Virus record (IMG/VR): IMGVR_UViG_3300023174_004998
Location: 1-64,000 of that record
DNA: 64,000 nt
Reading direction: 5' to 3' (one strand)
DNA from: a virus
Shown here: positions 1-64,000 of the stretch, piece after piece
Layout of the letters: each line of letters opens with the position of its first letter
Position numbering within the stretch: the stretch's first letter is position 1
Program-made: the position numbers and the translations under genes
The notes under the pieces: generated by a model
Database searches by the model: none
The model's input: only the letters and a program-made list of their open reading frames with translations
What the model was told of the DNA's origin: nothing

Positions 1-195
1 ACACTACTCATCGGCTACTGCCATTTGATTGTTCGGCAATGTGTTTGGAGATACAGAGTGTTTCCACTCTGTAGATAGGGTTATACCCTACCCAGTAGTT
101 TTATCATCTGCGTTATCGCCACAGACTTCATCGTACTGTCCGCCCGTTTAGAGCATGTTTTGAGTGCGCTCTAGGACCTCGTTTCCTATCAACAC
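1..195 (-). ncRNA. Putative structured non-coding RNA downstream of the attenuator (runs off window)
   Basis: No ORF. Minus-strand hairpins: TAGAGC..GCTCTA, CAGTA..TACTG enclosing TCTGT..GCAGA, TAGGGT-ATA-ACCCTA (76-90), and perfect TACAGAGTG-GAAA-CACTCTGTA (52-73) with a GNRA loop. Confidence 0.45.
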
Positions 196-204
196 TTTGC
201 TCGA

Positions 205-384
205 TTATCGATCGGTGTGCCAGACTGGGCATGTAGCCCTGGCATCGATTTCTTTTCGAGCTCGATCTATCTTGCCTTGAAGTAATTGTTGCATACCATG
301 TTCATCTAGGACAAACCCACTATGCTCAAATGCTTGTTCGACAACTCGATCGGCAATTTTACTGTAATCAATTTTTTCTGTCAA
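205..384 (-). CDS. Small hypothetical protein, 59 aa (MTEKIDYSKIADRVVEQ...), not in ORF track
   Basis: TTG start preceded by AAGGAAAAA SD-like sequence; open to TAA at 205-207. Confidence 0.55.
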   Translation of the reverse strand: MTEKIDYSKIADRVVEQAFEHSGFVLDEHGMQQLLQGKIDRARKEIDARATCPVWHTDR

Positions 385-404
385 CTTCTATTTTTCCTTT
401 TGTA

Positions 405-442
405 TAAAACAGAAACCCCGGAGTGTTTAGTTCCGGGGCTCT
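405..442 (-). terminator. Intrinsic terminator of the attenuator
   Basis: CCCCGGA-ACTAAACAC-TCCGGGG followed by TTTCTGTTTT on the minus strand. Confidence 0.75.
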
Positions 443-468
443 GTGTAGAATAAGTTACTGTCTGACTT

Positions 469-585
469 CTACTCAGAACCCCTGACCCCGATCGCATCAT
501 TACGTAGGCAGGTGGGGTGCCACACGAGACTTGTTGGCTCCATCTGCTTAAATGATATCGAATAGGATCTTAAAGTTTTCATCAT
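469..585 (-). CDS. Putative attenuator leader peptide, 38 aa (MMKTLRSYSISFKQMEPTSLVWHPTCLRNDAIGVRGSE)
   Basis: ATG about 7 nt after a -10 box; its stop codon lies inside an antiterminator arm complementary to the terminator 5' arm. Confidence 0.6.
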   Translation of the reverse strand: MMKTLRSYSISFKQMEPTSLVWHPTCLRNDAIGVRGSE

Positions 586-592
586 AGTATCT

Positions 593-621
593 ATTGTATA
601 GGTTTATTTATACTGCGTCAA
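593..621 (-). promoter_or_regulatory. Sigma70-type promoter with embedded T4-like late promoter TATAAATA
   Basis: TTGACG-17nt-TACAAT; TATAAATA (605-612) lies in the spacer. Confidence 0.75.
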
Positions 622-643
622 CCTCGGGTTTGCCTTTTTACAA

Positions 644-677
644 CAAAAAACCCTACACAAGGTAGGGTTTTTGTTTT
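644..677. terminator. Intrinsic (probably bidirectional) terminator after the dctP-like gene
   Basis: AAAAACCCTAC-ACAAG-GTAGGGTTTTT inverted repeat with A/T tracts on both sides. Confidence 0.75.
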
Positions 678-690
678 GCTTGTCTACCTA

Positions 691-1647
691 TCAAGCCTTT
701 TTGATGCGTTCAATGAGATTGTCACCAAAAGTTGATTCAAACTCATCATACACCACTTGCATACGAGCTTTCATGTCTGCTGTTTCTTCAGCAGTGGGTT
801 CGTATACACTCTTGCCTTCGCTGATCAAACGGTCACGAGCTTGTTCGCCATCAACGATGGTAGTCTGACGCTCATTGCGACCTGCTTGGATAGCGGCTGT
901 CTTGATCACAGCACGAACTTCGTCGCTGAGGCTGTCCCAGAAACGATCACCAATGATCATTGTGGTCAAGAACAAACTGTGTTTGCTGTCTACCACTGAC
1001 TGGATTACGTCATTCTGGCTCAATGGATAGATACGGCTATAAACTGTGTCATTGCCGTTGCAGTTACCGTTGGCAACATGCTCACGTGCTTCTTCTGTTT
1101 CGCACACAAATGGCTCAACACCACTCATGGTACGGATCACAGCACGACCCACTGGGTTACGATTTGAACGCAGTTTTTCACCAGTCAAATCACTCAATGT
1201 GCTCACTGGCTTGTTTACGCCCAAGCAACGGAAGCCGCCTGAGTATGTGTAAGCAAGTCCACGAACATTGCTGTTGTCTGTGAGTTTGGCCAACAATGTT
1301 TCGCCAACTTCACCTTCCAACACACGGCTAGCATGCTCATGGTCGCTGAAAATATAAGGCATTTCAAACGCCAAGAAGTCATGTTCATAGTGTTCAGCCA
1401 ACCAAGTGGTGTACATTTGACTCATTTCGATTTTGCCAGCTTCCATCAAGTCTAACAAATCGTGCTTGGTAACCACAATGCCATCATTATACTTGGCACT
1501 GTATTCATTCAGCGTCATTACTTCAATTTCAATTTTTTCGGCTGATTGTTGTGCATTGATTTCTTTTTCAAAATCTTGTGCGGCACGTACAAACAAGCTC
1601 AATGGTTCGTGGGCTATAACCCAACGAATTTTAGTTGTTTTGCTCAT
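691..1647 (-). CDS. TRAP-type substrate-binding protein (DctP family), no signal peptide
   Basis: FEMPYIFSDHEHASRVLEGEVG, GGFR, DLTGEKLRS, FWDSLSDEVRAVIKTAA motifs typical of DctP; N-terminus is not hydrophobic. Confidence 0.8.
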   Translation of the reverse strand: MSKTTKIRWVIAHEPLSLFVRAAQDFEKEINAQQSAEKIEIEVMTLNEYSAKYNDGIVVTKHDLLDLMEAGKIEMSQMYTTWLAEHYEHDFLAFEMPYIFSDHEHASRVLEGEVGETLLAKLTDNSNVRGLAYTYSGGFRCLGVNKPVSTLSDLTGEKLRSNRNPVGRAVIRTMSGVEPFVCETEEAREHVANGNCNGNDTVYSRIYPLSQNDVIQSVVDSKHSLFLTTMIIGDRFWDSLSDEVRAVIKTAAIQAGRNERQTTIVDGEQARDRLISEGKSVYEPTAEETADMKARMQVVYDEFESTFGDNLIERIKKA

Positions 1648-1677
1648 TTTAAATGAACTCCTGTTTAACTTAATATT

Positions 1678-1788
1678 GCTTGCGATAAATCGCGTACGGA
1701 CGGCGTTCTAGGCATATCATGCTAGTAAAAGGGTAAACTACCCTAGGCGTCTTTGTATCCGGCGTCGATCACCTGACCGGCGCTGCCA
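1678..1788 (-). ncRNA. Riboswitch-like cis-regulatory RNA, copy A (5' UTR of dctP-like gene)
   Basis: Same conserved cores (GCARCGCC, GACGYCGG, GACGCCT, ACGCC, CCGTA, AGC) and the same four-hairpin layout as 2737-2850. Confidence 0.65.
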
Positions 1789-1791
1789 TTT

Positions 1792-2706
1792 TTATTTATC
1801 CAACACAACACCTTGTGTTAGACGTTTCCATTGCACTAACTGTGAATTAAACCAGTTGTCCAACTGTGCGTCGGGCATTTGATTGTTGGGTACACAGTTG
1901 TCAGCGGCATTGGCATCGCGTACACTTTGAGCACGACTAGCTTCTACCAGTACTTTACGTATGCTGGCAAAGCGGTCTTCGCTGAGTTTACGGCTGGCAA
2001 AAATCTGCTGTGGTGTGCTCATATCCAACAAGTCCTTGCTAAAACCTTGATTGGCCAGCAATTCTGTGCCTTTGATGCTGTTGCGGCCAGTTTGCCCAAG
2101 CCAATACACTTGTTTAGCAGATCCAGGACCTGTGTACTGTTCGCTGTCACCGTGGAATCCCACTGAAAAATCCACTGATCCGTTGAGTACGCCCAGCAAA
2201 GCTTCGCTGGTGCTCTTGAATGGTACGATGTTTAAATTGGGGTAATTTTTAGCAATTTGAATACTGACCAAATGTGTAGTAGTTCCCATGCCGCTCATGC
2301 CAATTGATAGCTTGGCATCTTTGGGCACTTCTTTCCAGTTTTTGTATTTGACACTGCTGATCACAAACGGGCTCACACACATAGGCAGGATGCTACGAAA
2401 ATCCGCCATGCTGTGGCTGTCATTTGGGAACAAGTTGGGTCGAATAAATCCAGCAGAACTGTTGATCCACAGTGTGTTTGTGGGATTATTGTTGGTAAAG
2501 TTTGCGGCCACAGTACCTCCAGCGCCTGGCTTGGTGTCAAACAAAAATGTGTATTGATTCTGTAATTTGTTTGCTTCAGCAACCAAGGCTCGGTAGAAGT
2601 TGGCTGCATTGTCACCAGCACCCCAACTATAAGCCAGTGTGATGGATTCTTTTGCTACTGCGTTGATACTTAAAGTTGCCAATAAAATGGCCATGAATTT
2701 TTTCAT
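1792..2706 (-). CDS. Tripartite tricarboxylate transporter substrate-binding protein (Bug/TctC family)
   Basis: Signal peptide; KPGAGGTVA, SGMGTTTHL, VPFKSTSEALLGVLNGSVD motifs. Confidence 0.8.
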   Translation of the reverse strand: MKKFMAILLATLSINAVAKESITLAYSWGAGDNAANFYRALVAEANKLQNQYTFLFDTKPGAGGTVAANFTNNNPTNTLWINSSAGFIRPNLFPNDSHSMADFRSILPMCVSPFVISSVKYKNWKEVPKDAKLSIGMSGMGTTTHLVSIQIAKNYPNLNIVPFKSTSEALLGVLNGSVDFSVGFHGDSEQYTGPGSAKQVYWLGQTGRNSIKGTELLANQGFSKDLLDMSTPQQIFASRKLSEDRFASIRKVLVEASRAQSVRDANAADNCVPNNQMPDAQLDNWFNSQLVQWKRLTQGVVLDK

Positions 2707-2736
2707 GTTAATTTTCCTTTTTAGTTTAGTTTGGCA

Positions 2737-2850
2737 GCTCGTAGAGAACTCTACATACGGTATGGCGTCAACAGTGTCTACACTGATAAAGGATTGATTT
2801 CTCCAGGCGTCATTAAATACACCGACGTCAACATGATGTTGGCGTTGCTA
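2737..2850 (-). ncRNA. Riboswitch-like cis-regulatory RNA, copy B (5' UTR of Bug gene)
   Basis: Homologous to 1678-1788, with different hairpin sequences that keep base pairing. Confidence 0.65.
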
Positions 2851-2875
2851 GATTTTACTTAGTACAGTCCCGATA

Positions 2876-3805
2876 TCAACGTAATTTTTCTATGCCAGCC
2901 TGCTGTCTCACAGCTTCCCAGCGTTGGTATTGGCGCTGTATCCACTGTTCAGGATCTTGCACTGGACGACCCAGTTCTAATCCCAGGGCCTGCACACTGT
3001 TTCTGTAGGCTTCGCTTTCATTGAGACTGCGCAAAGTATTCAGCATCAATGCTTTGTCTCTCAGTGGAGTGTCTTTGCGCACAGCTACACCGTACCAACT
3101 GTAAAAACTAAATCCAGGAAGCACCTTTGAAAACAGTGTAGCTGACGGCACAGCAGGATTTGGAGAGTCGCTACTCACTGCCAATATTTTTAACCGGCCG
3201 CTGTTGTGAAATTGCAGTTGGCTTTGTATTGTGTCAAAGCTACACTCAATGGTGCCACTCATCAAGGCAGTGCTGACTTCACTGGCGCCTTTGAAGTTCA
3301 CGATTTCTACTTGTGTAAGACGCAGTTGTGACACCACATACTTGGTCAAAAACAGTGCTCCACTGTTGCTGACTCCGCAGTTGATGGGTTTGGTTCTGGC
3401 TTGTTTTATAAAATCCTGGAAGCTGGTGATACCGCTCTGGTTGCTGACCACTAGCACACTGGGACTTTGTGTCATAGGCAACACCATGTCAAAGTCTTTG
3501 ATTTGGTAACCAGGATCTTGATAAACCACATGATTAAACAAAAATGGCCCTGTGGCTGCCATCAACCAGGTATTGCCATCAGCTGGACGATCCAACACAT
3601 AGCGCACACCAACTCTGGCATCAGCGCCTGGTTTGTTGACCACTATTGTAGATATTTTGCTGTCTTCTTGCAGATGTTTTTGTATTATCCGTGCAAACGA
3701 ACTGACTACACCGCCGGGTGCATAAGGGCTGACCAGTTCTTTGACATCATTGGCCTGTGCTGACATGGCCATCAGTGCTGTAACTAATGATAGAATAAGT
3801 TTCAT
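2876..3805 (-). CDS. Second Bug/TctC-family substrate-binding protein
   Basis: Signal peptide; PYAPGG, VVNKPGA, PADGNT, FKGASEVSTALMSG, GRLKILAVSS, WYGVAV motifs. Confidence 0.85.
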   Translation of the reverse strand: MKLILSLVTALMAMSAQANDVKELVSPYAPGGVVSSFARIIQKHLQEDSKISTIVVNKPGADARVGVRYVLDRPADGNTWLMAATGPFLFNHVVYQDPGYQIKDFDMVLPMTQSPSVLVVSNQSGITSFQDFIKQARTKPINCGVSNSGALFLTKYVVSQLRLTQVEIVNFKGASEVSTALMSGTIECSFDTIQSQLQFHNSGRLKILAVSSDSPNPAVPSATLFSKVLPGFSFYSWYGVAVRKDTPLRDKALMLNTLRSLNESEAYRNSVQALGLELGRPVQDPEQWIQRQYQRWEAVRQQAGIEKLR

Positions 3806-4335
3806 AAAAGTCCTTTGGTTGAATTAAGATTTATCTGTAGCGTGACACGGATATCAATTAAATCTTCCACGCTGTGCGGATATCTTCCGTCAACAAGATA
3901 CCAGCAACCTTGAGGTGTATCCACGCGATTTTCAGCAGTCAACTGATCGTAATTGTCAAACAGCTGACCTCGTGATTGATCTAGGTCATGGTTGGCTGCA
4001 GACCAAAATTGCAAATATCCATTGGCTGGATCAATCACGTGTAGCAGTGCATAATCACGTGTGGCATCACAGTGTGGACCGTGGCAGTTCATTCCAGTAC
4101 TGCCATATTGATATCTCATACCTATTTTGTCAATGTCCGCAGATATGTGAGCATGAACCCAATTGATAATGTCTTGATTGGCTTGATAAAAGCAACCGTG
4201 AGATGTGGTCTGTGGTTGATTGTTTCTAGTAACAACCCGCCCGGGAAACTGTCGAATCAACTCTGCCTGATCAGGATCATAGGTAGAATATACAGATTCA
4301 GGCAAAGTAGGAAAGTCAAAGAACTTTACTTGCAT
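3802..4335 (-). CDS. Putative 2OG-Fe(II) oxygenase/cupin-fold protein
   Basis: HxD (PHCDATR), distal H (YPHSVE) and R (IRVTLQI). Confidence 0.5.
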   Translation of the reverse strand: MQVKFFDFPTLPESVYSTYDPDQAELIRQFPGRVVTRNNQPQTTSHGCFYQANQDIINWVHAHISADIDKIGMRYQYGSTGMNCHGPHCDATRDYALLHVIDPANGYLQFWSAANHDLDQSRGQLFDNYDQLTAENRVDTPQGCWYLVDGRYPHSVEDLIDIRVTLQINLNSTKGLL

Positions 4336-4337
4336 GA

Positions 4338-5522
4338 TTAGAATTTAAAATGCAAATTGGTTCCTGGATCTTCAAAGTCTGCTTCACCTAGATAGTAAAA
4401 GGGACTGATAAATCCCACCAGGCCCACCGGACGACCCATTTCATTGTTGAAGAACTTGGGATCAATGTTGTCTGTGAGATATCGCAAACCGCTCTGCCAC
4501 ACACGATACGCATGAGTTTCTCGGAAGTTGACATAAAACCAGTAGTCCATTTCATTGTAGAAACTGTTGGTAGGTTTGGCAGTCTGGAATGTTGTAGGAT
4601 CATAATCAGGGTAAATCAAGGGCTTGACAATGTGTTCAAAAGCTGTGCGTTGTGTAAAGTTATAGTTGGGCCAACGTACCAGATGTTGTAGATATTTGTT
4701 GGTTTCAAGATTAAACCAGTTCTTGATCACATGAGCTTGTTTGATTATCATTTCTGGCAGATCAGGGCTCCAAAAAAAGTATTCGTTTGAAGCATTGGTA
4801 TAGCCAGCAAGATCTGGGTTGGCAGCATTGGCCTGTATGTCCATGAAATATAGATACCACTTTTTATCCTTGACGCAGACCTTGGGCTTGTCTACTCCCC
4901 AAAGTACACACACTCGCAGACCTTGGTCCAGTGTGCGTTTGTGATCGTCCACAGCATCTACAGTGTGTTTGAAAGGATGCCCTGGTTGAAAGTAATCTCT
5001 GGTTTTAAACACCCAAGACTCATCGTGCGTACTGACCAGCATGTCTTCGCTGTAGTCATGTATGGTGATTTTGGTTCTAGGGCTTTGCACAGATATCCAG
5101 TTTAACAATGGCAAGGCCGCATATTTTGCTTCACTGAGAGTGTTTTCAGGCTTGGTGTTGAAAGGGTCGTCGGCTACATTCTTTTCACCAGTTTTGGGAT
5201 AACGAAATACCACTTCATCTAAGTGTATGCCATTGTTGATAAAAGCATAGGCCACTGTGGCCGAGTCCGCGCCGCCGGAAAATTCCAGTCTGATATAGTC
5301 ATAACGGTCACGGATCTGTTGTGCTCGCATACGATACAGATTTTGTAAATCAGTACCAGGCTCAATGGAAGCATCTAAACTGGAAAATAATTCTTGGTTG
5401 AAATTCCACTGTGGGAATTCACCGGTAGTAGTGGCTTCTATCAAGGCTTCGGGTTTTGAATAAAACCTTTTTTGACCTACTGTGTAGAAACCTAATTTGG
5501 GATTTTGTTCTAGGAGATTCAT
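4338..5522 (-). CDS. PP-loop (adenine nucleotide alpha-hydrolase-like) ATPase, unknown substrate
   Basis: LEFSGGADS PP-loop and GVDKP motif; lacks the C-terminal QueC zinc-binding Cys cluster. Confidence 0.6.
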   Translation of the reverse strand: MNLLEQNPKLGFYTVGQKRFYSKPEALIEATTTGEFPQWNFNQELFSSLDASIEPGTDLQNLYRMRAQQIRDRYDYIRLEFSGGADSATVAYAFINNGIHLDEVVFRYPKTGEKNVADDPFNTKPENTLSEAKYAALPLLNWISVQSPRTKITIHDYSEDMLVSTHDESWVFKTRDYFQPGHPFKHTVDAVDDHKRTLDQGLRVCVLWGVDKPKVCVKDKKWYLYFMDIQANAANPDLAGYTNASNEYFFWSPDLPEMIIKQAHVIKNWFNLETNKYLQHLVRWPNYNFTQRTAFEHIVKPLIYPDYDPTTFQTAKPTNSFYNEMDYWFYVNFRETHAYRVWQSGLRYLTDNIDPKFFNNEMGRPVGLVGFISPFYYLGEADFEDPGTNLHFKF

Positions 5523-5561
5523 GGCAGAGTATTTAAACGCTGGCCTCTGCCATGAATAGAT

Positions 5562-6074
5562 TTAGCTGTTGAGAACACGAGCAACCGAAGTGATCACAGC
5601 CGCAATACGACCAATGTCGCGAAGTTGTTCTACAGTGTAGCCTTCCTTCTTGAGAGTTTCGTAGTGCGCTTTTACGCAGAAGTGGCACTTGCCAACGATA
5701 CTGGCAGCTAGACTGTAGCTCTCAAATCGAGCCTTGGTCGTTCCACCATGAGAGCTAATAGCATTCATGCGTAGTTGTGCTGGCAAACCAGTGAGACGCT
5801 CGTCTTCAGCCATTTCAACATAGGGATACCATACATTGTTCATAGCCATTAAACTAGCGGCTGTCAATGCCGCATCTCTTTCAGTGGCATCTTCCAGGTC
5901 TGACTGTATAAATGTAACGAGTTTGCCATTGCCTGTTGCCATAGCGGCTGCGAGAGCACAGCCATTGGCTTCAACAAGATCAAGAGTGCTACGATTGACA
6001 ACGCTGTCAAGATTGAGACGTGTGTCTTTTGCATAGTCTGGCAATGCCTCCTTTATTGTATCTACCCAACTCAT
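5562..6074 (-). CDS. ahpD: Alkyl hydroperoxide reductase AhpD
   Basis: LPDYAKDTRLNL, MAMNNVWY, CHFCVKAH; translationally coupled to ahpC. Confidence 0.92.
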   Translation of the reverse strand: MSWVDTIKEALPDYAKDTRLNLDSVVNRSTLDLVEANGCALAAAMATGNGKLVTFIQSDLEDATERDAALTAASLMAMNNVWYPYVEMAEDERLTGLPAQLRMNAISSHGGTTKARFESYSLAASIVGKCHFCVKAHYETLKKEGYTVEQLRDIGRIAAVITSVARVLNS

Positions 6075-6613
6075 TACAGAGTCTCTCCACCCACAGAACG
6101 ATTACAAGCACAGAGTTCACCAGTTTGTAGCGCATCTAACACACGCAATGTTTCTTCTGGGCTACGACCCACGTTCAAATTGTTCACAGTGACGTGTTGG
6201 ATAACGTTGTCTGGGTCAACGATAAAAGTGGCGCGAAGTGCGGCACCTGCTGGCGCATAGAATACACCCAGCTGATTGATCAAGCTCAACTCACCACGCT
6301 GTGTATCAGCGAACTGATAATGTGTGATCTTTTGTAGATCTGGATGTGCTTGTTGCCAGCTCACTTTGCAGAACTCATTGTCTGTTGAACCTGTAAGCAA
6401 CACAGCATCACGGTCTTCGAAGTCTTTGGCTAACTTGTCGTATGCCACGATTTCTGTTGGGCATACAAATGTAAAGTCCTTTGGATAGTAAACGATCACT
6501 TTCCACTTGCCTTCGTATGACTTCTCCGTGATGTCAAAGAATGCATCTTTTGGTTGTCCTGGACGGACTCCAGTCAATGCAAATGCCTCTAATTTATCTC
6601 CTACTGTTTTCAT
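6074..6613 (-). CDS. ahpC: Peroxiredoxin AhpC
   Basis: YPKDFTFVCPTE, RATFIVDP, VGRSPEETLRVLDALQ, resolving LCAC. Confidence 0.95.
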   Translation of the reverse strand: MKTVGDKLEAFALTGVRPGQPKDAFFDITEKSYEGKWKVIVYYPKDFTFVCPTEIVAYDKLAKDFEDRDAVLLTGSTDNEFCKVSWQQAHPDLQKITHYQFADTQRGELSLINQLGVFYAPAGAALRATFIVDPDNVIQHVTVNNLNVGRSPEETLRVLDALQTGELCACNRSVGGETL

Positions 6614-6668
6614 AACTTCTCCTTAGTGTTAAAAATTTGACAGCTCTCAGTGTTTCTACTGATGCTTT

Positions 6669-6754
6669 ATTGTAATAGTATGTATCAATGAAATCAAGCG
6701 ATTTAATAGATTTTTCCAGAATATTTTTTAATATCGATTATAGAAAAAATCAAT
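6669..6754 (-). promoter_or_regulatory. ahpC promoter with upstream OxyR-like binding site
   Basis: TTGATT-17-TACAAT (6669-6697); ATAG-N7-CAAT (6740-6754), TAAT at 6729 in 11-bp phase, further ATAG at 6706. Confidence 0.6.
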
Positions 6755-7304
6755 AATCCTCGCTGGCATCAGTGACCACTGCCCAACCTAACTGTAACAG
6801 ATCATCACGTACTTCGTCTGTTACTGTGCCTTCGGGCACCAATTCTTCAGGCAGAACTTCATCATAACTCATACCCCCGCGAATACCACTACAGTACCAA
6901 TCAATGTAGTCACCTTGACCACGCATGTCAGCAATGATACCTCCGGCATAACGCCAGGAGCAAGTGTACTTTTGATCTTTGAGCACGGGCCAGACATCCT
7001 GGCGTTGAAAGTCATTGTTGCACAAGGCCGCATAGAGATTCTGAGCATAGCTCTCGCTGACACGAACTTTCTCTACAATCCAATCGGTGCTTCTTAAATC
7101 GTATTCAAGATTGTTTTTCTGCCACTCAGGGTCAGCCTCTTGTTTTTCAGATTCTTCAGTCCAAGAATCATACCAATGGATCATGGCCTGCACGTCTGGA
7201 TCGTCTAGGCTACAGCCTTCTTCTAGTTTGCGCTTGACGTAGGAATCACGCTGAAACGTGTTTCTTTCTGAGCTTGCGCTGAGGACGGGTTTCTTTTGAT
7301 TCAT
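6750..7304 (-). CDS. Hypothetical phage protein
   Basis: ORF with SWRYAGGIIA..DYIDWYCSG; start taken at MNQKK. Confidence 0.6.
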   Translation of the reverse strand: MNQKKPVLSASSERNTFQRDSYVKRKLEEGCSLDDPDVQAMIHWYDSWTEESEKQEADPEWQKNNLEYDLRSTDWIVEKVRVSESYAQNLYAALCNNDFQRQDVWPVLKDQKYTCSWRYAGGIIADMRGQGDYIDWYCSGIRGGMSYDEVLPEELVPEGTVTDEVRDDLLQLGWAVVTDASEDY

Positions 7305-7512
7305 TGCGTTCTTTGAACTCTTTTGAGACATAGTATTCTATCAGTCGTTGTTGGATCATGGACAACAGTTCACCTTGTTCGTCTACAACAAAACGCACCG
7401 GGCACCGACCCCAGGTAGAATATTTTTGGAATTCGGCAAACCAACGTCGATGCTGTTTGTTGGTAGCATCAAATACCACCCAGGGTCGACCCCAGTGTTC
7501 CAGTCTACTCAT
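7246..7512 (-). CDS. Hypothetical protein
   Basis: ORF overlapping neighbours in operon fashion. Confidence 0.55.
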   Translation of the reverse strand: MSRLEHWGRPWVVFDATNKQHRRWFAEFQKYSTWGRCPVRFVVDEQGELLSMIQQRLIEYYVSKEFKERNESKETRPQRKLRKKHVSA

Positions 7513-7817
7513 TGTAAACGATTCCTCCTGGTTTCTGTATCGTGATCCTTGAATGCTTGTTCAAGCATGGCACGTTCTTCAGGATCCATGGATTCAAAAT
7601 CTTCATCTGTGAGCTGTCTGCTGTTGGCTCGTAGTTCTTCCGGAGTCATGTTGGCAAACATGCCGGTGAGTTCTGCCATGATAGCATCCAGTTCTTCTTG
7701 ACTGTCTACTTCAAGGTGATCAAAACAGCCAGGTGCAAACTCGACCTTTAGTGGCTCGCCTTCTACGGGTTCAATCTTGGTAGTGGCCGCAAGTTTGAGT
7801 TTTTTGTTTTCAGACAT
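7509..7817 (-). CDS. Hypothetical acidic protein
   Basis: ORF with coupled start/stop. Confidence 0.55.
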   Translation of the reverse strand: MSENKKLKLAATTKIEPVEGEPLKVEFAPGCFDHLEVDSQEELDAIMAELTGMFANMTPEELRANSRQLTDEDFESMDPEERAMLEQAFKDHDTETRRNRLQ

Positions 7818-8076
7818 TGGAGTTTTCCTTGTTTTCTTCGTAGTCTCGGATCATCCGATACAAAGGTTCAATCGGATCTCCTCTGCGCTCAATGACGTCC
7901 GGGCATGCTTCAGCCAATTTACTGAGATGATAATCGTCGGGAAAATGGCGCAACACACTCAATGCCCTGCGACGAATATCTTTGGGCACACGAGGGGTCT
8001 TTTGAGTATTCAGCAAATCTTCGCAGAACTGCTTGGCATACACAATGGCTCGATATCTTTCGTCTGGCAATGTCAT
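7810..8076 (-). CDS. Hypothetical protein (true start MTLPDERYRA)
   Basis: AAGGA SD before ATG at 8076; the upstream extension in the ORF track runs through the tRNA. Confidence 0.65.
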   Translation of the reverse strand: MTLPDERYRAIVYAKQFCEDLLNTQKTPRVPKDIRRRALSVLRHFPDDYHLSKLAEACPDVIERRGDPIEPLYRMIRDYEENKENSNV

Positions 8077-8090
8077 ATGTTTCCTTGATA

Positions 8091-8165
8091 TGGTGGGCCT
8101 ACTAAGAATTGAACTTAGACTCAATCGATTATGAGTCGACTGCTTTACCATTAAGCTATAGGCCC
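8091..8165 (-). tRNA. tRNA with CAT anticodon, most like tRNA-Ile2 (lysidine type); encoded CCA
   Basis: GGGCCTA/TAGGCCC acceptor stem, TGGTAAAG D-loop, TCGA-CTCATAA-TCGA anticodon arm, TTCAATT T-loop, ACCA end; anticodon arm resembles bacterial ileX. Confidence 0.9.
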
Positions 8166-8173
8166 ATGTGTAT

Positions 8174-8202
8174 ATTGTAGCAGAGTAGAGATTATTTGTC
8201 AA
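8174..8202 (-). promoter_or_regulatory. Near-consensus sigma70 promoter for the tRNA
   Basis: TTGACA-17-TACAAT, ending 8 nt before the tRNA 5' end. Confidence 0.85.
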
Positions 8203-8203
8203 C

Positions 8204-8230
8204 AAAAAAATAGGATCCAAAAGGATCCTA
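8204..8230 (-). terminator. Intrinsic terminator after the glycosyltransferase
   Basis: TAGGATCC-TTTT-GGATCCTA followed by T7. Confidence 0.75.
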
Positions 8231-8271
8231 TACTGGTAACTTATCCTATTCTACGCCACCAGCGAGGCGAG

Positions 8272-9261
8272 TTATACCAAATTGTTTTTAAATATTTCCC
8301 ATGCTCGTTGCCAACTCCAACGTTGACTTCCTTGAACTACCAAATTTTGATCCAGGGTTAGACACTGATCCACTGCCACACGCAGGTCTTGAGACATGTA
8401 TCCTGTCACACCCTGATCAACCACATCCAAGGGGCCCTGCACAGGATATGCCGCAACTGGTGCGCCGCAGGCCATGGCCTCAATCATGACAATTCCAAAC
8501 GTCTCCCATTGGCTGGGGAAAACAAACACATCGGCCATTCGATAATAGTCCGCTAATTCTTTACCAGTTTTAAATCTCACAAATTCCACTTCGGGATATG
8601 TTGCTTCATATTCTTCACGCATGGGCCCATCTCCGACCATGATCTTGCGGGCACCGGGATAATCCAACCGAAAAAAATCTTCTAGATTCTTTTCTTTGCT
8701 CACACGGCTCACACACAACAGCAAAGGATTTTGATTGGGTCCCCGAGGTCTAGGGTAAAATATATCACGATCAACACCACGTGTCCAACTAACAATTTCG
8801 CCATCAAAGCCATGATCACGTAGTTCTTGGACCATGGTATCTGTGGTGGTTAGTACCTTACCTGAGTGTTTGTGAAACCAACGCACTAAAGGCCAAGTAA
8901 GGGCTTCAGGTATTCCAAACAGTTTTCTAAGTCCTTCCGGAAACTTAGTATGATAAGCAGTATTGTAGCGACGACCGTGTTTGTCAAGATATTGTCTAGC
9001 ACACAGACCCATAGGACCCTCTGTGGCGATATGGATATGATCCGGAGATATCTCCTCAATCGCCTGGCCGATCTTCCGGGGAAAGGCAATCTTGACTTCG
9101 TTGTAGCCAGGGCAATTAACATGGCGGAACCTCCCGGGATCAAGATAAACAACACGATAACCGTCGAGAAGCGCCATAGCCTCAATATTTTTGTAGGTCG
9201 TAACCACGCCATTGATCTGCTCCGATAAGTTATCAGTTATTATCAGTATAGTCTTTGTCAT
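8272..9261 (-). CDS. GT4 glycosyltransferase (Agt-like glycolipid synthase)
   Basis: QINGVVTT, HIATEGPMG, YHTKFPE, RVSKEKNL, FPSQWETFGIVMIEAMACG. Confidence 0.85.
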   Translation of the reverse strand: MTKTILIITDNLSEQINGVVTTYKNIEAMALLDGYRVVYLDPGRFRHVNCPGYNEVKIAFPRKIGQAIEEISPDHIHIATEGPMGLCARQYLDKHGRRYNTAYHTKFPEGLRKLFGIPEALTWPLVRWFHKHSGKVLTTTDTMVQELRDHGFDGEIVSWTRGVDRDIFYPRPRGPNQNPLLLCVSRVSKEKNLEDFFRLDYPGARKIMVGDGPMREEYEATYPEVEFVRFKTGKELADYYRMADVFVFPSQWETFGIVMIEAMACGAPVAAYPVQGPLDVVDQGVTGYMSQDLRVAVDQCLTLDQNLVVQGSQRWSWQRAWEIFKNNLV

Positions 9262-10009
9262 GTTCTTTAGTCCATGTTACTATTTCCCAACAACCGTCAT
9301 GGTGTTCTACCAGTGCTGTACAACTTTCGACCCAGTCACCGTCGTTCATGTAGGTAACACCATTGATTTCTTTGATCTCTGCGTGATGTATGTGTCCACA
9401 GATGACTCCATCAAAACCGCGTTTCTTACAGTAGTTGGCTAGATTTTCTTCAAACTTGAACATAAAGTCCACTGCTTTTTTTACTCTGTGCTTAAGATAA
9501 CGACTAAGACTAAAGTACCCAAAACCCAGTCTATGACGGATCCAATTAAATTTTGAATTAAGTGAAAGAATGAAGTCATATGCTTTGTCTCCTAAAAAAC
9601 TGAGCCAGGGTGCCAGTCTGGTAATGCCGTCAAACAGATCACCGTGTACCACAAGATAGTGTCGGCCGTCAACACCTATGTGTTCTGTTTGGTTATGTAT
9701 TTCTATCATGCCAAATGAGAAGCCATACGGTATCATGGGTCTTAGGAATTCATCATGATTGCCTGCTATGAATACTACACGAGTTCCACGCTTGGCATGT
9801 CCCAGTACTCTACGTACTACATTGGTATGGCTTTGCTTCCACCGCCACTTGTTTTGTTGAATCTTCCAGGCGTCGATGATGTCACCCACAAGATACAGTG
9901 TTTCGCAGGTGTTGTGTTTGAGAAAGTTGTTGAGAGCTTCAGCCTTGCAGTCTCGAGTTCCAAGATGCACATCTGAAATAAAGATAGACCTGTAGATTTT
10001 CTCTGGCAT
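9233..10009 (-). CDS. LpxH/PlcP-family metallophosphoesterase (phospholipase C-like)
   Basis: FISDVHLG, LVGDIID, GNHDE, HGDLFD, CGHIH, NDGDWVESCTA. Confidence 0.88.
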   Translation of the reverse strand: MPEKIYRSIFISDVHLGTRDCKAEALNNFLKHNTCETLYLVGDIIDAWKIQQNKWRWKQSHTNVVRRVLGHAKRGTRVVFIAGNHDEFLRPMIPYGFSFGMIEIHNQTEHIGVDGRHYLVVHGDLFDGITRLAPWLSFLGDKAYDFILSLNSKFNWIRHRLGFGYFSLSRYLKHRVKKAVDFMFKFEENLANYCKKRGFDGVICGHIHHAEIKEINGVTYMNDGDWVESCTALVEHHDGCWEIVTWTKEHDKDYTDNN

Positions 10010-10030
10010 GCTATTATTTACTGCAATGCC

Positions 10031-10059
10031 AGAAAAGTTTTATGACTGTTGTGTTACAG
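10031..10059 (-). promoter_or_regulatory. Pho box (PhoB site)
   Basis: 11-bp-phased repeats CTGTAAC-ACAA-CAGTCAT-AAAA-CTTTTCT, against consensus CTGTCAT. Confidence 0.7.
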
Positions 10060-10070
10060 TTCTAGGTACA

Positions 10071-10277
10071 TTATCTTTCTGTGCCGTTGATCTTTCGTAG
10101 TCGTGTGATTTTTTCAAAATCCTCGCCGCATTCTTTGGAACAAAACGCACCCGGCGTTGGCTCCTCGCACACCAAACAATATCCTGTGATAGGCGGCACC
10201 TTGGGTCTACGATTTAGGTTTGTCTGTAGCCAAAGCTCTGTTGCGGCATCTGCATCGTCAAATAAATCACTCATCAA
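10071..10277 (-). CDS. Small C4 zinc-finger protein (TraR/DksA-like layout)
   Basis: N-terminal DxxDxA motif; CLVC..FCSKEC. Confidence 0.55.
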   Translation of the reverse strand: MMSDLFDDADAATELWLQTNLNRRPKVPPITGYCLVCEEPTPGAFCSKECGEDFEKITRLRKINGTER

Positions 10278-10289
10278 TGTTTTCCTCGA

Positions 10290-10589
10290 TTACTCATTAG
10301 TTTTTAATCCATTGCTCTTGCGATCAGTGGGCGTGTCAATGTCTTGAAATAGACGTTTTTCTTGAGTGGTCAATTTATCCTTGTGCGTTTTGCGTGGATT
10401 GCCACACAAGTAACAGTCTGGATTACCACAGTCCATGACATGGTGTTTGGCCAATCGATGGGGCTGATTAACTGCTTGATCAGCAGGAGTTAATCCGTGC
10501 TGTTTGGCAATTTTGAGTTGCTTGTTAATGGCGTTTTCATCTTTGTGCAACCGCCGTGAATGTTTGATTTTATCTTCGTCTTTACTCAT
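10290..10589 (-). CDS. Hypothetical basic protein with CxxxxCxxC
   Basis: DCGNPDCYLCGNPRK; TAAATA 5 nt upstream. Confidence 0.6.
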   Translation of the reverse strand: MSKDEDKIKHSRRLHKDENAINKQLKIAKQHGLTPADQAVNQPHRLAKHHVMDCGNPDCYLCGNPRKTHKDKLTTQEKRLFQDIDTPTDRKSNGLKTNE

Positions 10590-10616
10590 AACAATATTTA
10601 ATCTCCCAATCCTCAG

Positions 10617-11162
10617 TTAACTTTTACACTTGAGCAAATTCAGCAAGTCTTGATATGTCAAGGTCTGTATGAGATAGTTATCCAAATGTACTTGTAGCGT
10701 TTCTGCGTTGATGTGAAACTGCCCTTCACCTACATTGCCTTTGTGCTGTTTGTTGTTGTAGCCAATGGTATCGTTGATCTTGTCTGGAGTGATGCGAAAA
10801 ATCTTGATGCAGTCATCAAAGAACAAACCATAGTAAAGAACTTCAAACTCAGACTTTTTGACCTGCTGTATATTGCACCAAAAATCATGCTCTTTCCAGT
10901 TCTTGAATTTTACGGCACGGTTGGCACTGGCTTCTGCGGCAATGCTTTCCAAGATATTGCTTTCTGTGATGGGAGTCAAGCTCTGTCGCACCGTGGAGAA
11001 TTTGACTTCTATGCGTTGGTTCAGCGTGGTATCAAATAAATCGTGAAAGATGTTTTTACTCTTATCCAGGCTCTTGATCAATTTGATCATGACTTCGGCT
11101 ACTTTGCCAAAGCGACGTGTGTTGAGTAAAAATATACCTTGTTTGAGTTCTTTTGCTGTCAT
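10617..11162 (-). CDS. Putative PD-(D/E)xK nuclease-fold protein
   Basis: GKVAE...HDLFD...RIEVKFS spacing. Confidence 0.4.
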   Translation of the reverse strand: MTAKELKQGIFLLNTRRFGKVAEVMIKLIKSLDKSKNIFHDLFDTTLNQRIEVKFSTVRQSLTPITESNILESIAAEASANRAVKFKNWKEHDFWCNIQQVKKSEFEVLYYGLFFDDCIKIFRITPDKINDTIGYNNKQHKGNVGEGQFHINAETLQVHLDNYLIQTLTYQDLLNLLKCKS

Positions 11163-11163
11163 T

Positions 11164-11433
11164 TTAAATCTCCAGTTCTCTGGCCTGTAGCTTGATCCAA
11201 GTTAGTTCTTTTGTATGTATCTTTTCATGCACATCGCGGCCATGCATTCTAACCAACACAGCACCATTGGCGTTTTCTAACCATATGCGAGTGGCATGCT
11301 CATAGCATTGTCCGTGCAAGGTGCGCTGATATTGGGTACTGAATTCAGGGTGATACCCACGCTGGATAGCATAGCGAGTGGGCTTGTCAAACATCTTCAT
11401 TCCCTCAGGAAATTCATAATAGTAATCAATCAT
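11164..11433 (-). CDS. Hypothetical protein
   Basis: Coupled ORF. Confidence 0.5.
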   Translation of the reverse strand: MIDYYYEFPEGMKMFDKPTRYAIQRGYHPEFSTQYQRTLHGQCYEHATRIWLENANGAVLVRMHGRDVHEKIHTKELTWIKLQARELEI

Positions 11434-11645
11434 CGTCCGTAGGTCCTTTTTATTTTTTGTAGTGTTCTTTTAGCAAACTCTGCACTGGCATGGTCAGGGT
11501 ACATTCGCTTAATATCATCCAGTGCTGTCCACATCAGTTCGTGTTCATCTTGTAGGTCATACACTCGGTTGCGCAGATTGCTGGCATCCAAGATGCTCAT
11601 CACACCTGATATCACACGAGCAATTAGCAACGACCAAAAATTCAC
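11430..11645 (-). CDS. Hypothetical protein
   Basis: Coupled ORF. Confidence 0.5.
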   Translation of the reverse strand: MNFWSLLIARVISGVMSILDASNLRNRVYDLQDEHELMWTALDDIKRMYPDHASAEFAKRTLQKIKRTYGR

Positions 11646-11873
11646 TCAATCCCATTTCAGTTTAAAAAGCACAGCATCCTTTTCATCAAAAAATCTATAT
11701 TCACCTACTTCGTCCCACTGTACACTGACGTCGCTGACATCTTGTACATGGTATCCTACATAGCTGGTACAGTTATTTCTAGCCCAACTGTCTATGTCCA
11801 ACCAATATTGTTCGGTCCGATTGTATCGATAACTGTTTTTGTTGTCATTGATATACACACTATGTACGTTCAT
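11646..11873 (-). CDS. Small protein, FxFxxxxDAxxFxLxW family
   Basis: C-terminal YRFFDEKDAVLFKLKW. Confidence 0.6.
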   Translation of the reverse strand: MNVHSVYINDNKNSYRYNRTEQYWLDIDSWARNNCTSYVGYHVQDVSDVSVQWDEVGEYRFFDEKDAVLFKLKWD

Positions 11874-12141
11874 GCCTGCTCCATCTCAATGCAAACAACA
11901 TAGCATCCTGCGGGTTTTCAAAACGAAAAGCAAATCCATCTACTCCACCAACACCAATGCCATGTCTTGGAAAACGTTGGAAATCTTCCCATCCATGTAA
12001 ATGATAACATCCTCCTGGCGTTTTGTCAAGCCAAGCGATGATATCATTTGGCGCATGGTCTGCATGCTCCAGCATGGTCGCCCAAGAAACAACAATTTCT
12101 GTCCAATCGTTGGGAGGCGGCCATGTCTCAATCTTTGTCAT
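11860..12141 (-). CDS. Small protein, FxFxxxxDAxxFxLxW family
   Basis: C-terminal FRFENPQDAMLFALRW. Confidence 0.6.
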   Translation of the reverse strand: MTKIETWPPPNDWTEIVVSWATMLEHADHAPNDIIAWLDKTPGGCYHLHGWEDFQRFPRHGIGVGGVDGFAFRFENPQDAMLFALRWSRHERT

Positions 12142-12430
12142 TGAGTTGATCGGCAAACTTGATCAGGAACCAACTCTGAGCCGATTCCGTATAAAAATCC
12201 AACACAGTGTACTCTTGATAGAATCCATAGGCCTGTCCGTTTTCTCGACGACCAGTTTCTACCCACTCTTTGTGATAGCGTTGAGTGAATCCCAACACCT
12301 TTTTCATTTTTGATCTGATCAAGAGTACACTGGGCTCGTCCTTGTACTCCTGTGTAAGCACCAGCATGATGTCTTGCCACACACGATGTGGCATGGTGAT
12401 CATGTCGTTGGTTATTTTGTGAGGTCGCAT
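12128..12430 (-). CDS. Small protein, divergent member of the same family
   Basis: C-terminal LDFYTESAQSWFLIKF. Confidence 0.55.
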   Translation of the reverse strand: MRPHKITNDMITMPHRVWQDIMLVLTQEYKDEPSVLLIRSKMKKVLGFTQRYHKEWVETGRRENGQAYGFYQEYTVLDFYTESAQSWFLIKFADQLNDKD

Positions 12431-13578
12431 GCAGGTCTCACAGCTTCTAACTCAGGTATGTAATCTTTCAACTGGATTCCTCTGCTTGCATCCAGTTGAT
12501 CGTTGTAGGCAAAAAATTTGTTTAACTTAGTTGCACCAACCACAGCAGTTTTTATACCATTGATAAAATAGTCAATCCTGTTGCGGTAGAAATCATCAAT
12601 TTCATAATTGCGTGATTGCTTACACTGTTCAAGATCTGCTAGAGCAAGCTCTTTGTTGGGAAACAAGAAAGGTGACACTTCTGCATCCGACCTGGGATTC
12701 ATTGCTTCGTTGATCAAGATCACAGGTACATTGTATTCTCGATCTAGGAACTTTATCAACTGACTTAGATTGGCAATATTCCAAATACTAGCACATACAC
12801 TAAAACAAACTTGATCTGTGATGGTTCTCAAACGATGTATGTTGCGAGTCAATGTGGTCCAGTCCGACGGCCAGCGTATGTAACGATTCACTTGATCATA
12901 TCCATCGATGCTCACAGTAAACTGCACATTGGTAAATTTGCTCAACAATTCAAACACCCGCGGATTCACATTGGTAGCGTTGGTAATGACCATGAGCTCT
13001 ATGTCTTGTCTACCATGCTCCAGTGCCTGTGAAAGAAATGTTTGAAACTCAGGCATGATGGTGGGCTCGCCGCCAGCTACAATAACTTTTTCTACAGTGT
13101 GGTAATCAACGACTTCGCTGAGTTTGACACGTCTACTGGTATCAACCACAGTCCATCCAATGCGTTCATATTCTTTGACCAACTGCGAACTAGCGCCTGG
13201 ATGGCACATGCGACAGCTTAAATTGCAGGTGTTGTCATTGCGGATGTCGTAATATCGTACTGCAGGCTGTACTTGATCTAGTGTAGTGATACCCGTCTTA
13301 GTCATCCATTCCGCACTGTCACGCTGACGGTAGCTTTCACCACCATTGGCTTCAACCTTGTAGCAATTCTGGCACTCCCGCACAGGTATTCCGGCCAGCA
13401 TGTCTGACCGTATGCGTTGGAAGTCTGGATCTGTGGCATAATCAAAACCCACAGGAAATTGCTTGATGTTATCTCCATAGCAACAAGGCTTTATAGCATC
13501 ATTCTCATTGACGTGCAGATGCACAAACGGCATCATGCAAAATGATTGATTTTGTTCTAGCAGTTGTTTAGGATCCAT
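12412..13578 (-). CDS. Radical SAM protein with N-terminal twitch/SPASM-like Cys domain
   Basis: CNLSCRMC, GGEP, TNAT, VSIDG, YIRWPSDW; N-terminal FC..PCC..CQNC. Confidence 0.85.
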   Translation of the reverse strand: MDPKQLLEQNQSFCMMPFVHLHVNENDAIKPCCYGDNIKQFPVGFDYATDPDFQRIRSDMLAGIPVRECQNCYKVEANGGESYRQRDSAEWMTKTGITTLDQVQPAVRYYDIRNDNTCNLSCRMCHPGASSQLVKEYERIGWTVVDTSRRVKLSEVVDYHTVEKVIVAGGEPTIMPEFQTFLSQALEHGRQDIELMVITNATNVNPRVFELLSKFTNVQFTVSIDGYDQVNRYIRWPSDWTTLTRNIHRLRTITDQVCFSVCASIWNIANLSQLIKFLDREYNVPVILINEAMNPRSDAEVSPFLFPNKELALADLEQCKQSRNYEIDDFYRNRIDYFINGIKTAVVGATKLNKFFAYNDQLDASRGIQLKDYIPELEAVRPACDLTK

Positions 13579-13585
13579 TGCCTAT

Positions 13586-13873
13586 TTAACGAGTTAGTTG
13601 TGCCCAGATCATCCATTCTTTAAAAGCATTGTACACGAGTTGCGCTTCTTTGTCATCCTGAGGAACTTTCACCCCACGTACCCAAAATCCGTCTGGGCCA
13701 ACTCTGAGCATTTCACTGCCGCCGGCCATGCAAGTTATGGTGTTGGGATTGTGATCGTTTCGGAAGGTGTATCCAGAGTCACTGGGAGGAACTGCTCCAT
13801 ACAACGGATCCAATTTCATTTCTGCCATGGTACGATCATGATCTTCCTGCCAAAAATCGTGTTGTGTTTTCAT
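13586..13873 (-). CDS. Hypothetical protein
   Basis: TGATG overlap with the upstream gene. Confidence 0.55.
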   Translation of the reverse strand: MKTQHDFWQEDHDRTMAEMKLDPLYGAVPPSDSGYTFRNDHNPNTITCMAGGSEMLRVGPDGFWVRGVKVPQDDKEAQLVYNAFKEWMIWAQLTR

Positions 13874-14544
13874 CACCAAGCTCCGGGCCACGCGGCATAA
13901 CGATTGATTGCTGTATAAGCTGAACACATCTTTTTGGCCATGTCACTCTTGTGGCGACGGCTCCAATAGCGATCAGCGATAACAGTGAGATCTTCTAGAT
14001 CTTCTCTAGAGCCTGACCACTTGATATCAGCCACTGCCAAAGGACGGCCACGCCAGGACGCAAATCCATGATCCCAAATACGTTGTATGATATCCTGCCT
14101 ATTGGTCAGTCTGGTGCCAGTAGACAAGTCATAAATGCCGTGTGTTTTGCGTGTGGCAAAAGCACGACGCCAGGTCCTAAAACTGTGACAAAAGCCCTGC
14201 CCAGAATCTTGTACAGAGAAGTCTATGTTGGGAGAATCTATCCACTCTCGGTATTGTTGGGTCCACTCTCTGGGCAAAAGATCTTGCTCTATGCTGTTGC
14301 TGTTGTGATCGGCCAAGTACTGGATTTTGTTTCCATGCAACACAAGATGAGTGGCGCTGTGTTTCTTGCCCAAGGACAACAAGAAATCTAAGTTGCTGGC
14401 CGCATCTTCATCAGCTTTGGGGCCAATGGTAAACATCAGCAAGGCATCGCTTTCCTTGGTATTATACCCTGCACCCCAACGATAGCCTCGACGTAGTCGT
14501 TCTTCAGCATCACGCACGGCATAGATATTTTCGTATTTTAGCAT
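13873..14544 (-). CDS. Hypothetical protein
   Basis: 223 aa coupled ORF. Confidence 0.55.
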   Translation of the reverse strand: MLKYENIYAVRDAEERLRRGYRWGAGYNTKESDALLMFTIGPKADEDAASNLDFLLSLGKKHSATHLVLHGNKIQYLADHNSNSIEQDLLPREWTQQYREWIDSPNIDFSVQDSGQGFCHSFRTWRRAFATRKTHGIYDLSTGTRLTNRQDIIQRIWDHGFASWRGRPLAVADIKWSGSREDLEDLTVIADRYWSRRHKSDMAKKMCSAYTAINRYAAWPGAW

Positions 14545-14774
14545 CAGCGTACCCTTTCAATTATTTCTCTAGCATCAGGAAACTCTGTGATACCTTCTAA
14601 AAACTCTTCTAGCATCTCGTGTATCAACAAGGTTCTGAGACTTTGTGCTTGTTGTTGATCGGTTTTAGGAAGACTGCGAACAAAATTTTCAACTGATTGT
14701 TCGTCATCCAGTGTCCACATGATATCCAACAAGGCCACTTGCTTCTTGGTAAGTCCCTCAATCTTATACTCCAT
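14544..14774 (-). CDS. Hypothetical protein
   Basis: Coupled ORF. Confidence 0.55.
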   Translation of the reverse strand: MEYKIEGLTKKQVALLDIMWTLDDEQSVENFVRSLPKTDQQQAQSLRTLLIHEMLEEFLEGITEFPDAREIIERVR

Positions 14775-14982
14775 GATTCAGCTCCTTGAGTTCGTACTCA
14801 CTAAGGTCAATGATGTTGTTCAAATCTTTTGCGCCACGACGAATGTAGGCTGTGCCACCATCAGTGAAGATCTCTCCACATTTGCAACGAACAAAACTGT
14901 GACGACCAACACTTTCAATGATATCTTCGCACAGTCGGCACTGGCAACGATTGCGTATTACACGATAAAGCATGTCATCCAT
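14764..14982 (-). CDS. Small zinc-ribbon protein
   Basis: CRLC..CKCG..DGG; AAGGAG SD. Confidence 0.6.
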   Translation of the reverse strand: MDDMLYRVIRNRCQCRLCEDIIESVGRHSFVRCKCGEIFTDGGTAYIRRGAKDLNNIIDLSEYELKELNHGV

Positions 14983-14991
14983 AATTACTCC

Positions 14992-15360
14992 TTATTTTAC
15001 CAATGTTAACCAGACTTGTTCTTTTTCGTAGGCTGTTCGATATTCAGATCTAAATCCGTGTGTGTCACGTGCCCAGGCCGCTACCTTGTCATAGTTGCCC
15101 CAGGCCACTTCAGGACATTCCGTAGTGATCCATCGACCAATGGCCCACATCATCTGACGATTGGCAGTGTCAGCACAAGCAATAGCACGTGGCATGTCCA
15201 TGGCCAGCATGGCAGTGAGAAATCCGCCAGGCTCATAGCCATTGACCAAGTACAGAGTGAGAGCTTGTTGAGTATGATCAGGAATAGTCATACCCATGAA
15301 GCCTGGTTCACCGGTTTCAAAGTCCAGCATCTTGTTAGTAAGTAGTCTTTTCTTTTTCAT
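14992..15360 (-). CDS. Hypothetical protein
   Basis: PGGFLTAML..AD..N motif. Confidence 0.55.
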   Translation of the reverse strand: MKKKRLLTNKMLDFETGEPGFMGMTIPDHTQQALTLYLVNGYEPGGFLTAMLAMDMPRAIACADTANRQMMWAIGRWITTECPEVAWGNYDKVAAWARDTHGFRSEYRTAYEKEQVWLTLVK

Positions 15361-15761
15361 ATTTGCCTTGTCAATGCACTCAGCATCAAATAGTTCTGCC
15401 AGGCCTGTTGTACACTCTCAGGTTGTTGGAATTGTTCGTGGCCAATGGGGCCGGTGTCTACCCATACATAAGGAGTACGGCGCGGATGAGCACCAAACTG
15501 CCTGGGCTGGTGCAACAGGCCAGAGTCATACAGCTCAATAGAAATGTCGCGGTATCTCTGTTCATCTTCATCCTTGGTATGTATCCATTCAGGATTGCTG
15601 AATCCAGATCTCGTGCGATAGCCATTCCAAATACTAATCCATTGTTCATCGTTGTGCGGGTCAAAGTCAGTGCGGGTAATAATAACCAACACATCGTCCA
15701 TGCTGACGTTACCTTCCACAATGTCGCGAACACATCGGCTATAACTAAAACCAATTTTCAT
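15357..15761 (-). CDS. Hypothetical protein (start MKIGFSYSRCVRDI)
   Basis: AAGGA SD; ATGA overlap. Confidence 0.6.
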   Translation of the reverse strand: MKIGFSYSRCVRDIVEGNVSMDDVLVIITRTDFDPHNDEQWISIWNGYRTRSGFSNPEWIHTKDEDEQRYRDISIELYDSGLLHQPRQFGAHPRRTPYVWVDTGPIGHEQFQQPESVQQAWQNYLMLSALTRQI

Positions 15762-15889
15762 ACTACTTCCTTGTTGCGGTGTTTGGGCTGACGCTGATAC
15801 CAAGTACGCACCCGCATGACCACAGCACGGTGCCGATTGTGTTTGGCTACCCAGTTGCGTGTTTTTGGTGCGTCCTTGATCTTGTTCAT
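15758..15889 (-). CDS. 43 aa highly basic peptide (MNKIKDAPKTRNWVAKH..YQRQPKHR), not in ORF track
   Basis: Fills the gap exactly with an ATGA overlap; YxRxxKH recalls the ArfA C-terminal motif. Confidence 0.55.
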   Translation of the reverse strand: MNKIKDAPKTRNWVAKHNRHRAVVMRVRTWYQRQPKHRNKEVV

Positions 15890-15890
15890 G

Positions 15891-16076
15891 TCAATCATAC
15901 TGCACGTCTACAATACGTCCTTCACGGAAAATGTAATAACAATCTACCAACCCATACGTGACCCAAATGCAATCATTGCCAGGGCGCATGGCATAGTCTT
16001 CAATGCCTTTGTCCTGCAGATCTTTTTGAACTAACAGGGCCTCCAATGAGTTTACTTCAGTCATGCTCAATCCCAA
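15891..16076 (-). CDS. Hypothetical protein
   Basis: Short ORF in operon. Confidence 0.5.
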   Translation of the reverse strand: MGLSMTEVNSLEALLVQKDLQDKGIEDYAMRPGNDCIWVTYGLVDCYYIFREGRIVDVQYD

Positions 16077-16294
16077 GACTTTTTGTCACCATAGCGTTCA
16101 TTGTGATCGTATCCGGCATGGTAAGCTTCGATGTCTTCGTCGCTCATGACGTCCGCTGAAACTTCTGGACTAGATCCAGTGGCACCTAAGTACAAGTGCG
16201 GGCGACGTGGACGGCTGTAATAACTGTCTGCGGACCCACGATCAAATGCACTACCATGACGTGTATCGTATTCTGTAATGTCTGATACAAACAT
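16067..16294 (-). CDS. Hypothetical early protein
   Basis: RHGSAFDRGSADSYY..Y.AGY; AAGGAG SD. Confidence 0.6.
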   Translation of the reverse strand: MFVSDITEYDTRHGSAFDRGSADSYYSRPRRPHLYLGATGSSPEVSADVMSDEDIEAYHAGYDHNERYGDKKSWD

Positions 16295-16319
16295 ATCTGC
16301 TCCTTTTTATGATTCTTTA

Positions 16320-16348
16320 ATTATAACAAATGATTCTTTTCTGGTCAA
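16320..16348 (-). promoter_or_regulatory. Early sigma70 promoter
   Basis: TTGACC-AGAAA..17-TATAAT. Confidence 0.8.
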
Positions 16349-16509
16349 GCGCCATAGTAAACCGGGTCACGATCTGCTTGATCCAACTGTTCGATGTAGT
16401 TCTCAACATCAGCTTCGCTGATATCAAACTGTCCAGAGATTTGTTTGACTGTGGCACCCCGGGTCAGTGCTTCTTCAATGTCCAAGGCCAAATTTGAAAA
16501 ATATCCCAT
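16345..16509 (-). CDS. 54 aa hypothetical protein (MGYFSNLALDIEE...), not in ORF track
   Basis: TAATG overlap with the upstream gene; AAGGA SD. Confidence 0.55.
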   Translation of the reverse strand: MGYFSNLALDIEEALTRGATVKQISGQFDISEADVENYIEQLDQADRDPVYYGA

Positions 16510-16850
16510 TATGCTTTCCTTTCACGTACATCGGTGTTTAAGTTTGGGCGGTGAGTGCGGATCAACTCACGCTCTAATTGGTGTGCTTCAGTTTTGCCAC
16601 GCACCACTTCTAGGATACCGTAGTTGAATGATTCGGTACCACGCTCACGCAAGGCTTCGTACAATGCCCAACTTTTGTCTTCGGAACGGCTACGATACAG
16701 ATGCTTGTTCATACGCACCCGCAGGCTTTTTTGCACAGTGCTTTCTGTTTTGGCAGTGACACCAATGTAGAAGTCCTCACCCGAGCGTATCACGTAAATG
16801 ATATGGGTACGATCTACTCGTTTTTTGCGGGTTACTTTTTTAATTTCCAT
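16509..16850 (-). CDS. GIY-YIG-domain protein
   Basis: HIIYVI..FYIGVT..R..H...E..LI....P.LN; start at MEIKK. Confidence 0.7.
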   Translation of the reverse strand: MEIKKVTRKKRVDRTHIIYVIRSGEDFYIGVTAKTESTVQKSLRVRMNKHLYRSRSEDKSWALYEALRERGTESFNYGILEVVRGKTEAHQLERELIRTHRPNLNTDVRERKA

Positions 16851-16856
16851 ACATAT

Positions 16857-16885
16857 ATTATAACCGAAAACGCATTTCTGGTCAA
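16857..16885 (-). promoter_or_regulatory. Early sigma70 promoter (near-leaderless)
   Basis: TTGACC-AGAAA..17-TATAAT, 6 nt before ATG. Confidence 0.8.
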
Positions 16886-16991
16886 CCAACAAGAATGCAC
16901 TAAGTTAGTGCTTGCTAACCCAGCAAAACCGTGGGTTTTTGGTGTTGTATTTTAGCCACAATTATACGAAATAACGAATTACCTGTCAACC

Positions 16992-17975
16992 GTGCCCAAT
17001 TACACAGAACCCAACTTCAACAAAGCCATGATCCACATGCTACGGGGCTGTGGGGTTGACCCGCATTTTCTGCCCTGTGCCCTGGGGCGTCCCATTGTGA
17101 GCAGTCGCTGGCACATTGAGTTGCCAGAAATACCCGAGCATCGTTGGCGTCAGCCCAATTTCCGACTGGTCATACACGCCCAGGATTTCATACATTTTTT
17201 TGATAATCTCTGCGTGGAACTGCATTGGTTGGAACAACAGTACACACCTGAGCAACAATCAAAGATCATTTTTGTGTGCTGGGATCATAGACTGCATGAC
17301 ATATGGGAAGGTCGTATCAAAGTGGTCAATTTCGCCAGCCACAGTTTTGAATTGGTACATCAGTTGCGAGCTCGTTGGCCTGAGTGGCGGGATGTACACA
17401 ATAAAAATATACAATACAATTGGATCTGCCTAAATGGTCGAGCCAGAGAATACCGACAAGAAGTCTACAATCTACTGAGACACGAATCCACAGGATTTGT
17501 CAGTCACAGTATATTCAACCCCATTGACATACATCCCTACCAGGACTACAATTTTAACAATGTAGATAATTTTGTCAAACTCATGCCAGTGTATCAGTCA
17601 GCTCATGCTTCTGTACTAACTGAAAGTCTGTATCAAGACGTTGGCGGAATTGTAACAGAAAAAACACTGCTGGCCATAGCGGCACGACATCCCTTTATGT
17701 GCATAGGGCATAGATACTGTCATGAAGATGTGGCCCGTTTGGGATTCCAAAACTACAACGACGTGTTTGATCTCAGCTATGATTCAGAAGACAAATCAAC
17801 TAGACTGTATTCTGCTATAGAAAAGAATCGACAGCACCTTAGAGATTTTGCAGATGTTTCAGCAGTGCAAGAAAAAATCAACGCCAACTTTGAATGGCTC
17901 ATGGGTGGATATGCTGACAGCATTCGTGCTCTGGCCGAAGGTCAACTACGGAAGCTGTTTGAGAAAGGTTTTTAA
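16992..17975 (+). CDS. Hypothetical protein, possible GT-B glycosyltransferase-like
   Basis: VTEKTLLAI..HPF...G...GF..Y..FD.SYD; only credible plus-strand gene. Confidence 0.6.
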   Translation: MPNYTEPNFNKAMIHMLRGCGVDPHFLPCALGRPIVSSRWHIELPEIPEHRWRQPNFRLVIHAQDFIHFFDNLCVELHWLEQQYTPEQQSKIIFVCWDHRLHDIWEGRIKVVNFASHSFELVHQLRARWPEWRDVHNKNIQYNWICLNGRAREYRQEVYNLLRHESTGFVSHSIFNPIDIHPYQDYNFNNVDNFVKLMPVYQSAHASVLTESLYQDVGGIVTEKTLLAIAARHPFMCIGHRYCHEDVARLGFQNYNDVFDLSYDSEDKSTRLYSAIEKNRQHLRDFADVSAVQEKINANFEWLMGGYADSIRALAEGQLRKLFEKGF

Positions 17976-18308
17976 GTCGCCGTACAAGGTGGCCATCATG
18001 GCTTCGCGACTGCTAAACATTATCAGTCGACGTGCCAGTTTCTTTTCTATTTCTATGTAGTAAGGTGCCTGCAGTTTGCGGTCCAACAGCAAGATAAGAT
18101 TGCGATCAAACTTGCTGGGATCTAGATCCACAGTCCAGCTTTCAATGTCCATGAGTTTCAATGTTTGATATCCCAAGCCAGTGAGCCTGAGTCCGCCGGT
18201 GTTGCGTATGTTGACCCACCATATGGGTATGACATCTTCTGCGGTGTGACCGTGTCCAGCAGGTAATTCGTTGAGCAGTGCTCGGGTGAGTTCTAGTTTA
18301 TTTCGCAT
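17946..18308 (-). CDS. Hypothetical protein
   Basis: GGLRLT..G motif; coupled ORF. Confidence 0.6.
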   Translation of the reverse strand: MRNKLELTRALLNELPAGHGHTAEDVIPIWWVNIRNTGGLRLTGLGYQTLKLMDIESWTVDLDPSKFDRNLILLLDRKLQAPYYIEIEKKLARRLIMFSSREAMMATLYGDLKTFLKQLP

Positions 18309-18594
18309 CGGGGTAGATACGATCCCCGCTTTTGAGTAATACCACCGAGAACTTGTCGGTTTTGAATTGTGTGTTCAGCTTCTTGGCCAAGTTAATGGCA
18401 TGCCCAGGATTTGAGAATGAAACTTTTTTGTACTTGGGGCCAGGATACTGCACCAAGAAGTTGGAGGTCTTGAGGTTGATAGGGTTGTTGTCAAAGAACA
18501 CAGCCCATATACCTTCAGATGCTAACACCTGTTCGGTTTTGTAAGTGCTCTTGTTGGTAAGTTCTACGAGAACTTTGGGTTTTGGTCGGCTCAT
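18298..18594 (-). CDS. Hypothetical basic protein (MSRPKPKVL...)
   Basis: GGAG SD and CATAAATA upstream. Confidence 0.65.
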   Translation of the reverse strand: MSRPKPKVLVELTNKSTYKTEQVLASEGIWAVFFDNNPINLKTSNFLVQYPGPKYKKVSFSNPGHAINLAKKLNTQFKTDKFSVVLLKSGDRIYPDAK

Positions 18595-18632
18595 AATAAT
18601 CTCTCCAGTTTATTTATGATAAACTACGTAGA

Positions 18633-18839
18633 TTAAAATGATCCTCCTTGCATTTCCACTGTGACCACATCTGGGGTAGCAGATGGCTGTACACGCAGTT
18701 GCTCTAGGTCTAACAGTAGACGAGTTATCTCTGTGTGTAGCATTTTTGCATCTTGCAACGAACATGAGAAGTCCTTGGAGCCCCGCATTTCAAAATGCTG
18801 AAGGCGATCCACGAACTTCTTTATGTAAAGATTACTCAT
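18633..18839 (-). CDS. Hypothetical protein
   Basis: TAATG overlap. Confidence 0.55.
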   Translation of the reverse strand: MSNLYIKKFVDRLQHFEMRGSKDFSCSLQDAKMLHTEITRLLLDLEQLRVQPSATPDVVTVEMQGGSF

Positions 18840-19285
18840 TACTGGAATGTAAACTCGTCTGGTGAGTGTGTTGGTCCACGATAATCATAGCGTTGTAGCA
18901 AAATTAGCTTGGGACAGAATTCAGTGGTCCAATGACCATTGACTTCAATTTGATACCAACCAGCGGCAAACCACGATTTGGATTTCTTTTTCTTTGTGTA
19001 GATAGGTAATCTACGTTGCACATCGTAAATGGCATTGTGCGGAGAGGAGTCAGTGGCAAATCCATTGACTGCGTACTCTTTCTTTTCTTTCTTTTTTGTA
19101 GGAGGGTCTTCAAAAAAGATCTGTGTCTTGTTCTTTATTGTCTTAATGGTTTTGAATTCTTGCTGGTCGTTGTACATACGAACAGTGAATGAACCATTGT
19201 TGGTCACTTCAACGGATCCTATTTTGGCATCATTTTCTTTGAGGATCCAATATTTGTTTGCTACTACAGGTTTAGCTAGAATCAT
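18839..19285 (-). CDS. Hypothetical protein
   Basis: Coupled to rnh. Confidence 0.6.
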   Translation of the reverse strand: MILAKPVVANKYWILKENDAKIGSVEVTNNGSFTVRMYNDQQEFKTIKTIKNKTQIFFEDPPTKKKEKKEYAVNGFATDSSPHNAIYDVQRRLPIYTKKKKSKSWFAAGWYQIEVNGHWTTEFCPKLILLQRYDYRGPTHSPDEFTFQ

Positions 19286-20283
19286 TTATTCAACACTCCT
19301 TGGTACGTTTTGTTGAGCCATCGCCCAAATTGCTCGGCGTTTTCGCTGGCGCGGTTTAATTCATATTTACCACAGAATTTCATGAAGTGACTGCCAACTT
19401 GGCCCACGTCTTTGTGGCTGATTTGCTCCAGAATAGCCCCGTCTACTGCGGCTTTTACTGTGTCGGGCTGTGCTGTCAAATCAATGAGGCTACGATTGCG
19501 TACATAATCATCCAGCACACGATGCTCTGCACCGTTGTGATCAGTCCAGCGTTGTAGCATTAAATTGTTCCAGTTGTAGCCTTTGGCATTACGGTCAGCA
19601 AAGGCTTCTTGCAAGCCCACTTTGTTTTTAGTGCCTTTTGTACGCACCCCAGGAAATGCTGAAAATACATTGTCTGACGTGTCGCCACGCATGCACTTTT
19701 CAAATAGCAACCATTCTGGGTCGGGAATCTTTTTGGGCTCTTTTGTTTTCTTATCAATCACTGGTTTGCCTCGGGCATCAAAGATGCCTTTGACAGTGAG
19801 TAACTCATCTGTGATGCCATTGTATTGATGAACATTTTCTGCCAAGAGTTGCACAAAATCTGTATCGCTGGAAATGATGTAGTGTTCGTCCGCAGGATGC
19901 AAGGCAATCCAGCGAGCAATGATGTCATCTGCTTCGGCATTGGGTTCACGCAGTACACTACAGTTGGTACGTTTTTCCAAGTACTCTTTGAACATGTCAA
20001 ATGTTTCCCAGAACAGCTTGTCTTCTTCTGCTTCACGTTCTGTATGTGCGGCACGGGCATCACTGCGATTCTTTTTATAGGGCGTATAAAAGTCCTTGCG
20101 CCAGCTTCTCCCCTCCAGTGCAAATACCACATGATCTGCAGGAAATCGATTGAATACCTTGTTTACAGCACTCAATGTGATGTGTAGAGCATAGCCTACT
20201 TTCTCCCAAGGATCCTCAGCACGAAAAGCCACGTGTCGGGCTCGGAAAAACATATTGGCAGTGTCAATCAGTAAGTAGCGCAT
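19282..20283 (-). CDS. rnh: T4-like RNase H / 5'-3' exonuclease
   Basis: LIDTAN, SWRK..Y..YK.NR, EADDIIA, SSDTDFVQL, GDTSDNV. Confidence 0.88.
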   Translation of the reverse strand: MRYLLIDTANMFFRARHVAFRAEDPWEKVGYALHITLSAVNKVFNRFPADHVVFALEGRSWRKDFYTPYKKNRSDARAAHTEREAEEDKLFWETFDMFKEYLEKRTNCSVLREPNAEADDIIARWIALHPADEHYIISSDTDFVQLLAENVHQYNGITDELLTVKGIFDARGKPVIDKKTKEPKKIPDPEWLLFEKCMRGDTSDNVFSAFPGVRTKGTKNKVGLQEAFADRNAKGYNWNNLMLQRWTDHNGAEHRVLDDYVRNRSLIDLTAQPDTVKAAVDGAILEQISHKDVGQVGSHFMKFCGKYELNRASENAEQFGRWLNKTYQGVLNK

Positions 20284-20286
20284 AGC

Positions 20287-20991
20287 TCATAAGAATTTGT
20301 TGTCGATACAGTATTGTAACATAAAACGAGCCCAAAAGCTATGAGCTTGTTTACCAAAATGCCAGGAATTGGGTGCTACCGTTTCGTGCCCATTCTTGGT
20401 CAATGTAGCCGAAAAGGTCTGATTTGGATCATAGGGCCCAATGTAGTTGACACCCCAGTCTTTCTTTTCTTTTATTGAAGAAAAATCATTGTTGCCATTG
20501 AAGAACACATGCGGAATATTCTTTTCTTTGAGTTCATTATGAAATGCCCAGATCATGTTGTGGGCATCTTGTGTTTTGGCTCTCCAGTCCAAGCCAATGA
20601 TGTAGTTACGGTACTGTTCCTGTAGTTCTTGTGGAACATGATCAGTACCACTGGCATTGACCTGATAGAATTTTCCGTTGCTGAGCCACTCTTCGCGCTC
20701 CCAGGTTGACCACTGTATGATCATCAGTGTGCGATACCAGTCCTGCGGGTTGGCATCAATCCAAGCACGGGTAGTGCGCAGAATACGATCATTTGAGCTG
20801 GCGCTTTCTGCTTCGCAACGAAACACTGCTTTGGCAGTATCGGCCAGAGTACGACCCCAGCTCACTGCTAGATTGTCAGGATGTGGTGCTCGCCCTTGAT
20901 AAAACAGTTGGCCATCGTCCATGGCAAATGCATGGGCATTTACAGCTTCTGCGGCTGCGGTGTGGCTGTCTCCGTTTACATACAATATCAT
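20287..20991 (-). CDS. SGNH/GDSL-like hydrolase-fold protein
   Basis: NGDSHT, SSNDRI, terminal WH..AH. Confidence 0.5.
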   Translation of the reverse strand: MILYVNGDSHTAAAEAVNAHAFAMDDGQLFYQGRAPHPDNLAVSWGRTLADTAKAVFRCEAESASSNDRILRTTRAWIDANPQDWYRTLMIIQWSTWEREEWLSNGKFYQVNASGTDHVPQELQEQYRNYIIGLDWRAKTQDAHNMIWAFHNELKEKNIPHVFFNGNNDFSSIKEKKDWGVNYIGPYDPNQTFSATLTKNGHETVAPNSWHFGKQAHSFWARFMLQYCIDNKFL

Positions 20992-21464
20992 TGTTGTTTG
21001 AGTGCCTTGAATGTTTCTGCTTCGGCTACACGTTTGCGCAGACTGCTGGAACTAAATGAATGATCACGTCCGTTGAACACAATTTCAATACCGCGCTGAA
21101 AACACTCTTGACGCCCACTGTAGTCTTTGTGTTCATATTCTACGCCCAGGATACGCACATCCACGGGCAAGATCAACAACAAGTCTATCAAGTCTTGCTC
21201 TGTTTGATACACAACCACTTCGTCCACATAGCGACAAGCGGCCAACTGTATCTGTCGTTCCACAATACTCTGTACAGGACAATTTTTAGTATCAGGGCGG
21301 TCTATGGTGGGATCAGTTTGCAATCCACAAATTAAGTAATCGCAATGATTCTTGGCTTCGGCCAACATGGCAATGTGTCCTGCATGCAACATGTCAAAGG
21401 TTGAGAAGGTGATACCAATCTTTTTACCGTCTTCTTTGAGTTTGCGAATGTGATTGAAAATCAT
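20988..21464 (-). CDS. Cytidylyltransferase (TagD-like)
   Basis: TFDMLHAGH, YVDEVV, RDHSFSSS; start at MIFNH. Confidence 0.85.
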   Translation of the reverse strand: MIFNHIRKLKEDGKKIGITFSTFDMLHAGHIAMLAEAKNHCDYLICGLQTDPTIDRPDTKNCPVQSIVERQIQLAACRYVDEVVVYQTEQDLIDLLLILPVDVRILGVEYEHKDYSGRQECFQRGIEIVFNGRDHSFSSSSLRKRVAEAETFKALKQQ

Positions 21465-21877
21465 CCTACTTCTCTCCTGCCATCGCCGATGTCTCGACTC
21501 TGCATGTAGCGTGATCCGTTGTTGATGGCTTCTACCTGTTCCCAAGTTTCCAGTACCACGTTGCGGCACACTGCTTGAAACCATTGGTCCACTAGATCTG
21601 CATCGGTCTTTCCTTGATATCCTGCACGTACCAAGTTGGCAATGAACTTCTCATTCCAGTCAAATTCAAATGCACCCGAGTTGATATCATTGGGGTCAAC
21701 GTCCATGCTCAGTATGGCGATGTAAGGCTCGCCCTTTTCTGTGGCCAAGTCTTTGTCGGACTTTTTCTTACCTTTTGACGGTTCTGCAGACTTTTTTATA
21801 TCTTTGACAACATTTTCGTTAGAATCCACTGTTTTGCTAACTTTTTCTTTTCTTTTAAACAGATCAAATATTCCCAT
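21461..21877 (-). CDS. Hypothetical protein
   Basis: Coupled ORF. Confidence 0.6.
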   Translation of the reverse strand: MGIFDLFKRKEKVSKTVDSNENVVKDIKKSAEPSKGKKKSDKDLATEKGEPYIAILSMDVDPNDINSGAFEFDWNEKFIANLVRAGYQGKTDADLVDQWFQAVCRNVVLETWEQVEAINNGSRYMQSRDIGDGRREVG

Positions 21878-22226
21878 TTTCTTTCCTTTTCAATTCCAGT
21901 AGCACTTGTAATTTATCGTAAGCATCCTTCAGCGTGGTATCTTCTTGTATTATCTTAAAATCCTGTATCCAGCTGGCAGTTGACGCCCATCCATCATCGC
22001 CGCCGTTGTTGCGATACACAGCATCAGCTTCGGTGAGATATCCTTCGTAGTGGTCAGGGTCAATGCCAAAGAACGCATTGCCATCCATCATGGCCAGAGT
22101 TTCTGCAATAGGGCGGAGTTTGCGTCGATCTTCGTCCGTGAACACTCTACGCCATCCGCCGTCGGGCTCTTCTATTTCGTAAACTATCTTGGCACGGTCA
22201 GGCGGATCTATATAAACTTTGCTCAT
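21864..22226 (-). CDS. Hypothetical protein
   Basis: Coupled ORF. Confidence 0.55.
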   Translation of the reverse strand: MSKVYIDPPDRAKIVYEIEEPDGGWRRVFTDEDRRKLRPIAETLAMMDGNAFFGIDPDHYEGYLTEADAVYRNNGGDDGWASTASWIQDFKIIQEDTTLKDAYDKLQVLLELKRKENGNI

Positions 22227-22705
22227 TCTACAATGTTTCCGTGCTCGTCTATTTCACACCAGGTATAGTCGCCCATCCATTTTACTCTGGCTATGTATTG
22301 ATAGTTATCTGGAGCCGCTGTGCTCCAGTCACTGGGCCCAAGATGTGTGAGTATGATTCTGTCATGCCTTGTATCTTGTGCTAGCCAGTAGGGCTTTCCG
22401 TGATAGGTTTGAAACTGATAGTAAGCACTGTGTACCATGTCTGTGATATCCAGTCGTCGCTTGATGCCTGCAGCCTGACGTTGTAACACTGTGACCAGTT
22501 CTAAAATACGATCGTATTCTTGCTGGGCATGCATCCTGGCCACATTGACCATGATGTCTTTTTGTTTTTCAACCGGAATAAGATCAAACTTGGGCCCACC
22601 AGCTTCGGTGGGGTAAGGAGTTATGTTCCTGTTAAAGAACTCGACTACTACATTGCCGGTGGCGATATCAAAACTATCACGACCTTTGGCACTGTTATTT
22701 TCCAA
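22223..22705 (-). CDS. Hypothetical protein (possibly DUF2452-like)
   Basis: PYPT..GGPKF, coiled coil, GP.DW..D.TW. Confidence 0.5.
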   Translation of the reverse strand: MENNSAKGRDSFDIATGNVVVEFFNRNITPYPTEAGGPKFDLIPVEKQKDIMVNVARMHAQQEYDRILELVTVLQRQAAGIKRRLDITDMVHSAYYQFQTYHGKPYWLAQDTRHDRIILTHLGPSDWSTAAPDNYQYIARVKWMGDYTWCEIDEHGNIVE

Positions 22706-23587
22706 TCAAGTACCCCAAGCATTGCGCCAGATATCTACCTGCAGTCTAGGACTGTAACGCCAGCCTCGTTCCAGGGCCATGGTTGCCACTTCTTGTGTAT
22801 TCAAGTTGTAGACCTGTGGAACACCGCCCACTGGCATCAAGTACACAGGGCCACCAAATCCAGCTTGTCTGTATTCTTCCACAGCACGTTCAGCATCAGC
22901 TACGTCTTGACGTGTGGCCACCACAAACTTGAGATAAGTGTAGCCTACCATTTCATAGCTCTTGACCACTTTGGGGTTGATTGCATTTTCCCACGATTCA
23001 CCAGAGCATGGTAGTTTAGGACTCACAGAGAAAGTCAAACGATCGTAGTCTCTACCATGACGTGTGAATTCTTCAAACAAGTATTCATGCACTTCAGGAT
23101 ATAACTCTTGACTACCATTGGTTTCAAAGGTGAGATCACGCAGTCCAGATCTGCGACAATACTCCAACATCTCAGGATACAGTTGTTGATAGCCCAGCAA
23201 TGGCTCTCCTCCGGTGATCACAAGATGTACTGCATCGCCTGTGCCTTGATCCCAACGGTTGTTGGGTATAAGAGCATGCATCTTGTTGGCAATGATATCC
23301 ACAGGATCCTGATCATTGAATCGTTTGAATTCAGGATAGATTGATGCGTAAGTGTCGCAACCAGATGTGACCAAGGGCAAGTCTTCAAACTTGTTGTACT
23401 TGTCGATGTTCTTGATGATCTCAACAACTTCTGGATTGTGTCCTTCTACTACTTCGTCTCGTGGACGACCGAACTTTTTGCAACGGAAGTTACAACCGTA
23501 GGTGCGGAAGAATACACTGGGCACTCCGGCCCATTTTCCTTCGCCTTGCAAACTATAAAATATTTCTGTGTATGTAATTTTTTCCAT
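22706..23587 (-). CDS. queE: 7-carboxy-7-deazaguanine synthase (radical SAM)
   Basis: EIFYSLQGEG..G.PSVF.RT.GCNFRC..(insert)..CDT, VITGGEPL, ETNGS, VSPKL. Confidence 0.92.
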   Translation of the reverse strand: MEKITYTEIFYSLQGEGKWAGVPSVFFRTYGCNFRCKKFGRPRDEVVEGHNPEVVEIIKNIDKYNKFEDLPLVTSGCDTYASIYPEFKRFNDQDPVDIIANKMHALIPNNRWDQGTGDAVHLVITGGEPLLGYQQLYPEMLEYCRRSGLRDLTFETNGSQELYPEVHEYLFEEFTRHGRDYDRLTFSVSPKLPCSGESWENAINPKVVKSYEMVGYTYLKFVVATRQDVADAERAVEEYRQAGFGGPVYLMPVGGVPQVYNLNTQEVATMALERGWRYSPRLQVDIWRNAWGT

Positions 23588-23749
23588 TTACCAATGCCTT
23601 ATAACACCTGCTATGATGAAACCGTTTGTGATAATATATGTTAACACAATCAGTGTGCGAATGCAAGCGATGATGTCAGCTTCTTGCTTATTCACACCAG
23701 CTTTTTCGCCTAAACTCCTTGCCCACAGACGCCAAATCTTCCTAAACAT
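23588..23749 (-). CDS. Small membrane protein
   Basis: WARSLGEK + C-terminal hydrophobic helix. Confidence 0.55.
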   Translation of the reverse strand: MFRKIWRLWARSLGEKAGVNKQEADIIACIRTLIVLTYIITNGFIIAGVIRHW

Positions 23750-24090
23750 CAGTGGTTTCTCTTTCCTTGAAATACGCAATTAAAAACCAAATCACTTTCT
23801 ACATCGTTGATCACTTTATGGAATGCACCATCAGGTATGAGCACGATATCTCCACCTATCACACGGAATGGTTCGCTGTCTTCTTCTCCAACGATCATTT
23901 TACCTGCACCTTGTATGAAGAAATAAACTTCTTCTTGTCCAGGATGCCTGTGCCCACGTGTTTGTTGTTTTCCACGAAGTTTGGTAGAACTCAACACAAG
24001 ATTATTTAGGTCGTGATTGTCCTTGAGCAAATAAACTTCTGTGTCTTTGACAACCTCGCCACCAATATCATGAAACGAATATTTCTTCAT
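23749..24090 (-). CDS. Cupin-domain protein
   Basis: GHRH..QEEVY, GD.VLIP.G.FH.V.N. Confidence 0.8.
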   Translation of the reverse strand: MKKYSFHDIGGEVVKDTEVYLLKDNHDLNNLVLSSTKLRGKQQTRGHRHPGQEEVYFFIQGAGKMIVGEEDSEPFRVIGGDIVLIPDGAFHKVINDVESDLVFNCVFQGKRNH

Positions 24091-24496
24091 CTAAATACCT
24101 TTTTAATTCTTTGTCTGTGGGTTCTACTGTGTAATTCTGCTTGAAGAATATCTCATAACTGTCTGACCCATATTTGCCAATACCATATAGCATTGTAGCA
24201 TCATCGCCGTCCCAAGTCAAGAAATCATGAGTCATTCCTTTGAGTCTTTGGTAACGCACATTGACCATGCCCAAAGGCCAGATCACGTCCTTGACTTCTT
24301 GTTCTGTGGCTTTAAGGAACTCCAACGGATGCGGCCAATGGTGCATGAAGATAGGGAACACTGTTTTCACAGGCTTACGCCCAGTTTGGTTGAGCATGAT
24401 CACTGCTACCATGTGTTGCCAGGCACCTTGAAGATTGGTTAGCCCAGCAGGTAACTGCTGTTGAACCATTAGGTCATCTCTTAAAGGCTGGATCAT
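24068..24496 (-). CDS. HhH-GPD DNA glycosylase, MBD4-like
   Basis: IMLNQT, PLGM...R, LYGIGKYGSDSYEIF, PTDKEL..Y. Confidence 0.75.
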   Translation of the reverse strand: MIQPLRDDLMVQQQLPAGLTNLQGAWQHMVAVIMLNQTGRKPVKTVFPIFMHHWPHPLEFLKATEQEVKDVIWPLGMVNVRYQRLKGMTHDFLTWDGDDATMLYGIGKYGSDSYEIFFKQNYTVEPTDKELKRYLDEEIFVS

Positions 24497-24962
24497 AGTC
24501 TTCTACCTTTCTTAATGTGTCTTTCCAAGTGTACGAGAGCAAGTCGCTTTCTACATATTCTCTATTGTGGTCTTTGATATCTAACAATACTCCACGCACA
24601 CAAAGATCCTTGTGAAGACCGCCAAATAATACTATGCGTGGATCTAGGTGTTCAATCACTGCTTTGGTTTGTTGATTGCTGGTTGTGATCCAATCCTGCT
24701 CTCTACATAAAACATTACGATGCGGAATCATTCCATTCTCTGTGATTTGTAAGTTATCGTGCCATCCATCTATGTTGTTGGATTTGACATGTTGTTGGTA
24801 CCAGGCAGTGTTTACAAAATCAAATTGCCAAATTTTTGTCCAGGTCGTTTGATTGGCATCCAACGCACAACGACGTGCATGCTCGGTCCACTTGATTTCT
24901 TTTAACGATGGGTCATCTTCCCAAACGTGAACCATTACTAAAACTACATCAGGCCGTGTCAT
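24474..24962 (-). CDS. Cysteine-hydrolase/isochorismatase-like protein
   Basis: VLVMVHVW, FGGLHKDLCV. Confidence 0.35.
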   Translation of the reverse strand: MTRPDVVLVMVHVWEDDPSLKEIKWTEHARRCALDANQTTWTKIWQFDFVNTAWYQQHVKSNNIDGWHDNLQITENGMIPHRNVLCREQDWITTSNQQTKAVIEHLDPRIVLFGGLHKDLCVRGVLLDIKDHNREYVESDLLSYTWKDTLRKVEDYDPAFKR

Positions 24963-26356
24963 ACATTCAAATATGGAAACACACCACGCCAGTCTGTGCC
25001 ACGACGGCGGTCTAGTTCATCGAGATAGATATGCAGTTTTGTAATTTCTTCTCGATTGTGTTCAGAGAATACTTCCAAATACTTTCTCATACCTTCCATA
25101 CGATCAACAGCTTCACGTTGTTCGTTGGTGTCTTTGGGCATGACTGCAAACACACGGTCAAAGGTCTCGCGCCAGAAATCATAAGCATAGATGTTGGGAT
25201 GCTGGAACATCTGCGAGCCAGTGTAGAATTGAAAATAGTGACCAATATGTCTGTTCTTGCCGTAGTGTGCCAGCTTCTCAATTAGATCGGGCATGGTTTT
25301 CATTGTAAGACAAGTTATAGTTTGATTGGCATTGAGTCGCAACCAATCTCCTTGATCAGCGGCCCAGGCAAATCTTTCTTCAAACTTGGCTAGATTTAAT
25401 CCAGACCTAGCATACTCTGCTTCTGCTCCCCAACAATCAATGCTGGCAGTGAGGTCAAATACTCGAATGTGTTTGCGTTGTTGTAAGTCTTGTATTCTAG
25501 GAATATAGAGATTCCATACCTTGTCCGGCACGTTGAGATTGCTGAATACACAGAATTGCAGTTCGGGATTTGGATTGCGTTCAATGATATCTAGCACGCC
25601 CGACATGAGTTCGTGCTGTATAAAAGTTTCGCCACCCAGCAAGTGTAATCGTTTCAATGACTTTATATTTTTTTCAAGCCATGACATAAACTTTTTAAAG
25701 TATTCTGTAGTGGTAACAGGAACTTCTGTGACTGGTATAACAACACCGCCTTGATTAAATTCACCAAACTTGCGATTCTCTTGTTCTATCTTGGAACTGA
25801 GATTGCTGTTGCAATAGGTACATTGCAGATTACAAGTATTCTGAGCAAATATTTCTACTATACGAGGACTTACTTCTGTAGCGGTGGGATCGCTTTCTAA
25901 CTCTGGTGGTGTAAGATCTCTTATTTCTAAATTGTGTTGTCGATCGCTCCATCCACCAGCATCTTCAATGACCTTGCAATACTCACACCCACCTTGAGGC
26001 CATTTACCTTGCAACATCAACTGTCGGTCTGCTAGTTTTTTAGGCACATTGTGAAAGTTATCAAAATCTTCCAGCGCAAAAGGCACAGGGTTTACTCTGT
26101 GACACGATGCTGTACTGAGCTGATTGAGATAGATGGTACTCCAAGTCCATTTGCTCTGACAAGCAGTTTTAGTAGAAATAGGAAATTTAATACCTTCCTT
26201 TTTTCGCATGGCAGTGAACTCTGCAATTTCTTGCTGTATCTCAGGAATGTCTGAACGATGGCCTTGCAAAAAGTCGTCATAGGCGGGCCAATCGGGACCG
26301 GCAAATACTCGATAATCTTCAGGTGTTATGTATAACCTAAGATTGGATGATTTCAT
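24959..26356 (-). CDS. Radical SAM protein
   Basis: CNLQCTYC, LGGETF, SIDCWG..AEYARSG; extra N-terminal Cys cluster; start at MKSSN. Confidence 0.85.
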   Translation of the reverse strand: MKSSNLRLYITPEDYRVFAGPDWPAYDDFLQGHRSDIPEIQQEIAEFTAMRKKEGIKFPISTKTACQSKWTWSTIYLNQLSTASCHRVNPVPFALEDFDNFHNVPKKLADRQLMLQGKWPQGGCEYCKVIEDAGGWSDRQHNLEIRDLTPPELESDPTATEVSPRIVEIFAQNTCNLQCTYCNSNLSSKIEQENRKFGEFNQGGVVIPVTEVPVTTTEYFKKFMSWLEKNIKSLKRLHLLGGETFIQHELMSGVLDIIERNPNPELQFCVFSNLNVPDKVWNLYIPRIQDLQQRKHIRVFDLTASIDCWGAEAEYARSGLNLAKFEERFAWAADQGDWLRLNANQTITCLTMKTMPDLIEKLAHYGKNRHIGHYFQFYTGSQMFQHPNIYAYDFWRETFDRVFAVMPKDTNEQREAVDRMEGMRKYLEVFSEHNREEITKLHIYLDELDRRRGTDWRGVFPYLNV

Positions 26357-26916
26357 AGTTTGTAATGCTCTTCGTTGGGGTGCCAGTTTTTCCACCACTC
26401 TTCCCAGGGGAATACTATCCATTGTGGGTCTGCTACTTTGTTTACCGTCTCTGCGGTGTAGTTTACATATATTTCAGCGGCACTGGTTTCATTGTCGTAC
26501 AGTGTGGCAATGCGTACATTATTGCCCCAGATTTCAGCCCATCTAGAATCGTTGGGGAAACAACTGTTCTGCCAATCTTGGCGTATCCAGTTTATAGTGG
26601 CGCCCGAGTCGTTGATGTCATCCACTATGAGAATGTTTTTTCTACCATCACCAGAGCACATTGGGTCATAAACTTCATGTCCAAATGCATCCTCGGCCAT
26701 CCAACAATTACTTTCGCATTCACCACCATCTCTCAAACTCACTTTGAGAGTTTCCATAGGGCAATCTAGATATTGGCTGATGAGATTGGCTGGCACCAGT
26801 CCACCACGTGTGATGCCCACTACATAGTCTGGACGCCATCCATCTAAATGCATCTGGCGCATGACCTCTTGAGTTTGTCTTTGTACATCAGTCCAACTTA
26901 CATAAACTTTTTTCAT
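26353..26916 (-). CDS. Type I phosphoribosyltransferase (purine PRT-like)
   Basis: GITRGGLVPA, ILIVDDINDSGAT, WIVFPWE. Confidence 0.88.
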   Translation of the reverse strand: MKKVYVSWTDVQRQTQEVMRQMHLDGWRPDYVVGITRGGLVPANLISQYLDCPMETLKVSLRDGGECESNCWMAEDAFGHEVYDPMCSGDGRKNILIVDDINDSGATINWIRQDWQNSCFPNDSRWAEIWGNNVRIATLYDNETSAAEIYVNYTAETVNKVADPQWIVFPWEEWWKNWHPNEEHYKL

Positions 26917-27518
26917 TTTTTTAGATAATTTATTATTGTTTCACGGCTCCATAAACACATGGCTCTGGGTTCAAATCTTGGTATCCAATCTTCTATACTG
27001 TCTATGGCTGGTTCAAACTCATAGGGTGCTCTATAAAAGTTAACTCCACGAAATCCGCCAGTTTGAATGTCAGTGTTGTTGAGATTGGGGTAGTTGGACA
27101 TCAACACATATTTTATATTACTGCGAGCAATGTTTTCAAACACTCGACGTATGTCTGCCTGGCTAAAGTGTATCAAACAATCGCGGCAAAATAACAAGTC
27201 TACTTCAGGGAATTCATCCTGCGAAATATCAAACACACGAAAGTCAACTGTGGGATGTTGTTGACGGTTTTTTTCTATCAAGGAGTCAACAATGTCTCCG
27301 CCAATGTAATGTAGTCCATCAGGAAGTTTAGTTTCACTCATCCACCCATAGTCGCCACAGGGTGCATCAAACATAGACTTGATATTGTAGCGTTCCAGGA
27401 ATGGTCCCAATTCTTTCCTCAAGTAATCAGTGTATACCATGGTACTTCCGTTGCCACACACAGTGTTATTGGCACGCCAATGTCCGTTGTTGACTATTTT
27501 TTCAAAGATATCTTTCAT
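26913..27518 (-). CDS. Class I SAM methyltransferase
   Basis: FDAPCGD, YIGGDIV, DLLFCRDCLIH. Confidence 0.8.
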   Translation of the reverse strand: MKDIFEKIVNNGHWRANNTVCGNGSTMVYTDYLRKELGPFLERYNIKSMFDAPCGDYGWMSETKLPDGLHYIGGDIVDSLIEKNRQQHPTVDFRVFDISQDEFPEVDLLFCRDCLIHFSQADIRRVFENIARSNIKYVLMSNYPNLNNTDIQTGGFRGVNFYRAPYEFEPAIDSIEDWIPRFEPRAMCLWSRETIINYLKK

Positions 27519-28240
27519 GATTGTCCTGTAATTTGTTTCATAAAGGTTAATTTTTCATCAATGCCTCTACTGCTGTGAGTATGCAAGATCAAGGATTTGT
27601 TGATGTCAATGCCGTTCCAAAGATCTTGGGCCCATAGCGGCGCTTGATTTGGTAACCACTGTGCTTGGTAAGCCCATTCAGGTCTTAGAGCTTGATCCAG
27701 TGTTAGCCCTTGGTCCCATAACATGGCATTTAATATAGTCTGCTCGGTGTTATAAGTACCTTCTTCCCAGTTGTCCAACATCTCAAGACCTAGGTCCCAT
27801 ATACGTTGTTCCATGCCAGCTGGAAAAAATCTCACACCTGCATTAAAAAAGTAAGGAAACTTACGCCCGTATTGATTGTTGGTATTGAGACTTTTTGGAT
27901 CTGTGAAATTAAACATCATGAACCGGTCAGATATTTGCCATGGATCAATGTCCTTGATTGCCACAGTATCAGGATCAGTGTACAAGATGTTGACATTGCC
28001 TTGACGCCACAAATCGTAGATTGCCCGGAAGGTTTGTTTGAATGCGTCATTGATGTTTTTTACAGAACCTTGTACAAACTTTAACTCCCAGTCACCTTTG
28101 AGATGCTTGGTATAACTGCCCACAGAGATCTGGTGCATCTCTACGTATTTTTTATGTAGGTCTTGTTCGTCACTGCGATCTTTGAAATGCCAGTTGGTAT
28201 CCTGTACCTGAAACAGACTTTTTACTAGATAATTTTTCAT
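27515..28240 (-). CDS. GT-A fold glycosyltransferase
   Basis: YTDPD, FNAGV, EQTILN. Confidence 0.65.
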   Translation of the reverse strand: MKNYLVKSLFQVQDTNWHFKDRSDEQDLHKKYVEMHQISVGSYTKHLKGDWELKFVQGSVKNINDAFKQTFRAIYDLWRQGNVNILYTDPDTVAIKDIDPWQISDRFMMFNFTDPKSLNTNNQYGRKFPYFFNAGVRFFPAGMEQRIWDLGLEMLDNWEEGTYNTEQTILNAMLWDQGLTLDQALRPEWAYQAQWLPNQAPLWAQDLWNGIDINKSLILHTHSSRGIDEKLTFMKQITGQS

Positions 28241-28980
28241 TGTCTAGGCACCATGTATAACCAGCTCATTGTGCTGGGGCGACCTTCATGCACCAAGGCC
28301 CACTTGTCGCAGTCACTGAGGTGATGCAAAAAATCAAACTGATAAGAATCTTTGTAAGTCTGCGACACTGATTGTATGTCGTGAGTGTCTTTGAATCGTT
28401 CCAGCAAGGCAGATGTAATAGGTAATCCCATACAGTCGTGACATTCTACCATGACGGAACACTTTGACAATGACTGTACTTGAGCAGGGTCTAGCAGTTC
28501 TAGTTCAGCACCTTCGCAGTCAAACACCAGCAACGGGTTCACAGCATCCTTGCAATGTTGTTCCAACCAGGCATGATCTACCATTTTTGTAACTGCTTGG
28601 AGATTTTTTAGTTGGTTGGCAGTGGCAGTGTCTTTGACAATGTCAGCTGAGCGCGGCTCTATGTCGACTGCCAACACTTGAGAGTCAGGCAACCGACCAG
28701 CCAGGCCCACGCTGTAATATCCTTCGGCACAGCCTACATTGATCACTACGTCAGGATTGTGAGCAATAGCTTGTTCAATAAAGTCATGTAGTTCATCTTC
28801 GTACACACCCATGAGCTTGGCCGCTGTGTCGCCATCACCCCACATGTACCTAGGAATTAACACAGTGCCTTGGAAAGGTCCTGTTTGTACCTTTGCACCA
28901 GTGACATGGAACATGTAAGGTAGCAGTTCCTGACGACGAGCATTGGCTACATCTTGTAGATAGCGTTGTAGATTCTTCAT
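28237..28980 (-). CDS. FkbM-like methyltransferase
   Basis: GVYE, NVGCAEGYY, FDCEGAE, VECH. Confidence 0.75.
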   Translation of the reverse strand: MKNLQRYLQDVANARRQELLPYMFHVTGAKVQTGPFQGTVLIPRYMWGDGDTAAKLMGVYEDELHDFIEQAIAHNPDVVINVGCAEGYYSVGLAGRLPDSQVLAVDIEPRSADIVKDTATANQLKNLQAVTKMVDHAWLEQHCKDAVNPLLVFDCEGAELELLDPAQVQSLSKCSVMVECHDCMGLPITSALLERFKDTHDIQSVSQTYKDSYQFDFLHHLSDCDKWALVHEGRPSTMSWLYMVPRQ

Positions 28981-29768
28981 TGTATCTTTCTAGCTTTGAC
29001 CAACAGGTGCCAGCCTAGATATTCTTTCACTGCTTGTCGTACATCTTCCGGCATGGCTTCAAACCAAGGCTCAAGTTCATAGTTTCCAGACTTGTATGCT
29101 GGTATATTGTACATGAAGCAATGATCCTGCCGCAGACGTTCTATGTGAAACTGACCTTCTAGCATTCGATGGATGTCTTCTCTGGTGTAGGCTTGCGCAT
29201 ACGGACAACCACTCTGTGCTTCAAATTGATCCAGGCCCTTTTGTATCATGGCATATTTCCATGAGTTCTTGGCATAGACCATGAAACGAAATTCTCCATC
29301 AGGTTTGAGTATGCGATGAACGTTGTCAATGATTGTGTCGATGGCCGGGAAATGATGAATAACACCATAGCTGTATACAAGATCAAATTGCCCCAAGGCC
29401 GCTAAGGCCGCAGTATCACTGGCATCGATGTTGTGAAACTCCCCTTCGAGTTCTAAAACTTTAAATCGTTGTCGAGCAATTTCCACACTTTGATCGCTGT
29501 AGTCTACACCCACATATTCAGCACCACGTTTGGCAAACTCTTCAGCATCACTGCCAATACCAGACCCAATCTCCAACACACGTCGACCTGCCCACAGATG
29601 GAATCCAGCAAACTCTCTAATGTGTGGTTCCACACGATATCTACGTTCTGAAACTTCTTGATAGAACTCTGGAGTGCCTAGCTCACTGCGACCATGCAGG
29701 ATATTGCATGGTTGTCGATTCCAATAGGCCTTGATTTTGTCTAATAGGTGTTGATCTATATTAAGCAT
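28977..29768 (-). CDS. Class I SAM methyltransferase
   Basis: VLEIGSGIG, FDLVYSYGVIHH, RILKPDG. Confidence 0.85.
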   Translation of the reverse strand: MLNIDQHLLDKIKAYWNRQPCNILHGRSELGTPEFYQEVSERRYRVEPHIREFAGFHLWAGRRVLEIGSGIGSDAEEFAKRGAEYVGVDYSDQSVEIARQRFKVLELEGEFHNIDASDTAALAALGQFDLVYSYGVIHHFPAIDTIIDNVHRILKPDGEFRFMVYAKNSWKYAMIQKGLDQFEAQSGCPYAQAYTREDIHRMLEGQFHIERLRQDHCFMYNIPAYKSGNYELEPWFEAMPEDVRQAVKEYLGWHLLVKARKIQ

Positions 29769-30624
29769 GGACTCTCACTTGACCGTTGGGATCTTGTTCC
29801 TTGCCGCACATGTATTCCCAGGGGTCTTGTTCTCCCAACATGACTTTCATGAACCACTCGCTGGGCTGACCAATGCGTTCTAGATACCATGCAATCTTGT
29901 TGGCATCGTTTACTCGTTTGTTACGGAAAGTTACATGATTAAAGTCTCGAGGATCATCAGGGCGGCCTTCCAGCATGGGTCTATTTTTAAATGTTGTGTC
30001 TTGATTGTTACCGGTGATGTCAAATCTATCGTGTAGCACTTCAACATCAATGTTTTGCATGATACCTGCAATATAGGATATCTGACTGATAGTAGCATCA
30101 GTGAGTTGATGGTTGCTGAGATGCCCTAATAGATAGAACCAGTCTCTAGGAACTATAGGAAAGATAGCATAGGGATGTTGATTATGAGTAGGCATCCTTA
30201 AACATAAAAACTTGCCATTGTGCTCGGTTATGCGTTGGTCCCACTCCGATGTCTGCATCACAGCATCATCATTCCAAAACATTAACCATTGCCCATTGGC
30301 CAGCCCAGCCAAAGCATTGAGGTACTCGTGCAGTCGAAGATAGCCTAAGGGAGTAAACTCAACCACTGTGGCGTCAACTCCACGTGATTCTAATTCTGGG
30401 AAAATATTTTGTTGACACCATTCAAGTGATTGTTTGTCATCGTTGTCAAAGGCCAACAATATTTCTAGCTCAGTTGGACTTTTGGCTAGATCAAGCAAAC
30501 TCAATAGGCTTCTTTTTAGCATCTCGGTTCTACCACGAGTGGGCAACAGCACTGATATTCCATGTGTGGCAGGCTTGGCCCATAATTTGTTTATACCTAC
30601 AGGCGGCGTTTTACTCATTGTCAT
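29761..30624 (-). CDS. GT2-family glycosyltransferase
   Basis: SVLLPTRGR, DNDD, WNDD. Confidence 0.75.
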   Translation of the reverse strand: MTMSKTPPVGINKLWAKPATHGISVLLPTRGRTEMLKRSLLSLLDLAKSPTELEILLAFDNDDKQSLEWCQQNIFPELESRGVDATVVEFTPLGYLRLHEYLNALAGLANGQWLMFWNDDAVMQTSEWDQRITEHNGKFLCLRMPTHNQHPYAIFPIVPRDWFYLLGHLSNHQLTDATISQISYIAGIMQNIDVEVLHDRFDITGNNQDTTFKNRPMLEGRPDDPRDFNHVTFRNKRVNDANKIAWYLERIGQPSEWFMKVMLGEQDPWEYMCGKEQDPNGQVRVHA

Positions 30625-31070
30625 CCTTCATATATAGCACTATTGGCTCCATGCTCTGCACATTCCACACGAACACAATAACAACGATTGTTAGTCTTTT
30701 CTCGAATCAACTGATCAGCAAAATTGAAAGCATGTTCGGCAAACTTTTCTGCACCTACCCCATCAAACATTCTAATTTCTACTAGATCCAGTGCTTCAAG
30801 TTCTTGAAATTTGGCCAAGTGTGGATCAGCTTTATCCAAAGCCAACTTGTGATCAAAGTGATCTTCCAGCCATGCTTTCAGCGGTTTGAGTCCGCCAAAG
30901 TCTACTGCCCAGTTTTTGTTGTCTAATGTATCACAGCCAAAAGTGAATGTAAACGCCAGACTGTAACCATGTAGCAAGTGACAGTGACTGTGATCGGCAT
31001 TGGGTTGCCGAAACACTGCCGAAAGACCAATGTTGTGTCCGTAGTGTTTTGTTGAGTAATACTTTGCCAT
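30621..31070 (-). CDS. queD: 6-carboxy-5,6,7,8-tetrahydropterin synthase
   Basis: HCHLLHGY, VDFGGLK, FDH, GAEKFA. Confidence 0.9.
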   Translation of the reverse strand: MAKYYSTKHYGHNIGLSAVFRQPNADHSHCHLLHGYSLAFTFTFGCDTLDNKNWAVDFGGLKPLKAWLEDHFDHKLALDKADPHLAKFQELEALDLVEIRMFDGVGAEKFAEHAFNFADQLIREKTNNRCYCVRVECAEHGANSAIYEG

Positions 31071-31075
31071 TGTTG

Positions 31076-31145
31076 TTCTCCTATGTTAGATTATAGCATA
31101 GGCGGCAGAATTTGTCGAGCGGGATGACGCCGAAGACCGCTGTTG
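31076..31145 (-). ncRNA. preQ1-I-like pseudoknot riboswitch candidate in the queD 5' UTR
   Basis: AGCGG-TCTTCGGCGTCATC-CCGCT stem-loop, A-containing tail, GCC(GCC) able to pair with loop GGC(G); adjacent CCTATG..CATAGG hairpin covers the SD. Confidence 0.5.
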
Positions 31146-31151
31146 AGATTT

Positions 31152-31340
31152 CTATTTATTGGGGTCATGAACTGGTGTACATTTAAGATGCTCATCACAG
31201 CGTTCAAAACTACCATTCTGTGTGTTCATTCGTATGATTTGATCTTTGTGTACTGTAAAGGTGTATTTGGCATTGTCTACTGCGGGCATGGTCACTTGGT
31301 ATCCTAACAAGACAACCATGAGTGCTGTCAAGATTTCCAT
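31152..31340 (-). CDS. Small exported protein
   Basis: Hydrophobic N-terminus, two Cys. Confidence 0.5.
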   Translation of the reverse strand: MEILTALMVVLLGYQVTMPAVDNAKYTFTVHKDQIIRMNTQNGSFERCDEHLKCTPVHDPNK

Positions 31341-31708
31341 TTTCTATAGTTTCCTTTGCCAGGTATCACGTTTCGAACTCCGCCCACAGGATCTTCGCAA
31401 TCACCCTGATGTCTTGGAATCATGTGTATGTGCGGATACATCACTGTTTGTCCACTGGCCTCACCTGAGTTCAACCCAATGTTGTAACCGTCGGCATCAC
31501 CTTTGAGTACTACCCATTCACCATATCTCTGTGCCAATCGAAAACAGTCCATGATGTTGTTGGGATTGTTGACTTTTGGTACGAACAATAAATGTCCTGG
31601 ACTCACCGGATACCGATCTCGAAAAATCCAAACTGTTTTGTCTTCAAAGTAGATATCGTCCCAAGGAGCAATACCTAGTTCTTGTGCTTGTTTCAATGTG
31701 GCTGCCAT
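31328..31708 (-). CDS. HIT-family nucleotide hydrolase
   Basis: D.YPVSPGHLLFVPK, GQTVMYPHIHMIPR. Confidence 0.88.
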   Translation of the reverse strand: MAATLKQAQELGIAPWDDIYFEDKTVWIFRDRYPVSPGHLLFVPKVNNPNNIMDCFRLAQRYGEWVVLKGDADGYNIGLNSGEASGQTVMYPHIHMIPRHQGDCEDPVGGVRNVIPGKGNYRKWKS

Positions 31709-31709
31709 G

Positions 31710-34079
31710 TTAAAAACTCCATAGTAATTCGTTCATGATCCGATACTGTCCTATCGAACTTACAGCAGTATTGAATCGATATTGTGTGTTCTTATCAAGC
31801 CTTTTGTGATACACTCCTCGAAGATAATAAGTGGGTGCTCGCAGGATATCAAGATTCTGTTTAGTATAAACTAACTGTCCTGATCTGTCAAATGAAGTGG
31901 GCATATTGGCTTCGATTTGTCCACTGATAACTCTAGGAGCCTGTCCGATATAGATTCCTATATCGTTTTTCTTGTCTCCCCAACGGTATCCTGTTTCCCC
32001 CCAGGTACCCATGGTAGGGCTTACGCGAGTAATCAAACCAGGATTGATATCAGTGGTCACGTACATAAGACTGGCACGAGCCACAAAACCACCTTGTTGA
32101 TAGGATACCACATTGTCAAATACCGAACTAGTTTTGACTGTGCCCCAGACTCCACTGAATGACACCCAAGGGTTAAAATTCAGTTTGGTATATTGCGCAC
32201 CAAAACTCCAGGAGTTTTTTCGCCATACAGCAGGAATACCAATACTGTACTCTCCAGCCTGTTGATCGCTGGCCACACGCATACCGTTGACCGAATATCC
32301 TCTGGCACCTGTAAGATATTCACTTGGCGATGTCATGTCGTGATCAGACCCGCTGAAATTATCTCGCTGAAAAGCATTCAAGGCCGTGACATTCATGGGT
32401 CGTGCATTGATCATAAACGGTCGTTGTAGTGTGTCCATGGCAATCATTTGACCAGATCCTATGTCTATACCACTGACATGTCCGCTGAGTATCTTTGCAC
32501 CTATTGACAGAGCACCCACAGGTCTCAGCGCGGCTTCTATATCAATCACGCTACCATTCCAATAAGTGGCCGCAGTCTGGGCCAACACAGCATTAGCTGA
32601 TGCGGTACTCATATACGGCCATTTCTGTTTGATTAGATCCACGGCGGCCTGCGCTGTCAGCGTGGCCTGCGAGCCCATTTGACTCATGTACACAGCCATC
32701 TTTTTGTCATTGTTGGCTTCGTACACAATCATAGTCACTAGATACATCTTGCCATCAGGTGCCTGGAAAATGTTTACTGTGCTGTTGGCTTCATTGGCAC
32801 CATTGCCCAAGCTGGCGGTCATGGATGCGGCCTGTTTCAAAAAGTCTGTGAATATTTTTTGATGAGCGGCTACATATTTTCCGTCAGAGCTTTTTAGCAG
32901 TACCTGTGTGCTGTTATGATTACCTGAAAAGTCCCACGCACTGACCAAGATATCTGTGCGACCATCACCATTGACATCAAGAAACTTGGGATTGTATGTA
33001 GAATAGGTGTTGGTATCGTAGTTGACCAGAGTAGTTGAAGTTACGTCTGTGAATGTGCCACCACCTTGATTGCTTAAAAATTGTATGGCACTACGTTTAA
33101 CAGTGTAGTCAAACGGACGACTGAAAACTATGACATCAGGACGTCCGTCTGTGTTAAAATCATGCGATACCACACGCACATTGTGATCCAACAATGGTGC
33201 CGGGAGATCACCAACATAGTTGTAATTTAGTTGTCCACCTACAATGGTGTATGAATACATCTTTGTGGTACGAGCATCGCTACAAGCTGGGTTTACAACA
33301 TTACAAGCATTGTCAGTGACAATGATTTGTTTCTGCCCGTTTTGTAAAAAATCATCTGCTACAATACTAGAACCACCCCATCGCAAATCGCCAGCATTGC
33401 CTCTACTGTCAATGTAAGGTGTAAAGTTGTTTACTCGATTGTTGATAGCCAATGTGGTGTTAGGCCCATAGTCCACAAACAATAAATCTTTAAATCCGTC
33501 TCCGTTCATGTCTGCAATGGCACTGTCATGCGCCCAGACATTGGTCAACGGAATAGAGATACGATTGAAGTGAGAGCCTTGGTTAGAAAAAACATAACCC
33601 GGGCCGTAATGTCTCATGTCAGTGCTGGGTGCTACCAACATGTCTTGTCGCCCTGTGTTAAACAAGTCGGCAAATTTTACACTGGGTTCTGTGCCTAGGA
33701 TTTCGTTGATACCTCCTGGAAACCATTGTGCTGTTCGGTCAACCAAGGTGCCGCCTTCCCAGGCCAGCAGTGTAAGTTTACTATTGCTCCAGGTTTCAGG
33801 AGTGGCATATTGCGTCTGTCGTCCTGCTAGTATAATGTCATTGCCACTACCGGTGATGTTGGCATTGAAGGTATCAAATACCGGAGCCGCACCATCTACT
33901 TTGGTCAGTGGATCTATAGCAGTGGCCACTCTCACAGGAGTATGGTATGGAACTTCTGATCTTAAGTAGCCACCACCGGAGCCTCCACTGCCACCTCCTC
34001 CGCCACCCCCTCCACAACCAGAGAGAGCGACTGCAAAAGCAGAGATAGAAACTGATAGTATAGTTCTTTTGAACTCCAT
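31710..34079 (-). CDS. Lipoprotein with FG-GAP/VCBS repeats and probable C-terminal outer-membrane beta-domain
   Basis: Start MEFKR; lipobox LSG-C then poly-Gly; DMNGDGFKD, DFNTDGRPD, DVNGDGRTD; ends LLWSF. Confidence 0.75.
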   Translation of the reverse strand: MEFKRTILSVSISAFAVALSGCGGGGGGGGSGGSGGGYLRSEVPYHTPVRVATAIDPLTKVDGAAPVFDTFNANITGSGNDIILAGRQTQYATPETWSNSKLTLLAWEGGTLVDRTAQWFPGGINEILGTEPSVKFADLFNTGRQDMLVAPSTDMRHYGPGYVFSNQGSHFNRISIPLTNVWAHDSAIADMNGDGFKDLLFVDYGPNTTLAINNRVNNFTPYIDSRGNAGDLRWGGSSIVADDFLQNGQKQIIVTDNACNVVNPACSDARTTKMYSYTIVGGQLNYNYVGDLPAPLLDHNVRVVSHDFNTDGRPDVIVFSRPFDYTVKRSAIQFLSNQGGGTFTDVTSTTLVNYDTNTYSTYNPKFLDVNGDGRTDILVSAWDFSGNHNSTQVLLKSSDGKYVAAHQKIFTDFLKQAASMTASLGNGANEANSTVNIFQAPDGKMYLVTMIVYEANNDKKMAVYMSQMGSQATLTAQAAVDLIKQKWPYMSTASANAVLAQTAATYWNGSVIDIEAALRPVGALSIGAKILSGHVSGIDIGSGQMIAMDTLQRPFMINARPMNVTALNAFQRDNFSGSDHDMTSPSEYLTGARGYSVNGMRVASDQQAGEYSIGIPAVWRKNSWSFGAQYTKLNFNPWVSFSGVWGTVKTSSVFDNVVSYQQGGFVARASLMYVTTDINPGLITRVSPTMGTWGETGYRWGDKKNDIGIYIGQAPRVISGQIEANMPTSFDRSGQLVYTKQNLDILRAPTYYLRGVYHKRLDKNTQYRFNTAVSSIGQYRIMNELLWSF

Positions 34080-34106
34080 AAAAACCCAGACTAGTTGAAC
34101 TGTAAG

Positions 34107-34135
34107 CAGTATAACAAAGTCTGGATTTCTAAACA
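34107..34135 (-). promoter_or_regulatory. Sigma70-like promoter for the lipoprotein gene
   Basis: TTGTTT-17-TATACT. Confidence 0.55.
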
Positions 34136-34150
34136 ACTCAACTGTGGTTT

Positions 34151-34312
34151 TTATACAACAGAATTGGTATTGGATTTTCTCTCTTTGTGTTTGGCCAAGG
34201 CATCTGCACTGCGTTGTTGGAAGTCCACCATGCTGTGGTAACCCATCTGATAACAAGGGCAATGATTACCCAAAATCTTACGGGCTAGCCAAATTCTAAA
34301 TTTCTTAACCAT
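34151..34312 (-). CDS. 53 aa hypothetical protein (MVKKFRIWLARKILG...), not in ORF track
   Basis: Open ATG..TAA filling the gap after folE. Confidence 0.45.
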   Translation of the reverse strand: MVKKFRIWLARKILGNHCPCYQMGYHSMVDFQQRSADALAKHKERKSNTNSVV

Positions 34313-34395
34313 ATCTTAATCTTATGAAAAAAAGTGTTGGATCATTGCAACGAACATGATCCACCATACATAAATTTCGTGTAATATGCGATCAA

Positions 34396-35217
34396 TCATC
34401 GTGGTGCAAACTCCTGTTGTAATTTGATATTGTCCATGAACTCTTTTTTGGTTGCAGGATCTGCTTGGAATACACCTTTTAATACTGTGGTCTGTGTCAA
34501 ACTGGAGTGAGCCATGATGCCGCGATTCTCACAGCATCCGTGCGTGGCCTGTATGTACACACCTACGTTTTCGCTGTCTGTGGCTTTCATTATTTCCCTG
34601 GCGATGTCGTTACATAGTTCTTCTTGAAGTGTGCCACGACGAGCACACCACTGAGCGATCCTAGTATATTTAGACAAGCCAATAAGTTTATTTGCGGCGA
34701 TGATTCCGATGTAAGCAACACCAGACACAGGCTGATGATGATGACTGCACATAGAACGCAGTTCGCTACGAACAACAAGCATACCTTCATATCTATCTTG
34801 GCTATCATTTGGAAAAGCTGTTGCATCTGGTGCTGGATCATATCGACCTCCCATAATTTCGTTGTAATACATCTTGGCCAAGCGACGTGCTGTGCCTTTT
34901 GAGTTTGGATCGTTTTCACGATCAATCAGCAAACGATCAAGCACCAGTTCAAATGCTTCTGTTGCTTCATCAATTAAGATTTTTTTGTCTGCTTCACTGA
35001 CATAGTCGCTAATGTTATCCCCGGCCCAGAAGCGTTTCTTATCACGTTTCATTTTAAAACGAATAGCATCGCCTAAGTATGCTTCTTGATATCCGCCGTC
35101 GCCGGACATGGCGCCTATCCCAGTTTCTATTACTGCATCTTCATAGCCAGGATGATACGGTGCTTCGTCTACTATTTTTTTAGAATTTTCTAGATCTTCT
35201 GATGTAAATGTTGTCAA
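34396..35217 (-). CDS. folE: GTP cyclohydrolase I
   Basis: SMCSHH, IGLSKYTR, LQE, HGCCENRG; N-terminal extension. Confidence 0.93.
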   Translation of the reverse strand: MTTFTSEDLENSKKIVDEAPYHPGYEDAVIETGIGAMSGDGGYQEAYLGDAIRFKMKRDKKRFWAGDNISDYVSEADKKILIDEATEAFELVLDRLLIDRENDPNSKGTARRLAKMYYNEIMGGRYDPAPDATAFPNDSQDRYEGMLVVRSELRSMCSHHHQPVSGVAYIGIIAANKLIGLSKYTRIAQWCARRGTLQEELCNDIAREIMKATDSENVGVYIQATHGCCENRGIMAHSSLTQTTVLKGVFQADPATKKEFMDNIKLQQEFAPR

Positions 35218-35261
35218 TTTATTTCTCCGAGTTAGGGTCGAGGATGACCAGTCTTGTTGCT

Positions 35262-35290
35262 ATTGTAACAGTTATTTAGATTTTTATCAA
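35262..35290 (-). promoter_or_regulatory. Sigma70 promoter with embedded TAAATA upstream of folE
   Basis: TTGATA-17-TACAAT. Confidence 0.7.
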
Positions 35291-35865
35291 GTCTTAATTG
35301 GAATATTTCTACAGTCAGGATAAACTCCGGGTTGTGAGTTTGGCTTAATATCAGGCAGTAGTTCTAGTCCTTTAACGCATAATTCCAAAGTAGGGCAGTA
35401 GTGGTATCCAAGTATTAGATCGGTTTCAGTTTCCCACGGTATGCGCAGGTCTCTACCATCTGACCGTTGCCGGCTCATCACACGATATGCTTCTGGGTCA
35501 TCCAACAAGATAGCACCTACCTTGCCCAACTGTAAGGGTTTGGTCCAGCCAAAGCTCAAACACTGCATGGTTCCTGGATTGTACATGTTGCGTTCCAATC
35601 TCCGAGCACTGTCCCAAATTCTTGTACCATAAAATTGATATTCGCCTGTCCATTTTTCAGTAATCATTTCATACTCAATATCAAGGTGATGCATGAGCAT
35701 GGGAACACTGAGATAGGTATATGCTGTAAATTTAGTTTTTTTGACGCCATCATATCGCATACACAATTCAAGAGCATGAGTACACCCGTCGGTCAAGACC
35801 ACATATGGTGCTCCGGTGTAGTCAGCCAAGGCAGATTCAAAATCAAACAGTGCCTTGAAACTCAT
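35287..35865 (-). CDS. Short DegT/DnrJ-like PLP-dependent protein
   Basis: FE..LA.YTGA, CTHALEL, WDSA, LSF..TKPL..GK.GAIL. Confidence 0.7.
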   Translation of the reverse strand: MSFKALFDFESALADYTGAPYVVLTDGCTHALELCMRYDGVKKTKFTAYTYLSVPMLMHHLDIEYEMITEKWTGEYQFYGTRIWDSARRLERNMYNPGTMQCLSFGWTKPLQLGKVGAILLDDPEAYRVMSRQRSDGRDLRIPWETETDLILGYHYCPTLELCVKGLELLPDIKPNSQPGVYPDCRNIPIKT

Positions 35866-36808
35866 CTAGTGTACCAAGCCCAGGCATGTTGAACCATGTG
35901 CTCCAAAGAAAATTTAGGAGCCCATCCTAGGGAATTAAATCGATCTGCGGATGCGGTAAGCACAGCTGGATCTCCTGCACGAACTGGACCAATTTCCAGA
36001 TCAACACGCTGTCCTGTTATTTTTTCAGCCATGTTGATGATATCGCGATTACTGAATCCTTGGTTGGTTCCTAGGTTAAAAATACCAACAGGAACATCAG
36101 GGTTCATGGCCATGACATGTGCGTCGGCAAGATCCTCCACATGTATATAATCTCTGATGCAAGTGCCATCTGGTGTGGAATAACTGTCACCGTAGAGAGT
36201 AAACGTTTTCCCATCTCTAATACTTTCAAGTACTCGAGCAATGATGTGTGTGGCTCCAGGTGCTTGTCCATGTCGTCCTTGACTATCAGCACCGCAGGCA
36301 TTGAAATAACGGAATGCCACAAAATCTAAGCCGTATGCTGTGGCATAACTTTTCATCATGAATTCAACCATGAGTTTACTTTCACCGTAGGGACTGATAG
36401 GAATAGCAGGATCTTCTTCCTGGCACGGAGTCATGATAGGTTCACCATATGTGGCCGCACTTGAGCTGAATATTACTCGAACATTTTTGTGATGATTTGC
36501 AATTAAAAAATCCAATAGAGTTTTGGTCTTGACAAAATTGTTGTGATAGTATTCTTCTGGATTCATTACACTGGGACCAACCAAACTGGTTCCAGCACAG
36601 TGAATGATAGCATCTGGGCAAAATAACTTAATGGCATCCAGTCCTAGCTCGCTGGCAAAGTCTCCTGTGTGCCACGAGCATGGTACTGCTATCAAGTTGC
36701 CCGGAGGCATCACACGATCCATGGCAAGTACATCATGCCCAGCATCTACTAATTTGATAGAGTTTCGCCGCCAATATACCCTGCGGCTCCGGTGACCACG
36801 ACCTTCAT
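35862..36808 (-). pseudogene. galE: UDP-glucose 4-epimerase with a 1-nt frameshift near 36760 (real lesion or sequence error)
   Basis: MKVVVTGAAGYIGGET in one frame; IKLVDAGHDV..SSSAATYG..PYGESK..RYFNACGA..RDYIHVEDLA in the next. Confidence 0.85.
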
Positions 36809-38004
36809 TGTTCGATCTTCACTACAGGATACTTGGCATGAGCCACATGGTCACGATATCGAGCACCACTACGCAACCACTTCTCGCCAGAGCCTTCAAG
36901 AATGTCAACAATACGATCCACAGTGCCGTTGTTCCAGTCTGATATCAACCCCATGTTGTGGTGTGGCTTTTCCAGCAACAAGGCCAGTTTGTTGAATGGG
37001 TCATCTTCGCTCCAAGGGATATAGAGCCTATCAGGGTCATTTGCAAAAGTTTCAGGGAAACTGCGATAAGCAGGATATAGAACATTGGCTCCGAGTGTAT
37101 CTGCTTCACTGACAGTGTTTGAGACCCAATCTTGTAAAGCACAGTTGAACAGCACACGAGTATCATTAAGGAGAGCATAGTAGTCATTCTTTGAAAGATT
37201 TTCAAAAATCTGTAGTGTGCCTTCATCGCTCATCTTACGGGCACGTTTGACATAGTCGGGATTGTTTGAGCGTAACGGTCCGCCGGAAAACACAGCAAAG
37301 CTGACATCCTTGTAGACTTTCTGATATTCTTCAGCCAAGTCCATAAAGAAGCCAGGTTGTTTTTCTTGATCGAATCTAGCGGCAAAGCCCACACGTTTTT
37401 GTCGTTGTTCAAATGGTCGGATATTTTCCTTGCCACCAATGCGTTCCAGCACTTCTTCCTTGCCAAATGCCAGGCCTGAGATGTTATAGATAGGTGCCTT
37501 CCACCCTGCGATACGCATGTGTGCTACCATTTCTTCATTGGTAGCTAACACGCCAGTCACAAAGCAGTTGACCATTTTTTCATACGTCGACATCCATTCT
37601 GCCATGCCCCAAACATGAACGAAGTCATCAGGATCAATGGCCTGAGCAAGACAGCGAACAAAAATACGAGGACGCTGGCTAGGATCCACTTGATCGAGAA
37701 TATAAGGTAGGCTCTCGATACCGGGCTGAAACATGTCTTCAAAGTAGATAACATCTTCATTGGTGACTTCTCCATTGCGCATCATTTGTACCAGATTCAT
37801 CATTTGGCTCATACCAAAGTAACTGCGGCCGTGTGCATCTAGAACTTGGCCAACACTGATGCTCTGTGTGTTGTCAATAGTATTGCCAGGCACATAAACT
37901 ACTTCGAGTCCTCGACGATCAAACACACGTCGATTCCACTCAGTTAGTTGTAGAGTGTATCGAGCTTCATAACTCTCTAAACCCATGTAAAATAATTTTC
38001 TCAT
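36805..38004 (-). CDS. GT-B fold glycosyltransferase, possibly DNA-modifying
   Basis: ARFDQEKQP, QDWVSNTVSEA..LGA.VLYP..RSFPE. Confidence 0.65.
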   Translation of the reverse strand: MRKLFYMGLESYEARYTLQLTEWNRRVFDRRGLEVVYVPGNTIDNTQSISVGQVLDAHGRSYFGMSQMMNLVQMMRNGEVTNEDVIYFEDMFQPGIESLPYILDQVDPSQRPRIFVRCLAQAIDPDDFVHVWGMAEWMSTYEKMVNCFVTGVLATNEEMVAHMRIAGWKAPIYNISGLAFGKEEVLERIGGKENIRPFEQRQKRVGFAARFDQEKQPGFFMDLAEEYQKVYKDVSFAVFSGGPLRSNNPDYVKRARKMSDEGTLQIFENLSKNDYYALLNDTRVLFNCALQDWVSNTVSEADTLGANVLYPAYRSFPETFANDPDRLYIPWSEDDPFNKLALLLEKPHHNMGLISDWNNGTVDRIVDILEGSGEKWLRSGARYRDHVAHAKYPVVKIEQ

Positions 38005-38369
38005 GAAAGATATTCCTTGAATTTTTCTTCGTACACTCGATAGTCAATTTTTGTAATTTTAATATTTTTTTCCAAAGAAAGCATATCTAATGCCCAATCT
38101 AATGCCAAAATGCTGGGGTCATAAACAAACTGGTCACCGTCTTTCAAAGTATGGTCATTGAAGATATCCGCTAAACTAGCCAGTACATTTCCTATAAACC
38201 AAATCTGATCAATGGGCGAACAATAAACTCCAGTGGGGATGTTTTCAGAATCTGGAAAGATTTCGTACACTGCATCTTCAGTCTGTCCCTTGAAAAGTTG
38301 TCTTAAATTTTTTACTATTTTTTTATGTAGTATATAATTTTTTAGATCATGTATGTAATAATAATTCAT
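38001..38369 (-). CDS. Hypothetical AT-rich gene
   Basis: ORF with AAAGGT SD. Confidence 0.5.
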   Translation of the reverse strand: MNYYYIHDLKNYILHKKIVKNLRQLFKGQTEDAVYEIFPDSENIPTGVYCSPIDQIWFIGNVLASLADIFNDHTLKDGDQFVYDPSILALDWALDMLSLEKNIKITKIDYRVYEEKFKEYLS

Positions 38370-38398
38370 TGTTACCTTTCGGTTTTTGTTTTAATGAA

Positions 38399-38665
38399 TC
38401 ACCGACGATCTACACGAGGACGTCGATCATCTCGACGGAAGTCTGGTCGGTAGCCTGCAAATCTGCGGCTATCCTCAGTCCACATATTTTTGGGTTCTTT
38501 GCCCGCTTCCAACTTACGGAACTGCTGGAACGGATATGACCGATTGTTGTAAAGATCTGCTGGATCATAGCGATAGCCATAGTCCACACAGAAGTTGAGA
38601 TACTTGTCGAGGTCTTCCCAGACAGCACGACTACGAGGATTGGGTTTGAACAGGGTTCGGCCCAT
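38399..38665 (-). CDS. Hypothetical protein
   Basis: AAGGA SD. Confidence 0.6.
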   Translation of the reverse strand: MGRTLFKPNPRSRAVWEDLDKYLNFCVDYGYRYDPADLYNNRSYPFQQFRKLEAGKEPKNMWTEDSRRFAGYRPDFRRDDRRPRVDRR

Positions 38666-38676
38666 ATTAGTTTCCT

Positions 38677-39126
38677 TTAAATAACAATTGAAAGATTAGG
38701 ACGGTGAGTATTATACTTAATGAGGCAGCCGTTCTCACCATCTTCGGCCACTTCAATCCACACTGCACGACCGGGATAACGGCCTGCAATTTGTAGATAC
38801 AGATCGTCTGCGATCATCTCGCAAGACTTCCAGTCAAGTTCTAAAACGGAACTTTGACCATTATACAGCGACTCGAGCCATCGTTTAAACTGGATGAACT
38901 CGATGTCCCGGTCATTGTGGAACACATCGATCCACACCCGGAAATGAAAAATGTGCCTATGAGGACTAGCAAGAAACGAAACATCATACTCTCCCGCGGT
39001 GCATAACGCTGGGTCTGTAGCCGCCGCAGGATATTTATGGATACCCTCTTTGCGGAATGTGATCCAGATCTTGCGCTCTGCACTTTGCATGATCCGATCT
39101 ATGGTTTCTCTTTCGCTGGCAATCAT
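38677..39126 (-). CDS. QueD-paralog T-fold protein (DpdL-like candidate)
   Basis: LASPHRHIF in place of QueD CxxxHGH; RDIEF, SCEMIA, EDGENG. Confidence 0.65.
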   Translation of the reverse strand: MIASERETIDRIMQSAERKIWITFRKEGIHKYPAAATDPALCTAGEYDVSFLASPHRHIFHFRVWIDVFHNDRDIEFIQFKRWLESLYNGQSSVLELDWKSCEMIADDLYLQIAGRYPGRAVWIEVAEDGENGCLIKYNTHRPNLSIVI

Positions 39127-39350
39127 TCTGCGTTCCTCATTTCTTGAATCCACTCATCCACACGAGCTTCGGCTTCGGGTTGGCTCATAGCTGGTACTGT
39201 GATACGATATGGTGTTCCTGGTCTATGACTGATATCGTAGCGTATAGTTCCACTTAGAATCATATCGTTTTCGTCACGTAACACAGTGAATTCCTGTAAG
39301 TGCTGAGCACGATAAATTGCTTGTTCTGCTAGTTCTTTAACGTCATTCAT
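39123..39350 (-). CDS. Hypothetical protein
   Basis: ATGA overlaps. Confidence 0.5.
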   Translation of the reverse strand: MNDVKELAEQAIYRAQHLQEFTVLRDENDMILSGTIRYDISHRPGTPYRITVPAMSQPEAEARVDEWIQEMRNAE

Positions 39351-39862
39351 TTTGATTCCTTTTGTTGGAATGGCCAATCAGTTGATGGAGTTAGTGGAGT
39401 GGGTGATACATTTTCTTCTATAGTCTCATTATACGCATCTTCGTCTACTAAGTCAATCTTTACAGGACCTAAAATGGCAACATGATCGTCTTCAATTTCC
39501 CAATTATGATCGCCGTCGTACAACCAAGCAGTACCGCAACGACCATCCTCGTCTTCTTGATCCCAACGCAGTATGGCTTCAATTTCTTCTTTTTCCTCAT
39601 CAGTAAAGTCATCATCAAACTCTACCCAAATACCACATAAATCATCAAGTTCACATCCCCAACCTACATCAGGACGACAATGCACACGATCCATTTCAGT
39701 ATCATACACTGGGTCATCCTCTTCGCGAAAACCCTGCCCCCAACGCCAAGTCTCTGTGACCTGGAACCCACGAATGCTACCATCTTTTTTGCGTTCGAAC
39801 ACATCTACAAAGTATTCAACTGATTTCTTTTCCAGTGGAGTAATACGATATAGTTTTGCCAT
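39347..39862 (-). CDS. Hypothetical acidic protein (start MAKLY)
   Basis: ORF; start adjacent to the upstream stop. Confidence 0.55.
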   Translation of the reverse strand: MAKLYRITPLEKKSVEYFVDVFERKKDGSIRGFQVTETWRWGQGFREEDDPVYDTEMDRVHCRPDVGWGCELDDLCGIWVEFDDDFTDEEKEEIEAILRWDQEDEDGRCGTAWLYDGDHNWEIEDDHVAILGPVKIDLVDEDAYNETIEENVSPTPLTPSTDWPFQQKESK

Positions 39863-39863
39863 G

Positions 39864-40376
39864 TTATAGTACCTTGTCTTGAGTATATTTAGACCAGTCA
39901 GTAAACACCGAACGTTTTTGTAAAGCATGCAGACTGTGGCACCACACACCAGGATTAGTTGCACGGAAATCCTTGTCATCAATCTTGAGTGTGGCATTAT
40001 ATCCAAACTGTTGGATATAAGGTAGCTTGACACTGATCATTGGGATAAAGTTATGATATTCTACCAAAGCACTTTCTAACAAACCTTCTGCTTGGTTAAC
40101 ATCAAGATCTAGTGTGCAAAGACAATCAGCATCCAAACACGGGCGAATCATTCCTTCCCAACTTCTCCAACCATCACCATCATTGGTATCCAACTTTGGA
40201 AAACTCTGATTGGCTCCAAAGTAGATATGTGTGCAATCATTGGCCAGGGCCATATCCATCACAGTGTCAGCATCTTGTACACCTACCACAAACAAAGTTT
40301 TTTGTCCGTATGCAGGAGAATGTTCTACTTCTGTGCCTACAAAGAAGTCTACTGTTTCGTGTCCAGGTCTATCCAT
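39864..40376 (-). CDS. Conserved-looking hypothetical protein in the dpd cluster (start MDRPG)
   Basis: GTEVEH..TLFVVG..HIYFGANQSF..KIDD.DF..TNPGVW. Confidence 0.6.
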   Translation of the reverse strand: MDRPGHETVDFFVGTEVEHSPAYGQKTLFVVGVQDADTVMDMALANDCTHIYFGANQSFPKLDTNDGDGWRSWEGMIRPCLDADCLCTLDLDVNQAEGLLESALVEYHNFIPMISVKLPYIQQFGYNATLKIDDKDFRATNPGVWCHSLHALQKRSVFTDWSKYTQDKVL

Positions 40377-40824
40377 TTTTATTCCTATGAGTTTCACACA
40401 GAGTTGAGATCCATCCTTGGCCGCCTGTGGTGCCAGGGTTACCACATTGTTCACAGGTAACAGCACTCATACTTTCCGCCATACGTACCATACCGTCAAT
40501 GATATCATCGCCGCCTGTGTAGTAAAAACGCAGTGTGCCAAACTTTTCTTTGACTTGATCCAGCGTTACTTGCGGAATAGCATCAGGAACTGGTCTCATA
40601 TCTTCTGGTGGTGCGGTACTGTTAAATCTAATAGCCCAGCCACGTTGTTTTTCTTTCCAATCAATGTGATGTTGAATATTGCCCATGAGACTGTCTAGTA
40701 TTTGAAACCAGCCATCGCCACATTCAAAACCCCAACACATGCAGGTTTCGGTCATAGGCTTGTTGCGATTGACCAGCATCTTGGGATACTTTTCACACAA
40801 CAGTTTGTCCAGTTCTTGTTTCAT
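40369..40824 (-). CDS. Hypothetical phage protein (QVKEKFGTLRFY, C-terminal Zn ribbon)
   Basis: ECGDGW, CEQCG..W..TLC. Confidence 0.65.
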   Translation of the reverse strand: MKQELDKLLCEKYPKMLVNRNKPMTETCMCWGFECGDGWFQILDSLMGNIQHHIDWKEKQRGWAIRFNSTAPPEDMRPVPDAIPQVTLDQVKEKFGTLRFYYTGGDDIIDGMVRMAESMSAVTCEQCGNPGTTGGQGWISTLCETHRNKNG

Positions 40825-42365
40825 TACACTTGATTTTCTAGTTGGTCTAGCAAGGTTTCATCAAATTCTTCTACAGGCACAACTTCTTCTTCGACATCAA
40901 ATAAGTTATTAAACATAGTGTGAGCATTGGTAGCACGTTTACCAGTAAAGCCTCTTGTGCCCACTACCCTTTCCCATATTGTAGCATACTCATCAATTAT
41001 TGCCAAGCTCTTTTGGCGATCACGGGCGGCAAACACTCGATCTATAATAGGGCGTACATCAAAGTCTGGGTTGATTGGGTGAACCATCATGTCTGGTGAC
41101 TCGCCTGCATCGTAGCGTCGATTGGCTTCTTGCACTGCTCGAATATGGTGCCAAACATTATGTCCCATCATCAGTGCGTAACTAAAACTATCCCATGAAG
41201 TACGACCTTCTTTGCCAATCTTATTTAGGTCACCAGGTTTGTAGATACAAACATCTTTGATGGCCATTCTGGCAGAAATCGGTGAGTCTTCAAACACATC
41301 ATGTATGTTATCCTGTAACACAGCATCTCTAAAGGTGCGATTGTCTGTAGCATACTTTTTGTCATCAGCTGTGGGGCTCATCATGTACGACCACTTGCCA
41401 CGATTGGCTGTACGAAGTTGAGTATAGATCTGTCCGTTGGCAGTGGCCAGGAACGGTGATGCACAGTCAAACGATATAGTAAAGTTGGCATTGTGATATT
41501 TGCGGATAGCACGTTGAATGTCTGTGAGTAGCACAGCCCACTCTAGTTTTGATGTGCCCAAGAAGTGCATCCAATCGTGTACACCTTTTTCCAACAATCC
41601 ATCGTGTATCAAATGCACCAAGCGTTTGAGAACCAAGTGTACATCACACATGTTCTGACCTCCCATGCCCCAGCCGTTGAAATGCTTGTTTGGGTACTTG
41701 TTGGGATCTGAATAGTGTTTCATGAGATCATACCAATGATCAGCTTCGGCATGATTACCACCTTGTAATACGTTTAAGATCTTGGTGTCACCGTAGCGAT
41801 TGGCAATCCAGAACTCGTTGTTGTATTGTGTAGCTGTCACAGCATCTTCATAGCTGTGAATACCCGACGCCTTGGCTGCCACTGGATCACGAAATGTCCA
41901 TGTAGGAATATCCATGGTCATGCCATAAGTGGATATGCCCATTTGCCATTTAAGAACTTTCTCTCGTTGTTGCTCTGACTTTTTATCTGTAGGGTCTGCC
42001 CAACGACCAGGCCACACACCTTTGGCAATCTGGAATCCGCCTGAGTCTGCTAACATAATAGTGTTAGGATCTCTGTTGCGAACCATGTCTTCTTTGGCAT
42101 CAAACTTGTTCAAGTCTAAATTGGCGTGTCCAGCTGAATACAACGACCAACGATATGGAAACAAGGCCTTGGTTGGATTGAGCCAGTTCATACTTTCCAT
42201 GTCACCAATTCCCGATGGTAGGCGGCCCGGGTCAAGACCTACTCCGTGTCGCTCACGTCCAATGTATCCAGCATAAAAACTGCTGATAGCAGGAAGAAAC
42301 ACAGCATAGTCGCTTTGTTTAGCAGTTAAATTGTCCTGTACTAGTTGTTCTGGTTCTCTGTCCAT
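40824..42365 (-). CDS. dpdA: TGT-fold 7-deazaguanine DNA transglycosylase (DpdA/DpdA2-like)
   Basis: ADSGGFQI, MDIP, VLQG, GWGMGG, HFLG, SFDCASP; no TGT Zn site; co-located with folE/queD/queE. Confidence 0.78.
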   Translation of the reverse strand: MDREPEQLVQDNLTAKQSDYAVFLPAISSFYAGYIGRERHGVGLDPGRLPSGIGDMESMNWLNPTKALFPYRWSLYSAGHANLDLNKFDAKEDMVRNRDPNTIMLADSGGFQIAKGVWPGRWADPTDKKSEQQREKVLKWQMGISTYGMTMDIPTWTFRDPVAAKASGIHSYEDAVTATQYNNEFWIANRYGDTKILNVLQGGNHAEADHWYDLMKHYSDPNKYPNKHFNGWGMGGQNMCDVHLVLKRLVHLIHDGLLEKGVHDWMHFLGTSKLEWAVLLTDIQRAIRKYHNANFTISFDCASPFLATANGQIYTQLRTANRGKWSYMMSPTADDKKYATDNRTFRDAVLQDNIHDVFEDSPISARMAIKDVCIYKPGDLNKIGKEGRTSWDSFSYALMMGHNVWHHIRAVQEANRRYDAGESPDMMVHPINPDFDVRPIIDRVFAARDRQKSLAIIDEYATIWERVVGTRGFTGKRATNAHTMFNNLFDVEEEVVPVEEFDETLLDQLENQV

Positions 42366-42988
42366 TTGTGGTTCTTTGCTCGTGTTATCAATCTGTATCC
42401 GCCGTGGTCTATAGGAGCCCACACAAAAAAATCATCGTGTACTTGTTGAGTAGTTGGCGGTTGCTTGTCCTCAGTTTGTATGCTCCAGTCAGGGAAAATA
42501 TGAAATCTATGATTGGGTATTTCTACCAAGGTATTCACACCCAACGGTCCATAGTGAACACATTTGCCCCACGCACTTCCTAAAATAATCCAATCTTGTA
42601 CTTCTGGCCAATAGTAATGCCCTTGATGTATAAAAGTTTCTCTTCTACTTAGGTGCACCGTTTGTTGATCAAATAATTTGTCATGTATGAGTCGAGTTGT
42701 GTGACACTCACCGGCATTTTTAATCAAATCAAACAGGGCATTATCATTGACCTGACTGTTGATAGTATCAGCGGCCCAATGATAGTTCTTAAGTGTATTA
42801 TAAATGCTTTTATCTGAATAGTCAATGACTATATTGGTTGTACAGTTTACTACACCAGCAATGGGATATTGAGCCAATTGAGTCAGAGCATTTTGATAAA
42901 ACTCATTGTTGGTGTCATCCTGCCAAACGTCAATGCAAAGCACTCCCCAAACCGGAGGTGCTTTGTATCGTACTACATCTCTAATCAC
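42341..42988 (-). CDS. Isochorismatase-like protein, paralog of 24474-24962
   Basis: VLCIDVW, ILGSAWGKCVH. Confidence 0.35.
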   Translation of the reverse strand: MIRDVVRYKAPPVWGVLCIDVWQDDTNNEFYQNALTQLAQYPIAGVVNCTTNIVIDYSDKSIYNTLKNYHWAADTINSQVNDNALFDLIKNAGECHTTRLIHDKLFDQQTVHLSRRETFIHQGHYYWPEVQDWIILGSAWGKCVHYGPLGVNTLVEIPNHRFHIFPDWSIQTEDKQPPTTQQVHDDFFVWAPIDHGGYRLITRAKNHKWTENQNN

Positions 42989-43716
42989 TTGCTGAGTGCT
43001 GGAAGGATATAATCATAAACAGCAATACCGCTGTCAACTGTGATCTTTGTAGCACCATCATCACTGATACGCACAGTTTTGTCTCCTGTGAGATTCATGA
43101 TAGAAATAAACTGTGACACTGGCCATAACCAAGGGCGGGTAAGTTTACCTGATACGCCTGGTTGAAACACAAAGTCACCTGCGTGTGTGCTATGATCGCC
43201 AAAGAAAAACTTCAAGTCGCCGTTTTCTGTCTTGGCCATGAAGTTTGGAGTCTCTGCGTTGGCCTGTGCCTGCATCTTGAGACGTTGAATAGCGGCCACT
43301 GTGGGCTCAAACTCCACTGCCCATGGCACCGGTTTCATTTTAAATTGTTTGAGCTGTTCTGCAACAACTTCTGACACCATGAAACGATAGTCGTTCTTGA
43401 AGTCGCCGACCTTGTTTTCAAAGTGTAAGCCCACTGGACTATCAACACCGTTGCGGTTTTGCCGGGTCACTGTGATTTGTGCATCTTCTTTGTACTCTTG
43501 TAAGTTTAACAAGATTTTGAGCTTGCCAAGATTTGGCATACCAAATGTGCCAATGAAGTCTGCCACTGGCGTGGCAAACTTGGCCTGCAATACCACGCTC
43601 TTGTCTGTGGCTACACCATCAATGGTGGTCTCTTTGTCTGTGCCTGTGATCTTGATCAATTCAATACACCCAAGATCATAAGTGTGTTCTACTAAATCTA
43701 ATAAATTATCTCTCAT
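42985..43716 (-). CDS. Probable sliding clamp / polymerase processivity factor
   Basis: 243 aa, beta-rich two-domain pattern, ends YDYILPA as in clamps; near the polymerase. Confidence 0.45.
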   Translation of the reverse strand: MRDNLLDLVEHTYDLGCIELIKITGTDKETTIDGVATDKSVVLQAKFATPVADFIGTFGMPNLGKLKILLNLQEYKEDAQITVTRQNRNGVDSPVGLHFENKVGDFKNDYRFMVSEVVAEQLKQFKMKPVPWAVEFEPTVAAIQRLKMQAQANAETPNFMAKTENGDLKFFFGDHSTHAGDFVFQPGVSGKLTRPWLWPVSQFISIMNLTGDKTVRISDDGATKITVDSGIAVYDYILPALSK

Positions 43717-43728
43717 CGTTTTCTCCTA

Positions 43729-44673
43729 TTAAATGCTTGATATTCTGCCTAGTGTTTGCCCGCCTCGTAAACTGGTTTTAGTTCCGGACTTCTGTAACTC
43801 CAACCAACTTACATTATTTTCCAAATCAAAACTTGATGCTATTCTAAAACCAATTTTTTCAGCCATGGCCTTGACACGTTTGCCTGGTGTATAACAATAA
43901 TACGAATTTTCAAAATTGTCAACCCCTATTGGATAATCGCAATTATTGTAAGTGAATATCACCATACCTCCGGGTCTAAGCAATAGATGTATTTCTTTGA
44001 GATACCGTTCAATCAACTCCAGAGGACGGAAGTTAAAAAAATCCACAGCCACAATCAATCCAAATTGATGTTGTGGAAGTTGATGAAATATACGTTTCTC
44101 ATTTTCTTTGACAGTGTAGTATCTTACCCGAGTTTGATATTCCGGGGTCCACATCTTCTTGACATTTTTAAATAATTCTGGATCAGTGTCTACCAGGTAC
44201 AATGGATCACACGCAGTGAGATGTTGAGAAATATCACCGTATGCCGGTCTTATTTCCATGGCTGGCCATTTCCAATGCCCAAGATCTCTAATCCTGCCAG
44301 AGAAGAAGTCCAGTGTTTCTTGTTGATATAAAAGTTTCTTAAAGTTGTGTCTATCTAAAATATAGTCAGCAGAGTCGTTGACGCCTTCTTGATAAACTGT
44401 TTGACTTTTAGCATAGTATGGTTCCTCTACACTTTTAACAAAGCCATCCAGAGCTTGTTTAAATCGCTGTATGTCCTGATCAATGGTGTCGAGTGTGTCT
44501 AATGCTAATTTTTTATTGTCCTTCATAGCGGTCTTGATGTTGTCAAAATCTATATTTTGCACATCAAGGTCAGTGATTACATGTTGTAGTAGGCTTTCAA
44601 TTTCATCGTAGACATGCTTGACACTGAGATTGTCAACCATGAACTTATAGGTGATTAGTCGGCTGAGTTTCAT
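43729..44673 (-). CDS. Coiled-coil plus class I methyltransferase-like protein
   Basis: FGLIVA..FFNF..LLRPGGMVIFTY. Confidence 0.55.
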   Translation of the reverse strand: MKLSRLITYKFMVDNLSVKHVYDEIESLLQHVITDLDVQNIDFDNIKTAMKDNKKLALDTLDTIDQDIQRFKQALDGFVKSVEEPYYAKSQTVYQEGVNDSADYILDRHNFKKLLYQQETLDFFSGRIRDLGHWKWPAMEIRPAYGDISQHLTACDPLYLVDTDPELFKNVKKMWTPEYQTRVRYYTVKENEKRIFHQLPQHQFGLIVAVDFFNFRPLELIERYLKEIHLLLRPGGMVIFTYNNCDYPIGVDNFENSYYCYTPGKRVKAMAEKIGFRIASSFDLENNVSWLELQKSGTKTSLRGGQTLGRISSI

Positions 44674-47330
44674 TCAAATGTAAACAATGATTGGAAAGTG
44701 TTTGTTGTGTTGGTAGCTGATCCTAGATCCCATTCTAACACTCCCAACAAGTTGTTGATCTTTTGATCTACCACAGTGGCTTCCATTTCTGCATCGTCAA
44801 ATGGCAATTCTTTAAACCATTGCGGCAAGTGCATCTCATCTGTGGGGTAGCCAATTGAAGTCCATCCCAGGGCATTGCTCTTGAGTTTGCATACAATGGT
44901 CTTCATACCATCAACGATTTGCAATGAATAGTTATCGCTGTTCATCCGACGCATGTTGTTCCAGTTCATGGCTGCTCGCACATGTCCAGGCATGTTGGCA
45001 CGACCTTCACGTTCTTCTTTCTTTTGATACTGAGTGAGATTGTTTACACGTTTGGGACTACCCTTCTCCCAACCTGGCCGCTCGGTAAATTCGTATTTGA
45101 ATTTGCGTATAATTTCAATGATCTCATCTCGTTGACTACCGTTGAGCACACGCTCTAACAAGTCCCACAAAAAGTCTTGAATGACTTTGGGTGTATCGGA
45201 TCTCTTTAAATCCAAGCCCATGGCTTTGATTGATCCTGTTTTTCCATCAACGTCCTTGCGCTTGCCTTCTTTGTCATAGATATTGACGGCATAACGTTTC
45301 TTGGTAATGAATAAACTGCGACCTGCTACAAGTTCACGACCGCCTTTGATAATTGAACCCATTTCTCTAGGGCAATGAAATGCTCGCTCCATGAAGCCTG
45401 GAAAACTATCGTTGACTTGATCAGCAATACTGTCGTAGAGTTGTACGCACATTTCTTTTGACCATTCCATGCGACCTTCTTTGACTTCTTTAGACAATAC
45501 TGGCCAGGCACTAAAGTATACAGAATCTGTGTCACCATAGATGATAGCTTCGCCTACGTGATCATACTTGCCAGTGATACATTCGTTGACATAGGCATCC
45601 ATGTGATAGGCAATGGCACGTCCTGTCAGCGTGGTTGATTGTCCAATGCGTTTGTCAAAGAATCTACAACCAGGGTTCAAGATGGCACCATACAGTGAAT
45701 TCAAGTTAATCTTCTTGACCAACTGACGCTTGTCCCAAAACTCTTGCTCTGCTTTATCTGTAGATTCTTTTAGTTTGGCCTGTAGTTCTTTGCGTTCTCT
45801 ATACCAACGTGCCAGCAAGCCGGGAATAACACCTTCACTTTCAAAGGTAAAGATTGTGCCATTGGCCGACAGGATCCAAGGCTGATTGCTATCAAAGATC
45901 ATCTTCCATACTTCTGGAGCAGAGTGTACAGTTTCTTCTCCATCCTGCCAGTCTATGGTGATCTCTGTGCCACGTTGTTGTTCCATCACTGCTGTGTATT
46001 CAAGGCTTCCAAACAAACCTTCCCAGGCCGCCGCAAAGCTGGACCCAGAGTTCATTTTGTCCCGGATATACCTATCAGTCATTGTTGGCCGGAGTTGTCC
46101 GATAATGGTTTCTGGCGCCATGTTAAGGGCTCTAATAGCCGAGGGATACAGCGAGTTGATGTCAATGGCACCGACCCATTCGTGGATGCCTTTTTTGGGA
46201 TAAGCAACATAGGCACCTGCGGCTTGTGTATCTTCATCTGTGAGTCTCTCTTTGCGGTTGGGAACTACTAGTCCACGTTCGTGGGCTTCATTGATGATGG
46301 CCTGTTCAGTTACAGCCACAGCACCCATGGTTGTTTGCAACAACACAGTGTTGGCATGTGCTAGTTCGTTGGCAAGGTCTAGAAATCGTAACTTTTTGTC
46401 CAAGCGGGCAAGCAACATGGTGTCCTGCCTGTTGTAGTCGATGAATGTCTTGAAGTTTTGATTGTATAGCTGATCCAGCGTTCCCTCAAACTGAGTTTTT
46501 CTCTCTCCAAGCTCATGATCGCCGATGGCATCCAGCGAGTAGGAATGACGTTCTTCATATGTGTATTTCCTATAAAGTTGCATATAGTCCATGTGTACTC
46601 GACCAATCAAGTCAAAGGTCAAGTTTTCTGCACCAAAGCGTTCAAAGGTGCGTTGCTTGGGAAATTGATTCCACAAACACATGCGACGTGTGTCGTCTTT
46701 GCTGAGTACACGAGTGATACGTTGTACTGTATACGGTATATCAAAGCCCTCTGAGTTCCAGCCACTCAACACATCTGCATCGTCGATGAGATCCAAGAAC
46801 GTGTTCAACATGTCCTCTTCACGATCAAACAGCATGGTATTTTCAAACTGGCCAGCGATCTCTTTGGCAGTTTCTGCGCTCATTGACTTGGGAGGAATTA
46901 CCAAGGTAACCAACTGGTCCAACCAATCAAGATACAGAGATATAGCAGTGATAGGGTTGAATGGATCGTCAGGCTTGGAGAATCCACGCTCGGGGTCAAA
47001 GTCTACCTCAATGTCAAAGAAACATGTTTGCAGTCGAGGTGCATCCTGGCCTTTGTAGTTGTCTTCAAAGCATCGAAACACAGGATTGATATCCGACTCA
47101 TAGATACCTTTGCCTGATTGTATGCGTAGTTCTTTGCGGAACTCTTTGTTGTTGCGGGTGGAAAATCTTGAAACAGGGTTGCCGTAGATACTACGGAACT
47201 TGCCTCGAGGATCATCATAGTAGAACACGTATGTGGCTGGGTACTCGCGATACTCGCGAAGACCATTCCGGCGTTCTACTACATGAATGCGATCGTGTTC
47301 ACGATCAAATAGTGCGTCTACGTAACTCAT
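44670..47330 (-). CDS. Family B DNA polymerase (gp43-like)
   Basis: FDIEV, GWNSEGFDIPY, YNRQD exonuclease motifs; DINSLYPS, KINLNSLYG, YGDTDS, KKRY. Confidence 0.96.
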   Translation of the reverse strand: MSYVDALFDREHDRIHVVERRNGLREYREYPATYVFYYDDPRGKFRSIYGNPVSRFSTRNNKEFRKELRIQSGKGIYESDINPVFRCFEDNYKGQDAPRLQTCFFDIEVDFDPERGFSKPDDPFNPITAISLYLDWLDQLVTLVIPPKSMSAETAKEIAGQFENTMLFDREEDMLNTFLDLIDDADVLSGWNSEGFDIPYTVQRITRVLSKDDTRRMCLWNQFPKQRTFERFGAENLTFDLIGRVHMDYMQLYRKYTYEERHSYSLDAIGDHELGERKTQFEGTLDQLYNQNFKTFIDYNRQDTMLLARLDKKLRFLDLANELAHANTVLLQTTMGAVAVTEQAIINEAHERGLVVPNRKERLTDEDTQAAGAYVAYPKKGIHEWVGAIDINSLYPSAIRALNMAPETIIGQLRPTMTDRYIRDKMNSGSSFAAAWEGLFGSLEYTAVMEQQRGTEITIDWQDGEETVHSAPEVWKMIFDSNQPWILSANGTIFTFESEGVIPGLLARWYRERKELQAKLKESTDKAEQEFWDKRQLVKKINLNSLYGAILNPGCRFFDKRIGQSTTLTGRAIAYHMDAYVNECITGKYDHVGEAIIYGDTDSVYFSAWPVLSKEVKEGRMEWSKEMCVQLYDSIADQVNDSFPGFMERAFHCPREMGSIIKGGRELVAGRSLFITKKRYAVNIYDKEGKRKDVDGKTGSIKAMGLDLKRSDTPKVIQDFLWDLLERVLNGSQRDEIIEIIRKFKYEFTERPGWEKGSPKRVNNLTQYQKKEEREGRANMPGHVRAAMNWNNMRRMNSDNYSLQIVDGMKTIVCKLKSNALGWTSIGYPTDEMHLPQWFKELPFDDAEMEATVVDQKINNLLGVLEWDLGSATNTTNTFQSLFTFE

Positions 47331-47400
47331 TTTTCTCCAGGTGGCTTATGGCCCACTCATGCCGTTCTTCATGCCCGTGTCGTGGGCGAGGCGCTGTTGT
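47331..47400 (-). promoter_or_regulatory. Structured 5' UTR of the DNA polymerase gene (possible autogenous operator)
   Basis: GCC[GCCC-ACGACAC-GGGC]..GGC nested stem, then GTGG-GCCATAAG-CCAC hairpin directly before GGAG SD. Confidence 0.5.
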
Positions 47401-47411
47401 GATAACAGTAA

Positions 47412-47672
47412 TTATAGAGTTTTGCCGACAGTGGTCAAAATTGTTTCCAACAAAGCATGGTCTTGTTGCTCGCGACCAAATTCAGCCTTGTGTGCCAACT
47501 TGATGGCTTTTTTGAGAATGTTGGGTTTGATATCCATTTCTTCTGCCACAGCCTTGATAGTGTCACTGAGTCCACCATTGAGTGTTTCGATCTCGTGCAT
47601 GACCTGCATGCCTTCGTTGATGATCTGTGTAAGTTTGGCTTTTTGTTCGCCTGAAAAAACTCGATTGTCCAT
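47412..47672 (-). CDS. Small dsDNA-binding protein (T4 DsbA/GapR-like)
   Basis: 86 aa helical; EIE.L...LSD.IK.VAEE..IKP.ILKK.IKL pattern. Confidence 0.55.
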   Translation of the reverse strand: MDNRVFSGEQKAKLTQIINEGMQVMHEIETLNGGLSDTIKAVAEEMDIKPNILKKAIKLAHKAEFGREQQDHALLETILTTVGKTL

Positions 47673-47696
47673 GTTTAAAAATCTCCTTGTTCAGCT

Positions 47697-47725
47697 ATTA
47701 TATAACAGATCTTTTGGAAAGTCAA
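47697..47725 (-). promoter_or_regulatory. Sigma70 promoter of the replication block
   Basis: TTGACT-17-TATAAT. Confidence 0.8.
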
Positions 47726-47742
47726 ACAGTTTTGGTAAAGAT

Positions 47743-47828
47743 GCTCACTTTTGACTTACTAACGGGTAGCGAATCCTTTTCAGTCAGGCCAGCAGCCGGC
47801 CACGCACCATAGCGGTCCTAAGGTGTGT
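47743..47828 (-). ncRNA. Structured intergenic RNA candidate (three stems plus pseudoknot)
   Basis: CACC..GGTG, GGCCGG-CTG-CTGGCC, TGACT..AGTCA with loop TTCGCT able to pair with 3' AGTGAG. Confidence 0.45.
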
Positions 47829-48509
47829 TCATGCCCATGCCACCATTTTGAATCTTTCTTGGGGTATGCCAAAGTAATTGCATTTCCAATCACTCTGTGC
47901 AAAGAAATCCAAATGATGCCATTGGTCTTTGTGCTTCAGTATATCTCGACCGGCCTGTTGCCAATTGATACTGTTTATTTTTTGTTCCATCTTTTGTCGA
48001 ACTGCATCCACTTCTACAAAATCAAAACCGTCGTATTCCCAATGTAGAACTTCAAACGCATTGCCTTCACGATCCACCCAGTCTATAGAAAAGTCTAGTC
48101 CCCATTTTGGCCTTAACTGTATGAGCTTGTGGCACAAGGGCATTTGCTCACTCCACTGTAGAAGTTGTTCTCGCGCCCGATCGGCATATCCCTTGCGTTC
48201 AAATAGATAGCTGTGATTCAACACAGCACCTTCTATGCGATGGCCTTGTTCAAACCAAGGTGTCTTGATAGCATGCCGATGTTCTCTATGATTGAAGAAT
48301 TTGGTTTTATTGCAGTTGGCAAATCTCTTTTCCAACGGACAAAGATCAAATCCATTTTGATCAAACAGTGCAAAGTCTTCGACCAATGGCACAAACAGCA
48401 TAGAGTCAGTGGCTGAATGCCAATACCCATCTGGGTCAAACTTATTGTTGGTCAGGCGTAGCATTTCTTGGTGTAGGATACCTAGTGGCACTGGGTCGGG
48501 TGGGATCAT
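47829..48509 (-). CDS. Hypothetical protein
   Basis: FDQNGFDL, ERKGY, PKWGLDFSID. Confidence 0.6.
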   Translation of the reverse strand: MIPPDPVPLGILHQEMLRLTNNKFDPDGYWHSATDSMLFVPLVEDFALFDQNGFDLCPLEKRFANCNKTKFFNHREHRHAIKTPWFEQGHRIEGAVLNHSYLFERKGYADRAREQLLQWSEQMPLCHKLIQLRPKWGLDFSIDWVDREGNAFEVLHWEYDGFDFVEVDAVRQKMEQKINSINWQQAGRDILKHKDQWHHLDFFAQSDWKCNYFGIPQERFKMVAWA

Positions 48510-48975
48510 GCTGATAGTTGCAGGCAGGATTGAGCCAGGCAGTGAGTCGGTCTTCTATGGCCTTGAGTTCTTGTTTCAACTGTGCCTGATTACCGTGTTG
48601 TGCCACAGTGGTTATGGGATAGAAACGTAGTTGTACATCTTTTAAATCATTGATACCATACCCAGCCGCGGCAAATCGATCGGCAAACTGTTTCCAGTTG
48701 TGCATCTGTGCAGCCGAAGTACATTGATCCAATAACTTCTGGATGTGTTTGTGCCAACGTGCTGTGAAGTTGTCAGCGGCGGCAATGCCCACATAGAAGT
48801 AGCCCCAGTCAGGATGTTTCCAAACATAGATGCCCGACTTCTTTGTTTCTGCTGGACGGTCATTGCGCAGACGTATGGTCAAGCCAGGACGGCCTTCTCG
48901 CTGTTTGACCAAGGAATAGATATCGTAGAAATTGTAGGTAACACTACGACCCAATTGTATTTCGTTCAATCTCAT
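48442..48975 (-). CDS. GIY-YIG-like nuclease domain with short MRLNEI leader
   Basis: SGIYVW..FYVG..R..H...E..L...NP.CN. Confidence 0.55.
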   Translation of the reverse strand: MRLNEIQLGRSVTYNFYDIYSLVKQREGRPGLTIRLRNDRPAETKKSGIYVWKHPDWGYFYVGIAAADNFTARWHKHIQKLLDQCTSAAQMHNWKQFADRFAAAGYGINDLKDVQLRFYPITTVAQHGNQAQLKQELKAIEDRLTAWLNPACNYQHDPTRPSATRYPTPRNATPDQQ

Positions 48976-49043
48976 ACTGGTGAGTAAGGGTTGCGATGAC
49001 GATCATAACCATCGTCTTCTGGATACACTGGATATTCGTTCAT
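48972..49043 (-). CDS. 23 aa peptide MNEYPVYPEDDGYDRHRNPYSPV, not in ORF track
   Basis: AGGA SD; fills the gap exactly with an ATGA overlap. Confidence 0.5.
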   Translation of the reverse strand: MNEYPVYPEDDGYDRHRNPYSPV

Positions 49044-49044
49044 G

Positions 49045-49677
49045 TTATCTTCCTGCATTGCGTATGGCTGCACCGTTGTTGAAACTCTGGCTCCAGGAGT
49101 TAGCAGTACGATTACCTTTGCGAGCACTCCACTCGTAGCCTGCACGATGCCCTGAACAGTCTTTGGTGCATTGACTGCCTTTGAACATCAGCTCGTTTAG
49201 CTGTTCTTCTGTAAGACTTTCATCTAGTTCGTCATCCCCAAACTCCATGTGGTCATATGGGCCCCAGGGTTTGCCTGTACGACTATCTAGTTCACCTGAT
49301 TCGTCACCGTGTTCATAGTAGTCATCGCTGTAGATTTCCACACCATCGAATGTGCCATTGTAGCCAATGTTAAACCTGCGTGTGACACCGTCAGGACAAA
49401 CAATGCCACGTTGTAACAATCGTTCTATGTCTTCTTGACTCTTGATACCTTTTTGCAAGTTGCCAGTATCATACACACCGTTGTACCAAGCTGATGCTAG
49501 AGTTCTAAAATAGTCTCCAGAATCACTGCCGCCTCCGGGTGCAAACTCATTTAAGTCTTCGTTCTTCTTGCGACCTTGGCAATGAGCACGTTGGCTGAAA
49601 CCTTTGGGGTTAGAGCAATCTATAGAGCGTTTGTATTTCCGGCTCCATTTTTCTGAGATGAATTCTTCAGCTCTCAT
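49045..49677 (-). CDS. Putative internal head protein, three modules (MRAEEFISE leader)
   Basis: CTS-like leader; modules separated by LNE sites. Confidence 0.65.
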   Translation of the reverse strand: MRAEEFISEKWSRKYKRSIDCSNPKGFSQRAHCQGRKKNEDLNEFAPGGGSDSGDYFRTLASAWYNGVYDTGNLQKGIKSQEDIERLLQRGIVCPDGVTRRFNIGYNGTFDGVEIYSDDYYEHGDESGELDSRTGKPWGPYDHMEFGDDELDESLTEEQLNELMFKGSQCTKDCSGHRAGYEWSARKGNRTANSWSQSFNNGAAIRNAGR

Positions 49678-50081
49678 TTGGTCACCGGTCCACCTTCGAC
49701 CCAAGCATCGCAGGTGCGCTTGGCTGCACACTTAAATTTTAGAAACTTGCAATATCCTAGATCGCCAGCATCTATGGTGTCATGTGGATCTGACCCTGGT
49801 TCACTGCCAATGCCCCTGGCTATACAATCCAGCATGTCAGGACTCATATCAAAGGCCGCACAGTTGCCACAGCGGTTGTTCTTTACTGATTCAATATCGT
49901 TGGTGTTCCAACGGTCGGCCAGTTCAGCCCAGTATTCTTCATTGGGCTCGTTGGGATTTAGCGGACCATAGTGATATTCATCTATGGCCTTTTGACGATT
50001 CTTGAGATTGAGATCAATGCTCTGCGTGGCTGGTGGACAGCCTTTTTCTAGAGCTTCTAACAAGTTGATATAGTTTCTCAT
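49674..50081 (-). CDS. Putative internal protein, Cys-rich (MRNYINLLE leader)
   Basis: CGNC..GYC..C....CDAW, HiPIP-like Cys spacing. Confidence 0.6.
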   Translation of the reverse strand: MRNYINLLEALEKGCPPATQSIDLNLKNRQKAIDEYHYGPLNPNEPNEEYWAELADRWNTNDIESVKNNRCGNCAAFDMSPDMLDCIARGIGSEPGSDPHDTIDAGDLGYCKFLKFKCAAKRTCDAWVEGGPVTK

Positions 50082-50686
50082 TTTGTTGATTTAGCTTCAG
50101 CACGGTCTTGTGCTTTGAGAGGTAAACTTACAGGGTATTGATAACAAGCTTCTGGGTTACCCTGACCAGCTTCGGTCAAGAATGATGTAGCTGCCGGAAC
50201 TTGTCCCGATGGGCATGAACACACAGCAATGCCATCAGCACCTTTGACACAGTTCCAACTGAAACAGTTGCTGGACTTGGCGCCAAGATTCAAACTGGCA
50301 TCACACTTTTGTACAGTGGCTTTTTGTTTCCATGGTAATGAACTAAAGTTGCTGGCTTCTTGTGGGTAAAACAGTTTGGGAGCAAACAAACTCCAAACAT
50401 TTTTATCACTAGTAGGCGCACATGAACCTTTCATATTGCCAGCTGAGGTATCAGCAATAGCATGGCCTTTGAGTATGGGGCAACGGCATTCTACTTCAGG
50501 ATATGGCACACCATTGTTGCCAGTGATCATTTTTGGTGTTCCATCTTTGTTCATGACTGGTTTGCAAGTGCTGGCGGCACACAGCGCATATTCGCCATCA
50601 CAGAGTGTAATACCAGCAGTGGGCAATTGAGCCAACACAGGGGTTGACAGCATTATGAATGCTACTATTGCTAATAATTGTTTCAT
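50078..50686 (-). CDS. Secreted Cys-rich protein
   Basis: Sec signal peptide; about 12 Cys. Confidence 0.65.
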   Translation of the reverse strand: MKQLLAIVAFIMLSTPVLAQLPTAGITLCDGEYALCAASTCKPVMNKDGTPKMITGNNGVPYPEVECRCPILKGHAIADTSAGNMKGSCAPTSDKNVWSLFAPKLFYPQEASNFSSLPWKQKATVQKCDASLNLGAKSSNCFSWNCVKGADGIAVCSCPSGQVPAATSFLTEAGQGNPEACYQYPVSLPLKAQDRAEAKSTK

Positions 50687-50699
50687 TGTTTTCCTTTGA

Positions 50700-50801
50700 T
50701 TAAGTTTTTAATAACTGCTTGAGTTTGTCCAACGCGGCATTGAAGTTCTCTGCTATTATTGTAAATGCTTGTCCTTCTACAGTAAAGTTATATGTTCTCA
50801 T
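50700..50801 (-). CDS. 33 aa peptide MRTYNFTVEGQAFTIIAENFNAALDKLKQLLKT, not in ORF track
   Basis: AAGGAG SD; fills the gap. Confidence 0.5.
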   Translation of the reverse strand: MRTYNFTVEGQAFTIIAENFNAALDKLKQLLKT

Positions 50802-50802
50802 T

Positions 50803-51333
50803 TCATGCTCCTTTGTTTTTGATCCAGTCATCTGGAGTCTTGTTGTGCTTGGCTACAAAACGATCATGTAGCTGTTTGGCAGTTATTTTTGATTTTTTAG
50901 CGATGGACTGCATCATGTGATCAATGGCATCGTAACTGGTGGGATTTTTTAAAACCTTTTCTAAATCCTTGACCTCGTCTTCACGCACCCGGGTAGCTAC
51001 GTTCTTAGCTGGGCCTCGGCGTTCGGGATTGGGATCTTCTCTACGCTTCTTGGCCGCGGCTGATGCACGTTTCTTTTTGCCCAGTGCATAGGCCTTGGAT
51101 CTTGGCAAACACTTGGGTTTACCTTCCGAATCATCGCCACGGGCACAGTCGCCACGAATCTTGCCATCGGGCCCAAAGCGTACCCATTTTTCCTTGAACC
51201 ACTTCTTGAGATCCTCTTCCATTTGCTGTTCGCTCACAGGCACACAGTTAGGCACCATGCGGTCACCTTTTTTCTTCATGCCTGCTTGACGATATCCAGT
51301 CCAGCAAGCTTCGAGGATTTCTTGATATCTCAT
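50803..51333 (-). CDS. Putative internal protein, three basic modules (MRYQEILE leader)
   Basis: ACWTGY..VPNCVP; DLKKWFKEKW..KPKCLP; YDAIDHMM..TPDDWIK. Confidence 0.65.
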   Translation of the reverse strand: MRYQEILEACWTGYRQAGMKKKGDRMVPNCVPVSEQQMEEDLKKWFKEKWVRFGPDGKIRGDCARGDDSEGKPKCLPRSKAYALGKKKRASAAAKKRREDPNPERRGPAKNVATRVREDEVKDLEKVLKNPTSYDAIDHMMQSIAKKSKITAKQLHDRFVAKHNKTPDDWIKNKGA

Positions 51334-54300
51334 TTTTTCTTACCGCCATTGCCCCAGTTGTCAGCACCTTTTTTACGACACTGTACTAAAGCACCTGAAG
51401 CATAGGCACTGGGCCAAACTTTGTAACGTGATTTAACTTTATTGTAGCAAGCGTCTTGTTTTTCATCCAACTGGTCTTCGCCCAGTTCTATGTCACGACG
51501 ATCTTTGGCTCTTTTCTTAGCATAGTCGGTTTGTGGATTCTTTGGTTGACGTGCAACTGGTTTGCCGGCATCTACATCACGTTCACGAGCACGACGCTTT
51601 TGATAATCAGTTTGACCTTCCGCCACACCTTGCTGACTCAGTGCTTGACGTGCTTGTTTCAAGCGCACCAAGGCAGTGCTTTCACCTAACATTGAATCTT
51701 CGTCTTCACGATACACGGCCTTCTTCATGGCCAAGAACTTTTGCAGTGCTGCCAAGTCTTTGGTGTATTTGTCTTTGAGATCTTGGAATTGACGATCTGT
51801 TTCTGGCACAGGATACAGTTCTTCCATTTCAATATCTGCTTGCAGGCCAGGGTAGATACCGCCACGCACATTCTGTGCCTTTAAGAACAGCTTGTCGATC
51901 TGTTCTTTCATCTGGATTAACTCATCCAACAATGCTATGTGACGTCTAAGACTTAGAAATTCTTCATGACGTTGAGTACGTTGAGCATTTGATGGACGAC
52001 CACGACGTGGTCCAGCAGGTGTATTGAGATCAACTGCGGCCGGCGCTGGCTGTGCAGGTTGTTGTAGACTGCGCAACACTGACATGGCCTTGTCATTGAG
52101 TGCTTCTTTGATGTAGCCTTGCTTGATACCAACTTTGAGCAAATCGCCAATACGTTGTTGTATCGCGGCCTTGGCTTCTGGATCACTCATCAGCGCGATG
52201 TCTTTTTGTAGTTCACGCATCACACGCATTTTTTCTGCCCAGTCGCTCACAGTCGTGATGGCATTGTATCCTGAACGATTTAAATCTTCAGTTTCACGTA
52301 TCTTGATACCTTGGCTTTGTGCGCGGCCTTCTAACTCAGCAATCTTCAAACGGATGGCTTCTTTCTCACCAGGAGAAGCATTGGCCATCTGACGGAATAG
52401 TCGATCACGTGCATTTAAAAACTCTTCACGTTGTTTATTGCTACCGCCTGGTGTGGGTTGTGCAATGTTGAACTTGTCCATGCGTTGATTTTCACGTGCG
52501 ATACCAGTCCAGTTAATAGTACCTGTGGGCCAGCGTACACCAATTTCCATGGAAGGATATTTCTTCTTTAGAGCTTGTGCATGAGCAAAGGCTTTGTTGG
52601 AACTGTGGTGCTGTTTGAGATCACTGACAATACCATCCTTGCGACGTACCACACGGAAGTCGCCCACTGGTTCTTCTTCCCCAGCTGATTGTTCTCTGCG
52701 TTTGAAATTTTGTGAAGCCTGCTGACCCGCTTTCCATTGCTGTTCAATGTCTAGGTCTTTGAAACGACCTTCTTCAACATAGTCTTCCTCATCAGCATAG
52801 TCATTGTATTTGACATTGGAAGCATGAAACGCATGTTTACCAAAATTGTAGAGATCCACTATGACAAAGTGCTTGTCACGGCCAAAGCCTGAGACATCAC
52901 CAGTCTTGCCAGCATGCTCTACGTTGCCACCAATGATCACAGGATCACCAATGTGTAATTCTTCATTGCTTTCGTTCATACCAACTGCTTTGCCAAAATC
53001 TCCCATGTCTACTCCTTGCAGTGCGGCTGCCATTGGGTCCACTGCGGCATCTGATTTTTTCTTTCGAGCACGACTGATAGGAATCACTTTTCCATCATCC
53101 TTGGGTATTTCCACATACGGTGGTGCCTGTATCACAGTTGGTTCAGCGATTTTCTTGGGAGCGGTTTTCTTGGGAGCGGCTTTCTTACGAACTGCTGGTT
53201 TCTTTTTCTTCTCAGGAGCAGGCTGTGCCACGTCTGTTGGTTGTTGCTGTGGTTGAGTAGCAACTTCTGGTTCTGCGGGTTTCTCTGCGGCCTTTGGTTG
53301 TGTTGCTTGCGGTTCTTCAGGTTTCACAGCAGGCTTGGCCGGAACTTCAGGAGCAGTTTTGGCTACCACTGGTTCTGGTTGTTGTTTGAGTTGTTGTATT
53401 TCTTGATCTTGTTGTTGCACCACAGCGGCCAACTGTTGCATCTGTTGATCTTGAGAATCGTTGTCTTTGCGTAGTTGATCAATTTCAGCTTGTGCGGCCT
53501 GCGATTTTTCTAATTCGTCCTGTACAAAGGCTTCAATGTCACTGCCGGCCGCACTTTGACGAGCACGGGCCAGCTGGAAAGCTCTGGCCACTCGGGGATT
53601 TACCATGCTCTTACGATCTAATTCTGTTATTTCAGAATTTTTTTTTTGAGCTTCAGCTTCTTTGATTTTGGGAGTGCCCATGCCAGGCAGATCCATCTGG
53701 CCTGGAGGAACAGGTTCTGTGCCTGGTGCAACATAGGCAGGAACTTTCTTAGGCATCATACCTTTGGCACGCAATTTGTCAATGTAGTCAACCATGGCCA
53801 ACTTGTCACCAAATGTATTAAGAATGATGTTGACTTTTTGCTGTGGCTTCATACGGCCAAAGTCTTTTAATATAGCATAGATCTGCGAACGATAAAGAGT
53901 AAGAGGGCGATCGCCAGCAAATTCGAATTCACTGTAGGGCTTGTTTTCCATGTAGTCTTTGATCATGCGTTCCCAATTGATCTTGCCTGCTGTTTGTGTA
54001 GTAGGACGATCTGGATTGGCCATGGCGATCTCTTCTACAGCTTGATCTTCTTCCATCTGTCCGGGCATGGTATCACCTGTGACACCACGTTCGCCAGGAA
54101 TACTACCTTGGAAATTCTTTTGTTTGTCAATGAGTTGACGCAGTTGTTTCATGTGCTGATCAAACTTCACAGGATCTGCAAGATGATTCAAGAACTCTTC
54201 CTGACGACCTGCTTTGTTAAATGCTTTGTACTTGGCAAATATCCAACGTGTTTCCATTGGATCTAGAGTGATTGTTTCACCGCCAATGTTGAGTACAGCA

Positions 54301-54386
54301 TCCTGTCCTGATTGGGAGGCCTGCATCAAGGCTCGTAAATTATCGTAGCCTGTGGTAGTATCTTCGATCAAGTTCAGTAAATTCAT
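51330..54386 (-). CDS. Large modular putative internal polyprotein, 1018 aa (MNLLNLIE leader)
   Basis: Modules bounded by MEE/IKE/MNE/VEE/IRE/LGE/VAE/LDE; KOW-like module; C-terminal KQDACY..WPSAYASG. Confidence 0.7.
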   Translation of the reverse strand: MNLLNLIEDTTTGYDNLRALMQASQSGQDAVLNIGGETITLDPMETRWIFAKYKAFNKAGRQEEFLNHLADPVKFDQHMKQLRQLIDKQKNFQGSIPGERGVTGDTMPGQMEEDQAVEEIAMANPDRPTTQTAGKINWERMIKDYMENKPYSEFEFAGDRPLTLYRSQIYAILKDFGRMKPQQKVNIILNTFGDKLAMVDYIDKLRAKGMMPKKVPAYVAPGTEPVPPGQMDLPGMGTPKIKEAEAQKKNSEITELDRKSMVNPRVARAFQLARARQSAAGSDIEAFVQDELEKSQAAQAEIDQLRKDNDSQDQQMQQLAAVVQQQDQEIQQLKQQPEPVVAKTAPEVPAKPAVKPEEPQATQPKAAEKPAEPEVATQPQQQPTDVAQPAPEKKKKPAVRKKAAPKKTAPKKIAEPTVIQAPPYVEIPKDDGKVIPISRARKKKSDAAVDPMAAALQGVDMGDFGKAVGMNESNEELHIGDPVIIGGNVEHAGKTGDVSGFGRDKHFVIVDLYNFGKHAFHASNVKYNDYADEEDYVEEGRFKDLDIEQQWKAGQQASQNFKRREQSAGEEEPVGDFRVVRRKDGIVSDLKQHHSSNKAFAHAQALKKKYPSMEIGVRWPTGTINWTGIARENQRMDKFNIAQPTPGGSNKQREEFLNARDRLFRQMANASPGEKEAIRLKIAELEGRAQSQGIKIRETEDLNRSGYNAITTVSDWAEKMRVMRELQKDIALMSDPEAKAAIQQRIGDLLKVGIKQGYIKEALNDKAMSVLRSLQQPAQPAPAAVDLNTPAGPRRGRPSNAQRTQRHEEFLSLRRHIALLDELIQMKEQIDKLFLKAQNVRGGIYPGLQADIEMEELYPVPETDRQFQDLKDKYTKDLAALQKFLAMKKAVYREDEDSMLGESTALVRLKQARQALSQQGVAEGQTDYQKRRARERDVDAGKPVARQPKNPQTDYAKKRAKDRRDIELGEDQLDEKQDACYNKVKSRYKVWPSAYASGALVQCRKKGADNWGNGGKKK

Positions 54387-55204
54387 TATTGTTCTTCCAA
54401 GTAATCTTCGTTTTGTGTTGTACGCATACGACGTCTGTTGAGATACATCTCACAGGCCATCACAGCATGATCCAGGCTTTCAAACTTTGCTGAATGCGGT
54501 TTATTCTTTATGGTAATACGGAAACCATCATCTTCGTTTCCGTGTATCTTGATTTCTTTACCATCATCAGTGACGATGGTTTTCACAGCAGAAGTGATCT
54601 TGTCAATGTCCTGCGGTACTTTGTCTTTGAGATCAGAGTCTGATTTGATTTCTTTTGATAGATCAGATAGATAGTCGCCCAGTTTCTTTTTTACAGTGGA
54701 GATGACATCCTCAGTGGCCTTGGCTTCCGACAAACTTGAACCGGCCAGTATTTGTTCAACACTGCGCACATAGGCTGATACATCACTGCTGCCAATTTCG
54801 TCTACATCGCCCACAAACTCAGCAACATCACGTGCGGCATCCATCACTGCCTGTGGACCATAACGGCCCAACAAACTGGTGTGTTGCATCATGATACGAT
54901 GCAAGATAGCACGTTCTACTGGGTTGTCATTATCTTCGCTTTCCAAAAATGATTTGGTATCTGGATCCACACCATCAGGAGTCTCATCTGCTCCAGTGTC
55001 ACCTACTTCGCTACCCCAACCTGTTTCGTCCCCTTCGCCAACCAAATAACCTTGTGTGGCGTTCTTGCCAGGATATGGGCCTGACAACTGTGGTGACGTG
55101 TTACGAGGCTTAAACAACGCAGGTAATTGCTTGACGCTTTTTTGTGCGGCGTCAATGCTTTCTATGCGATTGAACGATTCAAGTATCTTGCGTAGGTCTG
55201 CCAT
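54386..55204 (-). CDS. Putative internal protein (MADLRKILE leader)
   Basis: Modules after LVGE, FLE, LSE. Confidence 0.6.
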   Translation of the reverse strand: MADLRKILESFNRIESIDAAQKSVKQLPALFKPRNTSPQLSGPYPGKNATQGYLVGEGDETGWGSEVGDTGADETPDGVDPDTKSFLESEDNDNPVERAILHRIMMQHTSLLGRYGPQAVMDAARDVAEFVGDVDEIGSSDVSAYVRSVEQILAGSSLSEAKATEDVISTVKKKLGDYLSDLSKEIKSDSDLKDKVPQDIDKITSAVKTIVTDDGKEIKIHGNEDDGFRITIKNKPHSAKFESLDHAVMACEMYLNRRRMRTTQNEDYLEEQ

Positions 55205-55206
55205 GA

Positions 55207-55647
55207 TTATGCTCTTGCGTCTTTTAAGAAACTCTTGAGTTGCCATGCATACTTGCCATGACTGTCTTGACGTTCTGCCATGAAGTTGGCAATGTCCTCA
55301 CGTCCTTCGGCCTGTGCGACTTGAAATACTTGCATCACAATGCTCTTCATTGTTTCTGTATCTGCCAATAATTCTTCTAACATTAGTCGAGCACGTGGAA
55401 TCTTTGTCTGTCCAGGAATTTGACTGAGTTCATTGAAACGCTCTAGGCTGCCTGGTGCATAGTCTTCCAAGGTGCGAATGTACTCAGCAATCTTGTCTAC
55501 AGCACCATATGCATCTGCATAGATTTCAGCAAAAAATTCGTGCAATTGAGCAAAGTCTGGACCTTCCACATTCCAGTGGAACATCTGTGCTTTTAAGTAA
55601 TAAGCAAAATTACTGGCTAATAGAGTTTTCAAATCGTCTGACAGCAT
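55207..55647 (-). CDS. dps: Dps-family ferritin-like protein
   Basis: HWNVEG..F..LHEFF, VD.IAE.IR, H.K..WQL. Confidence 0.9.
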   Translation of the reverse strand: MLSDDLKTLLASNFAYYLKAQMFHWNVEGPDFAQLHEFFAEIYADAYGAVDKIAEYIRTLEDYAPGSLERFNELSQIPGQTKIPRARLMLEELLADTETMKSIVMQVFQVAQAEGREDIANFMAERQDSHGKYAWQLKSFLKDARA

Positions 55648-55792
55648 TGGGTTTCTTCTTTCTAGAATTCTTTTTATATTTATCCGCAGGCACTATAGGC
55701 TGGGTTCTTGACAACACAGCACCCATGGGCATGGCAACAGTGGCTATGCCGCCGCTAACCGTGGTTTCTGCTATAAATTCATGCGCTCTCAT
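55610..55792 (-). CDS. Small putative internal protein (MRAHEFIAE leader)
   Basis: Last five leader residues (EFIAE) match T4 IPII/IPIII MKTYQEFIAE. Confidence 0.6.
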   Translation of the reverse strand: MRAHEFIAETTVSGGIATVAMPMGAVLSRTQPIVPADKYKKNSRKKKPNAVRRFENSISQ

Positions 55793-56078
55793 TGACGATC
55801 TCAAAGGTTTTTGAGTCAATGACTTGTGCAGGGCCATTGGATACTTTTAAGTTGCGTATTTTAAATTGACAGTCTGGATCGCCAAGATTATCTACTCTTA
55901 TAGTGTATTTTCCTGGTGGCGCATCTAGAGATATATTTTCTTCAAGATACTGTGTACCGCCCCAGATATAGGTACGCTCTGTGAATAGCTCATGATTCAC
56001 ATATAATCGATAAACTGGGGGCACCTTTTTCCAATCACAAAAAAGGTCTAGGTTTACTTTTACAAAATGTTTACGCAT
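55779..56078 (-). CDS. Hypothetical beta-rich protein (start MRKHF)
   Basis: TAAATA 5 nt upstream. Confidence 0.6.
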   Translation of the reverse strand: MRKHFVKVNLDLFCDWKKVPPVYRLYVNHELFTERTYIWGGTQYLEENISLDAPPGKYTIRVDNLGDPDCQFKIRNLKVSNGPAQVIDSKTFEIVNESA

Positions 56079-56106
56079 ACAGATATTTACCGCATGCGTA
56101 ATTGTG

Positions 56107-56847
56107 TCATTTATGAAAGTTGTCGTACCAGCTGGCTTGCCTACTGAGTTGTATACCACGTTGGCGTTCAGCTTTGTTGCCTGATTTTTTCATTTTGTTG
56201 GCTTTGGCTCGCAGGCGCTTTAGATCTGTTTGACTTAACTTTTCTCCAGAACCCTTGCCCAAATAGGCAGCGGCTTTGCGTTTGATGCTACCTGGGCGGC
56301 TACCGGGCTTGGCAGCTCCGGTAAAATCTTCCACGGTATTGAGATAGGATACAAGTGTTTCGTTCATGCCAGACTCCTGAAAAATAGGACCTTGAACAGT
56401 GTTACCACGCTGTCCAACAATGACTTGATTAAGGTGTTGTGCCCATTCTGGATTTGCATCAAAATGGCGTCGACGTAGTCCCAAAGGAAATAAATGTACT
56501 TCCACAGGATCGTCACCTTCGCTTTGCAGTATGGCCATCATTCTATGGCGGCCATCATGCCCAACTACTCTAGCTGGTTTAGATAAATTGTTTGATTCCC
56601 AGCCCTCGGGTATGTCTATTTCCAAGAACGGTGCGCCAATGCCTTCTGTATCTTTGTGTTGTTTGACATATTCTACAGCTTCTTGATCTTGTGGAGTATT
56701 GGGCATGGGCAATGCCAACTTTAAGAAAGTACTGGGACGCATGGCTACTCGCAGTCCAAAGTAGTCAATTTCTTGATTCTTGGGAACACTACCAATGCCT
56801 GATTGGTTGTTGATCTTGTATTCGTCAATAAACTCGTGGGATCTCAT
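56107..56847 (-). CDS. Putative internal protein: ParB/Srx-like domain plus basic module (MRSHEFIDE leader)
   Basis: VVGHDGRHR motif. Confidence 0.65.
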   Translation of the reverse strand: MRSHEFIDEYKINNQSGIGSVPKNQEIDYFGLRVAMRPSTFLKLALPMPNTPQDQEAVEYVKQHKDTEGIGAPFLEIDIPEGWESNNLSKPARVVGHDGRHRMMAILQSEGDDPVEVHLFPLGLRRRHFDANPEWAQHLNQVIVGQRGNTVQGPIFQESGMNETLVSYLNTVEDFTGAAKPGSRPGSIKRKAAAYLGKGSGEKLSQTDLKRLRAKANKMKKSGNKAERQRGIQLSRQASWYDNFHK

Positions 56848-57164
56848 TAGCGCACCCGTAACACAGGATTGCGCCCGTGGTAGTTTTCGTTGTGATACAC
56901 AGTATTCAACAACAGCTTGTTGGGATCAAAGGCCGACCTCATCATGCCAAGATGTATGTTGTGGTGACTGTCAAAAACATTGAACTGTGTGTTAGGTTCC
57001 AACTCTTTGATGTGTCTGCGAGCACGATCTAATCTGTTGAGTATGCCTACGATTATGGGCATAGAGATTCCACGCTTTTCAGCACGATTGTCCAAGTGCG
57101 GACTCACACGTATGCGGAATCCACCTGCGTTGAGATCTTCAGTGACAAATTCTTGAGCTTTCAA
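56847..57164 (-). CDS. Putative internal protein, possible RNase-toxin-like fold (MKAQEFVTE leader)
   Basis: SPH..RA..RGI..LNTVY; TTG start. Confidence 0.55.
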   Translation of the reverse strand: MKAQEFVTEDLNAGGFRIRVSPHLDNRAEKRGISMPIIVGILNRLDRARRHIKELEPNTQFNVFDSHHNIHLGMMRSAFDPNKLLLNTVYHNENYHGRNPVLRVR

Positions 57165-57343
57165 CGCACTCTCCTGATGGCACCAATGTGATGATCTTCT
57201 ATACCATACTGTGCTTTCAATAACTGGCGTGCTTCTGCTTGATTGTGAGCATACACTGACACTTCAATCCTACCTGTGTAGTTGGGATTGCTGATGGTAA
57301 TTTTAGCCAACCAACGGTGTCCTGTGAGTTCTTTTGCTCGCAT
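57161..57343 (-). CDS. Small protein with MRAKEL leader
   Basis: TAAGTA 7 nt upstream. Confidence 0.55.
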   Translation of the reverse strand: MRAKELTGHRWLAKITISNPNYTGRIEVSVYAHNQAEARQLLKAQYGIEDHHIGAIRRVR

Positions 57344-57356
57344 AATGTATTACTTA

Positions 57357-58247
57357 TTAGTTTGTCTCAAAGTTCTTTTGAACGCGATATGTTTCGTCCG
57401 GGAACTTGGCCAAGTAAGCGTCAATCATGTGATCGAAACTACTGCCAAATCTGGCTTTCAAACTTTTCAAGCTCACTGCCTGATCTTTTTCGTTCATGAA
57501 CTGACCTGTTTGTTCGTTGTTGATGATATAGTCTTCACCACGATCGTGATATATTTCCAAATAATCACTGTCATTGTACACAGGCAGATCGCCAATGCTG
57601 TAGTCAAACCACAGCTGATACTTTTCACCTGGATGTTGAGGTTGTTGCGGTACAACTATCAGCAGGGGTGTGTTTTCAGCATAGTTGTTGAAATAGTTCT
57701 TGCCTTTGGTTGCCGCTGTACACCAGCGTGTGCCTTGCCCATAGTAACAGGCCGCGGCTTGATCGTAGGGCATGATCACTCGAACTTGCTGATCCTGATA
57801 TATTTCTTCAGCCTGTCCTTTGTCTTTTAACTCAGGTGCTTCGGGATCTGGATATTCATCCATCACACTCATGAAGTCACCAAAGTTACTGTAGCCCAAG
57901 ATATCATTTCTGGGTGCTGGTATTTTTTTTCTGCGAGTTAATACATAGAACTTTTCCAAATATTCACGCACCTGTGTGAGTACATCTTCAAGAAATGTTT
58001 CACCTTTGATGTAGGTACGAGCCAACCAAGGCATGTACTGTTTGTTGGGTGAAGGGTCTGCCAGTTCCAACATGCGGATCAAAGCTTCTATAGTATCATC
58101 GTCGCTGTCTTGTGGGCCAAGATCACGACCCAGTACTCTGCGTATGCGGCCCGGCCCTTCTCTACGGAATGTGTTCAGCACTTGAGTTCCCAGGCGTTGC
58201 TTGGTTATGTCACGGCTGTATTCTAATAGGAATTCCTGGGCTCTCAT
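57357..58247 (-). CDS. Putative internal protein, PcfJ-like (MRAQEFLLE leader)
   Basis: ADP..NKQY..WL; AACYYG.GTRWCTA..F..Y. Confidence 0.6.
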   Translation of the reverse strand: MRAQEFLLEYSRDITKQRLGTQVLNTFRREGPGRIRRVLGRDLGPQDSDDDTIEALIRMLELADPSPNKQYMPWLARTYIKGETFLEDVLTQVREYLEKFYVLTRRKKIPAPRNDILGYSNFGDFMSVMDEYPDPEAPELKDKGQAEEIYQDQQVRVIMPYDQAAACYYGQGTRWCTAATKGKNYFNNYAENTPLLIVVPQQPQHPGEKYQLWFDYSIGDLPVYNDSDYLEIYHDRGEDYIINNEQTGQFMNEKDQAVSLKSLKARFGSSFDHMIDAYLAKFPDETYRVQKNFETN

Positions 58248-58444
58248 TTCTTTCGCCCCGATTTCATATTGGCACACCAATGGTACATCTTGGCACGTTC
58301 GCCAGAAGCATTTTTAGCACGTCGACGTAGATCAGTTACACTGCCCGAGCAACTGGCACCTGCACGTTTTACACGGCCTGGGCGACTTTTTCCTTTGACC
58401 CGACCGTCGGCAAAGTTTTCCGTTACAAATTCATGTGCTCTCAT
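58244..58444 (-). CDS. Small basic putative internal protein (MRAHEFVTE leader)
   Basis: CTS-like leader plus K/R-rich module. Confidence 0.65.
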   Translation of the reverse strand: MRAHEFVTENFADGRVKGKSRPGRVKRAGASCSGSVTDLRRRAKNASGERAKMYHWCANMKSGRKK

Positions 58445-59217
58445 AAACTAAAAGGATCCATTATAACTAAATGACCATCGCTTCTACGGCGCAGGTTTTC
58501 TATGTTGCTCAAATCTAACGGTGCATGACCGCCCAAGGCGTCAATGAGATCTTCAGTGGCCATGAGCAACCCTTGGACTTCGTCGTCATCCAACTCAGGA
58601 GGCATTGGGTTATTCTGTTGATAAGCATCAGCATATCCACGTGCCGCCGCGTTCATCAAATCTTCAAGGTATTCCAATGTGGCTTCTTCATTGGCCACAT
58701 AGTCCAGATATTCCATTTCATACACAAAATAAGTTTCACCGTTGAGAGAGAATTCACCTGTGTTGTAGATACGAGGATAGTAGGGATTGCGCTGATTGCG
58801 TAGGAAAAACGCTACATAATCTCGAACAATCTTTTCACGTTCAGGATCACCAATGCCCAGCACTTTGACCACTGTGTTCCTAGGACTGACAAATGCCATC
58901 TGATCGCGGCCTTCGCCAGCAAACTGATACCCACGTTTGAAAAAGTAGTCTTCAATGTGTTGGCTGACTGTGAGTTCGTCATCAGCGTTGATTTCTGTAA
59001 GTCCTTTTTTCTTGGCAAAGTCAATTTGACGCAACATGGCATTGATGTCTACTGGATCACGCCCACGTACTTTTAAATCTGTTTCTAAGTCCTGTGGTGA
59101 TGGATCATCTTTTCTCAGCATGCCTGGGTGGCGAGCAAGACTGGGCCTTTTAGTAGTAGGCGGCACAATGGGGGTGACAGGAGTTATGACTTCAGTTACA
59201 AACTCTTGGGCTCTCAT
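58441..59217 (-). CDS. Putative internal protein with protein-kinase-like domain (MRAQEFVTE leader)
   Basis: GEGRDQMAF, VVKV, P.IY, MEYL, DL...EN, LVIMDP. Confidence 0.6.
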   Translation of the reverse strand: MRAQEFVTEVITPVTPIVPPTTKRPSLARHPGMLRKDDPSPQDLETDLKVRGRDPVDINAMLRQIDFAKKKGLTEINADDELTVSQHIEDYFFKRGYQFAGEGRDQMAFVSPRNTVVKVLGIGDPEREKIVRDYVAFFLRNQRNPYYPRIYNTGEFSLNGETYFVYEMEYLDYVANEEATLEYLEDLMNAAARGYADAYQQNNPMPPELDDDEVQGLLMATEDLIDALGGHAPLDLSNIENLRRRSDGHLVIMDPFSL

Positions 59218-59807
59218 GATCCCATCCACCGTGCTATCATTGTGGTGCGAGCACTTGAATACACACCAGTGCCACGTCGAGTGCTACGCATGCTTCGGCT
59301 ACCAGGTTCTACAGGAAATGTAAAACGAGTCCAAGTTTTGTTTTGATCTACTACGTTGTCTCCAGGCCGTGGACGATATTCTGGAGTGCGTTCCATGGTA
59401 TAGCCTTTGACTTCTACTCCTGGTATGGAGTTTAACATAAGCCACATGGCTTGTCCGTGCTTGGTTTGTGTGTCTCCAGCTTCCAATGTAAGTTTGAGTA
59501 TGTTGAGAGCAATACCATACAGAGCCTTGCCCAATCCTCGACCACGATAGTCAGGATCTGTGGCCACAGTTTCCACTTGCCAGGTTTTCAATGGATCAAG
59601 AGTTGCGCCAAGATCCAGTTCCGCAACCAGGGTGTCACCGTCAAAGATCATGATTTCCATAAATTCAGGATCTTTTTTGTTTACAGCATAGGTATAGCCA
59701 CTGCCGCCTGGCAAAGGTTTTTTCTTTATTTTATAGTCAGGTTGTCTCAATGTGTCTTTGTCACCAAAGTCACCTTGTGGTATGCGGGCTATTTCGTAAA
59801 ATCTCAT
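59214..59807 (-). CDS. GNAT acetyltransferase (MRFYEI leader)
   Basis: V..DPDYRGRGLGKALY, QT..G..MW. Confidence 0.75.
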   Translation of the reverse strand: MRFYEIARIPQGDFGDKDTLRQPDYKIKKKPLPGGSGYTYAVNKKDPEFMEIMIFDGDTLVAELDLGATLDPLKTWQVETVATDPDYRGRGLGKALYGIALNILKLTLEAGDTQTKHGQAMWLMLNSIPGVEVKGYTMERTPEYRPRPGDNVVDQNKTWTRFTFPVEPGSRSMRSTRRGTGVYSSARTTMIARWMGS

Positions 59808-62800
59808 ATCATCACCGGTAATACATCCAAGGCACCAGAGTAGTTGTTTTCTCTGGCCCACATTGATGCTATCCTGTTGGCATCACCTTGATTGTTGCCC
59901 GCTCCACTGAATCTATACAGTTCACGGCCAGCACCATCTACAACTTGCCACTGCCCAGAAAATTGATTACCAAATGGTGCACCACTGGATTGAGGGAAGT
60001 TTTGTGCAACATCTGGTTCAATGTCTTGCACATGGCGTCGAAGCTCTGCAGACCAATCACCTATTCCTCCTGCAGGTTGCGGTTCACCTATTCTAGCTTT
60101 TAAATCTCGAGAGTCTTGAGCATTGTCTGCGGCTCGCTTGACATCCTGTGGTTGAATTTCTAAATCGTCAGCATTCTCAAAGTCGTGAAGTACAGCCACT
60201 CGGGCTAATAGTTTTTGTGCTTGATCTTGATCAACACGCAGTATACTATCAATCACACGACCTGTGGGTTTGTAAACAACATCCCAATTGCTTTTTTGTT
60301 TGGGTTCTTTGATGCGCTTGGCCATTTGAGCGCGAGCACTTAACTTTTTCTCTGGCTCAGGAGTGTTGTCGGGTCTGCGATATACCTCGTAATCGTCAGA
60401 AAGTCGATCTCCGTATTCGGCCTGGACCTTTTCTTTGGCACGATCAATGTCACCAGCTCTAACAGTCAGTATGATGTCACCGTAGCTATCCATGACATCA
60501 AACCAAGGTTGTTTTAACCGCACATCCAACTGACGTGGGTCGTTGCTGTATTTTCTGGTATATTGATCGTATGCAGTATCGTAGTCACGAGCATAAAATG
60601 TATCAATGATTCCATCAGGACTATTTTTATTAGCCATGTCGTAGACTTCGTATTCTTGTTTGCCAGTGGTAGGTATTTCTTTTTGTAGTACAGTATCAGC
60701 CCACTGTTTCTTGAGTTGTTCTTTGTCAATGGTACCTGCTGAGTATTCAGAAAACAGTTTCAGTGCGTCATTCTGCGCACCTGGTGATATTAACTTGTAG
60801 AGTTTTTTAGCATACTCTCGGCGCTCAAGATCTGGACGGCTGGCAATGTACATGGCACGAGCAAAACGCAACATGGTATCTTTGATATCGTCCCATTCGC
60901 CACGACTCTCCATGGAGAGATAATCGCCACCCGGTGATCGGAATTCAATATAGCCATCCTGTATGTGCGCCGATGTGTATTTGCTAGTACCCACACCTTG
61001 CTGAACATAACGAGCAGCCAACTCAATGAGATTCTTCTGTACTAACTCCAATGCGCCCATTGGATCTGTTTTGGCTTCTGTGAGGTCGCCACGATTTCTA
61101 GCACCCTGTATGTTTTGTTTGAGTTTGCCCATGGCCGAAGCCGCATAGGTATTCGAAGCACGACCAAACTTGTCCAGTATGTACTCGTCACCCATGAACA
61201 GCACTAATTTAACATAGTCAACATCTCCGCCCACATAGGGTATAGATATGCCCATGTGCAGGCCTGTGCTGGAGTTGGTGTAGGCATCAGCTTCGTTTTG
61301 TGCCCACTCTATTACGTCTTTGAGCTTGTCAATGGTTTCCAACAATGGCATAGGTGGACTAACAATTTCCAGCCCCATGTCGTCGCCGTCATCAGGATCT
61401 AAACTACCGTCGGGTTCAATGATCCAGCGACCTTCTTTGCGTGTGGTTGAGTGATAGTTTCCGCTGACTTTGACTTCCATGCCCACCGCTTGTTGAAGAC
61501 TATCGCCAATTTCACTCCAGTCACGGTCTCCACCTCCGGATCCACCTCCGGTCCAGTAAGGCCAGTCAAGAGTATTTGAGTTGGCAATATCGCTCATGTA
61601 ACCATAGCGATCGCGCAAGAAATCACGCTCATCGTAGTCACCTGAGTCTCGCATCATTTCAAAATAGTATTCGCGAGCATTGTCATAGTATTCGCCTTGG
61701 CTCTCTACTTCACTAATGACTTCAGTTTCAAAATCTTCATGTGCGGCATCTGAGGCTTCTTGATACTTTTGATACAATTCGTTTTGTTTGGCATAAGCTG
61801 TTTGATCACTGCTTCTTGTAAATCTTGGTGCATCCTCGCCAGCTTGTAATATTGCTTGTGAATCATCGTCGGGAAACAGTTCATCTATTTTGTCAGCAAT
61901 GCGTTTTTCACGTTCTTCGTCATCACTCCAGACATTGGTTTCCATGTAGTCTCGGACTTGATCTTCAGCGTTTTCGCTCCAAGACTCTGCAATTTGTTCA
62001 TCTGCCCATTCAACAAATTCTTCAAAAAGTGTGTCGCGCAGATCTCGAGCACCGCGACCACTTAGACCATAACCCCAGTCATCGTTGGAAAAGAAGTCTA
62101 TGACATGATCAATATCGTCTGCACGTTCATCATAGTCATAGTCCGGCTCCATATCACCTTCGTCATCGTCACGCTTGGTATCACGGAAGATCAATTCAGC
62201 TTCAAAGCCAGCACGTATGCCTTGTGCTTCAGGACTACGAGCCCAGGCTTCCAAGGTGCCGGTGTTCATCCTTACTTCGTTTATGGGTTCAAATTCGCCA
62301 GACTCTTTGAATTCTTTCAGGGCATTGGCCAAGTTCTTCATCAACAAGTCAGGACGACCTTGACTGTCTGTTTGCAAGCCTAATTTATTGGCTTCCTTGC
62401 CCAACTGTCCAGGTTTGATGTCCACTGTGAGTGCTGTTTTAAATCTTGGATCTCGGGCCTGTTTCTTTGTGGGAATATAACCTGATGCATTTTCACGCAC
62501 AGGTGCAGGACCTTGTATCACAACCACAGCACGGAACTGACCACCTAGGTCATCGGCTTCATGTTCTACAGGGCGCCATTCGCCTATGGAAATAGGACCA
62601 TATCTTCGGTTAGCGTCTGCGTAAGCGGCGTTGAGTGCGGCTTGATAAGCGTCTTCACGTGTACGTCCAATGCCGTTGGCTGCCACACGTTCACCTTGTG
62701 CTTGTGGTCCACCCCAGATGCGTTTTCCACCCACACGTATTTCTTGATTGCCACGTGCTAGATCTCTTGCTATGCCTTTTAATTCTTCTTCGGCTCCTGC

Positions 62801-64000
62801 CTTGGTAAAGGTCTTGGGAGCATTGTATATCACACGCCCTAGATCATACGCAGGGCTCTGTGCTTTGGCAGCAGGCGATCCCAGGGCCATGGCTCCAGCC
62901 ACAGCGGCAGTGCCCAGAGCTTTGCCTAGGCCTTCGTCTAGATCATCCAATCTCCGTTGCCATTCTATTTCTTCTGGTGTACGAGGATCTTTCCAGTCGG
63001 GATTTTTTGTCAAATCCTGTAGTTCATAGGTATTAGCGCCCATTGGAACCAAGCCCAGGTACTGATGACTGTTGGGGGCCAAAAACGTTTGATCACTGCG
63101 CCAGCCACCTTGTTCCATGCCTTTGGCAGTTTTATACCAGGGTCGCCAACTATACTTAAACCTGACCAGGTTGCGTCCATCAATAATCTGTTGAGAAACA
63201 ACCTGTCTGAGCACTGCCTGTGTGCGGTATTGAGTATTTTGCTCTCTATCAGCCCAGGGATACCATACAATCTTGGCCTTTTTCTTCAACAAGGCACGTA
63301 TCTGATCCCCCAAGGGATTGTGCAAGTCTGCTTCAGTGCGTTTTCTGGGATGCCAGCTATCATCGTCGTCTTCGTCCTCCCAACGATCGCCATCATTTTT
63401 TGGTGGCTTGATCGGAGGTGATATTGATCCACCGCCTGGAGCAAATTCGGACAAGTTCTGTTGACGATACATCTGATACATTTTTACATAGTCTTGTTCT
63501 TGTCGAGTCAACGGACGACCTAATTTGACCTTAGCAATTATGAATCGATAGTATTGTTCAGCATCGCGATCTTTACTGACAGGAGTGGCAATAGTCTCAC
63601 CCACGTTGTAGGTAGGATCAGTCTTTTGTCGTGGCATACCTGCGGGCTGGTTGGGATCCACAGGGTCAATGTCTGTAGTATCAAGTCCTAATCTTTTTAA
63701 ATGGTCGATATACTTGTGTTCGGTATTTTCATCACCAAAACTTACAATGGTACTAGGTGGCCCTTTACCAAACTCGCTGGGGTCAACTTGATCTAGATTG
63801 GCAATGTGTTTGCCAAGTTTATACCAGTCGTACACATCTGAAACATCCACACGCACTGTGCCTCGGGGCATGGTGGGTTTGAATTCTGGGCCAGGCGGAG
63901 TCTGATCACCATATTGTGCGGCCACGCTGTCACCATCTTCGCTCACAGTGCTGGCAAAGAACTCAGGATATTTGTTTTGAAAATGGCGCATGATAATACC
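59804..64000 (-). CDS. Very large polyvalent protein (5' end outside window) containing a putative amidoligase (COOH-NH2 ligase) domain
   Basis: GFEAEL, IEPDGSL, GLEIVSP, TNSSTGLHM.IS, YIEFRSPGG; modules bounded by LSE/LDE/VRE/INE; frame open to the window edge. Confidence 0.75.
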   Translation of the reverse strand, partial: GIIMRHFQNKYPEFFASTVSEDGDSVAAQYGDQTPPGPEFKPTMPRGTVRVDVSDVYDWYKLGKHIANLDQVDPSEFGKGPPSTIVSFGDENTEHKYIDHLKRLGLDTTDIDPVDPNQPAGMPRQKTDPTYNVGETIATPVSKDRDAEQYYRFIIAKVKLGRPLTRQEQDYVKMYQMYRQQNLSEFAPGGGSISPPIKPPKNDGDRWEDEDDDDSWHPRKRTEADLHNPLGDQIRALLKKKAKIVWYPWADREQNTQYRTQAVLRQVVSQQIIDGRNLVRFKYSWRPWYKTAKGMEQGGWRSDQTFLAPNSHQYLGLVPMGANTYELQDLTKNPDWKDPRTPEEIEWQRRLDDLDEGLGKALGTAAVAGAMALGSPAAKAQSPAYDLGRVIYNAPKTFTKAGAEEELKGIARDLARGNQEIRVGGKRIWGGPQAQGERVAANGIGRTREDAYQAALNAAYADANRRYGPISIGEWRPVEHEADDLGGQFRAVVVIQGPAPVRENASGYIPTKKQARDPRFKTALTVDIKPGQLGKEANKLGLQTDSQGRPDLLMKNLANALKEFKESGEFEPINEVRMNTGTLEAWARSPEAQGIRAGFEAELIFRDTKRDDDEGDMEPDYDYDERADDIDHVIDFFSNDDWGYGLSGRGARDLRDTLFEEFVEWADEQIAESWSENAEDQVRDYMETNVWSDDEEREKRIADKIDELFPDDDSQAILQAGEDAPRFTRSSDQTAYAKQNELYQKYQEASDAAHEDFETEVISEVESQGEYYDNAREYYFEMMRDSGDYDERDFLRDRYGYMSDIANSNTLDWPYWTGGGSGGGDRDWSEIGDSLQQAVGMEVKVSGNYHSTTRKEGRWIIEPDGSLDPDDGDDMGLEIVSPPMPLLETIDKLKDVIEWAQNEADAYTNSSTGLHMGISIPYVGGDVDYVKLVLFMGDEYILDKFGRASNTYAASAMGKLKQNIQGARNRGDLTEAKTDPMGALELVQKNLIELAARYVQQGVGTSKYTSAHIQDGYIEFRSPGGDYLSMESRGEWDDIKDTMLRFARAMYIASRPDLERREYAKKLYKLISPGAQNDALKLFSEYSAGTIDKEQLKKQWADTVLQKEIPTTGKQEYEVYDMANKNSPDGIIDTFYARDYDTAYDQYTRKYSNDPRQLDVRLKQPWFDVMDSYGDIILTVRAGDIDRAKEKVQAEYGDRLSDDYEVYRRPDNTPEPEKKLSARAQMAKRIKEPKQKSNWDVVYKPTGRVIDSILRVDQDQAQKLLARVAVLHDFENADDLEIQPQDVKRAADNAQDSRDLKARIGEPQPAGGIGDWSAELRRHVQDIEPDVAQNFPQSSGAPFGNQFSGQWQVVDGAGRELYRFSGAGNNQGDANRIASMWARENNYSGALDVLPVMI

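Follow-up and report, generated by a model that had tools for sequence, protein, structure and literature searches.

T-box riboswitches are transcription attenuators that read the tRNA pool by means of competing terminator and antiterminator helices. No ribosome takes part: they recognise uncharged tRNA directly by means of a specifier codon and the T-box sequence. Their targets are aminoacyl-tRNA synthetase and amino-acid genes. Why phages carry tRNA genes is debated, the two proposals being compensation for codon usage and escape from tRNA-targeting defence. To my knowledge, the regulation of these phage tRNA genes has hardly been studied. In leader-peptide attenuation, a ribosome at the stop codon of the leader masks the 5′ arm of the antiterminator, and a ribosome that stalls earlier permits read-through (PMC1183508). 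In Anabaena sp. PCC 7120, a trn operon of about 26 accessory tRNA genes is kept low and is turned on when translation is impaired (PMC8421152, PMC10272220). This control is exerted at the promoter, where the RHH repressor TrcR binds direct repeats lying over the -10 element and the start site (PMC8421152); the words attenuat-, leader, and terminator are absent from the main text of that paper. Phage tRNA sets counter host defences that target tRNA, as two studies on T5-like phages and PARIS describe (PMC10264068, PMC11464382). Full-text literature searches found no published account of an attenuator before phage tRNA arrays.

Here, I analysed a window of 64,000 nucleotides, the opening part of an IMG/VR virus record that is 96.5 kb long and has a completeness estimate of 26%. 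On the minus strand between a DctP-like gene and the contig end, an earlier sequence-only reading had noticed a promoter, a short ORF, and a terminator, and took them for a leader-peptide attenuator. It was found that this region compares closely with the classical systems (Table 1). I put the probability at about 0.7 that it encodes a ribosome-mediated (leader-peptide) transcription attenuator, multivalent and built in the style of trp, at the head of a phage tRNA array. Since the DctP-like gene is closed by an intrinsic terminator of its own, the leader is a separate transcription unit. The element is single-copy in the 96.5-kb record and is thus not a repeated cassette.

Does this DNA belong to a phage at all? 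The neighbouring DctP and TctC genes raised the suspicion of host DNA. This was rejected, because viral relatives of 315-357 kb carry the same genes and because the record itself is an IMG/VR virus contig. Some of these DctP-sharing contigs are rated 99-100% complete. The DNA runs that contain the window sequence are lake and freshwater metagenomes. Among 50,697 phage records, no cultured relative was found by blastn of the region or by tblastn of the DctP protein. The bearer of the element is an uncultured giant (jumbo) lake phage.

Table 1. Features of the attenuator region and its surroundings, in the order of transcription (window coordinates).
Feature	Position	Strand	Description
DctP-like gene	1647-691	minus	Pfam PF03480; upstream of the leader
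Intrinsic terminator of the DctP-like gene	646..672		Terminator scan and sequence; kept in relatives
sigma70-type promoter	621-593	minus	-35 TTGACG (621-616), 17-nt spacer, -10 TACAAT (598-593); 10/12 consensus
TATAAATA box	612-605	minus	Within the promoter spacer; candidate second promoter or operator
Leader ORF	585-469	minus	38 codons, ATGATG start, TAG stop; from the ORF list; all 20 amino acids encoded
Antiterminator 5′ arm	482-467	minus	Holds the last four codons and the TAG stop (471-469)
Antiterminator 3′ arm	450-435	minus	Ends in four C (438-435) that also open the terminator 5′ arm
Terminator hairpin CCCCGGA/TCCGGGG	438-416	minus	7-bp GC-rich stem, 9-nt loop ACTAAACAC
Terminator U-rich tract	415-406	minus	From sequence; kept in all members
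Small ORF	384-205	minus	59 codons, TTG start, AAGGA ribosome-binding site; first gene past the terminator; in many relatives, not all
Conserved structured RNA	~198-103	minus	AGUG:CACU helix, hairpin with loop AACGAGG, AAACGGGCGG motif; no Rfam match

Is this arrangement found in other phages? Two samples were collected. In the first, loci around DctP homologues were searched with a covariance model of the hairpin-terminator region, which gave 25 instances, 22 of them distinct. The second, an independent sample from IMG/VR, was selected with a 19-nt pattern that covers only the terminator loop and the 3′ arm, and it comprises 80 loci. In summary, the layout of the element is kept in more than 100 related uncultured jumbo-phage loci. 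The leader sequences of the lineages are barely alignable, and the order of the parts is identical in all 22 distinct members. A leader ORF was found in 75 of the 80 motif-selected loci, most of which have the same promoter. Three motif-selected loci have neither the ORF nor tRNAs and are probably chance matches.

A promoter of the form TTGACN-17-TAnAAT precedes the leader in 21 of the 22 family members and in 53 distinct leaders of the independent set. The sequence-only reading had proposed a dual promoter with a sigma70 half and a late half. The sigma70 half stands, given its match to the consensus; the late half found no support. The TATAAATA box occurs once in the 64-kb window, where 1.9 copies are expected by chance, and the whole 96.5-kb record holds no further copy. 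A T4-type late promoter was considered on account of this box, and no recurrence of TATAAATA upstream of late genes was seen. Thus, the label of a late promoter is without support. The box is nonetheless kept in the spacers of relatives, ATAAATA being present in 17 of 21 promoters of the first set and in 32 of 53 of the independent set.

The first ATG of the window leader lies 7 nt past the -10 element, and the mRNA would therefore be leaderless or nearly so, with a few nucleotides at most before the start codon. The essentially leaderless ORF of 38 codons was thus confirmed, coordinates included. In 16 of 21 family members, the ATG is situated 6-10 nt past the -10 element; in the others, the 5′ UTR is longer and includes a purine-rich ribosome-binding site, such as the AAGGA located 8-9 nt upstream of the leader ATG in L070. 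The ORF is 25-53 codons long among the 22 members and 20-74 codons long over the family. It is open in every member, and for 11 strongly diverged representatives, treated as independent, the joint chance of this is about 1e-10.7. The most divergent close relative (L011) has three indels in the leader ORF, all of them in frame. Pairwise pN/pS of close relatives is mostly below 1 as well. These observations support the view that the leader ORF is a real gene, presumably translated.

Codon adaptation of the leader is below the phage mean in 21 of the 22 members. This could reflect structural constraint instead of design. The leaders have a Trp codon that is nearly invariant. In 15 of 20 of them, it is paired with a CCA further upstream, within a conserved hairpin, so that part of what looks like peptide conservation may be RNA conservation. 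The same codon also matches the tRNA-Trp of the arrays. It had been suggested that the WHP segment of the peptide acts as an arrest sequence. This idea found no support: the Trp codon is conserved, but it has the CCA pairing and the match to tRNA-Trp as well, and an arrest peptide, though possible, is not needed.

The terminator hairpin was missed by a simple terminator scan, because its loop of 9 nt exceeds the 8-nt limit of the scan. Its first four C residues are common to the antiterminator and the terminator helices. For an analysis of covariation, 19 distinct sequences were aligned to the covariance model. In the antiterminator, 86.4% of the cells are paired and 12 of the 16 pairs show compensatory changes, compared with at most 52% paired cells in slid controls; the four outer pairs were not modelled as pairs, so the alignment does not favour them. 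In the terminator, 99.2% of the cells are paired, with compensatory changes in four of the seven pairs. One shared column holds a pyrimidine, C or U. Opposite it, G or A stands both in the upstream partner (GC 7, AU 6, GU 4) and in the partner within the 3′ arm of the terminator (CG 9, UG 6, UA 4). Thus, the two helices, which had been proposed to be mutually exclusive, both covary in relatives, and the shared nucleotide does so with both of its partners. Conservation of the antiterminator pairing in related phages was one of the conditions that the sequence-only reading had set itself, and the compensatory changes indicate that the pairing is conserved.

Folding predictions agree with this picture in part. 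The 193-nt leader of the window folds better than all of 200 shuffled sequences (z = -3.6). The two expected conformers were both obtained and the preference between them was not uniform: the minimum free energy (MFE) structure has the antiterminator formed and the terminator disrupted, and the centroid fold has the terminator instead. The ribosome-free MFE structure sequesters the C-run of the terminator in 15 of the 22 members. In the other seven, the terminator is already the ribosome-free MFE structure or the two states are near in energy. When the stretch that a ribosome at the stop codon would cover is masked, the terminator forms in all 22 members. The upstream sequence captures 3-7 nt of the terminator arm in 22/22 members, always more than the shuffle mean, and the AT-state energies have z values of -0.8 to -6.6. 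The overlap of the two helices may be no more than 3-4 nt, and the shuffle tests of sequestration are individually weak for single elements. A helix further upstream that would sequester the antiterminator arm (an anti-antiterminator of the 1:2 type) was not found in the folded leader. Untranslated RNA is therefore predicted to read through. A scan of positions 1-1200 against Rfam 15 at E ≤ 1 gave nothing over 405-592 and only two weak matches, which lie over the upstream terminator and the promoter. Thus, a known RNA family such as a riboswitch, a T-box, or an sRNA was rejected for the element.

Where the stop codon sits is a further trait of the family. In 22 of 22 members, 26-33 nt separate it from the terminator stem downstream, and in 75 of the 80 motif-selected loci, 34-43 nt separate it from the terminator loop. 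In a reporter study, termination was about 90% with a stop codon 28 nt upstream of the terminator and less than 10% at 5 nt (PMC4824070). Taken together with this study, the conserved distance suggests that a ribosome at the stop codon would cover the antiterminator arm without hindering the terminator.

The first gene past the terminator is a small ORF that matches no known family; its counterpart in L053 starts with ATG. A second promoter at 384-356 (11/12 consensus) was considered. It falls within the coding sequence of this small ORF, whether the start is the TTG of the window or the ATG of L053, and is probably a chance match. A conserved structured RNA whose first hairpin covaries sits between the terminator and the tRNA array. 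Its AGUG:CACU helix covaries as well, being AAUG:CAUU in L091. In L092 and L070, the structured RNA begins only 5-18 nt past the U tract. It would thus be made solely by read-through of the terminator in these phages, which suggests that the terminator is conditional by design.

The tRNA genes themselves follow. Co-oriented tRNAs lie 115-1753 nt downstream of all 25 instances in the DctP-linked loci; the arrays comprise as many as 29 tRNAs inside the fetched loci. Searches of whole records in four relatives gave 31, 26, 12, and 28 tRNA matches, and the element is directly upstream of the main array in each. Among the motif-selected loci with more than 1.5 kb of room, 48 of 51 have a co-oriented tRNA within 2 kb, and the arrays reach 41 genes. 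The contig of the window stops 403 nt past the terminator, which is about where the array would start; a contig in the source run extends 157 nt beyond window position 1. In the closest relative of the region (L050/L017, 89% identity over about 600 nt), the first tRNA comes 502 nt after the terminator. Since the contig ends where it does, I infer the tRNA array of this particular phage from its relatives. The guess that a tRNA or ncRNA array begins just outside the window proved sound to the extent that such an array is present in every relative with enough downstream sequence.

The element does not precede every tRNA cluster of these phages. In L103, L066, and L097, small clusters that follow a membrane-protein gene are preceded by a plain promoter and lack the element. 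A tRNA-Met gene of the window (8091-8165) has a promoter at 8202, and the element is absent there. Upstream of a Glu/Asp/Tyr block in L070, a search for a 'DYE'-type element found only a promoter and an unrelated small ORF.

What could the leader peptide sample? The 37 residues after the initiator in the window leader include all 20 amino acids. The probability of this is 0.003 against windows of phage proteins and 0.007 against open shuffles of the leader's own bases. Of the 62 distinct leaders in the motif-selected sample, 36 have the full set of 20 amino acids, and random sets contain 1.2 such leaders on average and five at most in 2000 sets, an enrichment of about 30-fold. The part of the window leader that would do the sensing, that is, the first 30 codons or so, holds 18 of the 20, Ala and Gly being found only in the tail encoded by the antiterminator arm. 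General translation stress had been offered as one possible signal, and the all-20 content and its enrichment in the family sharpen this suggestion.

Some leaders are restricted in composition, and they match restricted tRNA blocks (L150/L151/L174, L111, L140, L102b, and L102a). A leader of 20-22 residues made of L, N, T, G, A, E, and D (plus R) stands before tRNAs for Gly, Glu, Ala, Leu, Ile, Asp, Asn, and Thr. Another leader has no D, H, R, V, or Y, and the block of ten isotypes behind it leaves out exactly these. The L102b leader contains the tripeptide DYE and precedes Glu-Tyr-Asp tRNAs; the next leader, L102a, is devoid of D, E, and Y, and so is its block. In 15 cluster representatives with complete blocks, 182 of the 191 block isotypes are present in their own leader. 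A permutation of leaders and blocks gave P = 0.02, so that specific matching beyond the presence of all 20 amino acids is only modestly significant.

The match does not extend to codons. Leaders show no preference for those synonymous codons that the phage tRNAs can read, wobble included (z = 0.79 and z = 0.54). Leader codons that are exact cognates of phage anticodons were also considered, and these turned out to be depleted (z = -2.2 and z = -3.05). Because exact cognates are depleted and readable codons are not enriched, the match is to amino acids and not to the phage's own anticodons. If the leader is a gauge, it would sample amino acids through the host and phage tRNA pools together, not phage anticodons specifically. 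Slowly decoded codons are perhaps the means of this sampling.

From these comparisons the following course of events can be proposed. Host RNA polymerase would initiate at the sigma70 promoter. The transcript would have its 5′ end at or beside the AUG, so that a ribosome could load once this end emerges. If translation to the stop codon is fast, the ribosome would cover the G-rich 5′ arm of the antiterminator and leave the C-run (438-435) free. The terminator would then form, transcription would end at the U tract, and there would be little transcription of tRNA. With no ribosome on the leader, or with one held up somewhere in the first 30 codons or so, the 5′ arm (482-467) would pair with the 3′ arm (450-435), no terminator would form, and the polymerase would read on. 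Read-through would pass the small ORF and the structured RNA and then, as in relatives, a tRNA array of about 40 genes at most. A leader with all amino acids might thus report, in a multivalent manner, how fast decoding proceeds, and delays at the codons of any amino acid would give more tRNA. Probably, then, the phage makes its own tRNAs mainly when ribosomes decode slowly. The central claim of the sequence-only reading, that a ribosome on the leader ORF chooses between the antiterminator and the terminator, is supported by comparative evidence, namely the layout, the covariation, the fixed stop distance, and the conservation of the ORF. The start of transcription, the translation of the ORF, the termination, the dependence on the ribosome, and the physiological signal are what I infer from these sequence traits.

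The same locus might instead be an ordinary small-protein gene with a leaky terminator, the hairpin at the stop codon serving to stabilise or process the mRNA and the tRNAs being made by constitutive read-through or from other promoters. The pN/pS ratio of the leader ORF is 0.08-0.87 in 15 of 16 close pairs, and values below 1 mean that there is some constraint on the amino acids. The seven members in which the terminator forms without a ribosome would also suit such a gene. In lake metatranscriptomes, three RNA runs gave short contigs over 402-552 and 133-334, none over 343-399 and none that bridges the terminator; at a depth of 2-3, these contigs are too thin to tell termination from read-through. 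Yet the peptides of the lineages share almost nothing except their all-20 content, which is unexpected of a folded or binding protein, and the leader peptide has no match in Pfam or PHROG. Nor would a small-protein gene explain why the shared nucleotide covaries with both helices, why the distance from stop codon to hairpin is fixed in ORFs of such different length, or why restricted leaders track restricted tRNA blocks. In L092 and L070, moreover, no room is left for another promoter before the conserved downstream RNA. A plain small-protein gene is therefore unlikely.

Could a binding factor, not the ribosome, control the terminator? The 9-nt loop is nearly invariant in the family, the stem around it varies with compensatory changes, and such a loop is long for an intrinsic terminator. 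This hints at an extra factor that binds the conserved loop. A phage or host protein or RNA might bind the loop ACUAAACAC and perhaps also the similar CACU..AAACA segment of the downstream RNA, and translation of the leader would then be secondary. A motif related to the terminator loop does recur in this segment of the conserved structured RNA, and the ATAAATA of the promoter spacer is conserved without an explanation. However, no candidate for such a protein came to light. A pairing between the terminator loop and an AGUGUU upstream of the structured RNA was considered and rejected: 4-5 bp are possible, there is no covariation, and the covarying AGUG:CACU helix within the downstream RNA explains the segment better. 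A factor would also leave the all-20 leaders and the fixed position of the stop codon unexplained, and it could coexist with control by the ribosome without replacing it. As the principal mechanism, it is quite improbable. As for a stand-alone sRNA, in which the terminated transcript of about 180 nt does its work in trans and the ORF is a by-product or has a second role, the strong promoter, the stable fold, the own terminator, the conservation of group-A sequences even at synonymous sites, and the trans action of a terminated attenuator RNA elsewhere (rnTrpL, PMC6614838) would fit, but no Rfam family matches, the primary sequence is not conserved across lineages although the ORF, the stop position, and the amino-acid coverage are, and no target is known, so that a role in trans would at most be an added function and is very unlikely to be the main one.

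If the leader-peptide attenuator is true, a large clade of freshwater jumbo phages adjusts how much tRNA it makes by feedback from the ribosome. Attenuation of the trp type would then reach beyond amino-acid biosynthesis to tRNA supply, and would cover twenty amino acids instead of one or a few. At about 215 nt, the element is small, and it could serve as a general reporter of decoding speed. The family, at more than 100 loci, is big enough to be tested rigorously by comparison, and some of its natural variants pair a restricted leader with a restricted tRNA block. A bolder extension can also be imagined, and I hold it as doubtful. With the all-20 leader as a universal gauge of decoding speed, the phage might sense that any host tRNA is being depleted or cleaved, anticodon nucleases and other tRNA-targeting defences being possible causes, and make replacement tRNAs only then; the terminator loop and the downstream RNA might form a second checkpoint, dependent on a factor, or a processing module, and represent a new class of RNA.

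How does the element compare with the known systems? The enterobacterial leader-peptide attenuators (trpL, hisL, and pheL) are built in the same way, with a short ORF close to the promoter, an intrinsic terminator ahead of the genes under control, and an antiterminator that has nucleotides in common with it. The multivalent leaders of thrL and ilvGMEDA mix several amino acids, as the phage leaders do. In contrast to these enterobacterial systems, whose targets are biosynthetic enzymes, the phage element would have tRNA genes as its targets. Its leader has no single run of regulatory codons and samples all 20 amino acids instead. Its mRNA would be leaderless in most members, and its terminator loop is conserved. 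The trp system superattenuates, whereas the untranslated phage RNA is predicted to read through, as no helix of the 1:2 type was found.

The nearest published functional parallel that was found is the trn operon of Anabaena, whose physiological logic is the same as that proposed for the phage element. That operon resides on a cyanobacterial megaplasmid and not in a phage, and it is governed by a repressor, not by attenuation. The phage element resembles the T-boxes in that it would read the tRNA pool through competing helices and differs from them in that it has no T-box match in Rfam. The studies on PARIS and T5-like phages offer a reason to couple tRNA output to decoding failure; they concern the function of the tRNAs and not the control of their transcription. 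Taken together, the comparison supports the view that the parts and the logic of the element are those of a classical leader-peptide attenuator, and that what appears to be new is the tRNA-gene target, the phage bearer, the leaderless start, and the leader of all amino acids.

I found two attenuators in series in one related uncultured jumbo phage (L102), each of which heads a separate tRNA block. The first leader contains DYE, and the tRNA block behind it is Glu-Tyr-Asp. The second leader has no D, E, or Y, and its tRNA block likewise lacks these. The two L102 leaders are complementary in amino acids. The window also has a lone tRNA-Met gene, which follows a strong TTGACA-17-TACAAT promoter immediately and without a leader ORF, and the small tRNA clusters of three relatives (L103, L066, and L097) are also devoid of the attenuator element. 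Thus, only the main tRNA arrays would be gated.

Positions of the features, in window coordinates or, for relatives, locus coordinates
Feature	Position	Strand	Remark
Serial attenuators	L102:14598-14764; L102:17133-17346; L064:16802-16968		
Lone tRNA-Met gene and its promoter	window 8091-8202	minus	
Host-like gene region	window 691-6613	minus	
Box TATAAATA	window 605-612	minus	within promoter spacer
9-nt terminator loop ACTAAACAC	window 423-431	minus	same loop in relatives
59-codon ORF, TTG start	window 205-384	minus	directly 3′ of terminator
Conserved structured RNA	window 103-198	minus	between attenuator and tRNA array
Examples of the structured RNA in relatives	L092:17377-17467; L070:15588-15676		

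In 21 of 22 leader ORFs (the one in the window lies at 469-585), the codons are less preferred than those in phage genes. Across the family, the leaders avoid (z about -3) those codons that the phage tRNAs would read as exact Watson-Crick cognates. This codon bias could raise the sensitivity of the leader as a gauge, or it could be a mere outcome of RNA-structure constraints. Upstream of the leader, the box in the 17-nt spacer of the sigma70-type promoter is the only copy of TATAAATA in the whole 96.5-kb record. Most relatives retain ATAAATA in this spacer, in two registers; all 11 copies of this heptamer in the record lie on the minus strand.

The host-like region encodes one DctP-family and two TctC/Bug-family solute-binding proteins, together with an AhpC/TSA peroxiredoxin and a CMD-family protein. 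Among the ORFs checked, none looked like a transporter membrane partner. The Bug proteins are a hint that the host may belong to the betaproteobacteria. One of the DctP genes closest to that of the window (92%) belongs to G004, a relative whose record holds loci L003 and L055. No tRNA match was found in its 317 kb, and the contig ends 7.5 kb past the DctP gene. As in the window, the contig of G004 apparently breaks off before the tRNA array or right at it.

The 59-codon ORF has no match in known families. Its homologues, starting with ..EKIDY.., occupy the equivalent place in many relatives, one of them (L053) with an ATG start; in other relatives, the place holds a short coiled-coil-like ORF that is unrelated, or no ORF at all.

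The terminator loop ACTAAACAC is near-invariant across lineages in which the stems and leaders vary, and may be the mark of a binding factor. A CACU..AAACA segment of the downstream structured RNA is similar to this loop. That RNA, which has no match in Rfam, comprises an AGUG:CACU helix, which in L091 reads AAUG:CAUU; a 5-bp hairpin with an invariant AACGAGG loop and compensatory changes at four of the five pairs; the single-stranded motif AAACGGGCGG; and additional variable hairpins. Candidate identities are a signal for processing, a site for protein binding, and a new class of ncRNA at the 5′ end of phage tRNA precursors.

Follow-up and report, generated by a model that had tools for sequence, protein, structure and literature searches.

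Uptake genes are known from several phages. Cyanophages carry pstS, and tctA has been noted on contigs of SUP05 phages; in each case, a binding protein or a transporter part is thought to plug into the uptake machinery of the host (PMC6359870, PMC4164917). In beta-proteobacteria, most genes for Bug (TctC) solute-binding proteins have no adjacent tctAB, and these orphan proteins bind carboxylates and are presumed either to signal or to make joint use of a small number of permeases (PMC5812351). In TRAP-type binding proteins (DctP/SiaP; PF03480), a conserved arginine confers carboxylate specificity (PMC4646407). Transporter genes can also be controlled by riboswitches, multi-helix 5' UTRs with conserved junction nucleotides and covarying stems that precede uptake genes. 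The phage island analyzed here resembles the pstS and tctA examples in that its binding proteins are likewise thought to act through host uptake, but it differs from them in combining several binding-protein families, including a probably cytoplasmic protein, with linked enzymes and a cis-regulatory RNA of its own. Our literature search found no account of phage TctC/DctP cassettes.

The island lies on a 96.5-kb contig representing ~26% of the genome of a giant uncultured freshwater (lake) phage; the stretch analyzed, called the window below, comprises positions 1 to 64,000. The five-gene module is situated 690 nt from the contig end, and all five open reading frames were recovered on the minus strand where the initial annotation had placed them. 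In the direction of transcription, they encode a PP-loop ATP pyrophosphatase of the AsnB structural class (394 aa; 4338 to 5522), a small 2OG/Fe(II) oxygenase-like protein (177 aa; 3802 to 4335), two TctC/Bug-type solute-binding proteins that are predicted to be exported, TctC1 (309 aa; 2876 to 3805) and TctC2 (304 aa; 1792 to 2706), and a DctP-family (TRAP-type) binding protein (318 aa; 691 to 1647). These identities hold for all five genes, including the two whose products have no Pfam match, the PP-loop protein and the oxygenase. The stress/nutrient genes ahpC and ahpD flank the island here and in related loci (L022-26).

The ends of the oxygenase gene overlap both neighbors, and the PP-loop, oxygenase, and TctC1 genes thus overlap end to end. 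A structured leader RNA (copy A, 2720 to 2851; covariance model 85.8 bits, E = 1.4e-21) lies in the 5' UTR of TctC2, and a second copy (copy B, 1660 to 1789; 93.7 bits, E = 7e-24) lies in that of the DctP-like gene. Directly upstream of copy A is a site, TTGATA-16-TAAAAT (2852 to 2879), that is promoter-like by consensus match only (10/12 positions); the TAAATA box of copy B overlaps the TctC2 stop codon. After the DctP stop codon, the module is closed by an intrinsic-terminator-like hairpin (646 to 672) with an 11-bp palindromic stem and A and T runs at its sides. The initial annotation had described co-oriented genes ending in one terminator. The common strand and the hairpin stand, but the module does not form a single simple operon: two internal leaders, each with a promoter-like box, lie upstream of TctC2 and DctP.

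Both Bug proteins carry classic signal peptides, as had been proposed; that of TctC1 ends in AQA and is followed by ND. TctC1 reaches 81 bits against PF03401 and TctC2 30.4 bits against a cutoff of 27, the latter just passing, and gathering score and export signal together place both among the TTT solute-binding proteins. TctC2 is the TctC type conserved across relatives, where its homologues (41 to 92% identity, all with signal peptides) adjoin the PP-loop gene. An N-terminal hydrophobic stretch was present in 13 of 14 leader-associated TctC-like proteins. Many relatives have a perfect sigma-70 promoter before TctC2, and the leader is absent there. Extending the search for membrane partners to the whole 96.5-kb contig, ~26% of the genome, revealed neither TctA/TctB nor DctM; DctM was also absent from five relatives, and TctA from two relatives that are at least 98% complete, the DctM set likewise including two genomes of this completeness. 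The orphan status reported earlier is therefore true of the contig, but it is not remarkable in itself for Bug proteins, since exported PF03401 proteins with no adjacent tctAB are also found in beta-proteobacteria (PMC5812351). The phage proteins differ from these bacterial orphans in adjoining PP-loop enzyme genes, often behind a dedicated structured leader.

The DctP-like protein matches PF03480 over the full domain (137.9 bits) and scores 104 bits against NF037995 (cutoff, 50), while falling below the cutoff of TIGR00787 (94.6 versus 175 bits). Its N terminus, behind an AGGAG Shine-Dalgarno sequence, is directly the first strand of the mature domain. No in-frame start codon occurs in the 20 open codons upstream of the gene, and none of 36 leader-associated DctP homologues has an N-terminal hydrophobic stretch, which bears out the earlier observation that the protein is signal-less; for want of a signal peptide, it is probably cytoplasmic. 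Arg160 (R160), within a G-x-K-x-R motif, is kept in 18/20 phage DctP homologues and, in alignments, coincides with the arginine of the K-x-R motif in DctP proteins of known structure. We take R160 to be the equivalent of SiaP R147. Among relatives of known structure, the best matches have C4-dicarboxylates, isethionate, or uronates as ligands. The full-domain match and the conserved arginine are thus common to the phage protein and the TRAP DctP/SiaP family (PMC4646407), but the periplasmic location and the DctQM partners that characterize the latter are not: the phage clade has no signal peptide anywhere, and nearly complete phage genomes have no DctQM. Homologues of 316 to 319 aa are numerous in metagenomes, and in one sub-lineage the gene is split into two overlapping open reading frames.

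It is conceivable, if quite improbable in our judgment, that the DctP-like protein of the cytoplasm acts as a sponge or sensor and has no part in uptake, sequestering a metabolite of the host or else an immune or regulatory signal that bears a carboxylate, at a dose tuned by the leader. A protein that is always signal-less, keeps its ligand-clamping arginine, is the commonest leader target, and is present in two or three copies at some loci would suit such a role, as would the absence of DctQM from nearly complete relatives. However, the leader is also found before genes for exported binding proteins, porins, and TctA, an association that speaks for nutrients more than for immune signals, and no known defense or antidefense gene was seen nearby.

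The PP-loop protein has the motif FSGGADS at about residues 81 to 88, following the strand formed by residues 76 to 81 in an AF2 model (pLDDT 91.6); within this motif, G84, D86, and S87 do not vary among 40 members of the family. All of its fold matches are PP-loop enzymes, which places it in the adenine nucleotide alpha-hydrolase superfamily. The best structural matches are AsnB (Z = 11.6), human ASNS (10.2), and beta-lactam synthetase (9.8), and the top Foldseek matches are to carbapenam synthetase. The protein shares the SGGxDS PP-loop and the synthetase-domain fold with this class (Escherichia coli AsnB, 1ct9; human ASNS; beta-lactam synthetase, 1jgt; carbapenam synthetase, 1q15; and TsnB9; Z = 11.6 to 8.4 over ~290 residues), and superposition on AsnB aligned 290 residues with an rmsd of 5.2 Å. 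It differs from the class in its low identity (~10%) and in having no glutaminase domain, as only ~60 residues precede the PP-loop domain. Neither the module's protein nor any of 40 family members has a Pfam match; membership in Asn_synthase by sequence was accordingly rejected, and the likeness to the AsnB class is structural only. The family is large (1,512 clusters at 50% identity) and appears to be exclusively viral. Enzymes of the AsnB class first activate a carboxylate by adenylation, after which an amide or lactam is made. Together with the conserved R160 of the DctP-like protein, the fold matches to AsnB and to beta-lactam and carbapenam synthetases suggest a carboxylate theme for the module.

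QueC was also considered as an identity and was rejected, with scores far below cutoff that reflect the PP-loop motif only (TIGR00364, 12.9 versus 150 bits; PF06508, 14.2 versus 22 bits). A functional replacement of QueC, or another nucleic-acid-modifying enzyme, serving a phage 7-deazaguanine pathway is a separate proposal, which we regard as very unlikely. The weak local matches to QueC models in the SGGxDS motif could be cited in its favor, as could an Atlas neighbor cluster with the QueC Pfam family in 38% of its members, the absence of a canonical QueC from the 96.5-kb contig in a PF06508 search, and the fact that CDG, the substrate of QueC, is itself a carboxylate. Structural similarity is nevertheless greater to AsnB than to QueC (Z = 11.6 versus 6.5), a lone QueC function would not account for the presence of several paralogues at one locus, and the neighbors are transport proteins, not queD, queE, or dpdA. 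A PF01702 search for TGT/DpdA gave no match in the relatives or in the 96.5-kb contig.

The 177-aa protein has no Pfam match, and its assignment draws on conserved residues and a predicted fold. H88-x-D90, H154, and R163 are invariant in six homologues of 24 to 87% identity. The model, with a pLDDT of only 68, is a double-stranded beta-helix that matches ALKBH6, HalB, and lysyl or prolyl hydroxylases (Z = 8 to 9.4), and structural neighbors in the Atlas include viral clusters carrying PF13640. The predicted combination of an HxD/E...H triad, a double-stranded beta-helix, and a basic residue is that expected of a 2OG/Fe(II) oxygenase, with R163 as the putative basic residue for the C5 carboxylate of 2OG. 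Carbapenem and clavam biosynthesis likewise employs an AsnB-like enzyme together with a 2OG oxygenase, an arrangement mirrored by the PP-loop and oxygenase gene pairs of the phage island. The oxygenases are optional in the island; a second 2OG-oxygenase type follows the PP-loop gene in other loci (L008-10, L018, and L020).

The repeated RNA pointed out in the initial annotation proved to be a conserved structured leader of ~125 nt, supported by covariation, which ties the module genes together. It is confined to the island, with one or two copies per genome of 210 to 357 kb, and its covariance model found 48, 59, and 41 matches in three sets. Proposed partners were paired in 98.8% and 99.3% of cells, compared to 25 to 63% when the partners were slid; 13 of 16 pairs showed compensatory changes, such changes being present in P1 to P3, and the observed covariation score was reached by none of 500 shuffles. 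The P4 hairpin was present in 73/75 sequences, with 41 different stem pairs. The leader carries four RACGYC repeats and sits behind a phage TAAATA box. Scanning positions 1 to 7500 with Rfam 15 (E up to 5) gave only three hits, all of them weak and unrelated, and neither leader contained any of these. Thus, the RNA resembles riboswitches in its multi-helix architecture, conserved junction nucleotides, and covarying stems before uptake genes, and it differs from known ones in lacking an Rfam 15 match and in its position behind a TAAATA box.

The genes directly 3' of the leader are functionally related, which, with the covariation, is the pattern expected of a riboswitch. Among 70 distinct first proteins, 36 were DctP, 14 to 15 TctC, and 3 each SBP_bac_8, porin, and PP-loop proteins, with single cases of TctA, NMT1, TauD, and hexapeptide transferase; the metagenome set contributed a further four PP-loop genes, as well as an oxygenase of the 177-aa type seen in the window. 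Across hundreds of fragments from related phages, all gene types that make up the module are thus found directly behind the leader, with DctP-like and TctC-like genes predominating. Inspection for an expression platform found no terminator in the leader; hairpins able to hide the Shine-Dalgarno sequence follow P4 in some copies and not in others. Given the four RACGYC repeats, a protein-binding operator is as possible as a riboswitch, and with porins and no fewer than five families of binding proteins among the targets, a general nutrient-stress signal fits as well as a single ligand.

Neighborhood conservation, which the initial annotation had named as a check, was observed: the PP-loop, TctC-like, and signal-less DctP-like genes co-recur in ~40 of 54 related giant-phage loci, and in most of the 54 the PP-loop, TctC2-like, and DctP-like genes adjoin one another. 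The module is one configuration of a very variable accessory island in a lineage of giant freshwater phages. In other members of this lineage, the island additionally encodes TctA, an MFS organic-acid permease, porins, and binding proteins of the ABC and NMT1 types. TctA lies inside the island in three loci (L006 of genome G001, L038, and L141), the first of which also has genes for two methyltransferases and for an MFS transporter assigned at 387 bits to the metabolite/H+ symporter family; Porin_4 and Gcw_chp proteins are present in L030 and L004. The idea of a self-contained system thus had to be abandoned, as TctA, an MFS permease, and porins form part of the island in some relatives, and in the two that are at least 98% complete and have neither TctA nor DctM, uptake would depend on putative docking to host permeases.

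The PP-loop genes differ in how closely they follow the rest of the island. A locus can hold up to four paralogues (27 to 53% identity) with binding-protein genes interspersed, and on an unrelated contig a TctC-like gene again follows a more distant paralogue (30% identity). One orthologue, in contrast, is 59 to 81% identical across loci, where binding proteins are far less conserved; it has no leader RNA, and in several loci (L040/41, L048, L049, and L056) no binding-protein genes lie near it. It may accordingly belong to the core genome and merely adjoin a hot spot for insertions. This leads to an explanation that we consider possible but somewhat doubtful, in which there is no pathway: the PP-loop protein would have an unrelated job, such as protein or nucleic-acid modification, the binding-protein genes would be independent host-derived auxiliaries in a hypervariable spot, each boosting a different nutrient via host permeases, and the leader would be a general regulatory or stabilizing cassette copied along. 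The free variation of the orthologue's neighbors is consistent with this explanation, as are the range of leader targets (five binding-protein families, porins, and TauD-like and acyltransferase genes), the flanking ahpC and ahpD, and the prevalence of orphan Bug proteins in beta-proteobacteria (PMC5812351). However, PP-loop paralogues and the 177-aa-type oxygenase are themselves direct leader targets, the interleaving of paralogues with binding-protein genes and the recurrence of a TctC-like neighbor on the unrelated contig argue for a connection, and the absence of signal peptides throughout the DctP clade (36/36) is left unexplained.

We lean, tentatively, toward a pathway in which the five genes are one configuration of an island for leader-regulated organic-acid uptake by the phage, combined with small-molecule (amide/lactam) conversion. 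During infection, the exported Bug proteins would capture an organic acid in the periplasm and deliver it via host TctAB, or via phage TctA or MFS where present. In the cytoplasm, the DctP-like protein would serve as a sink or carrier by binding this acid or what is made from it, the PP-loop enzyme would adenylate a carboxylate to yield an amide or lactam, and the 2OG oxygenase may tailor the product; the leader RNA, as a riboswitch or protein-binding operator, would set the amount of uptake proteins made. That the module genes seem to have separate promoters counts against this reading. A more far-reaching version of this pathway, which we think unlikely, holds that the leader is a new riboswitch class exclusive to giant freshwater phages and sensing the imported acid or the amide product, that the DctP clade represents the first intracellular TRAP binding protein, serving as a sink of high affinity or as a substrate carrier for a new viral family of AsnB-like amide or lactam synthetases, and that the phage owns a sense-import-trap-convert pathway.

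Auxiliary uptake genes of phages are known mainly singly, as with pstS; here, a set of uptake parts is tied by one RNA, which links them to a cytoplasmic TRAP-type protein and to a viral enzyme family that Pfam does not cover. TRAP binding proteins are assumed to act in the periplasm alone, a view that is challenged by a conserved DctP clade lacking an export signal. The effector of the leader, once found, should point to what abundant lake phages take up or make, and should also give function to two uncharacterized, abundant protein groups.

The five genes that the initial annotation grouped as an orphan small-molecule module are present at the coordinates given, as co-oriented minus-strand ORFs, and a terminator-like hairpin lies 3' of the DctP stop. 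TctC1 (2876-3805) and TctC2 (1792-2706) match Pfam TctC at 81 and 30.4 bits (cutoff, 27), respectively, and each begins with a textbook signal peptide, in agreement with their description as exported Bug (TctC-type solute-binding) proteins. The DctP-like protein (691-1647; Pfam DctP, 137.9 bits) does lack a signal peptide: its N terminus is already strand 1 of the mature fold, AGGAG is found 8 nt upstream of its start, and there is no start codon among the 20 open codons 5' of the gene. We consider it improbable that this cytoplasmic DctP is a sponge or sensor, the role first suggested for it. Carboxylates are the ligands of the TctC and DctP families (PMC5812351, PMC4646407), and R160, the clamping arginine, is retained in 18 of 20 members of the DctP-like clade. 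A DctP homolog in the NCBI record of a related uncultured phage is automatically annotated as a periplasmic component, and the cultured-phage collection gave only weak matches to the DctP-like protein (20 to 25% identity, in short unannotated records).

One sublineage has two overlapping ORFs of ~156 and 162 aa in place of a single DctP-like gene, as at 10226-10696 and 10693-11181 in the related locus L022; the other cases are L021, L023, L025, L026, L028, L033, L037, L051, and L057. The split falls immediately N-terminal to the G-x-K-x-R arginine, both halves are open across many samples, and L025 has two C-terminal halves. From these reading frames, this looks like a genuine fission of a binding-protein gene.

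The IMG/VR virus contig, whose first 64 kb are the window, is 96.5 kb long, with a CheckV completeness of ~26%, and its minus strand carries nearly all long ORFs. Since the genomes of relatives reach 317 to 357 kb, the contig is a giant-phage fragment. Because it is so incomplete, and because the module lies 690 nt from its end, a missing partner gene is weak evidence for this genome. The reported lack of membrane partners held in part among relatives: TctA and DctM are absent from two that are 100% and 98% complete, whereas TctA lies within the island, the variable region of uptake genes around the PP-loop gene, in one that is 89% complete. Bug proteins are normally orphans (PMC5812351), and being one is by itself no evidence of unusual function.

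When viral sequences were scanned with the PP-loop protein, 54 loci were recovered at 57 to 81% identity. In most of the loci long enough to judge, TctC2-like genes (41 to 92% identity), whose products invariably carry a signal peptide, and DctP-like genes (36 to 93% identity), whose products never do, recur directly downstream of the PP-loop gene. The island is a mosaic in which one to four PP-loop paralogs (27 to 53% identity) are interspersed with TctC-like and DctP-like genes, each kind present in one to three copies. L006 and L038 also encode TctA and an exported 270-aa protein, and L006 adds two methyltransferases and an MFS protein of the metabolite/H+ symporter family (TIGR00883, 387 bits); outer-membrane proteins of the Porin_4 and Gcw_chp families occur in L030 and L004. 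On an unrelated 40-kb contig, a PP-loop paralog of only 30% identity is followed by a TctC-like gene. Viral scans with a distant PP-loop member as the query gave a single locus in one case and none in another, and no relatives of TctC1 were found in the bacterial genome representatives scanned.

Several other genes accompany these islands. An ahpC and ahpD-like (CMD family) pair adjoins the PP-loop gene in the window (5562-6613) and is also found near it in L022, L023, L025, L026, L033, L056, and L057, at 71 to 91% identity. Porins (Porin_4/Porin_1), which are full length, and a Gcw_chp-family protein, all with signal peptides, are encoded in giant-phage contigs at L030:11240-12160, L088:8801-10000, L072:4777-5940, and L004:12089-12829, some of them directly behind the leader RNA described below; the N termini seem to resemble those of beta-proteobacterial porins. 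A phage contig with a distant PP-loop paralog encodes a short RF-1/PCRF-domain protein resembling a peptide chain release factor (L060:4971-5525, minus strand).

The duplicated RNA noted earlier proved to be real. The intergenic regions before TctC2 (2720-2851) and the DctP-like gene (1660-1789) have a common pattern that recurs 5' of binding-protein genes in relatives. A TAAATA box lies 5 to 8 nt upstream; AGCARCGCC opens hairpin P1 and GACGYCGG closes it; hairpins P2 and P3 lie inside a three-base helix formed by CGG and CCG; there is almost no variation in the joining strands GACGCY, UUUAC, and AACGCC; and hairpin P4 is followed by AGC. RNAalifold recovered P1, the closing helix, P2, and P3. 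Across 42 distinct sequences, 98.8% of cells are paired, versus 25 to 60% with slid partners; compensatory changes are seen in 13 of 16 pairs, and none of 500 shuffles reached the covariation score. In an independent set of 45 distinct sequences that lay outside model building, pairing was 99.3%. Of 75 sequences, 73 have P4, and 41 different stem pairs occur among them. Rfam 15 contained no match to this leader. A T4-type late promoter was considered and rejected: the window holds a single exact TATAAATA, which does not exceed chance expectation, and hence we name the conserved element only the TAAATA box.

A variant of ~105 nt in L014, L022, L025, L026, L051, and L057 retains P1 to P3 and the ACGCC strands without the CGG/CCG closing helix or P4; such a naturally occurring minimal leader could be useful for defining the functional core. 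The terminator hairpin 3' of the DctP-like gene carries, in many relatives, a perfect TTGACA in its loop, with TATAAT 17 nt further on, just upstream of TctC2 (for example, L009:5640-5690, L010:4965-5015, L011, L012, and L015, among others, between the DctP-like and TctC2-like genes). Judged by its motifs, this element is apparently a terminator and a consensus sigma-70 promoter at once; TctC2 may thus be expressed early via host polymerase, and DctP via the TAAATA box and the leader.

The model finds exactly two leaders in this contig, the minus-strand copies already described, and one or two in each relative genome (210 to 357 kb), always inside the island. A strict sequence pattern matched 87 stretches in IMG/VR, where the four fetched stretches without a TAAATA box had no match to the leader model and look like chance, and more than 120 in metagenome contigs, where 41 of 80 fetched match the model. 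Among 70 distinct first-downstream proteins, 36 are DctP-like, none with an N-terminal hydrophobic stretch, and 14 or 15 are TctC-like, 13 with one. The others are SBP_bac_8 proteins (three), porins (three), PP-loop family members (three, besides further truncated ones), and single cases of TctA, an NMT1-like binding protein, a TauD-like oxygenase, and a hexapeptide acyltransferase; the remainder, mostly with signal peptides, have no assigned class. NCBIfam assigned no substrate to the diverged SBP_bac_8, NMT1-like, and TauD-like targets. Metagenome targets follow the same pattern and add four PP-loop genes, a 177-aa-type oxygenase, and a radical-SAM-like protein. Among the other targets, at L174:3067-3189 and in L190, L206, and L221, are a protein that starts with a radical-SAM-like CxxxCxxC and, in three contigs, a ~300-aa family starting MIYxFGCSxCKW.

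Each gene type of the five-gene module is thus the direct target of one cis element in some phage. The same leader directly 5' of every type is the strongest evidence that the genes form a functional unit, and it does not depend on their lying next to the conserved PP-loop gene. Under the main rival, a hot spot for independent nutrient-uptake genes adjoins a PP-loop gene that belongs to the core, and the leader serves as a general regulatory cassette; this reading is also consistent with the breadth of leader targets, and we regard it as a possible, if rather unlikely, account.

The 394-aa PP-loop protein (4338-5522) bears the FSGGADS motif, which upholds its identification as a PP-loop ATPase, and had no match in Pfam or PHROG. 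Its family comprises 1,512 clusters at 50% identity, and none of 40 sampled members matched Pfam. No close relative was found in the bacterial genome representatives scanned and no match in the cultured-phage collection; its Atlas neighbors are viral in every case, megablast of the region returned no match, and PDB sequence searches with this protein (P0001), P0002, and profile A1 gave nothing meaningful. The AlphaFold model (pLDDT 91.6; 40-sequence alignment) has as its top structural matches AsnB (Z 11.6 over 290 residues), human ASNS, beta-lactam synthetase, TsnB9, and carbapenam synthetase, versus Z ~7 to 8 for generic PP-loop enzymes and 6.5 for QueC. By its modeled fold, the enzyme is similar to those that make amides or lactams by way of adenylated carboxylates. 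A QueC-like or nucleic-acid role seems very improbable. With regard to QueC replacement, PF01702 detected no TGT/DpdA in five relatives and none in this contig either, a result that does not discriminate. Complex prediction for the PP-loop and DctP-like proteins, both as alignments, scored 0.00, which speaks neither for nor against a complex. The PP-loop gene lacks a recognizable Shine-Dalgarno sequence (5523-5545, minus strand), and a TTTAAATA box ends 7 nt upstream of its ATG, so its mRNA could be leaderless; alternatively, the gene could be read through from ahpD, 39 nt upstream.

The 177-aa protein (3802-4335) has few relatives, yet H88-x-D90, H154, and R163 are invariant across six homologs, down to 24% identity. 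These residues, and a model of moderate quality (pLDDT 68) that matches 2OG oxygenases at Z 8 to 9.4, favor its designation as 2OG-oxygenase-like. The same type occurs in L027, L034 to L036, and L047, and another 2OG oxygenase (256 aa, weak PF13640 match) immediately follows the PP-loop gene in L008 to L010, L018, and L020.

The ligands of the TctC and DctP families, the retained R160, and the resemblance of the PP-loop enzyme to carboxylate-adenylating proteins all point to carboxylates. In the simplest model that follows, a phage cassette would capture an organic acid, import it through host or phage permeases, hold it in the cytoplasm, and then convert it, with the leader RNA setting expression; we favor this model while giving it slightly less than an even chance. 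In the papers searched, phage tctA is mentioned solely as an auxiliary gene left without explanation (PMC4164917, PMC6359870), and neither phage TctC/DctP cassettes nor the leader RNA were found described there. What is new here is that the leader RNA is real, that it is restricted to the island, and that its target genes unify the module.

Follow-up and report, generated by a model that had tools for sequence, protein, structure and literature searches.

The window, that is, the entire 64,000-nucleotide stretch analyzed here, covers positions 1 to 64,000 of a 96.5-kb IMG/VR record (IMGVR_UViG_3300023174_004998), which was judged to be 26% complete and encodes a DNA polymerase nearest to those of the Atu_ph07/Phosso/CBB/GAP32/121Q group of T4-related jumbo phages (42-50% identity). 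The genes at the window's left end are all located on the minus strand, and among them two genes for TctC/Bug-family solute-binding proteins are followed by a DctP-family gene, after which a hairpin-plus-U-run terminator closes the module (Table 1). The TctC/Bug protein encoded next to the DctP-family gene begins with MKKFMAILLATLSINAVA. The N-terminus of the DctP-family protein is MSKTTKIRWVIAHEP, as in all its relatives from phages, and these proteins lack the signal peptide that the neighboring Bug proteins have; they would stay cytoplasmic, unlike canonical TRAP binding proteins. One metatranscriptome run yielded two small contigs, both inside the DctP ORF (1234-1637). The window further contains a tRNA, and in several phages tRNA arrays lie directly upstream of the element described below.

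Two of these genes, the DctP-family gene and the TctC/Bug gene preceding it, are each headed by a structured leader RNA on the gene-sense strand, denoted copy A and copy B, respectively. Both were scored with a covariance model built from homologs and describing the full form (R1) and with a core-only model (R2), neither of which detected a third copy in the 96.5-kb record. The promoter-like box of copy A is formed by the last codons of the upstream gene, Asp-Lys-stop (window 1792-1800, minus strand), and an x-Lys-stop ending is kept in many relatives.

Table 1. Coordinates of the leader RNAs and adjoining features in the window, and of tRNA arrays adjoining the element in other loci (prefixed L)
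Feature	Position	Strand	Remarks
Copy A leader RNA, full six-helix form	1673..1791	-	R1 112.1 bits, E 6e-26
Copy A, helix P0	1785-1787 with 1677-1679	-
Copy A, helix P1	1762-1783	-
Copy A, helix P2	1758-1761 with 1697-1700	-
Copy A, helix P5	1682-1693	-
Copy A core three-way junction	1702..1751	-	box3 GACGCCU, P3, UUUA, P4, box4 AACGCC; R2 67.6 bits
TAAATA late-promoter-like box, copy A	1793..1798	-	overlaps stop codon of upstream TctC gene (GAT AAA TAA)
Copy B leader RNA, weaker copy, short P3	2732..2853	-	R1 74 bits, E 2e-16
Copy B core	2764-2811	-	R2 39.3 bits
Copy B promoter region	2852..2879	-	degenerate late box TAAGTA (2856-2861) overlapping sigma-70-like TTGATA-16-TAAAAT; consensus matches only
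DctP-family gene	691..1647	-	PF03480 E 5.5e-40; NF037995 TRAP_S1; 25 nt downstream of copy A
TctC/Bug-family solute-binding gene with signal peptide	1792..2706	-	PF03401 E 3.6e-7; 25 nt downstream of copy B
Second TctC/Bug gene	2876-3805	-
Hairpin-plus-U-run terminator closing the module after the DctP gene	646..672
tRNA	8094-8165	-
tRNA array adjoining the element	L084:857-2217	-
tRNA array adjoining the element	L111:6-238
tRNA array adjoining the element	L194:58-954

The whole window, searched against Rfam 15 at the gathering threshold, returned only one tRNA; positions 1500-3000, with E-values up to 10, gave only noise at 14-18 bits, and 18 homologous loci, with E-values up to 0.1, only tRNAs and noise. 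The Rfam 15 families not matched include manA, wcaG, PhotoRC-I/II, Polynucleobacter-1, ykkC/guanidine, preQ1 and ribozymes. A blastn search of the locus against the GenBank phage collection produced no match, and no published description of the motif was found in the literature searched, the incomplete coverage of which makes this weak evidence. The element is a new class of structured, putatively cis-regulatory leader RNA, an orphan riboswitch candidate, absent from Rfam 15 and from the literature searched. Protein relatives of DctP and TctC led to 61 IMG/VR loci, most of which have the element directly upstream of the gene, and a gene-independent DNA pattern for the core added 119 further IMG/VR stretches. 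About 71 of these are real, and about 46, which form no hairpins, were discarded as chance matches; among 48 pattern stretches with no R1 match at E 0.01, two (L071 and L148) are real core-only forms. Removal of duplicates left 100 distinct sequences, that is, a family of at least 100 members in IMG/VR. The leaders observed in the window belong to this family of jumbo-phage elements.

The RNA, about 115 bases long, contains six helices (P0-P5) that are backed by the covariance model and a structural alignment of 85 distinct sequences (mean pairwise identity 63%, range 44-98%). P0, a helix of 3 bp in which G-C is replaced by A-U in five sequences and C-G by U-A in three, closes a four-way junction of P1, P2 and P5. 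In turn, P2, which consists of CGG/CCG and a variable extension, bears a three-way junction formed with P3 and P4, the strands of which are box3 (GACGCYU), UUUA and box4 ((G)AACGCC). The segments GACGC and ACGCC and a C.A mismatch in lower P1 (C12.A33) are invariant in 85 of 85 sequences; the UUUA junction strand is invariant as well. Among the 85 homologs, 93.5% of the paired cells hold a pair, compared with 73.8% in shuffles and 26-46% with slid partners; changes on both sides were observed in 29 of the 30 pairs (604 such cells overall), and none of 500 shuffles reached any of the pairing measures. The alignment was guided by, and fitted to, the model; plain MAFFT alignment already showed the covariation in P1 and P3. 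The column pairs with the highest mutual information are all model pairs, and no pseudoknots or extra pairs beyond the modeled helices emerged from mutual information. In P1, P3 and P5, the sense strand has 55 G-U cells versus 4 A-C cells, indicating that the folded strand is the mRNA strand. The predicted minimum-free-energy folds are no more stable than those of shuffles (z -0.19 and -1.31), so that the structural case is a comparative one, built on covariation. We regard it as almost certain that the element is a genuine functional structured leader RNA.

These results bear on most of what had been proposed in a preliminary description of the locus. The two look-alike leaders with a common ordered plan on the minus strand are borne out by the sequence and by R1, and the gene assignments, DctP-like and Bug, agree with the profile matches. 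The pairings CGGTC/GATCG in one copy and CAACA/TGTTG in the other correspond to P1, and GCGA/TCGC and GTAGAG/CTCTAC to P5. The proposed long-range helix (CGGAT/GTCCG versus CGGTGT/ATACCG) is real as well and corresponds to P2, but across the family only CGG/CCG is conserved, with a fourth pair in about 45% of the sequences. The element had been presented as duplicated; the two copies exist, but they represent a family spread across many jumbo phages rather than a local duplication. That no known riboswitch was recognized is matched by the Rfam 15 result, and the homologs, modeled by covariance as that description had envisaged for the two copies, show covariation among the 85 distinct sequences together with a consistent 5' leader location.

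The base of P1 (RCGCC with GACGY) matches box4 with box3 in sequence, with a single difference, an A.C instead of an R-Y pair. Given this identity, box3 and box4 are probably a second copy of the P1-base duplex; as judged from the sequences, box3 probably pairs with box4 in an RCGCC/GACGY duplex with a C.A mismatch. The sole variation occurs in L013 and L015, where box3 G is changed to A together with box4 C to U, and because this covariation comes from a single lineage, the pairing is put forward as a proposal. The invariant junction strands probably form a pocket. Variation of the overall architecture was observed as well: seven short forms lack P2 and P5 while keeping P0, P1 and the core; L071 and L148 have nothing but the core, which a 7-8 bp helix closes; and L085, L155 and L086 contain two complete cores in tandem inside P2. 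These short, core-only and tandem-core variants show that the 50-nt three-way junction (box3-P3-UUUA-P4-box4) is the autonomous functional unit. In two of the tandem-core leaders (L085:250-285 and L155:345-380, both on the minus strand), the linker that joins P2 to the first core contains an additional small hairpin (GUUUC...GAAAC).

The position of the element relative to the promoter-like box and the downstream gene is equally regular. An nnTAAATA box, most commonly prefixed by TA, AC, GA or AA, is present in 92 of 93 members, and in 81 of 93 its end lies 5-6 nt upstream of the G in the 5' GCA (P0). The corresponding distance is 6 nt in copy A and 7 nt in copy B, rather than the 8-10 nt originally reported. 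The orientation is always the same, and the end of the element lies a median of 25 nt from the start codon. Within the window, TAAATA favors the coding strand by 17 to 5 and is situated just upstream of genes. A T4-type late promoter would call for a TATAAATA-like box near -10 together with a late sigma factor of the gp55 type present in the phage; for a relative, CBB, both a gp55-like factor and a predicted late promoter, ATAAATA, have been described (PMC5259590). By these sequence features, the element is predicted to be transcribed from a T4-type late promoter. Transcription in T4 starts about 6 nt after the late-promoter box; given the spacing found here, the transcript would begin at P0 or one base before it, with its 5' end tucked into the fold.

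The segment between the element and the ORF was inspected for further signals. In L150, L078, L116, L141 and L170, it contains a sigma-70-like promoter, and the element lies 60-80 nt from the ribosome site; the genes at these loci would be expressed early without the leader and late with it. These promoters are near consensus (TTGACA, 17 nt, TATAAT; for instance, L150:4620-4688 on the minus strand and L078:1619-1699). No terminator separates the element from the ORF in the window, and inspection of the spacers, which are variable, revealed no conserved anti-SD pairing. Two candidate devices were rejected: a leader peptide, given that the 6-codon ORF exists in the UGGCAG subgroup only, and sequestration of the SD by the 3' strand of P3 (CCUUU), which is not general, being absent from P3 helices of the GACAU/AUGUC type.

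The carriers of the element are giant lake (freshwater) phages. Five jumbo phage genomes in IMG/VR (315-357 kb, 89-100% complete) contain one or two copies each, and no copies beyond these were detected in the near-complete relatives (R1 in five, R2 in four), which indicates that the element is gene-specific and no general late leader. In bacterial genomes, the strict pattern, run over 185,579 species, hit only two MAG contigs, and the model added a third in one MAG. These contigs, L184 (6,987 bp) from a Polynucleobacter MAG and L185 and L194 from a Haliscomenobacter MAG, are short or unplaced and resemble phage loci; they are probably phage fragments, likely carried over during binning, and possibly hint at the hosts. 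In 150 genomes from the family to which the Polynucleobacter MAG belongs, a single match of 27.9 bits was found and rejected because all boxes are missing. At the end of L193, there is a sub-threshold beta-tmRNA-like match (22.8 bits, E 0.0034). As far as searched, the element is phage-specific.

To describe the associated genes independently of the protein-based collection, we used the 68 cases found by the gene-independent pattern. In 37 of the 68 (54%), the downstream gene encodes a solute-binding protein, with four transporter types represented: TctC (19), DctP-like (12), ABC SBP_bac_8 (3) and NMT1-like SBP (3). The others are a PP-loop-like family (6), hexapeptide acyltransferases (4), porins, TauD of the 2OG oxygenases group and DUF2061 (3 each), radical SAM proteins and an unknown-B family found behind the core-only form in L071 and L148 (2 each), TctA, Trp halogenase, fatty-acid desaturase and Asp/Arg hydroxylase (1 each), and unnamed singletons (4). 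Thus, the earlier suggestion that the element controls transport-binding genes holds for about 54% of an unbiased sample, but the element is not tied to such genes, the remainder being varied. The PP-loop-like family, which follows the leader in six phages (among them L139:6752-7894 and L066:1442-2356), is homologous to the window ORF 4338-5522 (34% identity, E 5e-57), and this ORF stands first in the gene run that also includes both Bug genes and the DctP gene. Accordingly, the element marks a recurring uptake-plus-tailoring module, any gene of which it can precede. The product of the window ORF (minus strand, 394 aa) has an SGGADS PP-loop-like motif, and its sole Pfam signal is a weak match to QueC (E 0.099) restricted to the motif region. 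No variation of the core by downstream gene class, which might have hinted at different ligands, was detected; the core is identical throughout, and this constancy argues for one common signal.

In one subclade (L027:3001-3960, L028:2998-3960, L032, L034, L036-L039 and L041), the leader is followed by a DctP-like gene that is broken into two ORFs near residue 156-161, with an overlapping stop/start (AAATGA) or with the second ATG just upstream of the stop, in frame +1 or +2. Because the split recurs in many metagenomes, it looks like a real, translationally coupled binding protein in two pieces and not a sequencing error.

What the element does is a matter of interpretation, for which we considered several possibilities. 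We tentatively favor, with a probability of roughly 45%, the view that this new cis-acting leader-RNA family of T4-related jumbo phages works as a riboswitch-type sensor. The element is a conserved, structured, aptamer-like RNA with covarying stems and conserved junction nucleotides, and its box spacing, 25-nt median distance to the start codon and G-U bias point to a sense-strand 5' leader location. A sensor of a small molecule or ion is ranked first because the invariant junctions amid freely varying stems, a pattern typical of ligand pockets, the autonomous core that also occurs in tandem, the ability to travel between genes and phages unaccompanied by any linked regulator gene, and the very small number of targets per genome all resemble riboswitch aptamers. 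The fixed position behind the late-promoter box and the coherent gene set, dominated by solute-binding proteins and served by an identical core across classes, fit this view as well. Against it, no expression platform is visible, the intervening sigma-70-like promoters would let part of the expression bypass the element at some loci, and the mixed gene functions permit no ligand to be deduced; furthermore, the thermodynamic signal is weak, leaving covariation as the support, the box3:box4 pairing comes from one related sequence pair, and a dimeric protein would be just as well served by the repeated duplex module.

This last point leads to the main rival, which we consider rather unlikely: a translational or stability operator whose two identical RCGCC/GACGY duplexes with C.A mismatches, one at the P1 base and the other formed by box3 and box4, would be recognized by an RNA-binding protein of phage or host origin, perhaps dimeric, with repression or activation of the downstream gene as the outcome. 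In its favor, a single 5-bp module occurs twice with invariant sequence; the four ACGCC-like boxes and the lack of an expression platform are compatible with such an operator, and tandem cores would fit multi-site binding as well. Moreover, T4 uses protein-bound leader operators, namely those for RegA, gp32 and gp43. However, the element has moved among unrelated genes and phages, and no neighboring regulator gene is conserved along with it; one or two targets per 320-kb genome would be a small regulon for a dedicated protein, and six helices with about 35 near-invariant positions are more complex than typical protein operators. The absence of a platform is also compatible with an element that binds no signal, a constitutive 5'-terminal structure that, as part of a portable promoter-leader cassette, would guard the late mRNAs of newly acquired genes against 5'-end-dependent decay or raise their translation. 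P0 would pair the very first transcribed bases, and promoter and leader always travel together before many different genes, but a plain stabilizer needs only a 5' hairpin, whereas the tandem cores and the unpaired junction strands, 100% invariant among sequences that are 44-98% identical, point to specific recognition, and we regard this explanation as improbable.

The two remaining candidates fare worse. A processing element, such as a self-cleaving ribozyme or a nuclease entry site, could cut read-through transcripts and give the downstream cistron its own 5' end; the location between co-directional genes with no terminator and the complex conserved junction would agree with this, and several small ribozyme classes are common in phages. 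We nevertheless deem it very improbable: there is no match to any Rfam 15 ribozyme family, and with the element's own predicted promoter 5-6 nt upstream, most transcripts would carry nothing to remove. DNA-level operator repeats for a transcription factor, or an RNA on the antisense strand, are suggested by the four GACGCC-like direct repeats and by the antisense strand of copy B, which folds better than shuffles (z -3.13). Yet the stems covary although their sequences differ, with abundant compensatory changes, G-U far exceeds A-C on the sense strand, and the orientation is fixed relative to promoter and ORF; this alternative, of which the preliminary description had named the operator repeats, is effectively excluded.

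Under the riboswitch-type sensor reading, the late promoter would transcribe the leader such that the first two or three transcribed bases are already in P0, and a single signal, shared by all regulated genes, would be bound in the junction pocket. Ligand binding would stabilize the fold and with it the weak P0, in which the 5' end is hidden, and the stabilized fold would set the lifetime of the mRNA and/or the translation of the downstream gene late in infection; an output via Rho or RNases is also conceivable. The regulated set would be a nutrient-capture and tailoring module comprising Bug/DctP binding proteins, porins, the PP-loop-like enzyme and oxygenases. A stronger and more speculative version, to which we give less credence than to the riboswitch-type sensor in general, holds that this is the first jumbo-phage-only riboswitch class, in which a three-way-junction aptamer, single or in tandem, reads one metabolite reporting on host state or pathway and gates a late nutrient-capture module with no protein regulator. 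Candidate metabolites might include a carboxylate of the Bug/DctP/PP-loop module, a 7-deazapurine intermediate or a second messenger.

Structured leader RNAs that are similarly conserved have mostly proved to be riboswitches or other specific sensors. To our knowledge, very few structured leader RNAs of such conservation are known from phages, and none from jumbo phages. The present family would reveal how host-derived genes for nutrient uptake (Bug, DctP, ABC binding proteins, porins) are regulated in a giant phage, and the element marks a coherent, uncharacterized gene module. More than 100 variants, a small autonomous core of 50 nt and natural tandem forms make it well suited to ligand hunting and structural work, and it could serve as a compact late-promoter-plus-leader part for phage engineering and as a sequence marker of this phage clade in lake metagenomes.

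Among known systems, tandem aptamers are an established riboswitch architecture, exemplified by the glycine and guanidine-II riboswitches, and the present core, autonomous and found singly or twice in one leader, is similar in this respect. Guanidine riboswitches have ACGR boxes, which the ACG-containing boxes of the present element recall, a lead only; the latter, however, are of the form ACGC(C/U), are located in junctions rather than tetraloops and have no Rfam match, and ligand binding is putative. Phage-specific cis elements in leaders include the operators of T4 (RegA sites and the gene 32 leader pseudoknot) and PeSL cassettes, which, like the present element, stand before shuffled accessory genes; a unit of promoter plus structure is common to the PeSL-type mobile cassettes of T4-type phages and the present element. 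The T4 operators, however, are short and bound by known proteins, and PeSL combines an early promoter with terminator hairpins, whereas the element described here follows a predicted late promoter and is an RNA of 115 nt with several junctions.

The nearest precedents are manA and wcaG (RF01745 and RF01761), riboswitch candidates of T4-like cyanophages located upstream of auxiliary metabolic genes (Weinberg et al. 2010, PMC2864571). They too are structured orphan 5'-leader RNAs borne by T4-related phages, in which they precede auxiliary metabolic genes with various functions, and they are known mostly from metagenomes; they belong to marine cyanophages, whereas the present element resides in freshwater jumbo phages. 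The present element matches neither of them in sequence or structure and folds differently, into a four-way junction that bears a three-way one. With one or two per genome, the copy number of manA and wcaG is the same as in the present family. Unlike both, the present element is fused at a fixed distance to a predicted late promoter, and it differs from them also in the genes that it precedes, with the binding proteins of TTT, TRAP and ABC transporters forming its own set.

Follow-up and report, generated by a model that had tools for sequence, protein, structure and literature searches.

A putative capsid-cargo gene array with a shared N-terminal leader in an uncultured T4-superfamily jumbo phage

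Results and Discussion

The window analysed here (the whole stretch of 64,000 nucleotides, positions 1 to 64,000 of IMG/VR record IMGVR_UViG_3300023174_004998) lies on a 96.5 kb contig that represents about 26% of a genome and whose source is, on sequence grounds, an uncultured jumbo phage of roughly 350 kb in the T4 superfamily. Seven mutually unrelated minus-strand ORFs open with the same nonapeptide, M-[R/K]-[A/S]-x-E-F-[I/V/L]-x-E, within an array of 19 translationally coupled genes, and this leader closes with the cleavage motif of gp21 (Leu/Ile-x-Glu). With a probability of about 0.65, we consider the array to be a hyperplastic cargo locus of a T4-superfamily jumbo phage, the products of which would be loaded into the prohead under the direction of the leader and undergo gp21-type cleavage. 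Since the leader is close to the capsid-loading signal of T4, the head of this phage probably carries an exchangeable assortment of enzymes, a strategy known from T4 that would here be enlarged. By motif homology to MKTYQEFIAE of T4 IPII and IPIII, the leader would send proteins to the prohead scaffolding core; a gp21-type (S77) prohead protease would cut behind the last Glu of the leader and, in long proteins, also where modules meet at hydrophobic-x-Glu joints. Enzymes and basic proteins released in this way would remain in the head with the DNA and would probably enter the host together with it on ejection. The candidate cargo comprises a kinase-like domain, a GNAT acetyltransferase, an amidoligase-containing chain, small basic modules and two proteins with a GIY-YIG domain and a ParB motif, respectively. 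The original prediction had already read the locus as capsid cargo. Its sequence-testable parts stood (likeness of the leader to T4, a gp21-type protease in relatives, portability and turnover), and targeting, cleavage, injection and a role in host takeover or anti-defence are the parts that we infer for the tagged proteins.

A shared leader on unrelated genes

The strict leaders, all found where they had been predicted, were MRAEEFISE at 49677 (gene B; genes are lettered A to S by increasing coordinate), MRAHEFIAE at 55792 (J), MRSHEFIDE at 56847 (L), (TTG)KAQEFVTE at 57164 (M), MRAQEFLLE at 58247 (O), MRAHEFVTE at 58444 (P) and MRAQEFVTE at 59217 (Q). At 57164, translation starts at TTG instead of ATG, and this start overlaps the preceding gene's stop codon as TTGA. 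Looser or shorter N-termini ending in hydrophobic-x-Glu were present on 4–8 neighbouring array genes, including all the looser forms named earlier: MRNYINLLE at 50081 (C), MRYQEILE at 51333 (F), MNLLNLIE at 54386 (G) and MADLRKILE at 55204 (H), all four of which are kept in orthologues, and the short MRLNEI at 48975 (A), MRAKEL at 57343 (N) and MRFYEI at 59807 (R). No pairwise BLASTP match at E ≤ 0.01 was obtained among the 19 array proteins, so that the description of these ORFs as unrelated holds.

An estimate from residue frequencies gave ~0.003 strict N-termini expected among 135 genes. On the contig, the leader DNA pattern matched six times in 96.5 kb, every time within the array, and the reversed control pattern gave no match in the contig. 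Counted in the gene-caller set with gene J added, 11 of 19 array genes vs. 6 of 100 other minus-strand genes had an N-terminal [ILV]xE, in a relaxed form whose Glu falls at residue 8–10. In IMG/VR, the leader DNA pattern was found on at least 119 contigs (about 1 expected by chance, as an estimate), which together carry 227 tagged ORFs after removal of redundancy; these fall into 38 cargo clusters, and the portability attributed to the leader thus extends to at least that number. Position P3 of the leader was I, V or L in 220 of the 227 ORFs, the P1 Glu being fixed by the search pattern itself. Leader strings were not found in the literature in the present sense, and the matches to MRAREF and MRAYEF were unrelated.

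Selection on the peptide

Across 84 independent metagenomic instances, codon use in the leader was indistinguishable from genome usage at A3 (p = 0.32), E5 (p = 0.55), F6 (p = 0.26) and E9 (p = 0.47), so that conservation lies in the amino acids. This confirmed both the synonymous codon variation noted earlier and the claim that the peptide rather than the DNA is conserved: selection acts at the peptide level. Arg2 was skewed to AGA (69/78), which is attributed to ATGA start/stop overlaps that also partly force Arg or Lys at position 2, and Ile7 showed some codon bias. The DNA upstream of the leaders is unrelated coding sequence.

The strong Arg2 bias and the lesser one at Ile7 would also suit a shared start that is a nucleic-acid-level or recombination feature, with the peptide having no function of its own: either a translation-initiation or coupling element for ATGA-overlapping genes without a Shine-Dalgarno sequence, or a short homology patch for gene shuffling. 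Most tagged starts do have ATGA or TAATG overlaps and no obvious ribosome-binding site, and the locus is highly recombinogenic. Against this stand the genome-like codons at A3, E5, F6 and E9, the untagged array genes (C-to-D, D, E, I), in which such overlaps or short gaps occur and the motif does not, and the occurrence of hydrophobic-x-Glu at internal joints distant from any start codon, all of which make such an origin very improbable.

Gene content of the array

All array genes lie on the minus strand. The array extends past the window, its first gene, S (59804–64000, on to contig position 65200), being a 1798-aa multi-module ORF with the N-terminus MDIYE/L (a slash marks the end of a leader or a joint), an Amidoligase_2 domain and an internal NLSE/FAPGGG joint in common with gene B. 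Gene R (59214–59807), whose ATG overlaps the stop codon of S as ATGA, encodes a GNAT acetyltransferase of 197 aa with the short leader MRFYE/I (Pfam PF00583, 26.7 bits vs. a gathering cut-off of 20.7), which in some relatives is fused to the Q domain (P0012). In Q (58441–59217), the strict leader is followed by a disordered linker, by LTE and, directly after it, by a minimal protein-kinase-like domain from residue 76. The predicted fold matched PknB and APH(2'') in Foldseek at E values of about 1e-4 and a probability of 1.0, but with TM scores of only 0.25–0.36, and K118, D235, N241 and D254 were invariant in 32 homologues. A bilobal protein kinase-like fold with a catalytic Lys, an Asp...Asn loop and a metal-binding Asp is supported for this predicted model.

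The strict leader of P (58244–58444) precedes a 57-residue basic NFADG module that is also found inside longer proteins, after [ILV]xE joints. Gene O (57357–58247; 296 aa, strict leader) belongs to a large viral family in which the strict leader is kept in 101 of 120 members, down to 40% identity. It had been called PcfJ-like, a weak label, as PcfJ-like proteins appeared in BFVD at E values of 0.06–0.5 only; O had no match in Pfam or PDB, its fold reached a best Foldseek E of about 1 against PDB, and the best VIA-align Z of 5.5, to GNAT-like alpha/beta folds, was within noise. By sequence (E 1e-13) and by predicted fold (E 2e-9), O is homologous to EST35_0205 of Pseudomonas phage PA5oct, annotated as a 'structural protein, ESI-MS/MS' and detected in virions (PMC7318152). 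The N-terminus of EST35_0205, MKLFEVFTLYE, contains hydrophobic-x-Glu as the leaders do, without the strict MRAxEF form of O. Unlike O in its cargo array, EST35_0205 is 482 aa long, is encoded in a structural region beside the terminase gene and has paralogues (PMC7318152).

Gene N (57161–57343) is a 60-aa ORF whose MRAKEL start is a degenerate leader, and M (56847–57164) is a 105-aa ORF with a strict leader and a TTGA start/stop overlap. Gene L (56107–56847; 246 aa) has a strict leader, a GHDGRHR motif of ParB/Srx type and, at its C-terminus, a basic module; its ParB-like label comes only from the DGRHR motif and a weak Atlas lead (score 0.83). No PDB sequence match below E 0.2 was found for L, Q or O. 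Gene J (55610–55792), with a strict leader, encodes a 60-aa basic protein from a 13-member small-protein cluster. Gene H (54386–55204; 272 aa) starts with the loose leader MADLRKILE/S, of which even orthologues of 26% identity retain the hydrophobic-x-Glu, and has an alternative upstream start, MATQEFL, at 55246.

The 1018-aa multi-module protein of gene G (51330–54386) has the loose leader MNLLNLIE/D, a low-complexity middle rich in Pro, Ala and Lys, a QGVAE/G joint and a C-terminal Cys module (phrog_727). The phrog_727 module is also found in F (50803–51333; 176 aa), where the loose leader MRYQEILE/A is conserved in orthologues. Gene C (49674–50081; 135 aa; loose leader MRNYINLLE/A) is conserved in 13 relatives. 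In B (49045–49677; 210 aa), the strict leader is followed by a KWSxKYKRS Cys module, an LNE/FAPGGG joint and further modules. The last array gene, A (48442–48975; 177 aa), has the short leader MRLNE/I and a GIY-YIG domain (Pfam PF01541) that at 23.1 bits is borderline relative to the gathering cut-off of 22.6. The kinase-like, GNAT and GIY-YIG labels of the original prediction were retained on this evidence, the last with its borderline score.

Most array genes thus carry a strict or loose leader, as had been proposed, and four carry none: the Dps/ferritin-like gene I (55207–55647), conserved in relatives; D (50078–50686), whose Cys-rich product of 202 aa has a classical signal peptide; the 126-aa ORF K (55779–56159), which lies beside H and I in distant relatives too; and the 43-aa ORF E (50700–50831). 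Because of these four genes, the array is not purely tagged cargo.

Relation to known capsid-loading systems

In the T4 record (NC_000866), the ipII and ipIII products begin with MKTYQEFIAE, in agreement with the targeting sequence cited in the original prediction, and gp22, gp24 and gp67 begin with MLKEQLIAE, MAKINELLRE and MEGLIE, respectively. The core EF[IVL]xE of the array leader is the same as in EFIAE of IPII and IPIII, and the leader shares with the T4 N-termini the rule of a hydrophobic residue at P3 and Glu at P1. Unlike the ten-residue T4 sequence, it has nine residues, a fixed Ala3 and one residue fewer before EF. IPI, IPII and IPIII (as well as Alt) are described as carrying a capsid-targeting sequence and being processed by gp21, as outlined in the literature on T4 (Mullaney and Black, 1996; Repoila et al., 1994; reviewed in PMC3012670). 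As with these internal proteins, a short N-terminal leader is common to otherwise unrelated array proteins, and the content of the array differs between related phages, like that of the T-even loci, in which, at least as summarised by Rao and Black (PMC3012670, citing Repoila 1994), content varies and only the targeting sequence is in common. T4 has three internal proteins, unlike the array with its seven strict and up to eight loose tagged genes, among whose cargo are enzyme domains and two long ORFs (1018 and 1798 aa). A further difference, known from sequence alone, is the arrangement of array modules in chains that resemble polyproteins and whose joints carry the hydrophobic-x-Glu motif too.

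Two untagged genes separate gene A from the DNA polymerase gene (44670–47330). The array lies outside a head-gene cluster, among non-structural genes. The T4 ip genes are likewise found among non-structural genes, on the early strand, and therefore the position beside the polymerase is no objection to a cargo function. The T4-type late promoter TATAAATA occurred once in the window vs. 1.9 expected, and scans for sigma-70 promoters and terminators were not above shuffles.

No protease, scaffold or capsid gene was found on the contig (96.5 kb, 26% complete), and the protease is therefore deduced from relatives. A gp21 protease (PF03420) was present in all five tagged relatives with a completeness of 90% or more, among them the complete 364 kb relative G006, so that a protease of the T4 family occurs in the array phage's lineage. 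In G006, the head module follows the T4 gene order (portal, small core proteins, protease, scaffold, MCP), and a core protein starts with MNKFEQLIE.

The phiKZ-like phages have a small residue-x-Glu cleavage motif (Ser/Ala/Gly at P3) and a protease of a different family, and to our knowledge no short common N-terminal nonapeptide has been described for them. The heads of phiKZ, 201phi2-1 and SPN3US contain many proteins, including enzymes, that are cut after Glu by a protease and ejected, some head proteins being cut at several sites by the prohead protease (PMC5694885, PMC7411985, PMC10052503). The proposed head loading may work similarly. Unlike the phiKZ-like phages, the lineage studied here has a T4-type S77 protease and the T4 gene order; membership of that group was rejected, as P3 was L, I or V at 108/108 kinase-module joints and I, V or L in the leader.

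Module joints and the role of the leader

In relatives, cargo modules recur within longer proteins. In each of 108 homologues, [LIV]xE stood before the kinase-like module, both where the module came right after the leader and where it lay 60–240 residues inside, and other module families had [LIVFM]xE at 24 of 47 joints vs. a background of 1.4%. In the predicted model of Q, the joint is disordered. Hydrophobic-x-Glu at internal module joints indicates a polyprotein architecture, which was absent from the original prediction. The [LIV]xE before a module could also belong to the module's own fold instead of being a cleavage site. In some modules, the joint is immediately followed by an RRxFL-hydrophobic-AQA stretch that resembles a Tat signal, and once cleaved these modules could even be re-exported to the host periplasm.

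Conservation of the joints argues for cleavage, not for packaging as such. Leader and joints might be processing sites only, at which the prohead protease or another protease would cut precursors or polyproteins in the cytoplasm to activate or separate their modules, with neither capsid loading nor injection. The location of the array beside replication genes, not head genes, is in line with this, and the GNAT, kinase-like, amidoligase and GIY-YIG proteins could work equally after normal expression. We regard processing without loading as unlikely, since M-R-A-x-E-F is conserved far beyond what the P3/P1 cleavage rule needs and matches the T4 targeting sequence, and since a homologue of the O family is present in PA5oct virions. 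Gp21-family proteases, moreover, become active inside assembled proheads during T4 assembly, and therefore their substrates are expected to be prohead-resident.

The exact coincidence of the end of the tag with a protease motif, and the repetition of that motif at internal joints, are not predicted by a tag that serves recognition only, such as a target of a radical-SAM maturase or a chaperone, degradation or localisation signal whose likeness to T4 would be convergent. Many SPASM-type radical-SAM-like genes do occur in the lineage, and in G006 two such genes lie 2.4–5 kb from the tagged pair. Their linkage to tagged loci was weak, with a radical-SAM-like gene within about 5 kb at only 20 of 119 loci and none in or beside the array, and the maturase leader was rejected as a candidate on these grounds. 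As the cognate protease is also present in the lineage, a non-capsid tag in general is quite unlikely, and capsid loading is the reading followed below.

Distribution and turnover in the lineage

The polymerase of the contig phage is 81% identical to that of G006 and only about 40–50% identical to those of cultured relatives. Other genes were shared with G006 at 113 of the 119 tagged loci, which places these in one jumbo-phage lineage. In the closest complete relative, the tag is found on two genes only, and a large array is therefore not constant in the lineage. Comparison of cargo among relatives, as the original prediction had called for, showed that locus content turns over between close relatives, with H-I-K as a conserved core amid the changes. 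The strict leader was absent from the cultured relatives Phosso, Atu_ph07, CBB, PA5oct and SCTP-2. SCTP-2 has paralogues with a common start of their own, MK[IV]KHI..[LF]E.

We tentatively suggest, at somewhat less than even odds, that the leader acts as a plug-in throughout this lineage of jumbo phages, which are abundant in the environment: a gene that acquires the nonapeptide MRAxEF[IVL]xE, or that is spliced behind a hydrophobic-x-Glu joint in a tagged polyprotein, would have its product loaded into the prohead, freed by the protease and delivered to the next host with the DNA. The host would thus receive finished, rapidly exchangeable enzymes (kinase-like, acetyltransferase, nuclease-like, amidoligase), active ahead of any phage gene expression. 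Injected proteins are the first phage products to face host defences, and there is no cultured model for these phages. If correct, the T4 capsid-targeting principle would reach beyond the T-even phages and three small internal proteins, forming a general and evolvable delivery system for dozens of enzyme families in giant environmental phages in which the head protease is also used to cut modular polyproteins. Leader and hydrophobic-x-Glu joints would then constitute a sequence rule for predicting injected proteins from metagenomes, and the engineering of protein delivery by phage capsids would gain in the leader a second targeting peptide, already diversified in nature.

A tagged family of roughly 125 aa, without a PHROG or a relative among cultured phages, is absent from the window; its 81 members occur as tandem pairs in structural modules.

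An array of leader-bearing genes upstream of the polymerase

The window covers the initial 64 kb of an IMG/VR viral contig (96,550 bp; 26% complete according to CheckV), on which almost all genes were located on the minus strand. Its family-B DNA polymerase (44670–47330) was 50% identical to the counterpart in Sinorhizobium phage Phosso. It shared 42–47% identity with the polymerases of Atu_ph07 and of the Rak2-like phages CBB, GAP32 and 121Q, each a jumbo phage of the T4 superfamily. The polymerase matched at least 599 IMG/VR contigs, indicating that the lineage is abundant in the environment; 80 of these, each at least 80% identical, were retained for comparison.

Immediately upstream of the polymerase, with respect to transcription, were 19 minus-strand genes (contig 65200 down to 48442; designated S to A in order of transcription). 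Seven carried the strict leader M-[R/K]-[A/S]-x-E-F-[I/V/L]-x-E at precisely the positions originally noted (49677, 55792, 56847, 57164, 58247, 58444 and 59217), the gene at 57164 using a TTG start codon, and the looser forms then noted were also recovered in the array. The genes had been described as otherwise unrelated, and indeed no pair of the 19 proteins gave a BLASTP match at E ≤ 0.01. The DNA version of the motif matched six times in the contig, always within the array block, and a reversed control gave no match in the contig. A relaxed N-terminal [ILV]xE was present in 11 of the 19 array genes vs. 6 of 100 elsewhere. Gene starts mostly overlapped the previous stop (ATGA, TTGA or TAATG), indicating that the DNA upstream of the leaders is unrelated coding sequence and that the genes are translationally coupled.

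Third codon positions of the leader varied freely, as first noted. Among 84 independent metagenomic instances, none of them picked via the DNA pattern, the codons of Ala3, Glu5, Phe6 and Glu9 matched genome-wide usage (p = 0.26–0.55). Only Arg2 was skewed (AGA in 69 of 78), because of the ATGA overlap, and R/K at position 2 is in part a by-product of gene overlap. The conserved entity is therefore the peptide and not the DNA, as had been proposed. This codon analysis contradicts the reading of the shared start as an element acting at the RNA level or in recombination only, as does the recurrence of leader-like endings at internal joints between protein modules.

Distribution and turnover of the leader

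Searched as a degenerate DNA pattern, the leader matched at least 119 IMG/VR contigs, with an estimated chance expectation of about 1. The matched loci and polymerase relatives together yielded at least 227 non-redundant tagged ORFs, whose mature parts formed 38 clusters; the shared leader is thus a solid observation extending far beyond one window. In the consensus (n = 227), Ala3 occurred in 203, Phe6 in 215 and I/V/L at position 7 in 220, M1, E5 and E9 being uninformative since the search pattern fixed them. Tagged genes were usually in tandem, with up to seven per locus. Among the matches listed, 113 of 119 loci had other genes in common with G006, a complete 364 kb relative, which indicates that the tag characterizes a single lineage of jumbo phages. 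The strict leader was absent from the cultured relatives examined (Phosso, Atu_ph07, CBB, PA5oct and SCTP-2), and the motif was not found in the literature searched. In Salicola phage SCTP-2 (MF360958; L125 1577–11400), paralogues related to protein O shared a start of their own (MKVKHITQYLFES, MKVKHILFEN, VKITELFES, MKIRHLYEN), possibly the equivalent of the leader in that lineage.

The commonest tagged family (about 125 aa; 81 of 227 ORFs) occurred as tandem pairs or triplets (e.g., L017, L043, L099). It had no PHROG and no relative among cultured phages, and was absent from the window. A pair of this family constituted the only tagged genes of G006 (218097–218854; L219 18097–18854), within the structural module and adjoining a phrog_1645 virion protein.

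The leader could also be a recognition tag for radical-SAM enzymes; this is unlikely, since a radical-SAM-like gene was nearby in only 20 of 119 tagged loci among the matches listed, and none was in the array. The lineage has several paralogous SPASM/radical-SAM-like genes, called from Cys-rich N-termini alone (window 12412–13578 (−); contig 74749–75858 (−); G006 212862–215694). They were near about 17% of tagged loci and showed no linkage to the array.

Cargo turnover, a comparison suggested at the outset, was evident in relatives with polymerases 98, 93 and 89% identical, which carried different array subsets; in those at about 81%, H, I and K alone were left near the polymerase. This block (54386–55204, 55207–55647 and 55779–56159, all (−)) comprises a leaderless Dps/ferritin-like gene, I, and its neighbours. 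Orthologues of C, F, G and H retained the loose leaders. For H, an in-frame upstream ATG (55204–55246 (−)) is a candidate alternative start that would give MATQEFLKRRKSIIM-ADLRKILE; the resulting MATQEF start is leader-like, and a similar upstream peptide is present in orthologues, but the region overlaps the conserved 3′ end of the Dps gene.

Comparison with T4 internal proteins

The capsid-targeting sequence cited in the original prediction, MKTYQEFIAE, was read from the T4 record for ipII and ipIII, while ipI starts MKTFKEF...TITE. Other substrates of the prohead protease gp21 begin MLKEQLIAE (gp22), MAKINELLRE (gp24) and MEGLIE (gp67). The new leader therefore shares with T4 the core E-F-[I/V/L]-x-E and the hydrophobic-x-Glu ending, but is one residue shorter ahead of EF. 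Rao and Black (PMC3012670) describe the internal proteins of T-even phages as diverse, with the targeting sequence as their sole common feature. Since the T4 ip genes lie on the early strand among non-structural genes, the position of the array next to replication genes is no objection.

No head genes were detected in the contig fragment. One gene for a gp21-type protease (Peptidase_S77) was present in each of the five tagged relatives at least 90% complete, and in two of four less complete ones tested. The head module of G006 (portal, 72-aa protein, 293-aa acidic protein, protease, scaffold, major capsid protein) has the same order as T4 genes 20-67-68-21-22-23; its acidic protein begins MNKFEQLIE, and its protease gene lies at 262533–263171.

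We consider it probable (about 0.65) that the array is a hyperplastic cargo locus with a T4-type capsid-targeting, protease-cleaved leader, extended to enzyme cargo and jointed polyproteins, and we infer that tagged proteins are packaged, cleaved and injected. Shared capsid-targeting leaders have been known in T-even phages since the 1990s.

Cargo and module joints

The kinase-like label was borne out for the C-terminal domain of Q, a minimal protein-kinase-like fold by Foldseek (PknB and APH(2″) at E ~1e-4, low TM) with invariant K118, D235, N241 and D254, and R was, as predicted, a GNAT. The GIY-YIG domain was present in A with a borderline score; L has the GHDGRHR motif, although its ParB lead was weak. 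S contains an Amidoligase_2 domain. The confident predicted model of O had no PDB match. By sequence and fold, O matched the PA5oct 'structural protein' EST35_0205, which was found in virions by ESI-MS/MS (PMC7318152), and the strict leader persisted in 101 of 120 O relatives, at identities as low as 40%.

Among 332 relatives of the Q domain, some consisted of leader and domain alone (192 aa), and others inserted a GNAT, a ParB-motif module, a HAD-like domain or further modules after the leader. In all 108 relatives with a placeable domain start, [LIV]xE preceded the domain, either as the leader's own end or as a joint 60–240 residues inside. An independent test on other tagged families used 47 internal positions equivalent to the first post-leader residue of a homologue: [LIVFM]xE preceded 24 (background 1.4%), and several of the remaining 23 still had Glu. 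Recurring joints (slash, proposed cut) were GV[AE]E/, LNE/FAPGGG (common to B and S) and xxE/NFADG (P). AlphaFold modelled the domain of Q with confidence, and its leader, linker and joint, which ends at LTE75, as disordered; together with the recurring joints, this fits proteins cut at the joints. That leader and joints are processing sites with no role in packaging is, judged by sequence alone, a less likely alternative.

In some modules a Tat (twin-arginine)-signal-like stretch directly followed the junction Glu (L002 2991 (+), MRAVEFIAE/IDRRGFLGALGAGAMAAAGVPAQA; protein P0067, ...QIAE/ITRRDFLRGAGAMAGTAAIGQPVQAQ). A comparable hydrophobic stretch, LDE/GLGKALGTAAVAGAMALGSPAAKAQ, occurs in the 1798-aa ORF S (window 61700–61790, residues ~754–785). 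A Tat-like signal uncovered only by cleavage would be unusual, if true.

Amid the array, a 202-aa Cys-rich protein (50078–50686 (−)) lacks a leader and has a classical signal peptide, MKQLLAIVAFIMLSTPVLAQ, at its N-terminus; a relative was present in 1 of 80 polymerase-linked loci. Small Cys/Lys-rich modules in F (50803–51333; ACWTGYRQAGMKKKG..VPNCVP), the C-terminus of G (51330–54386; YNKVKSRYKVWPSAYASGALVQCRKKG) and B (49045–49677; KWSRKYKRSIDCSNPKGFSQRAHC), all (−), matched phrog_727 and phrog_3477, two families widespread among phages.
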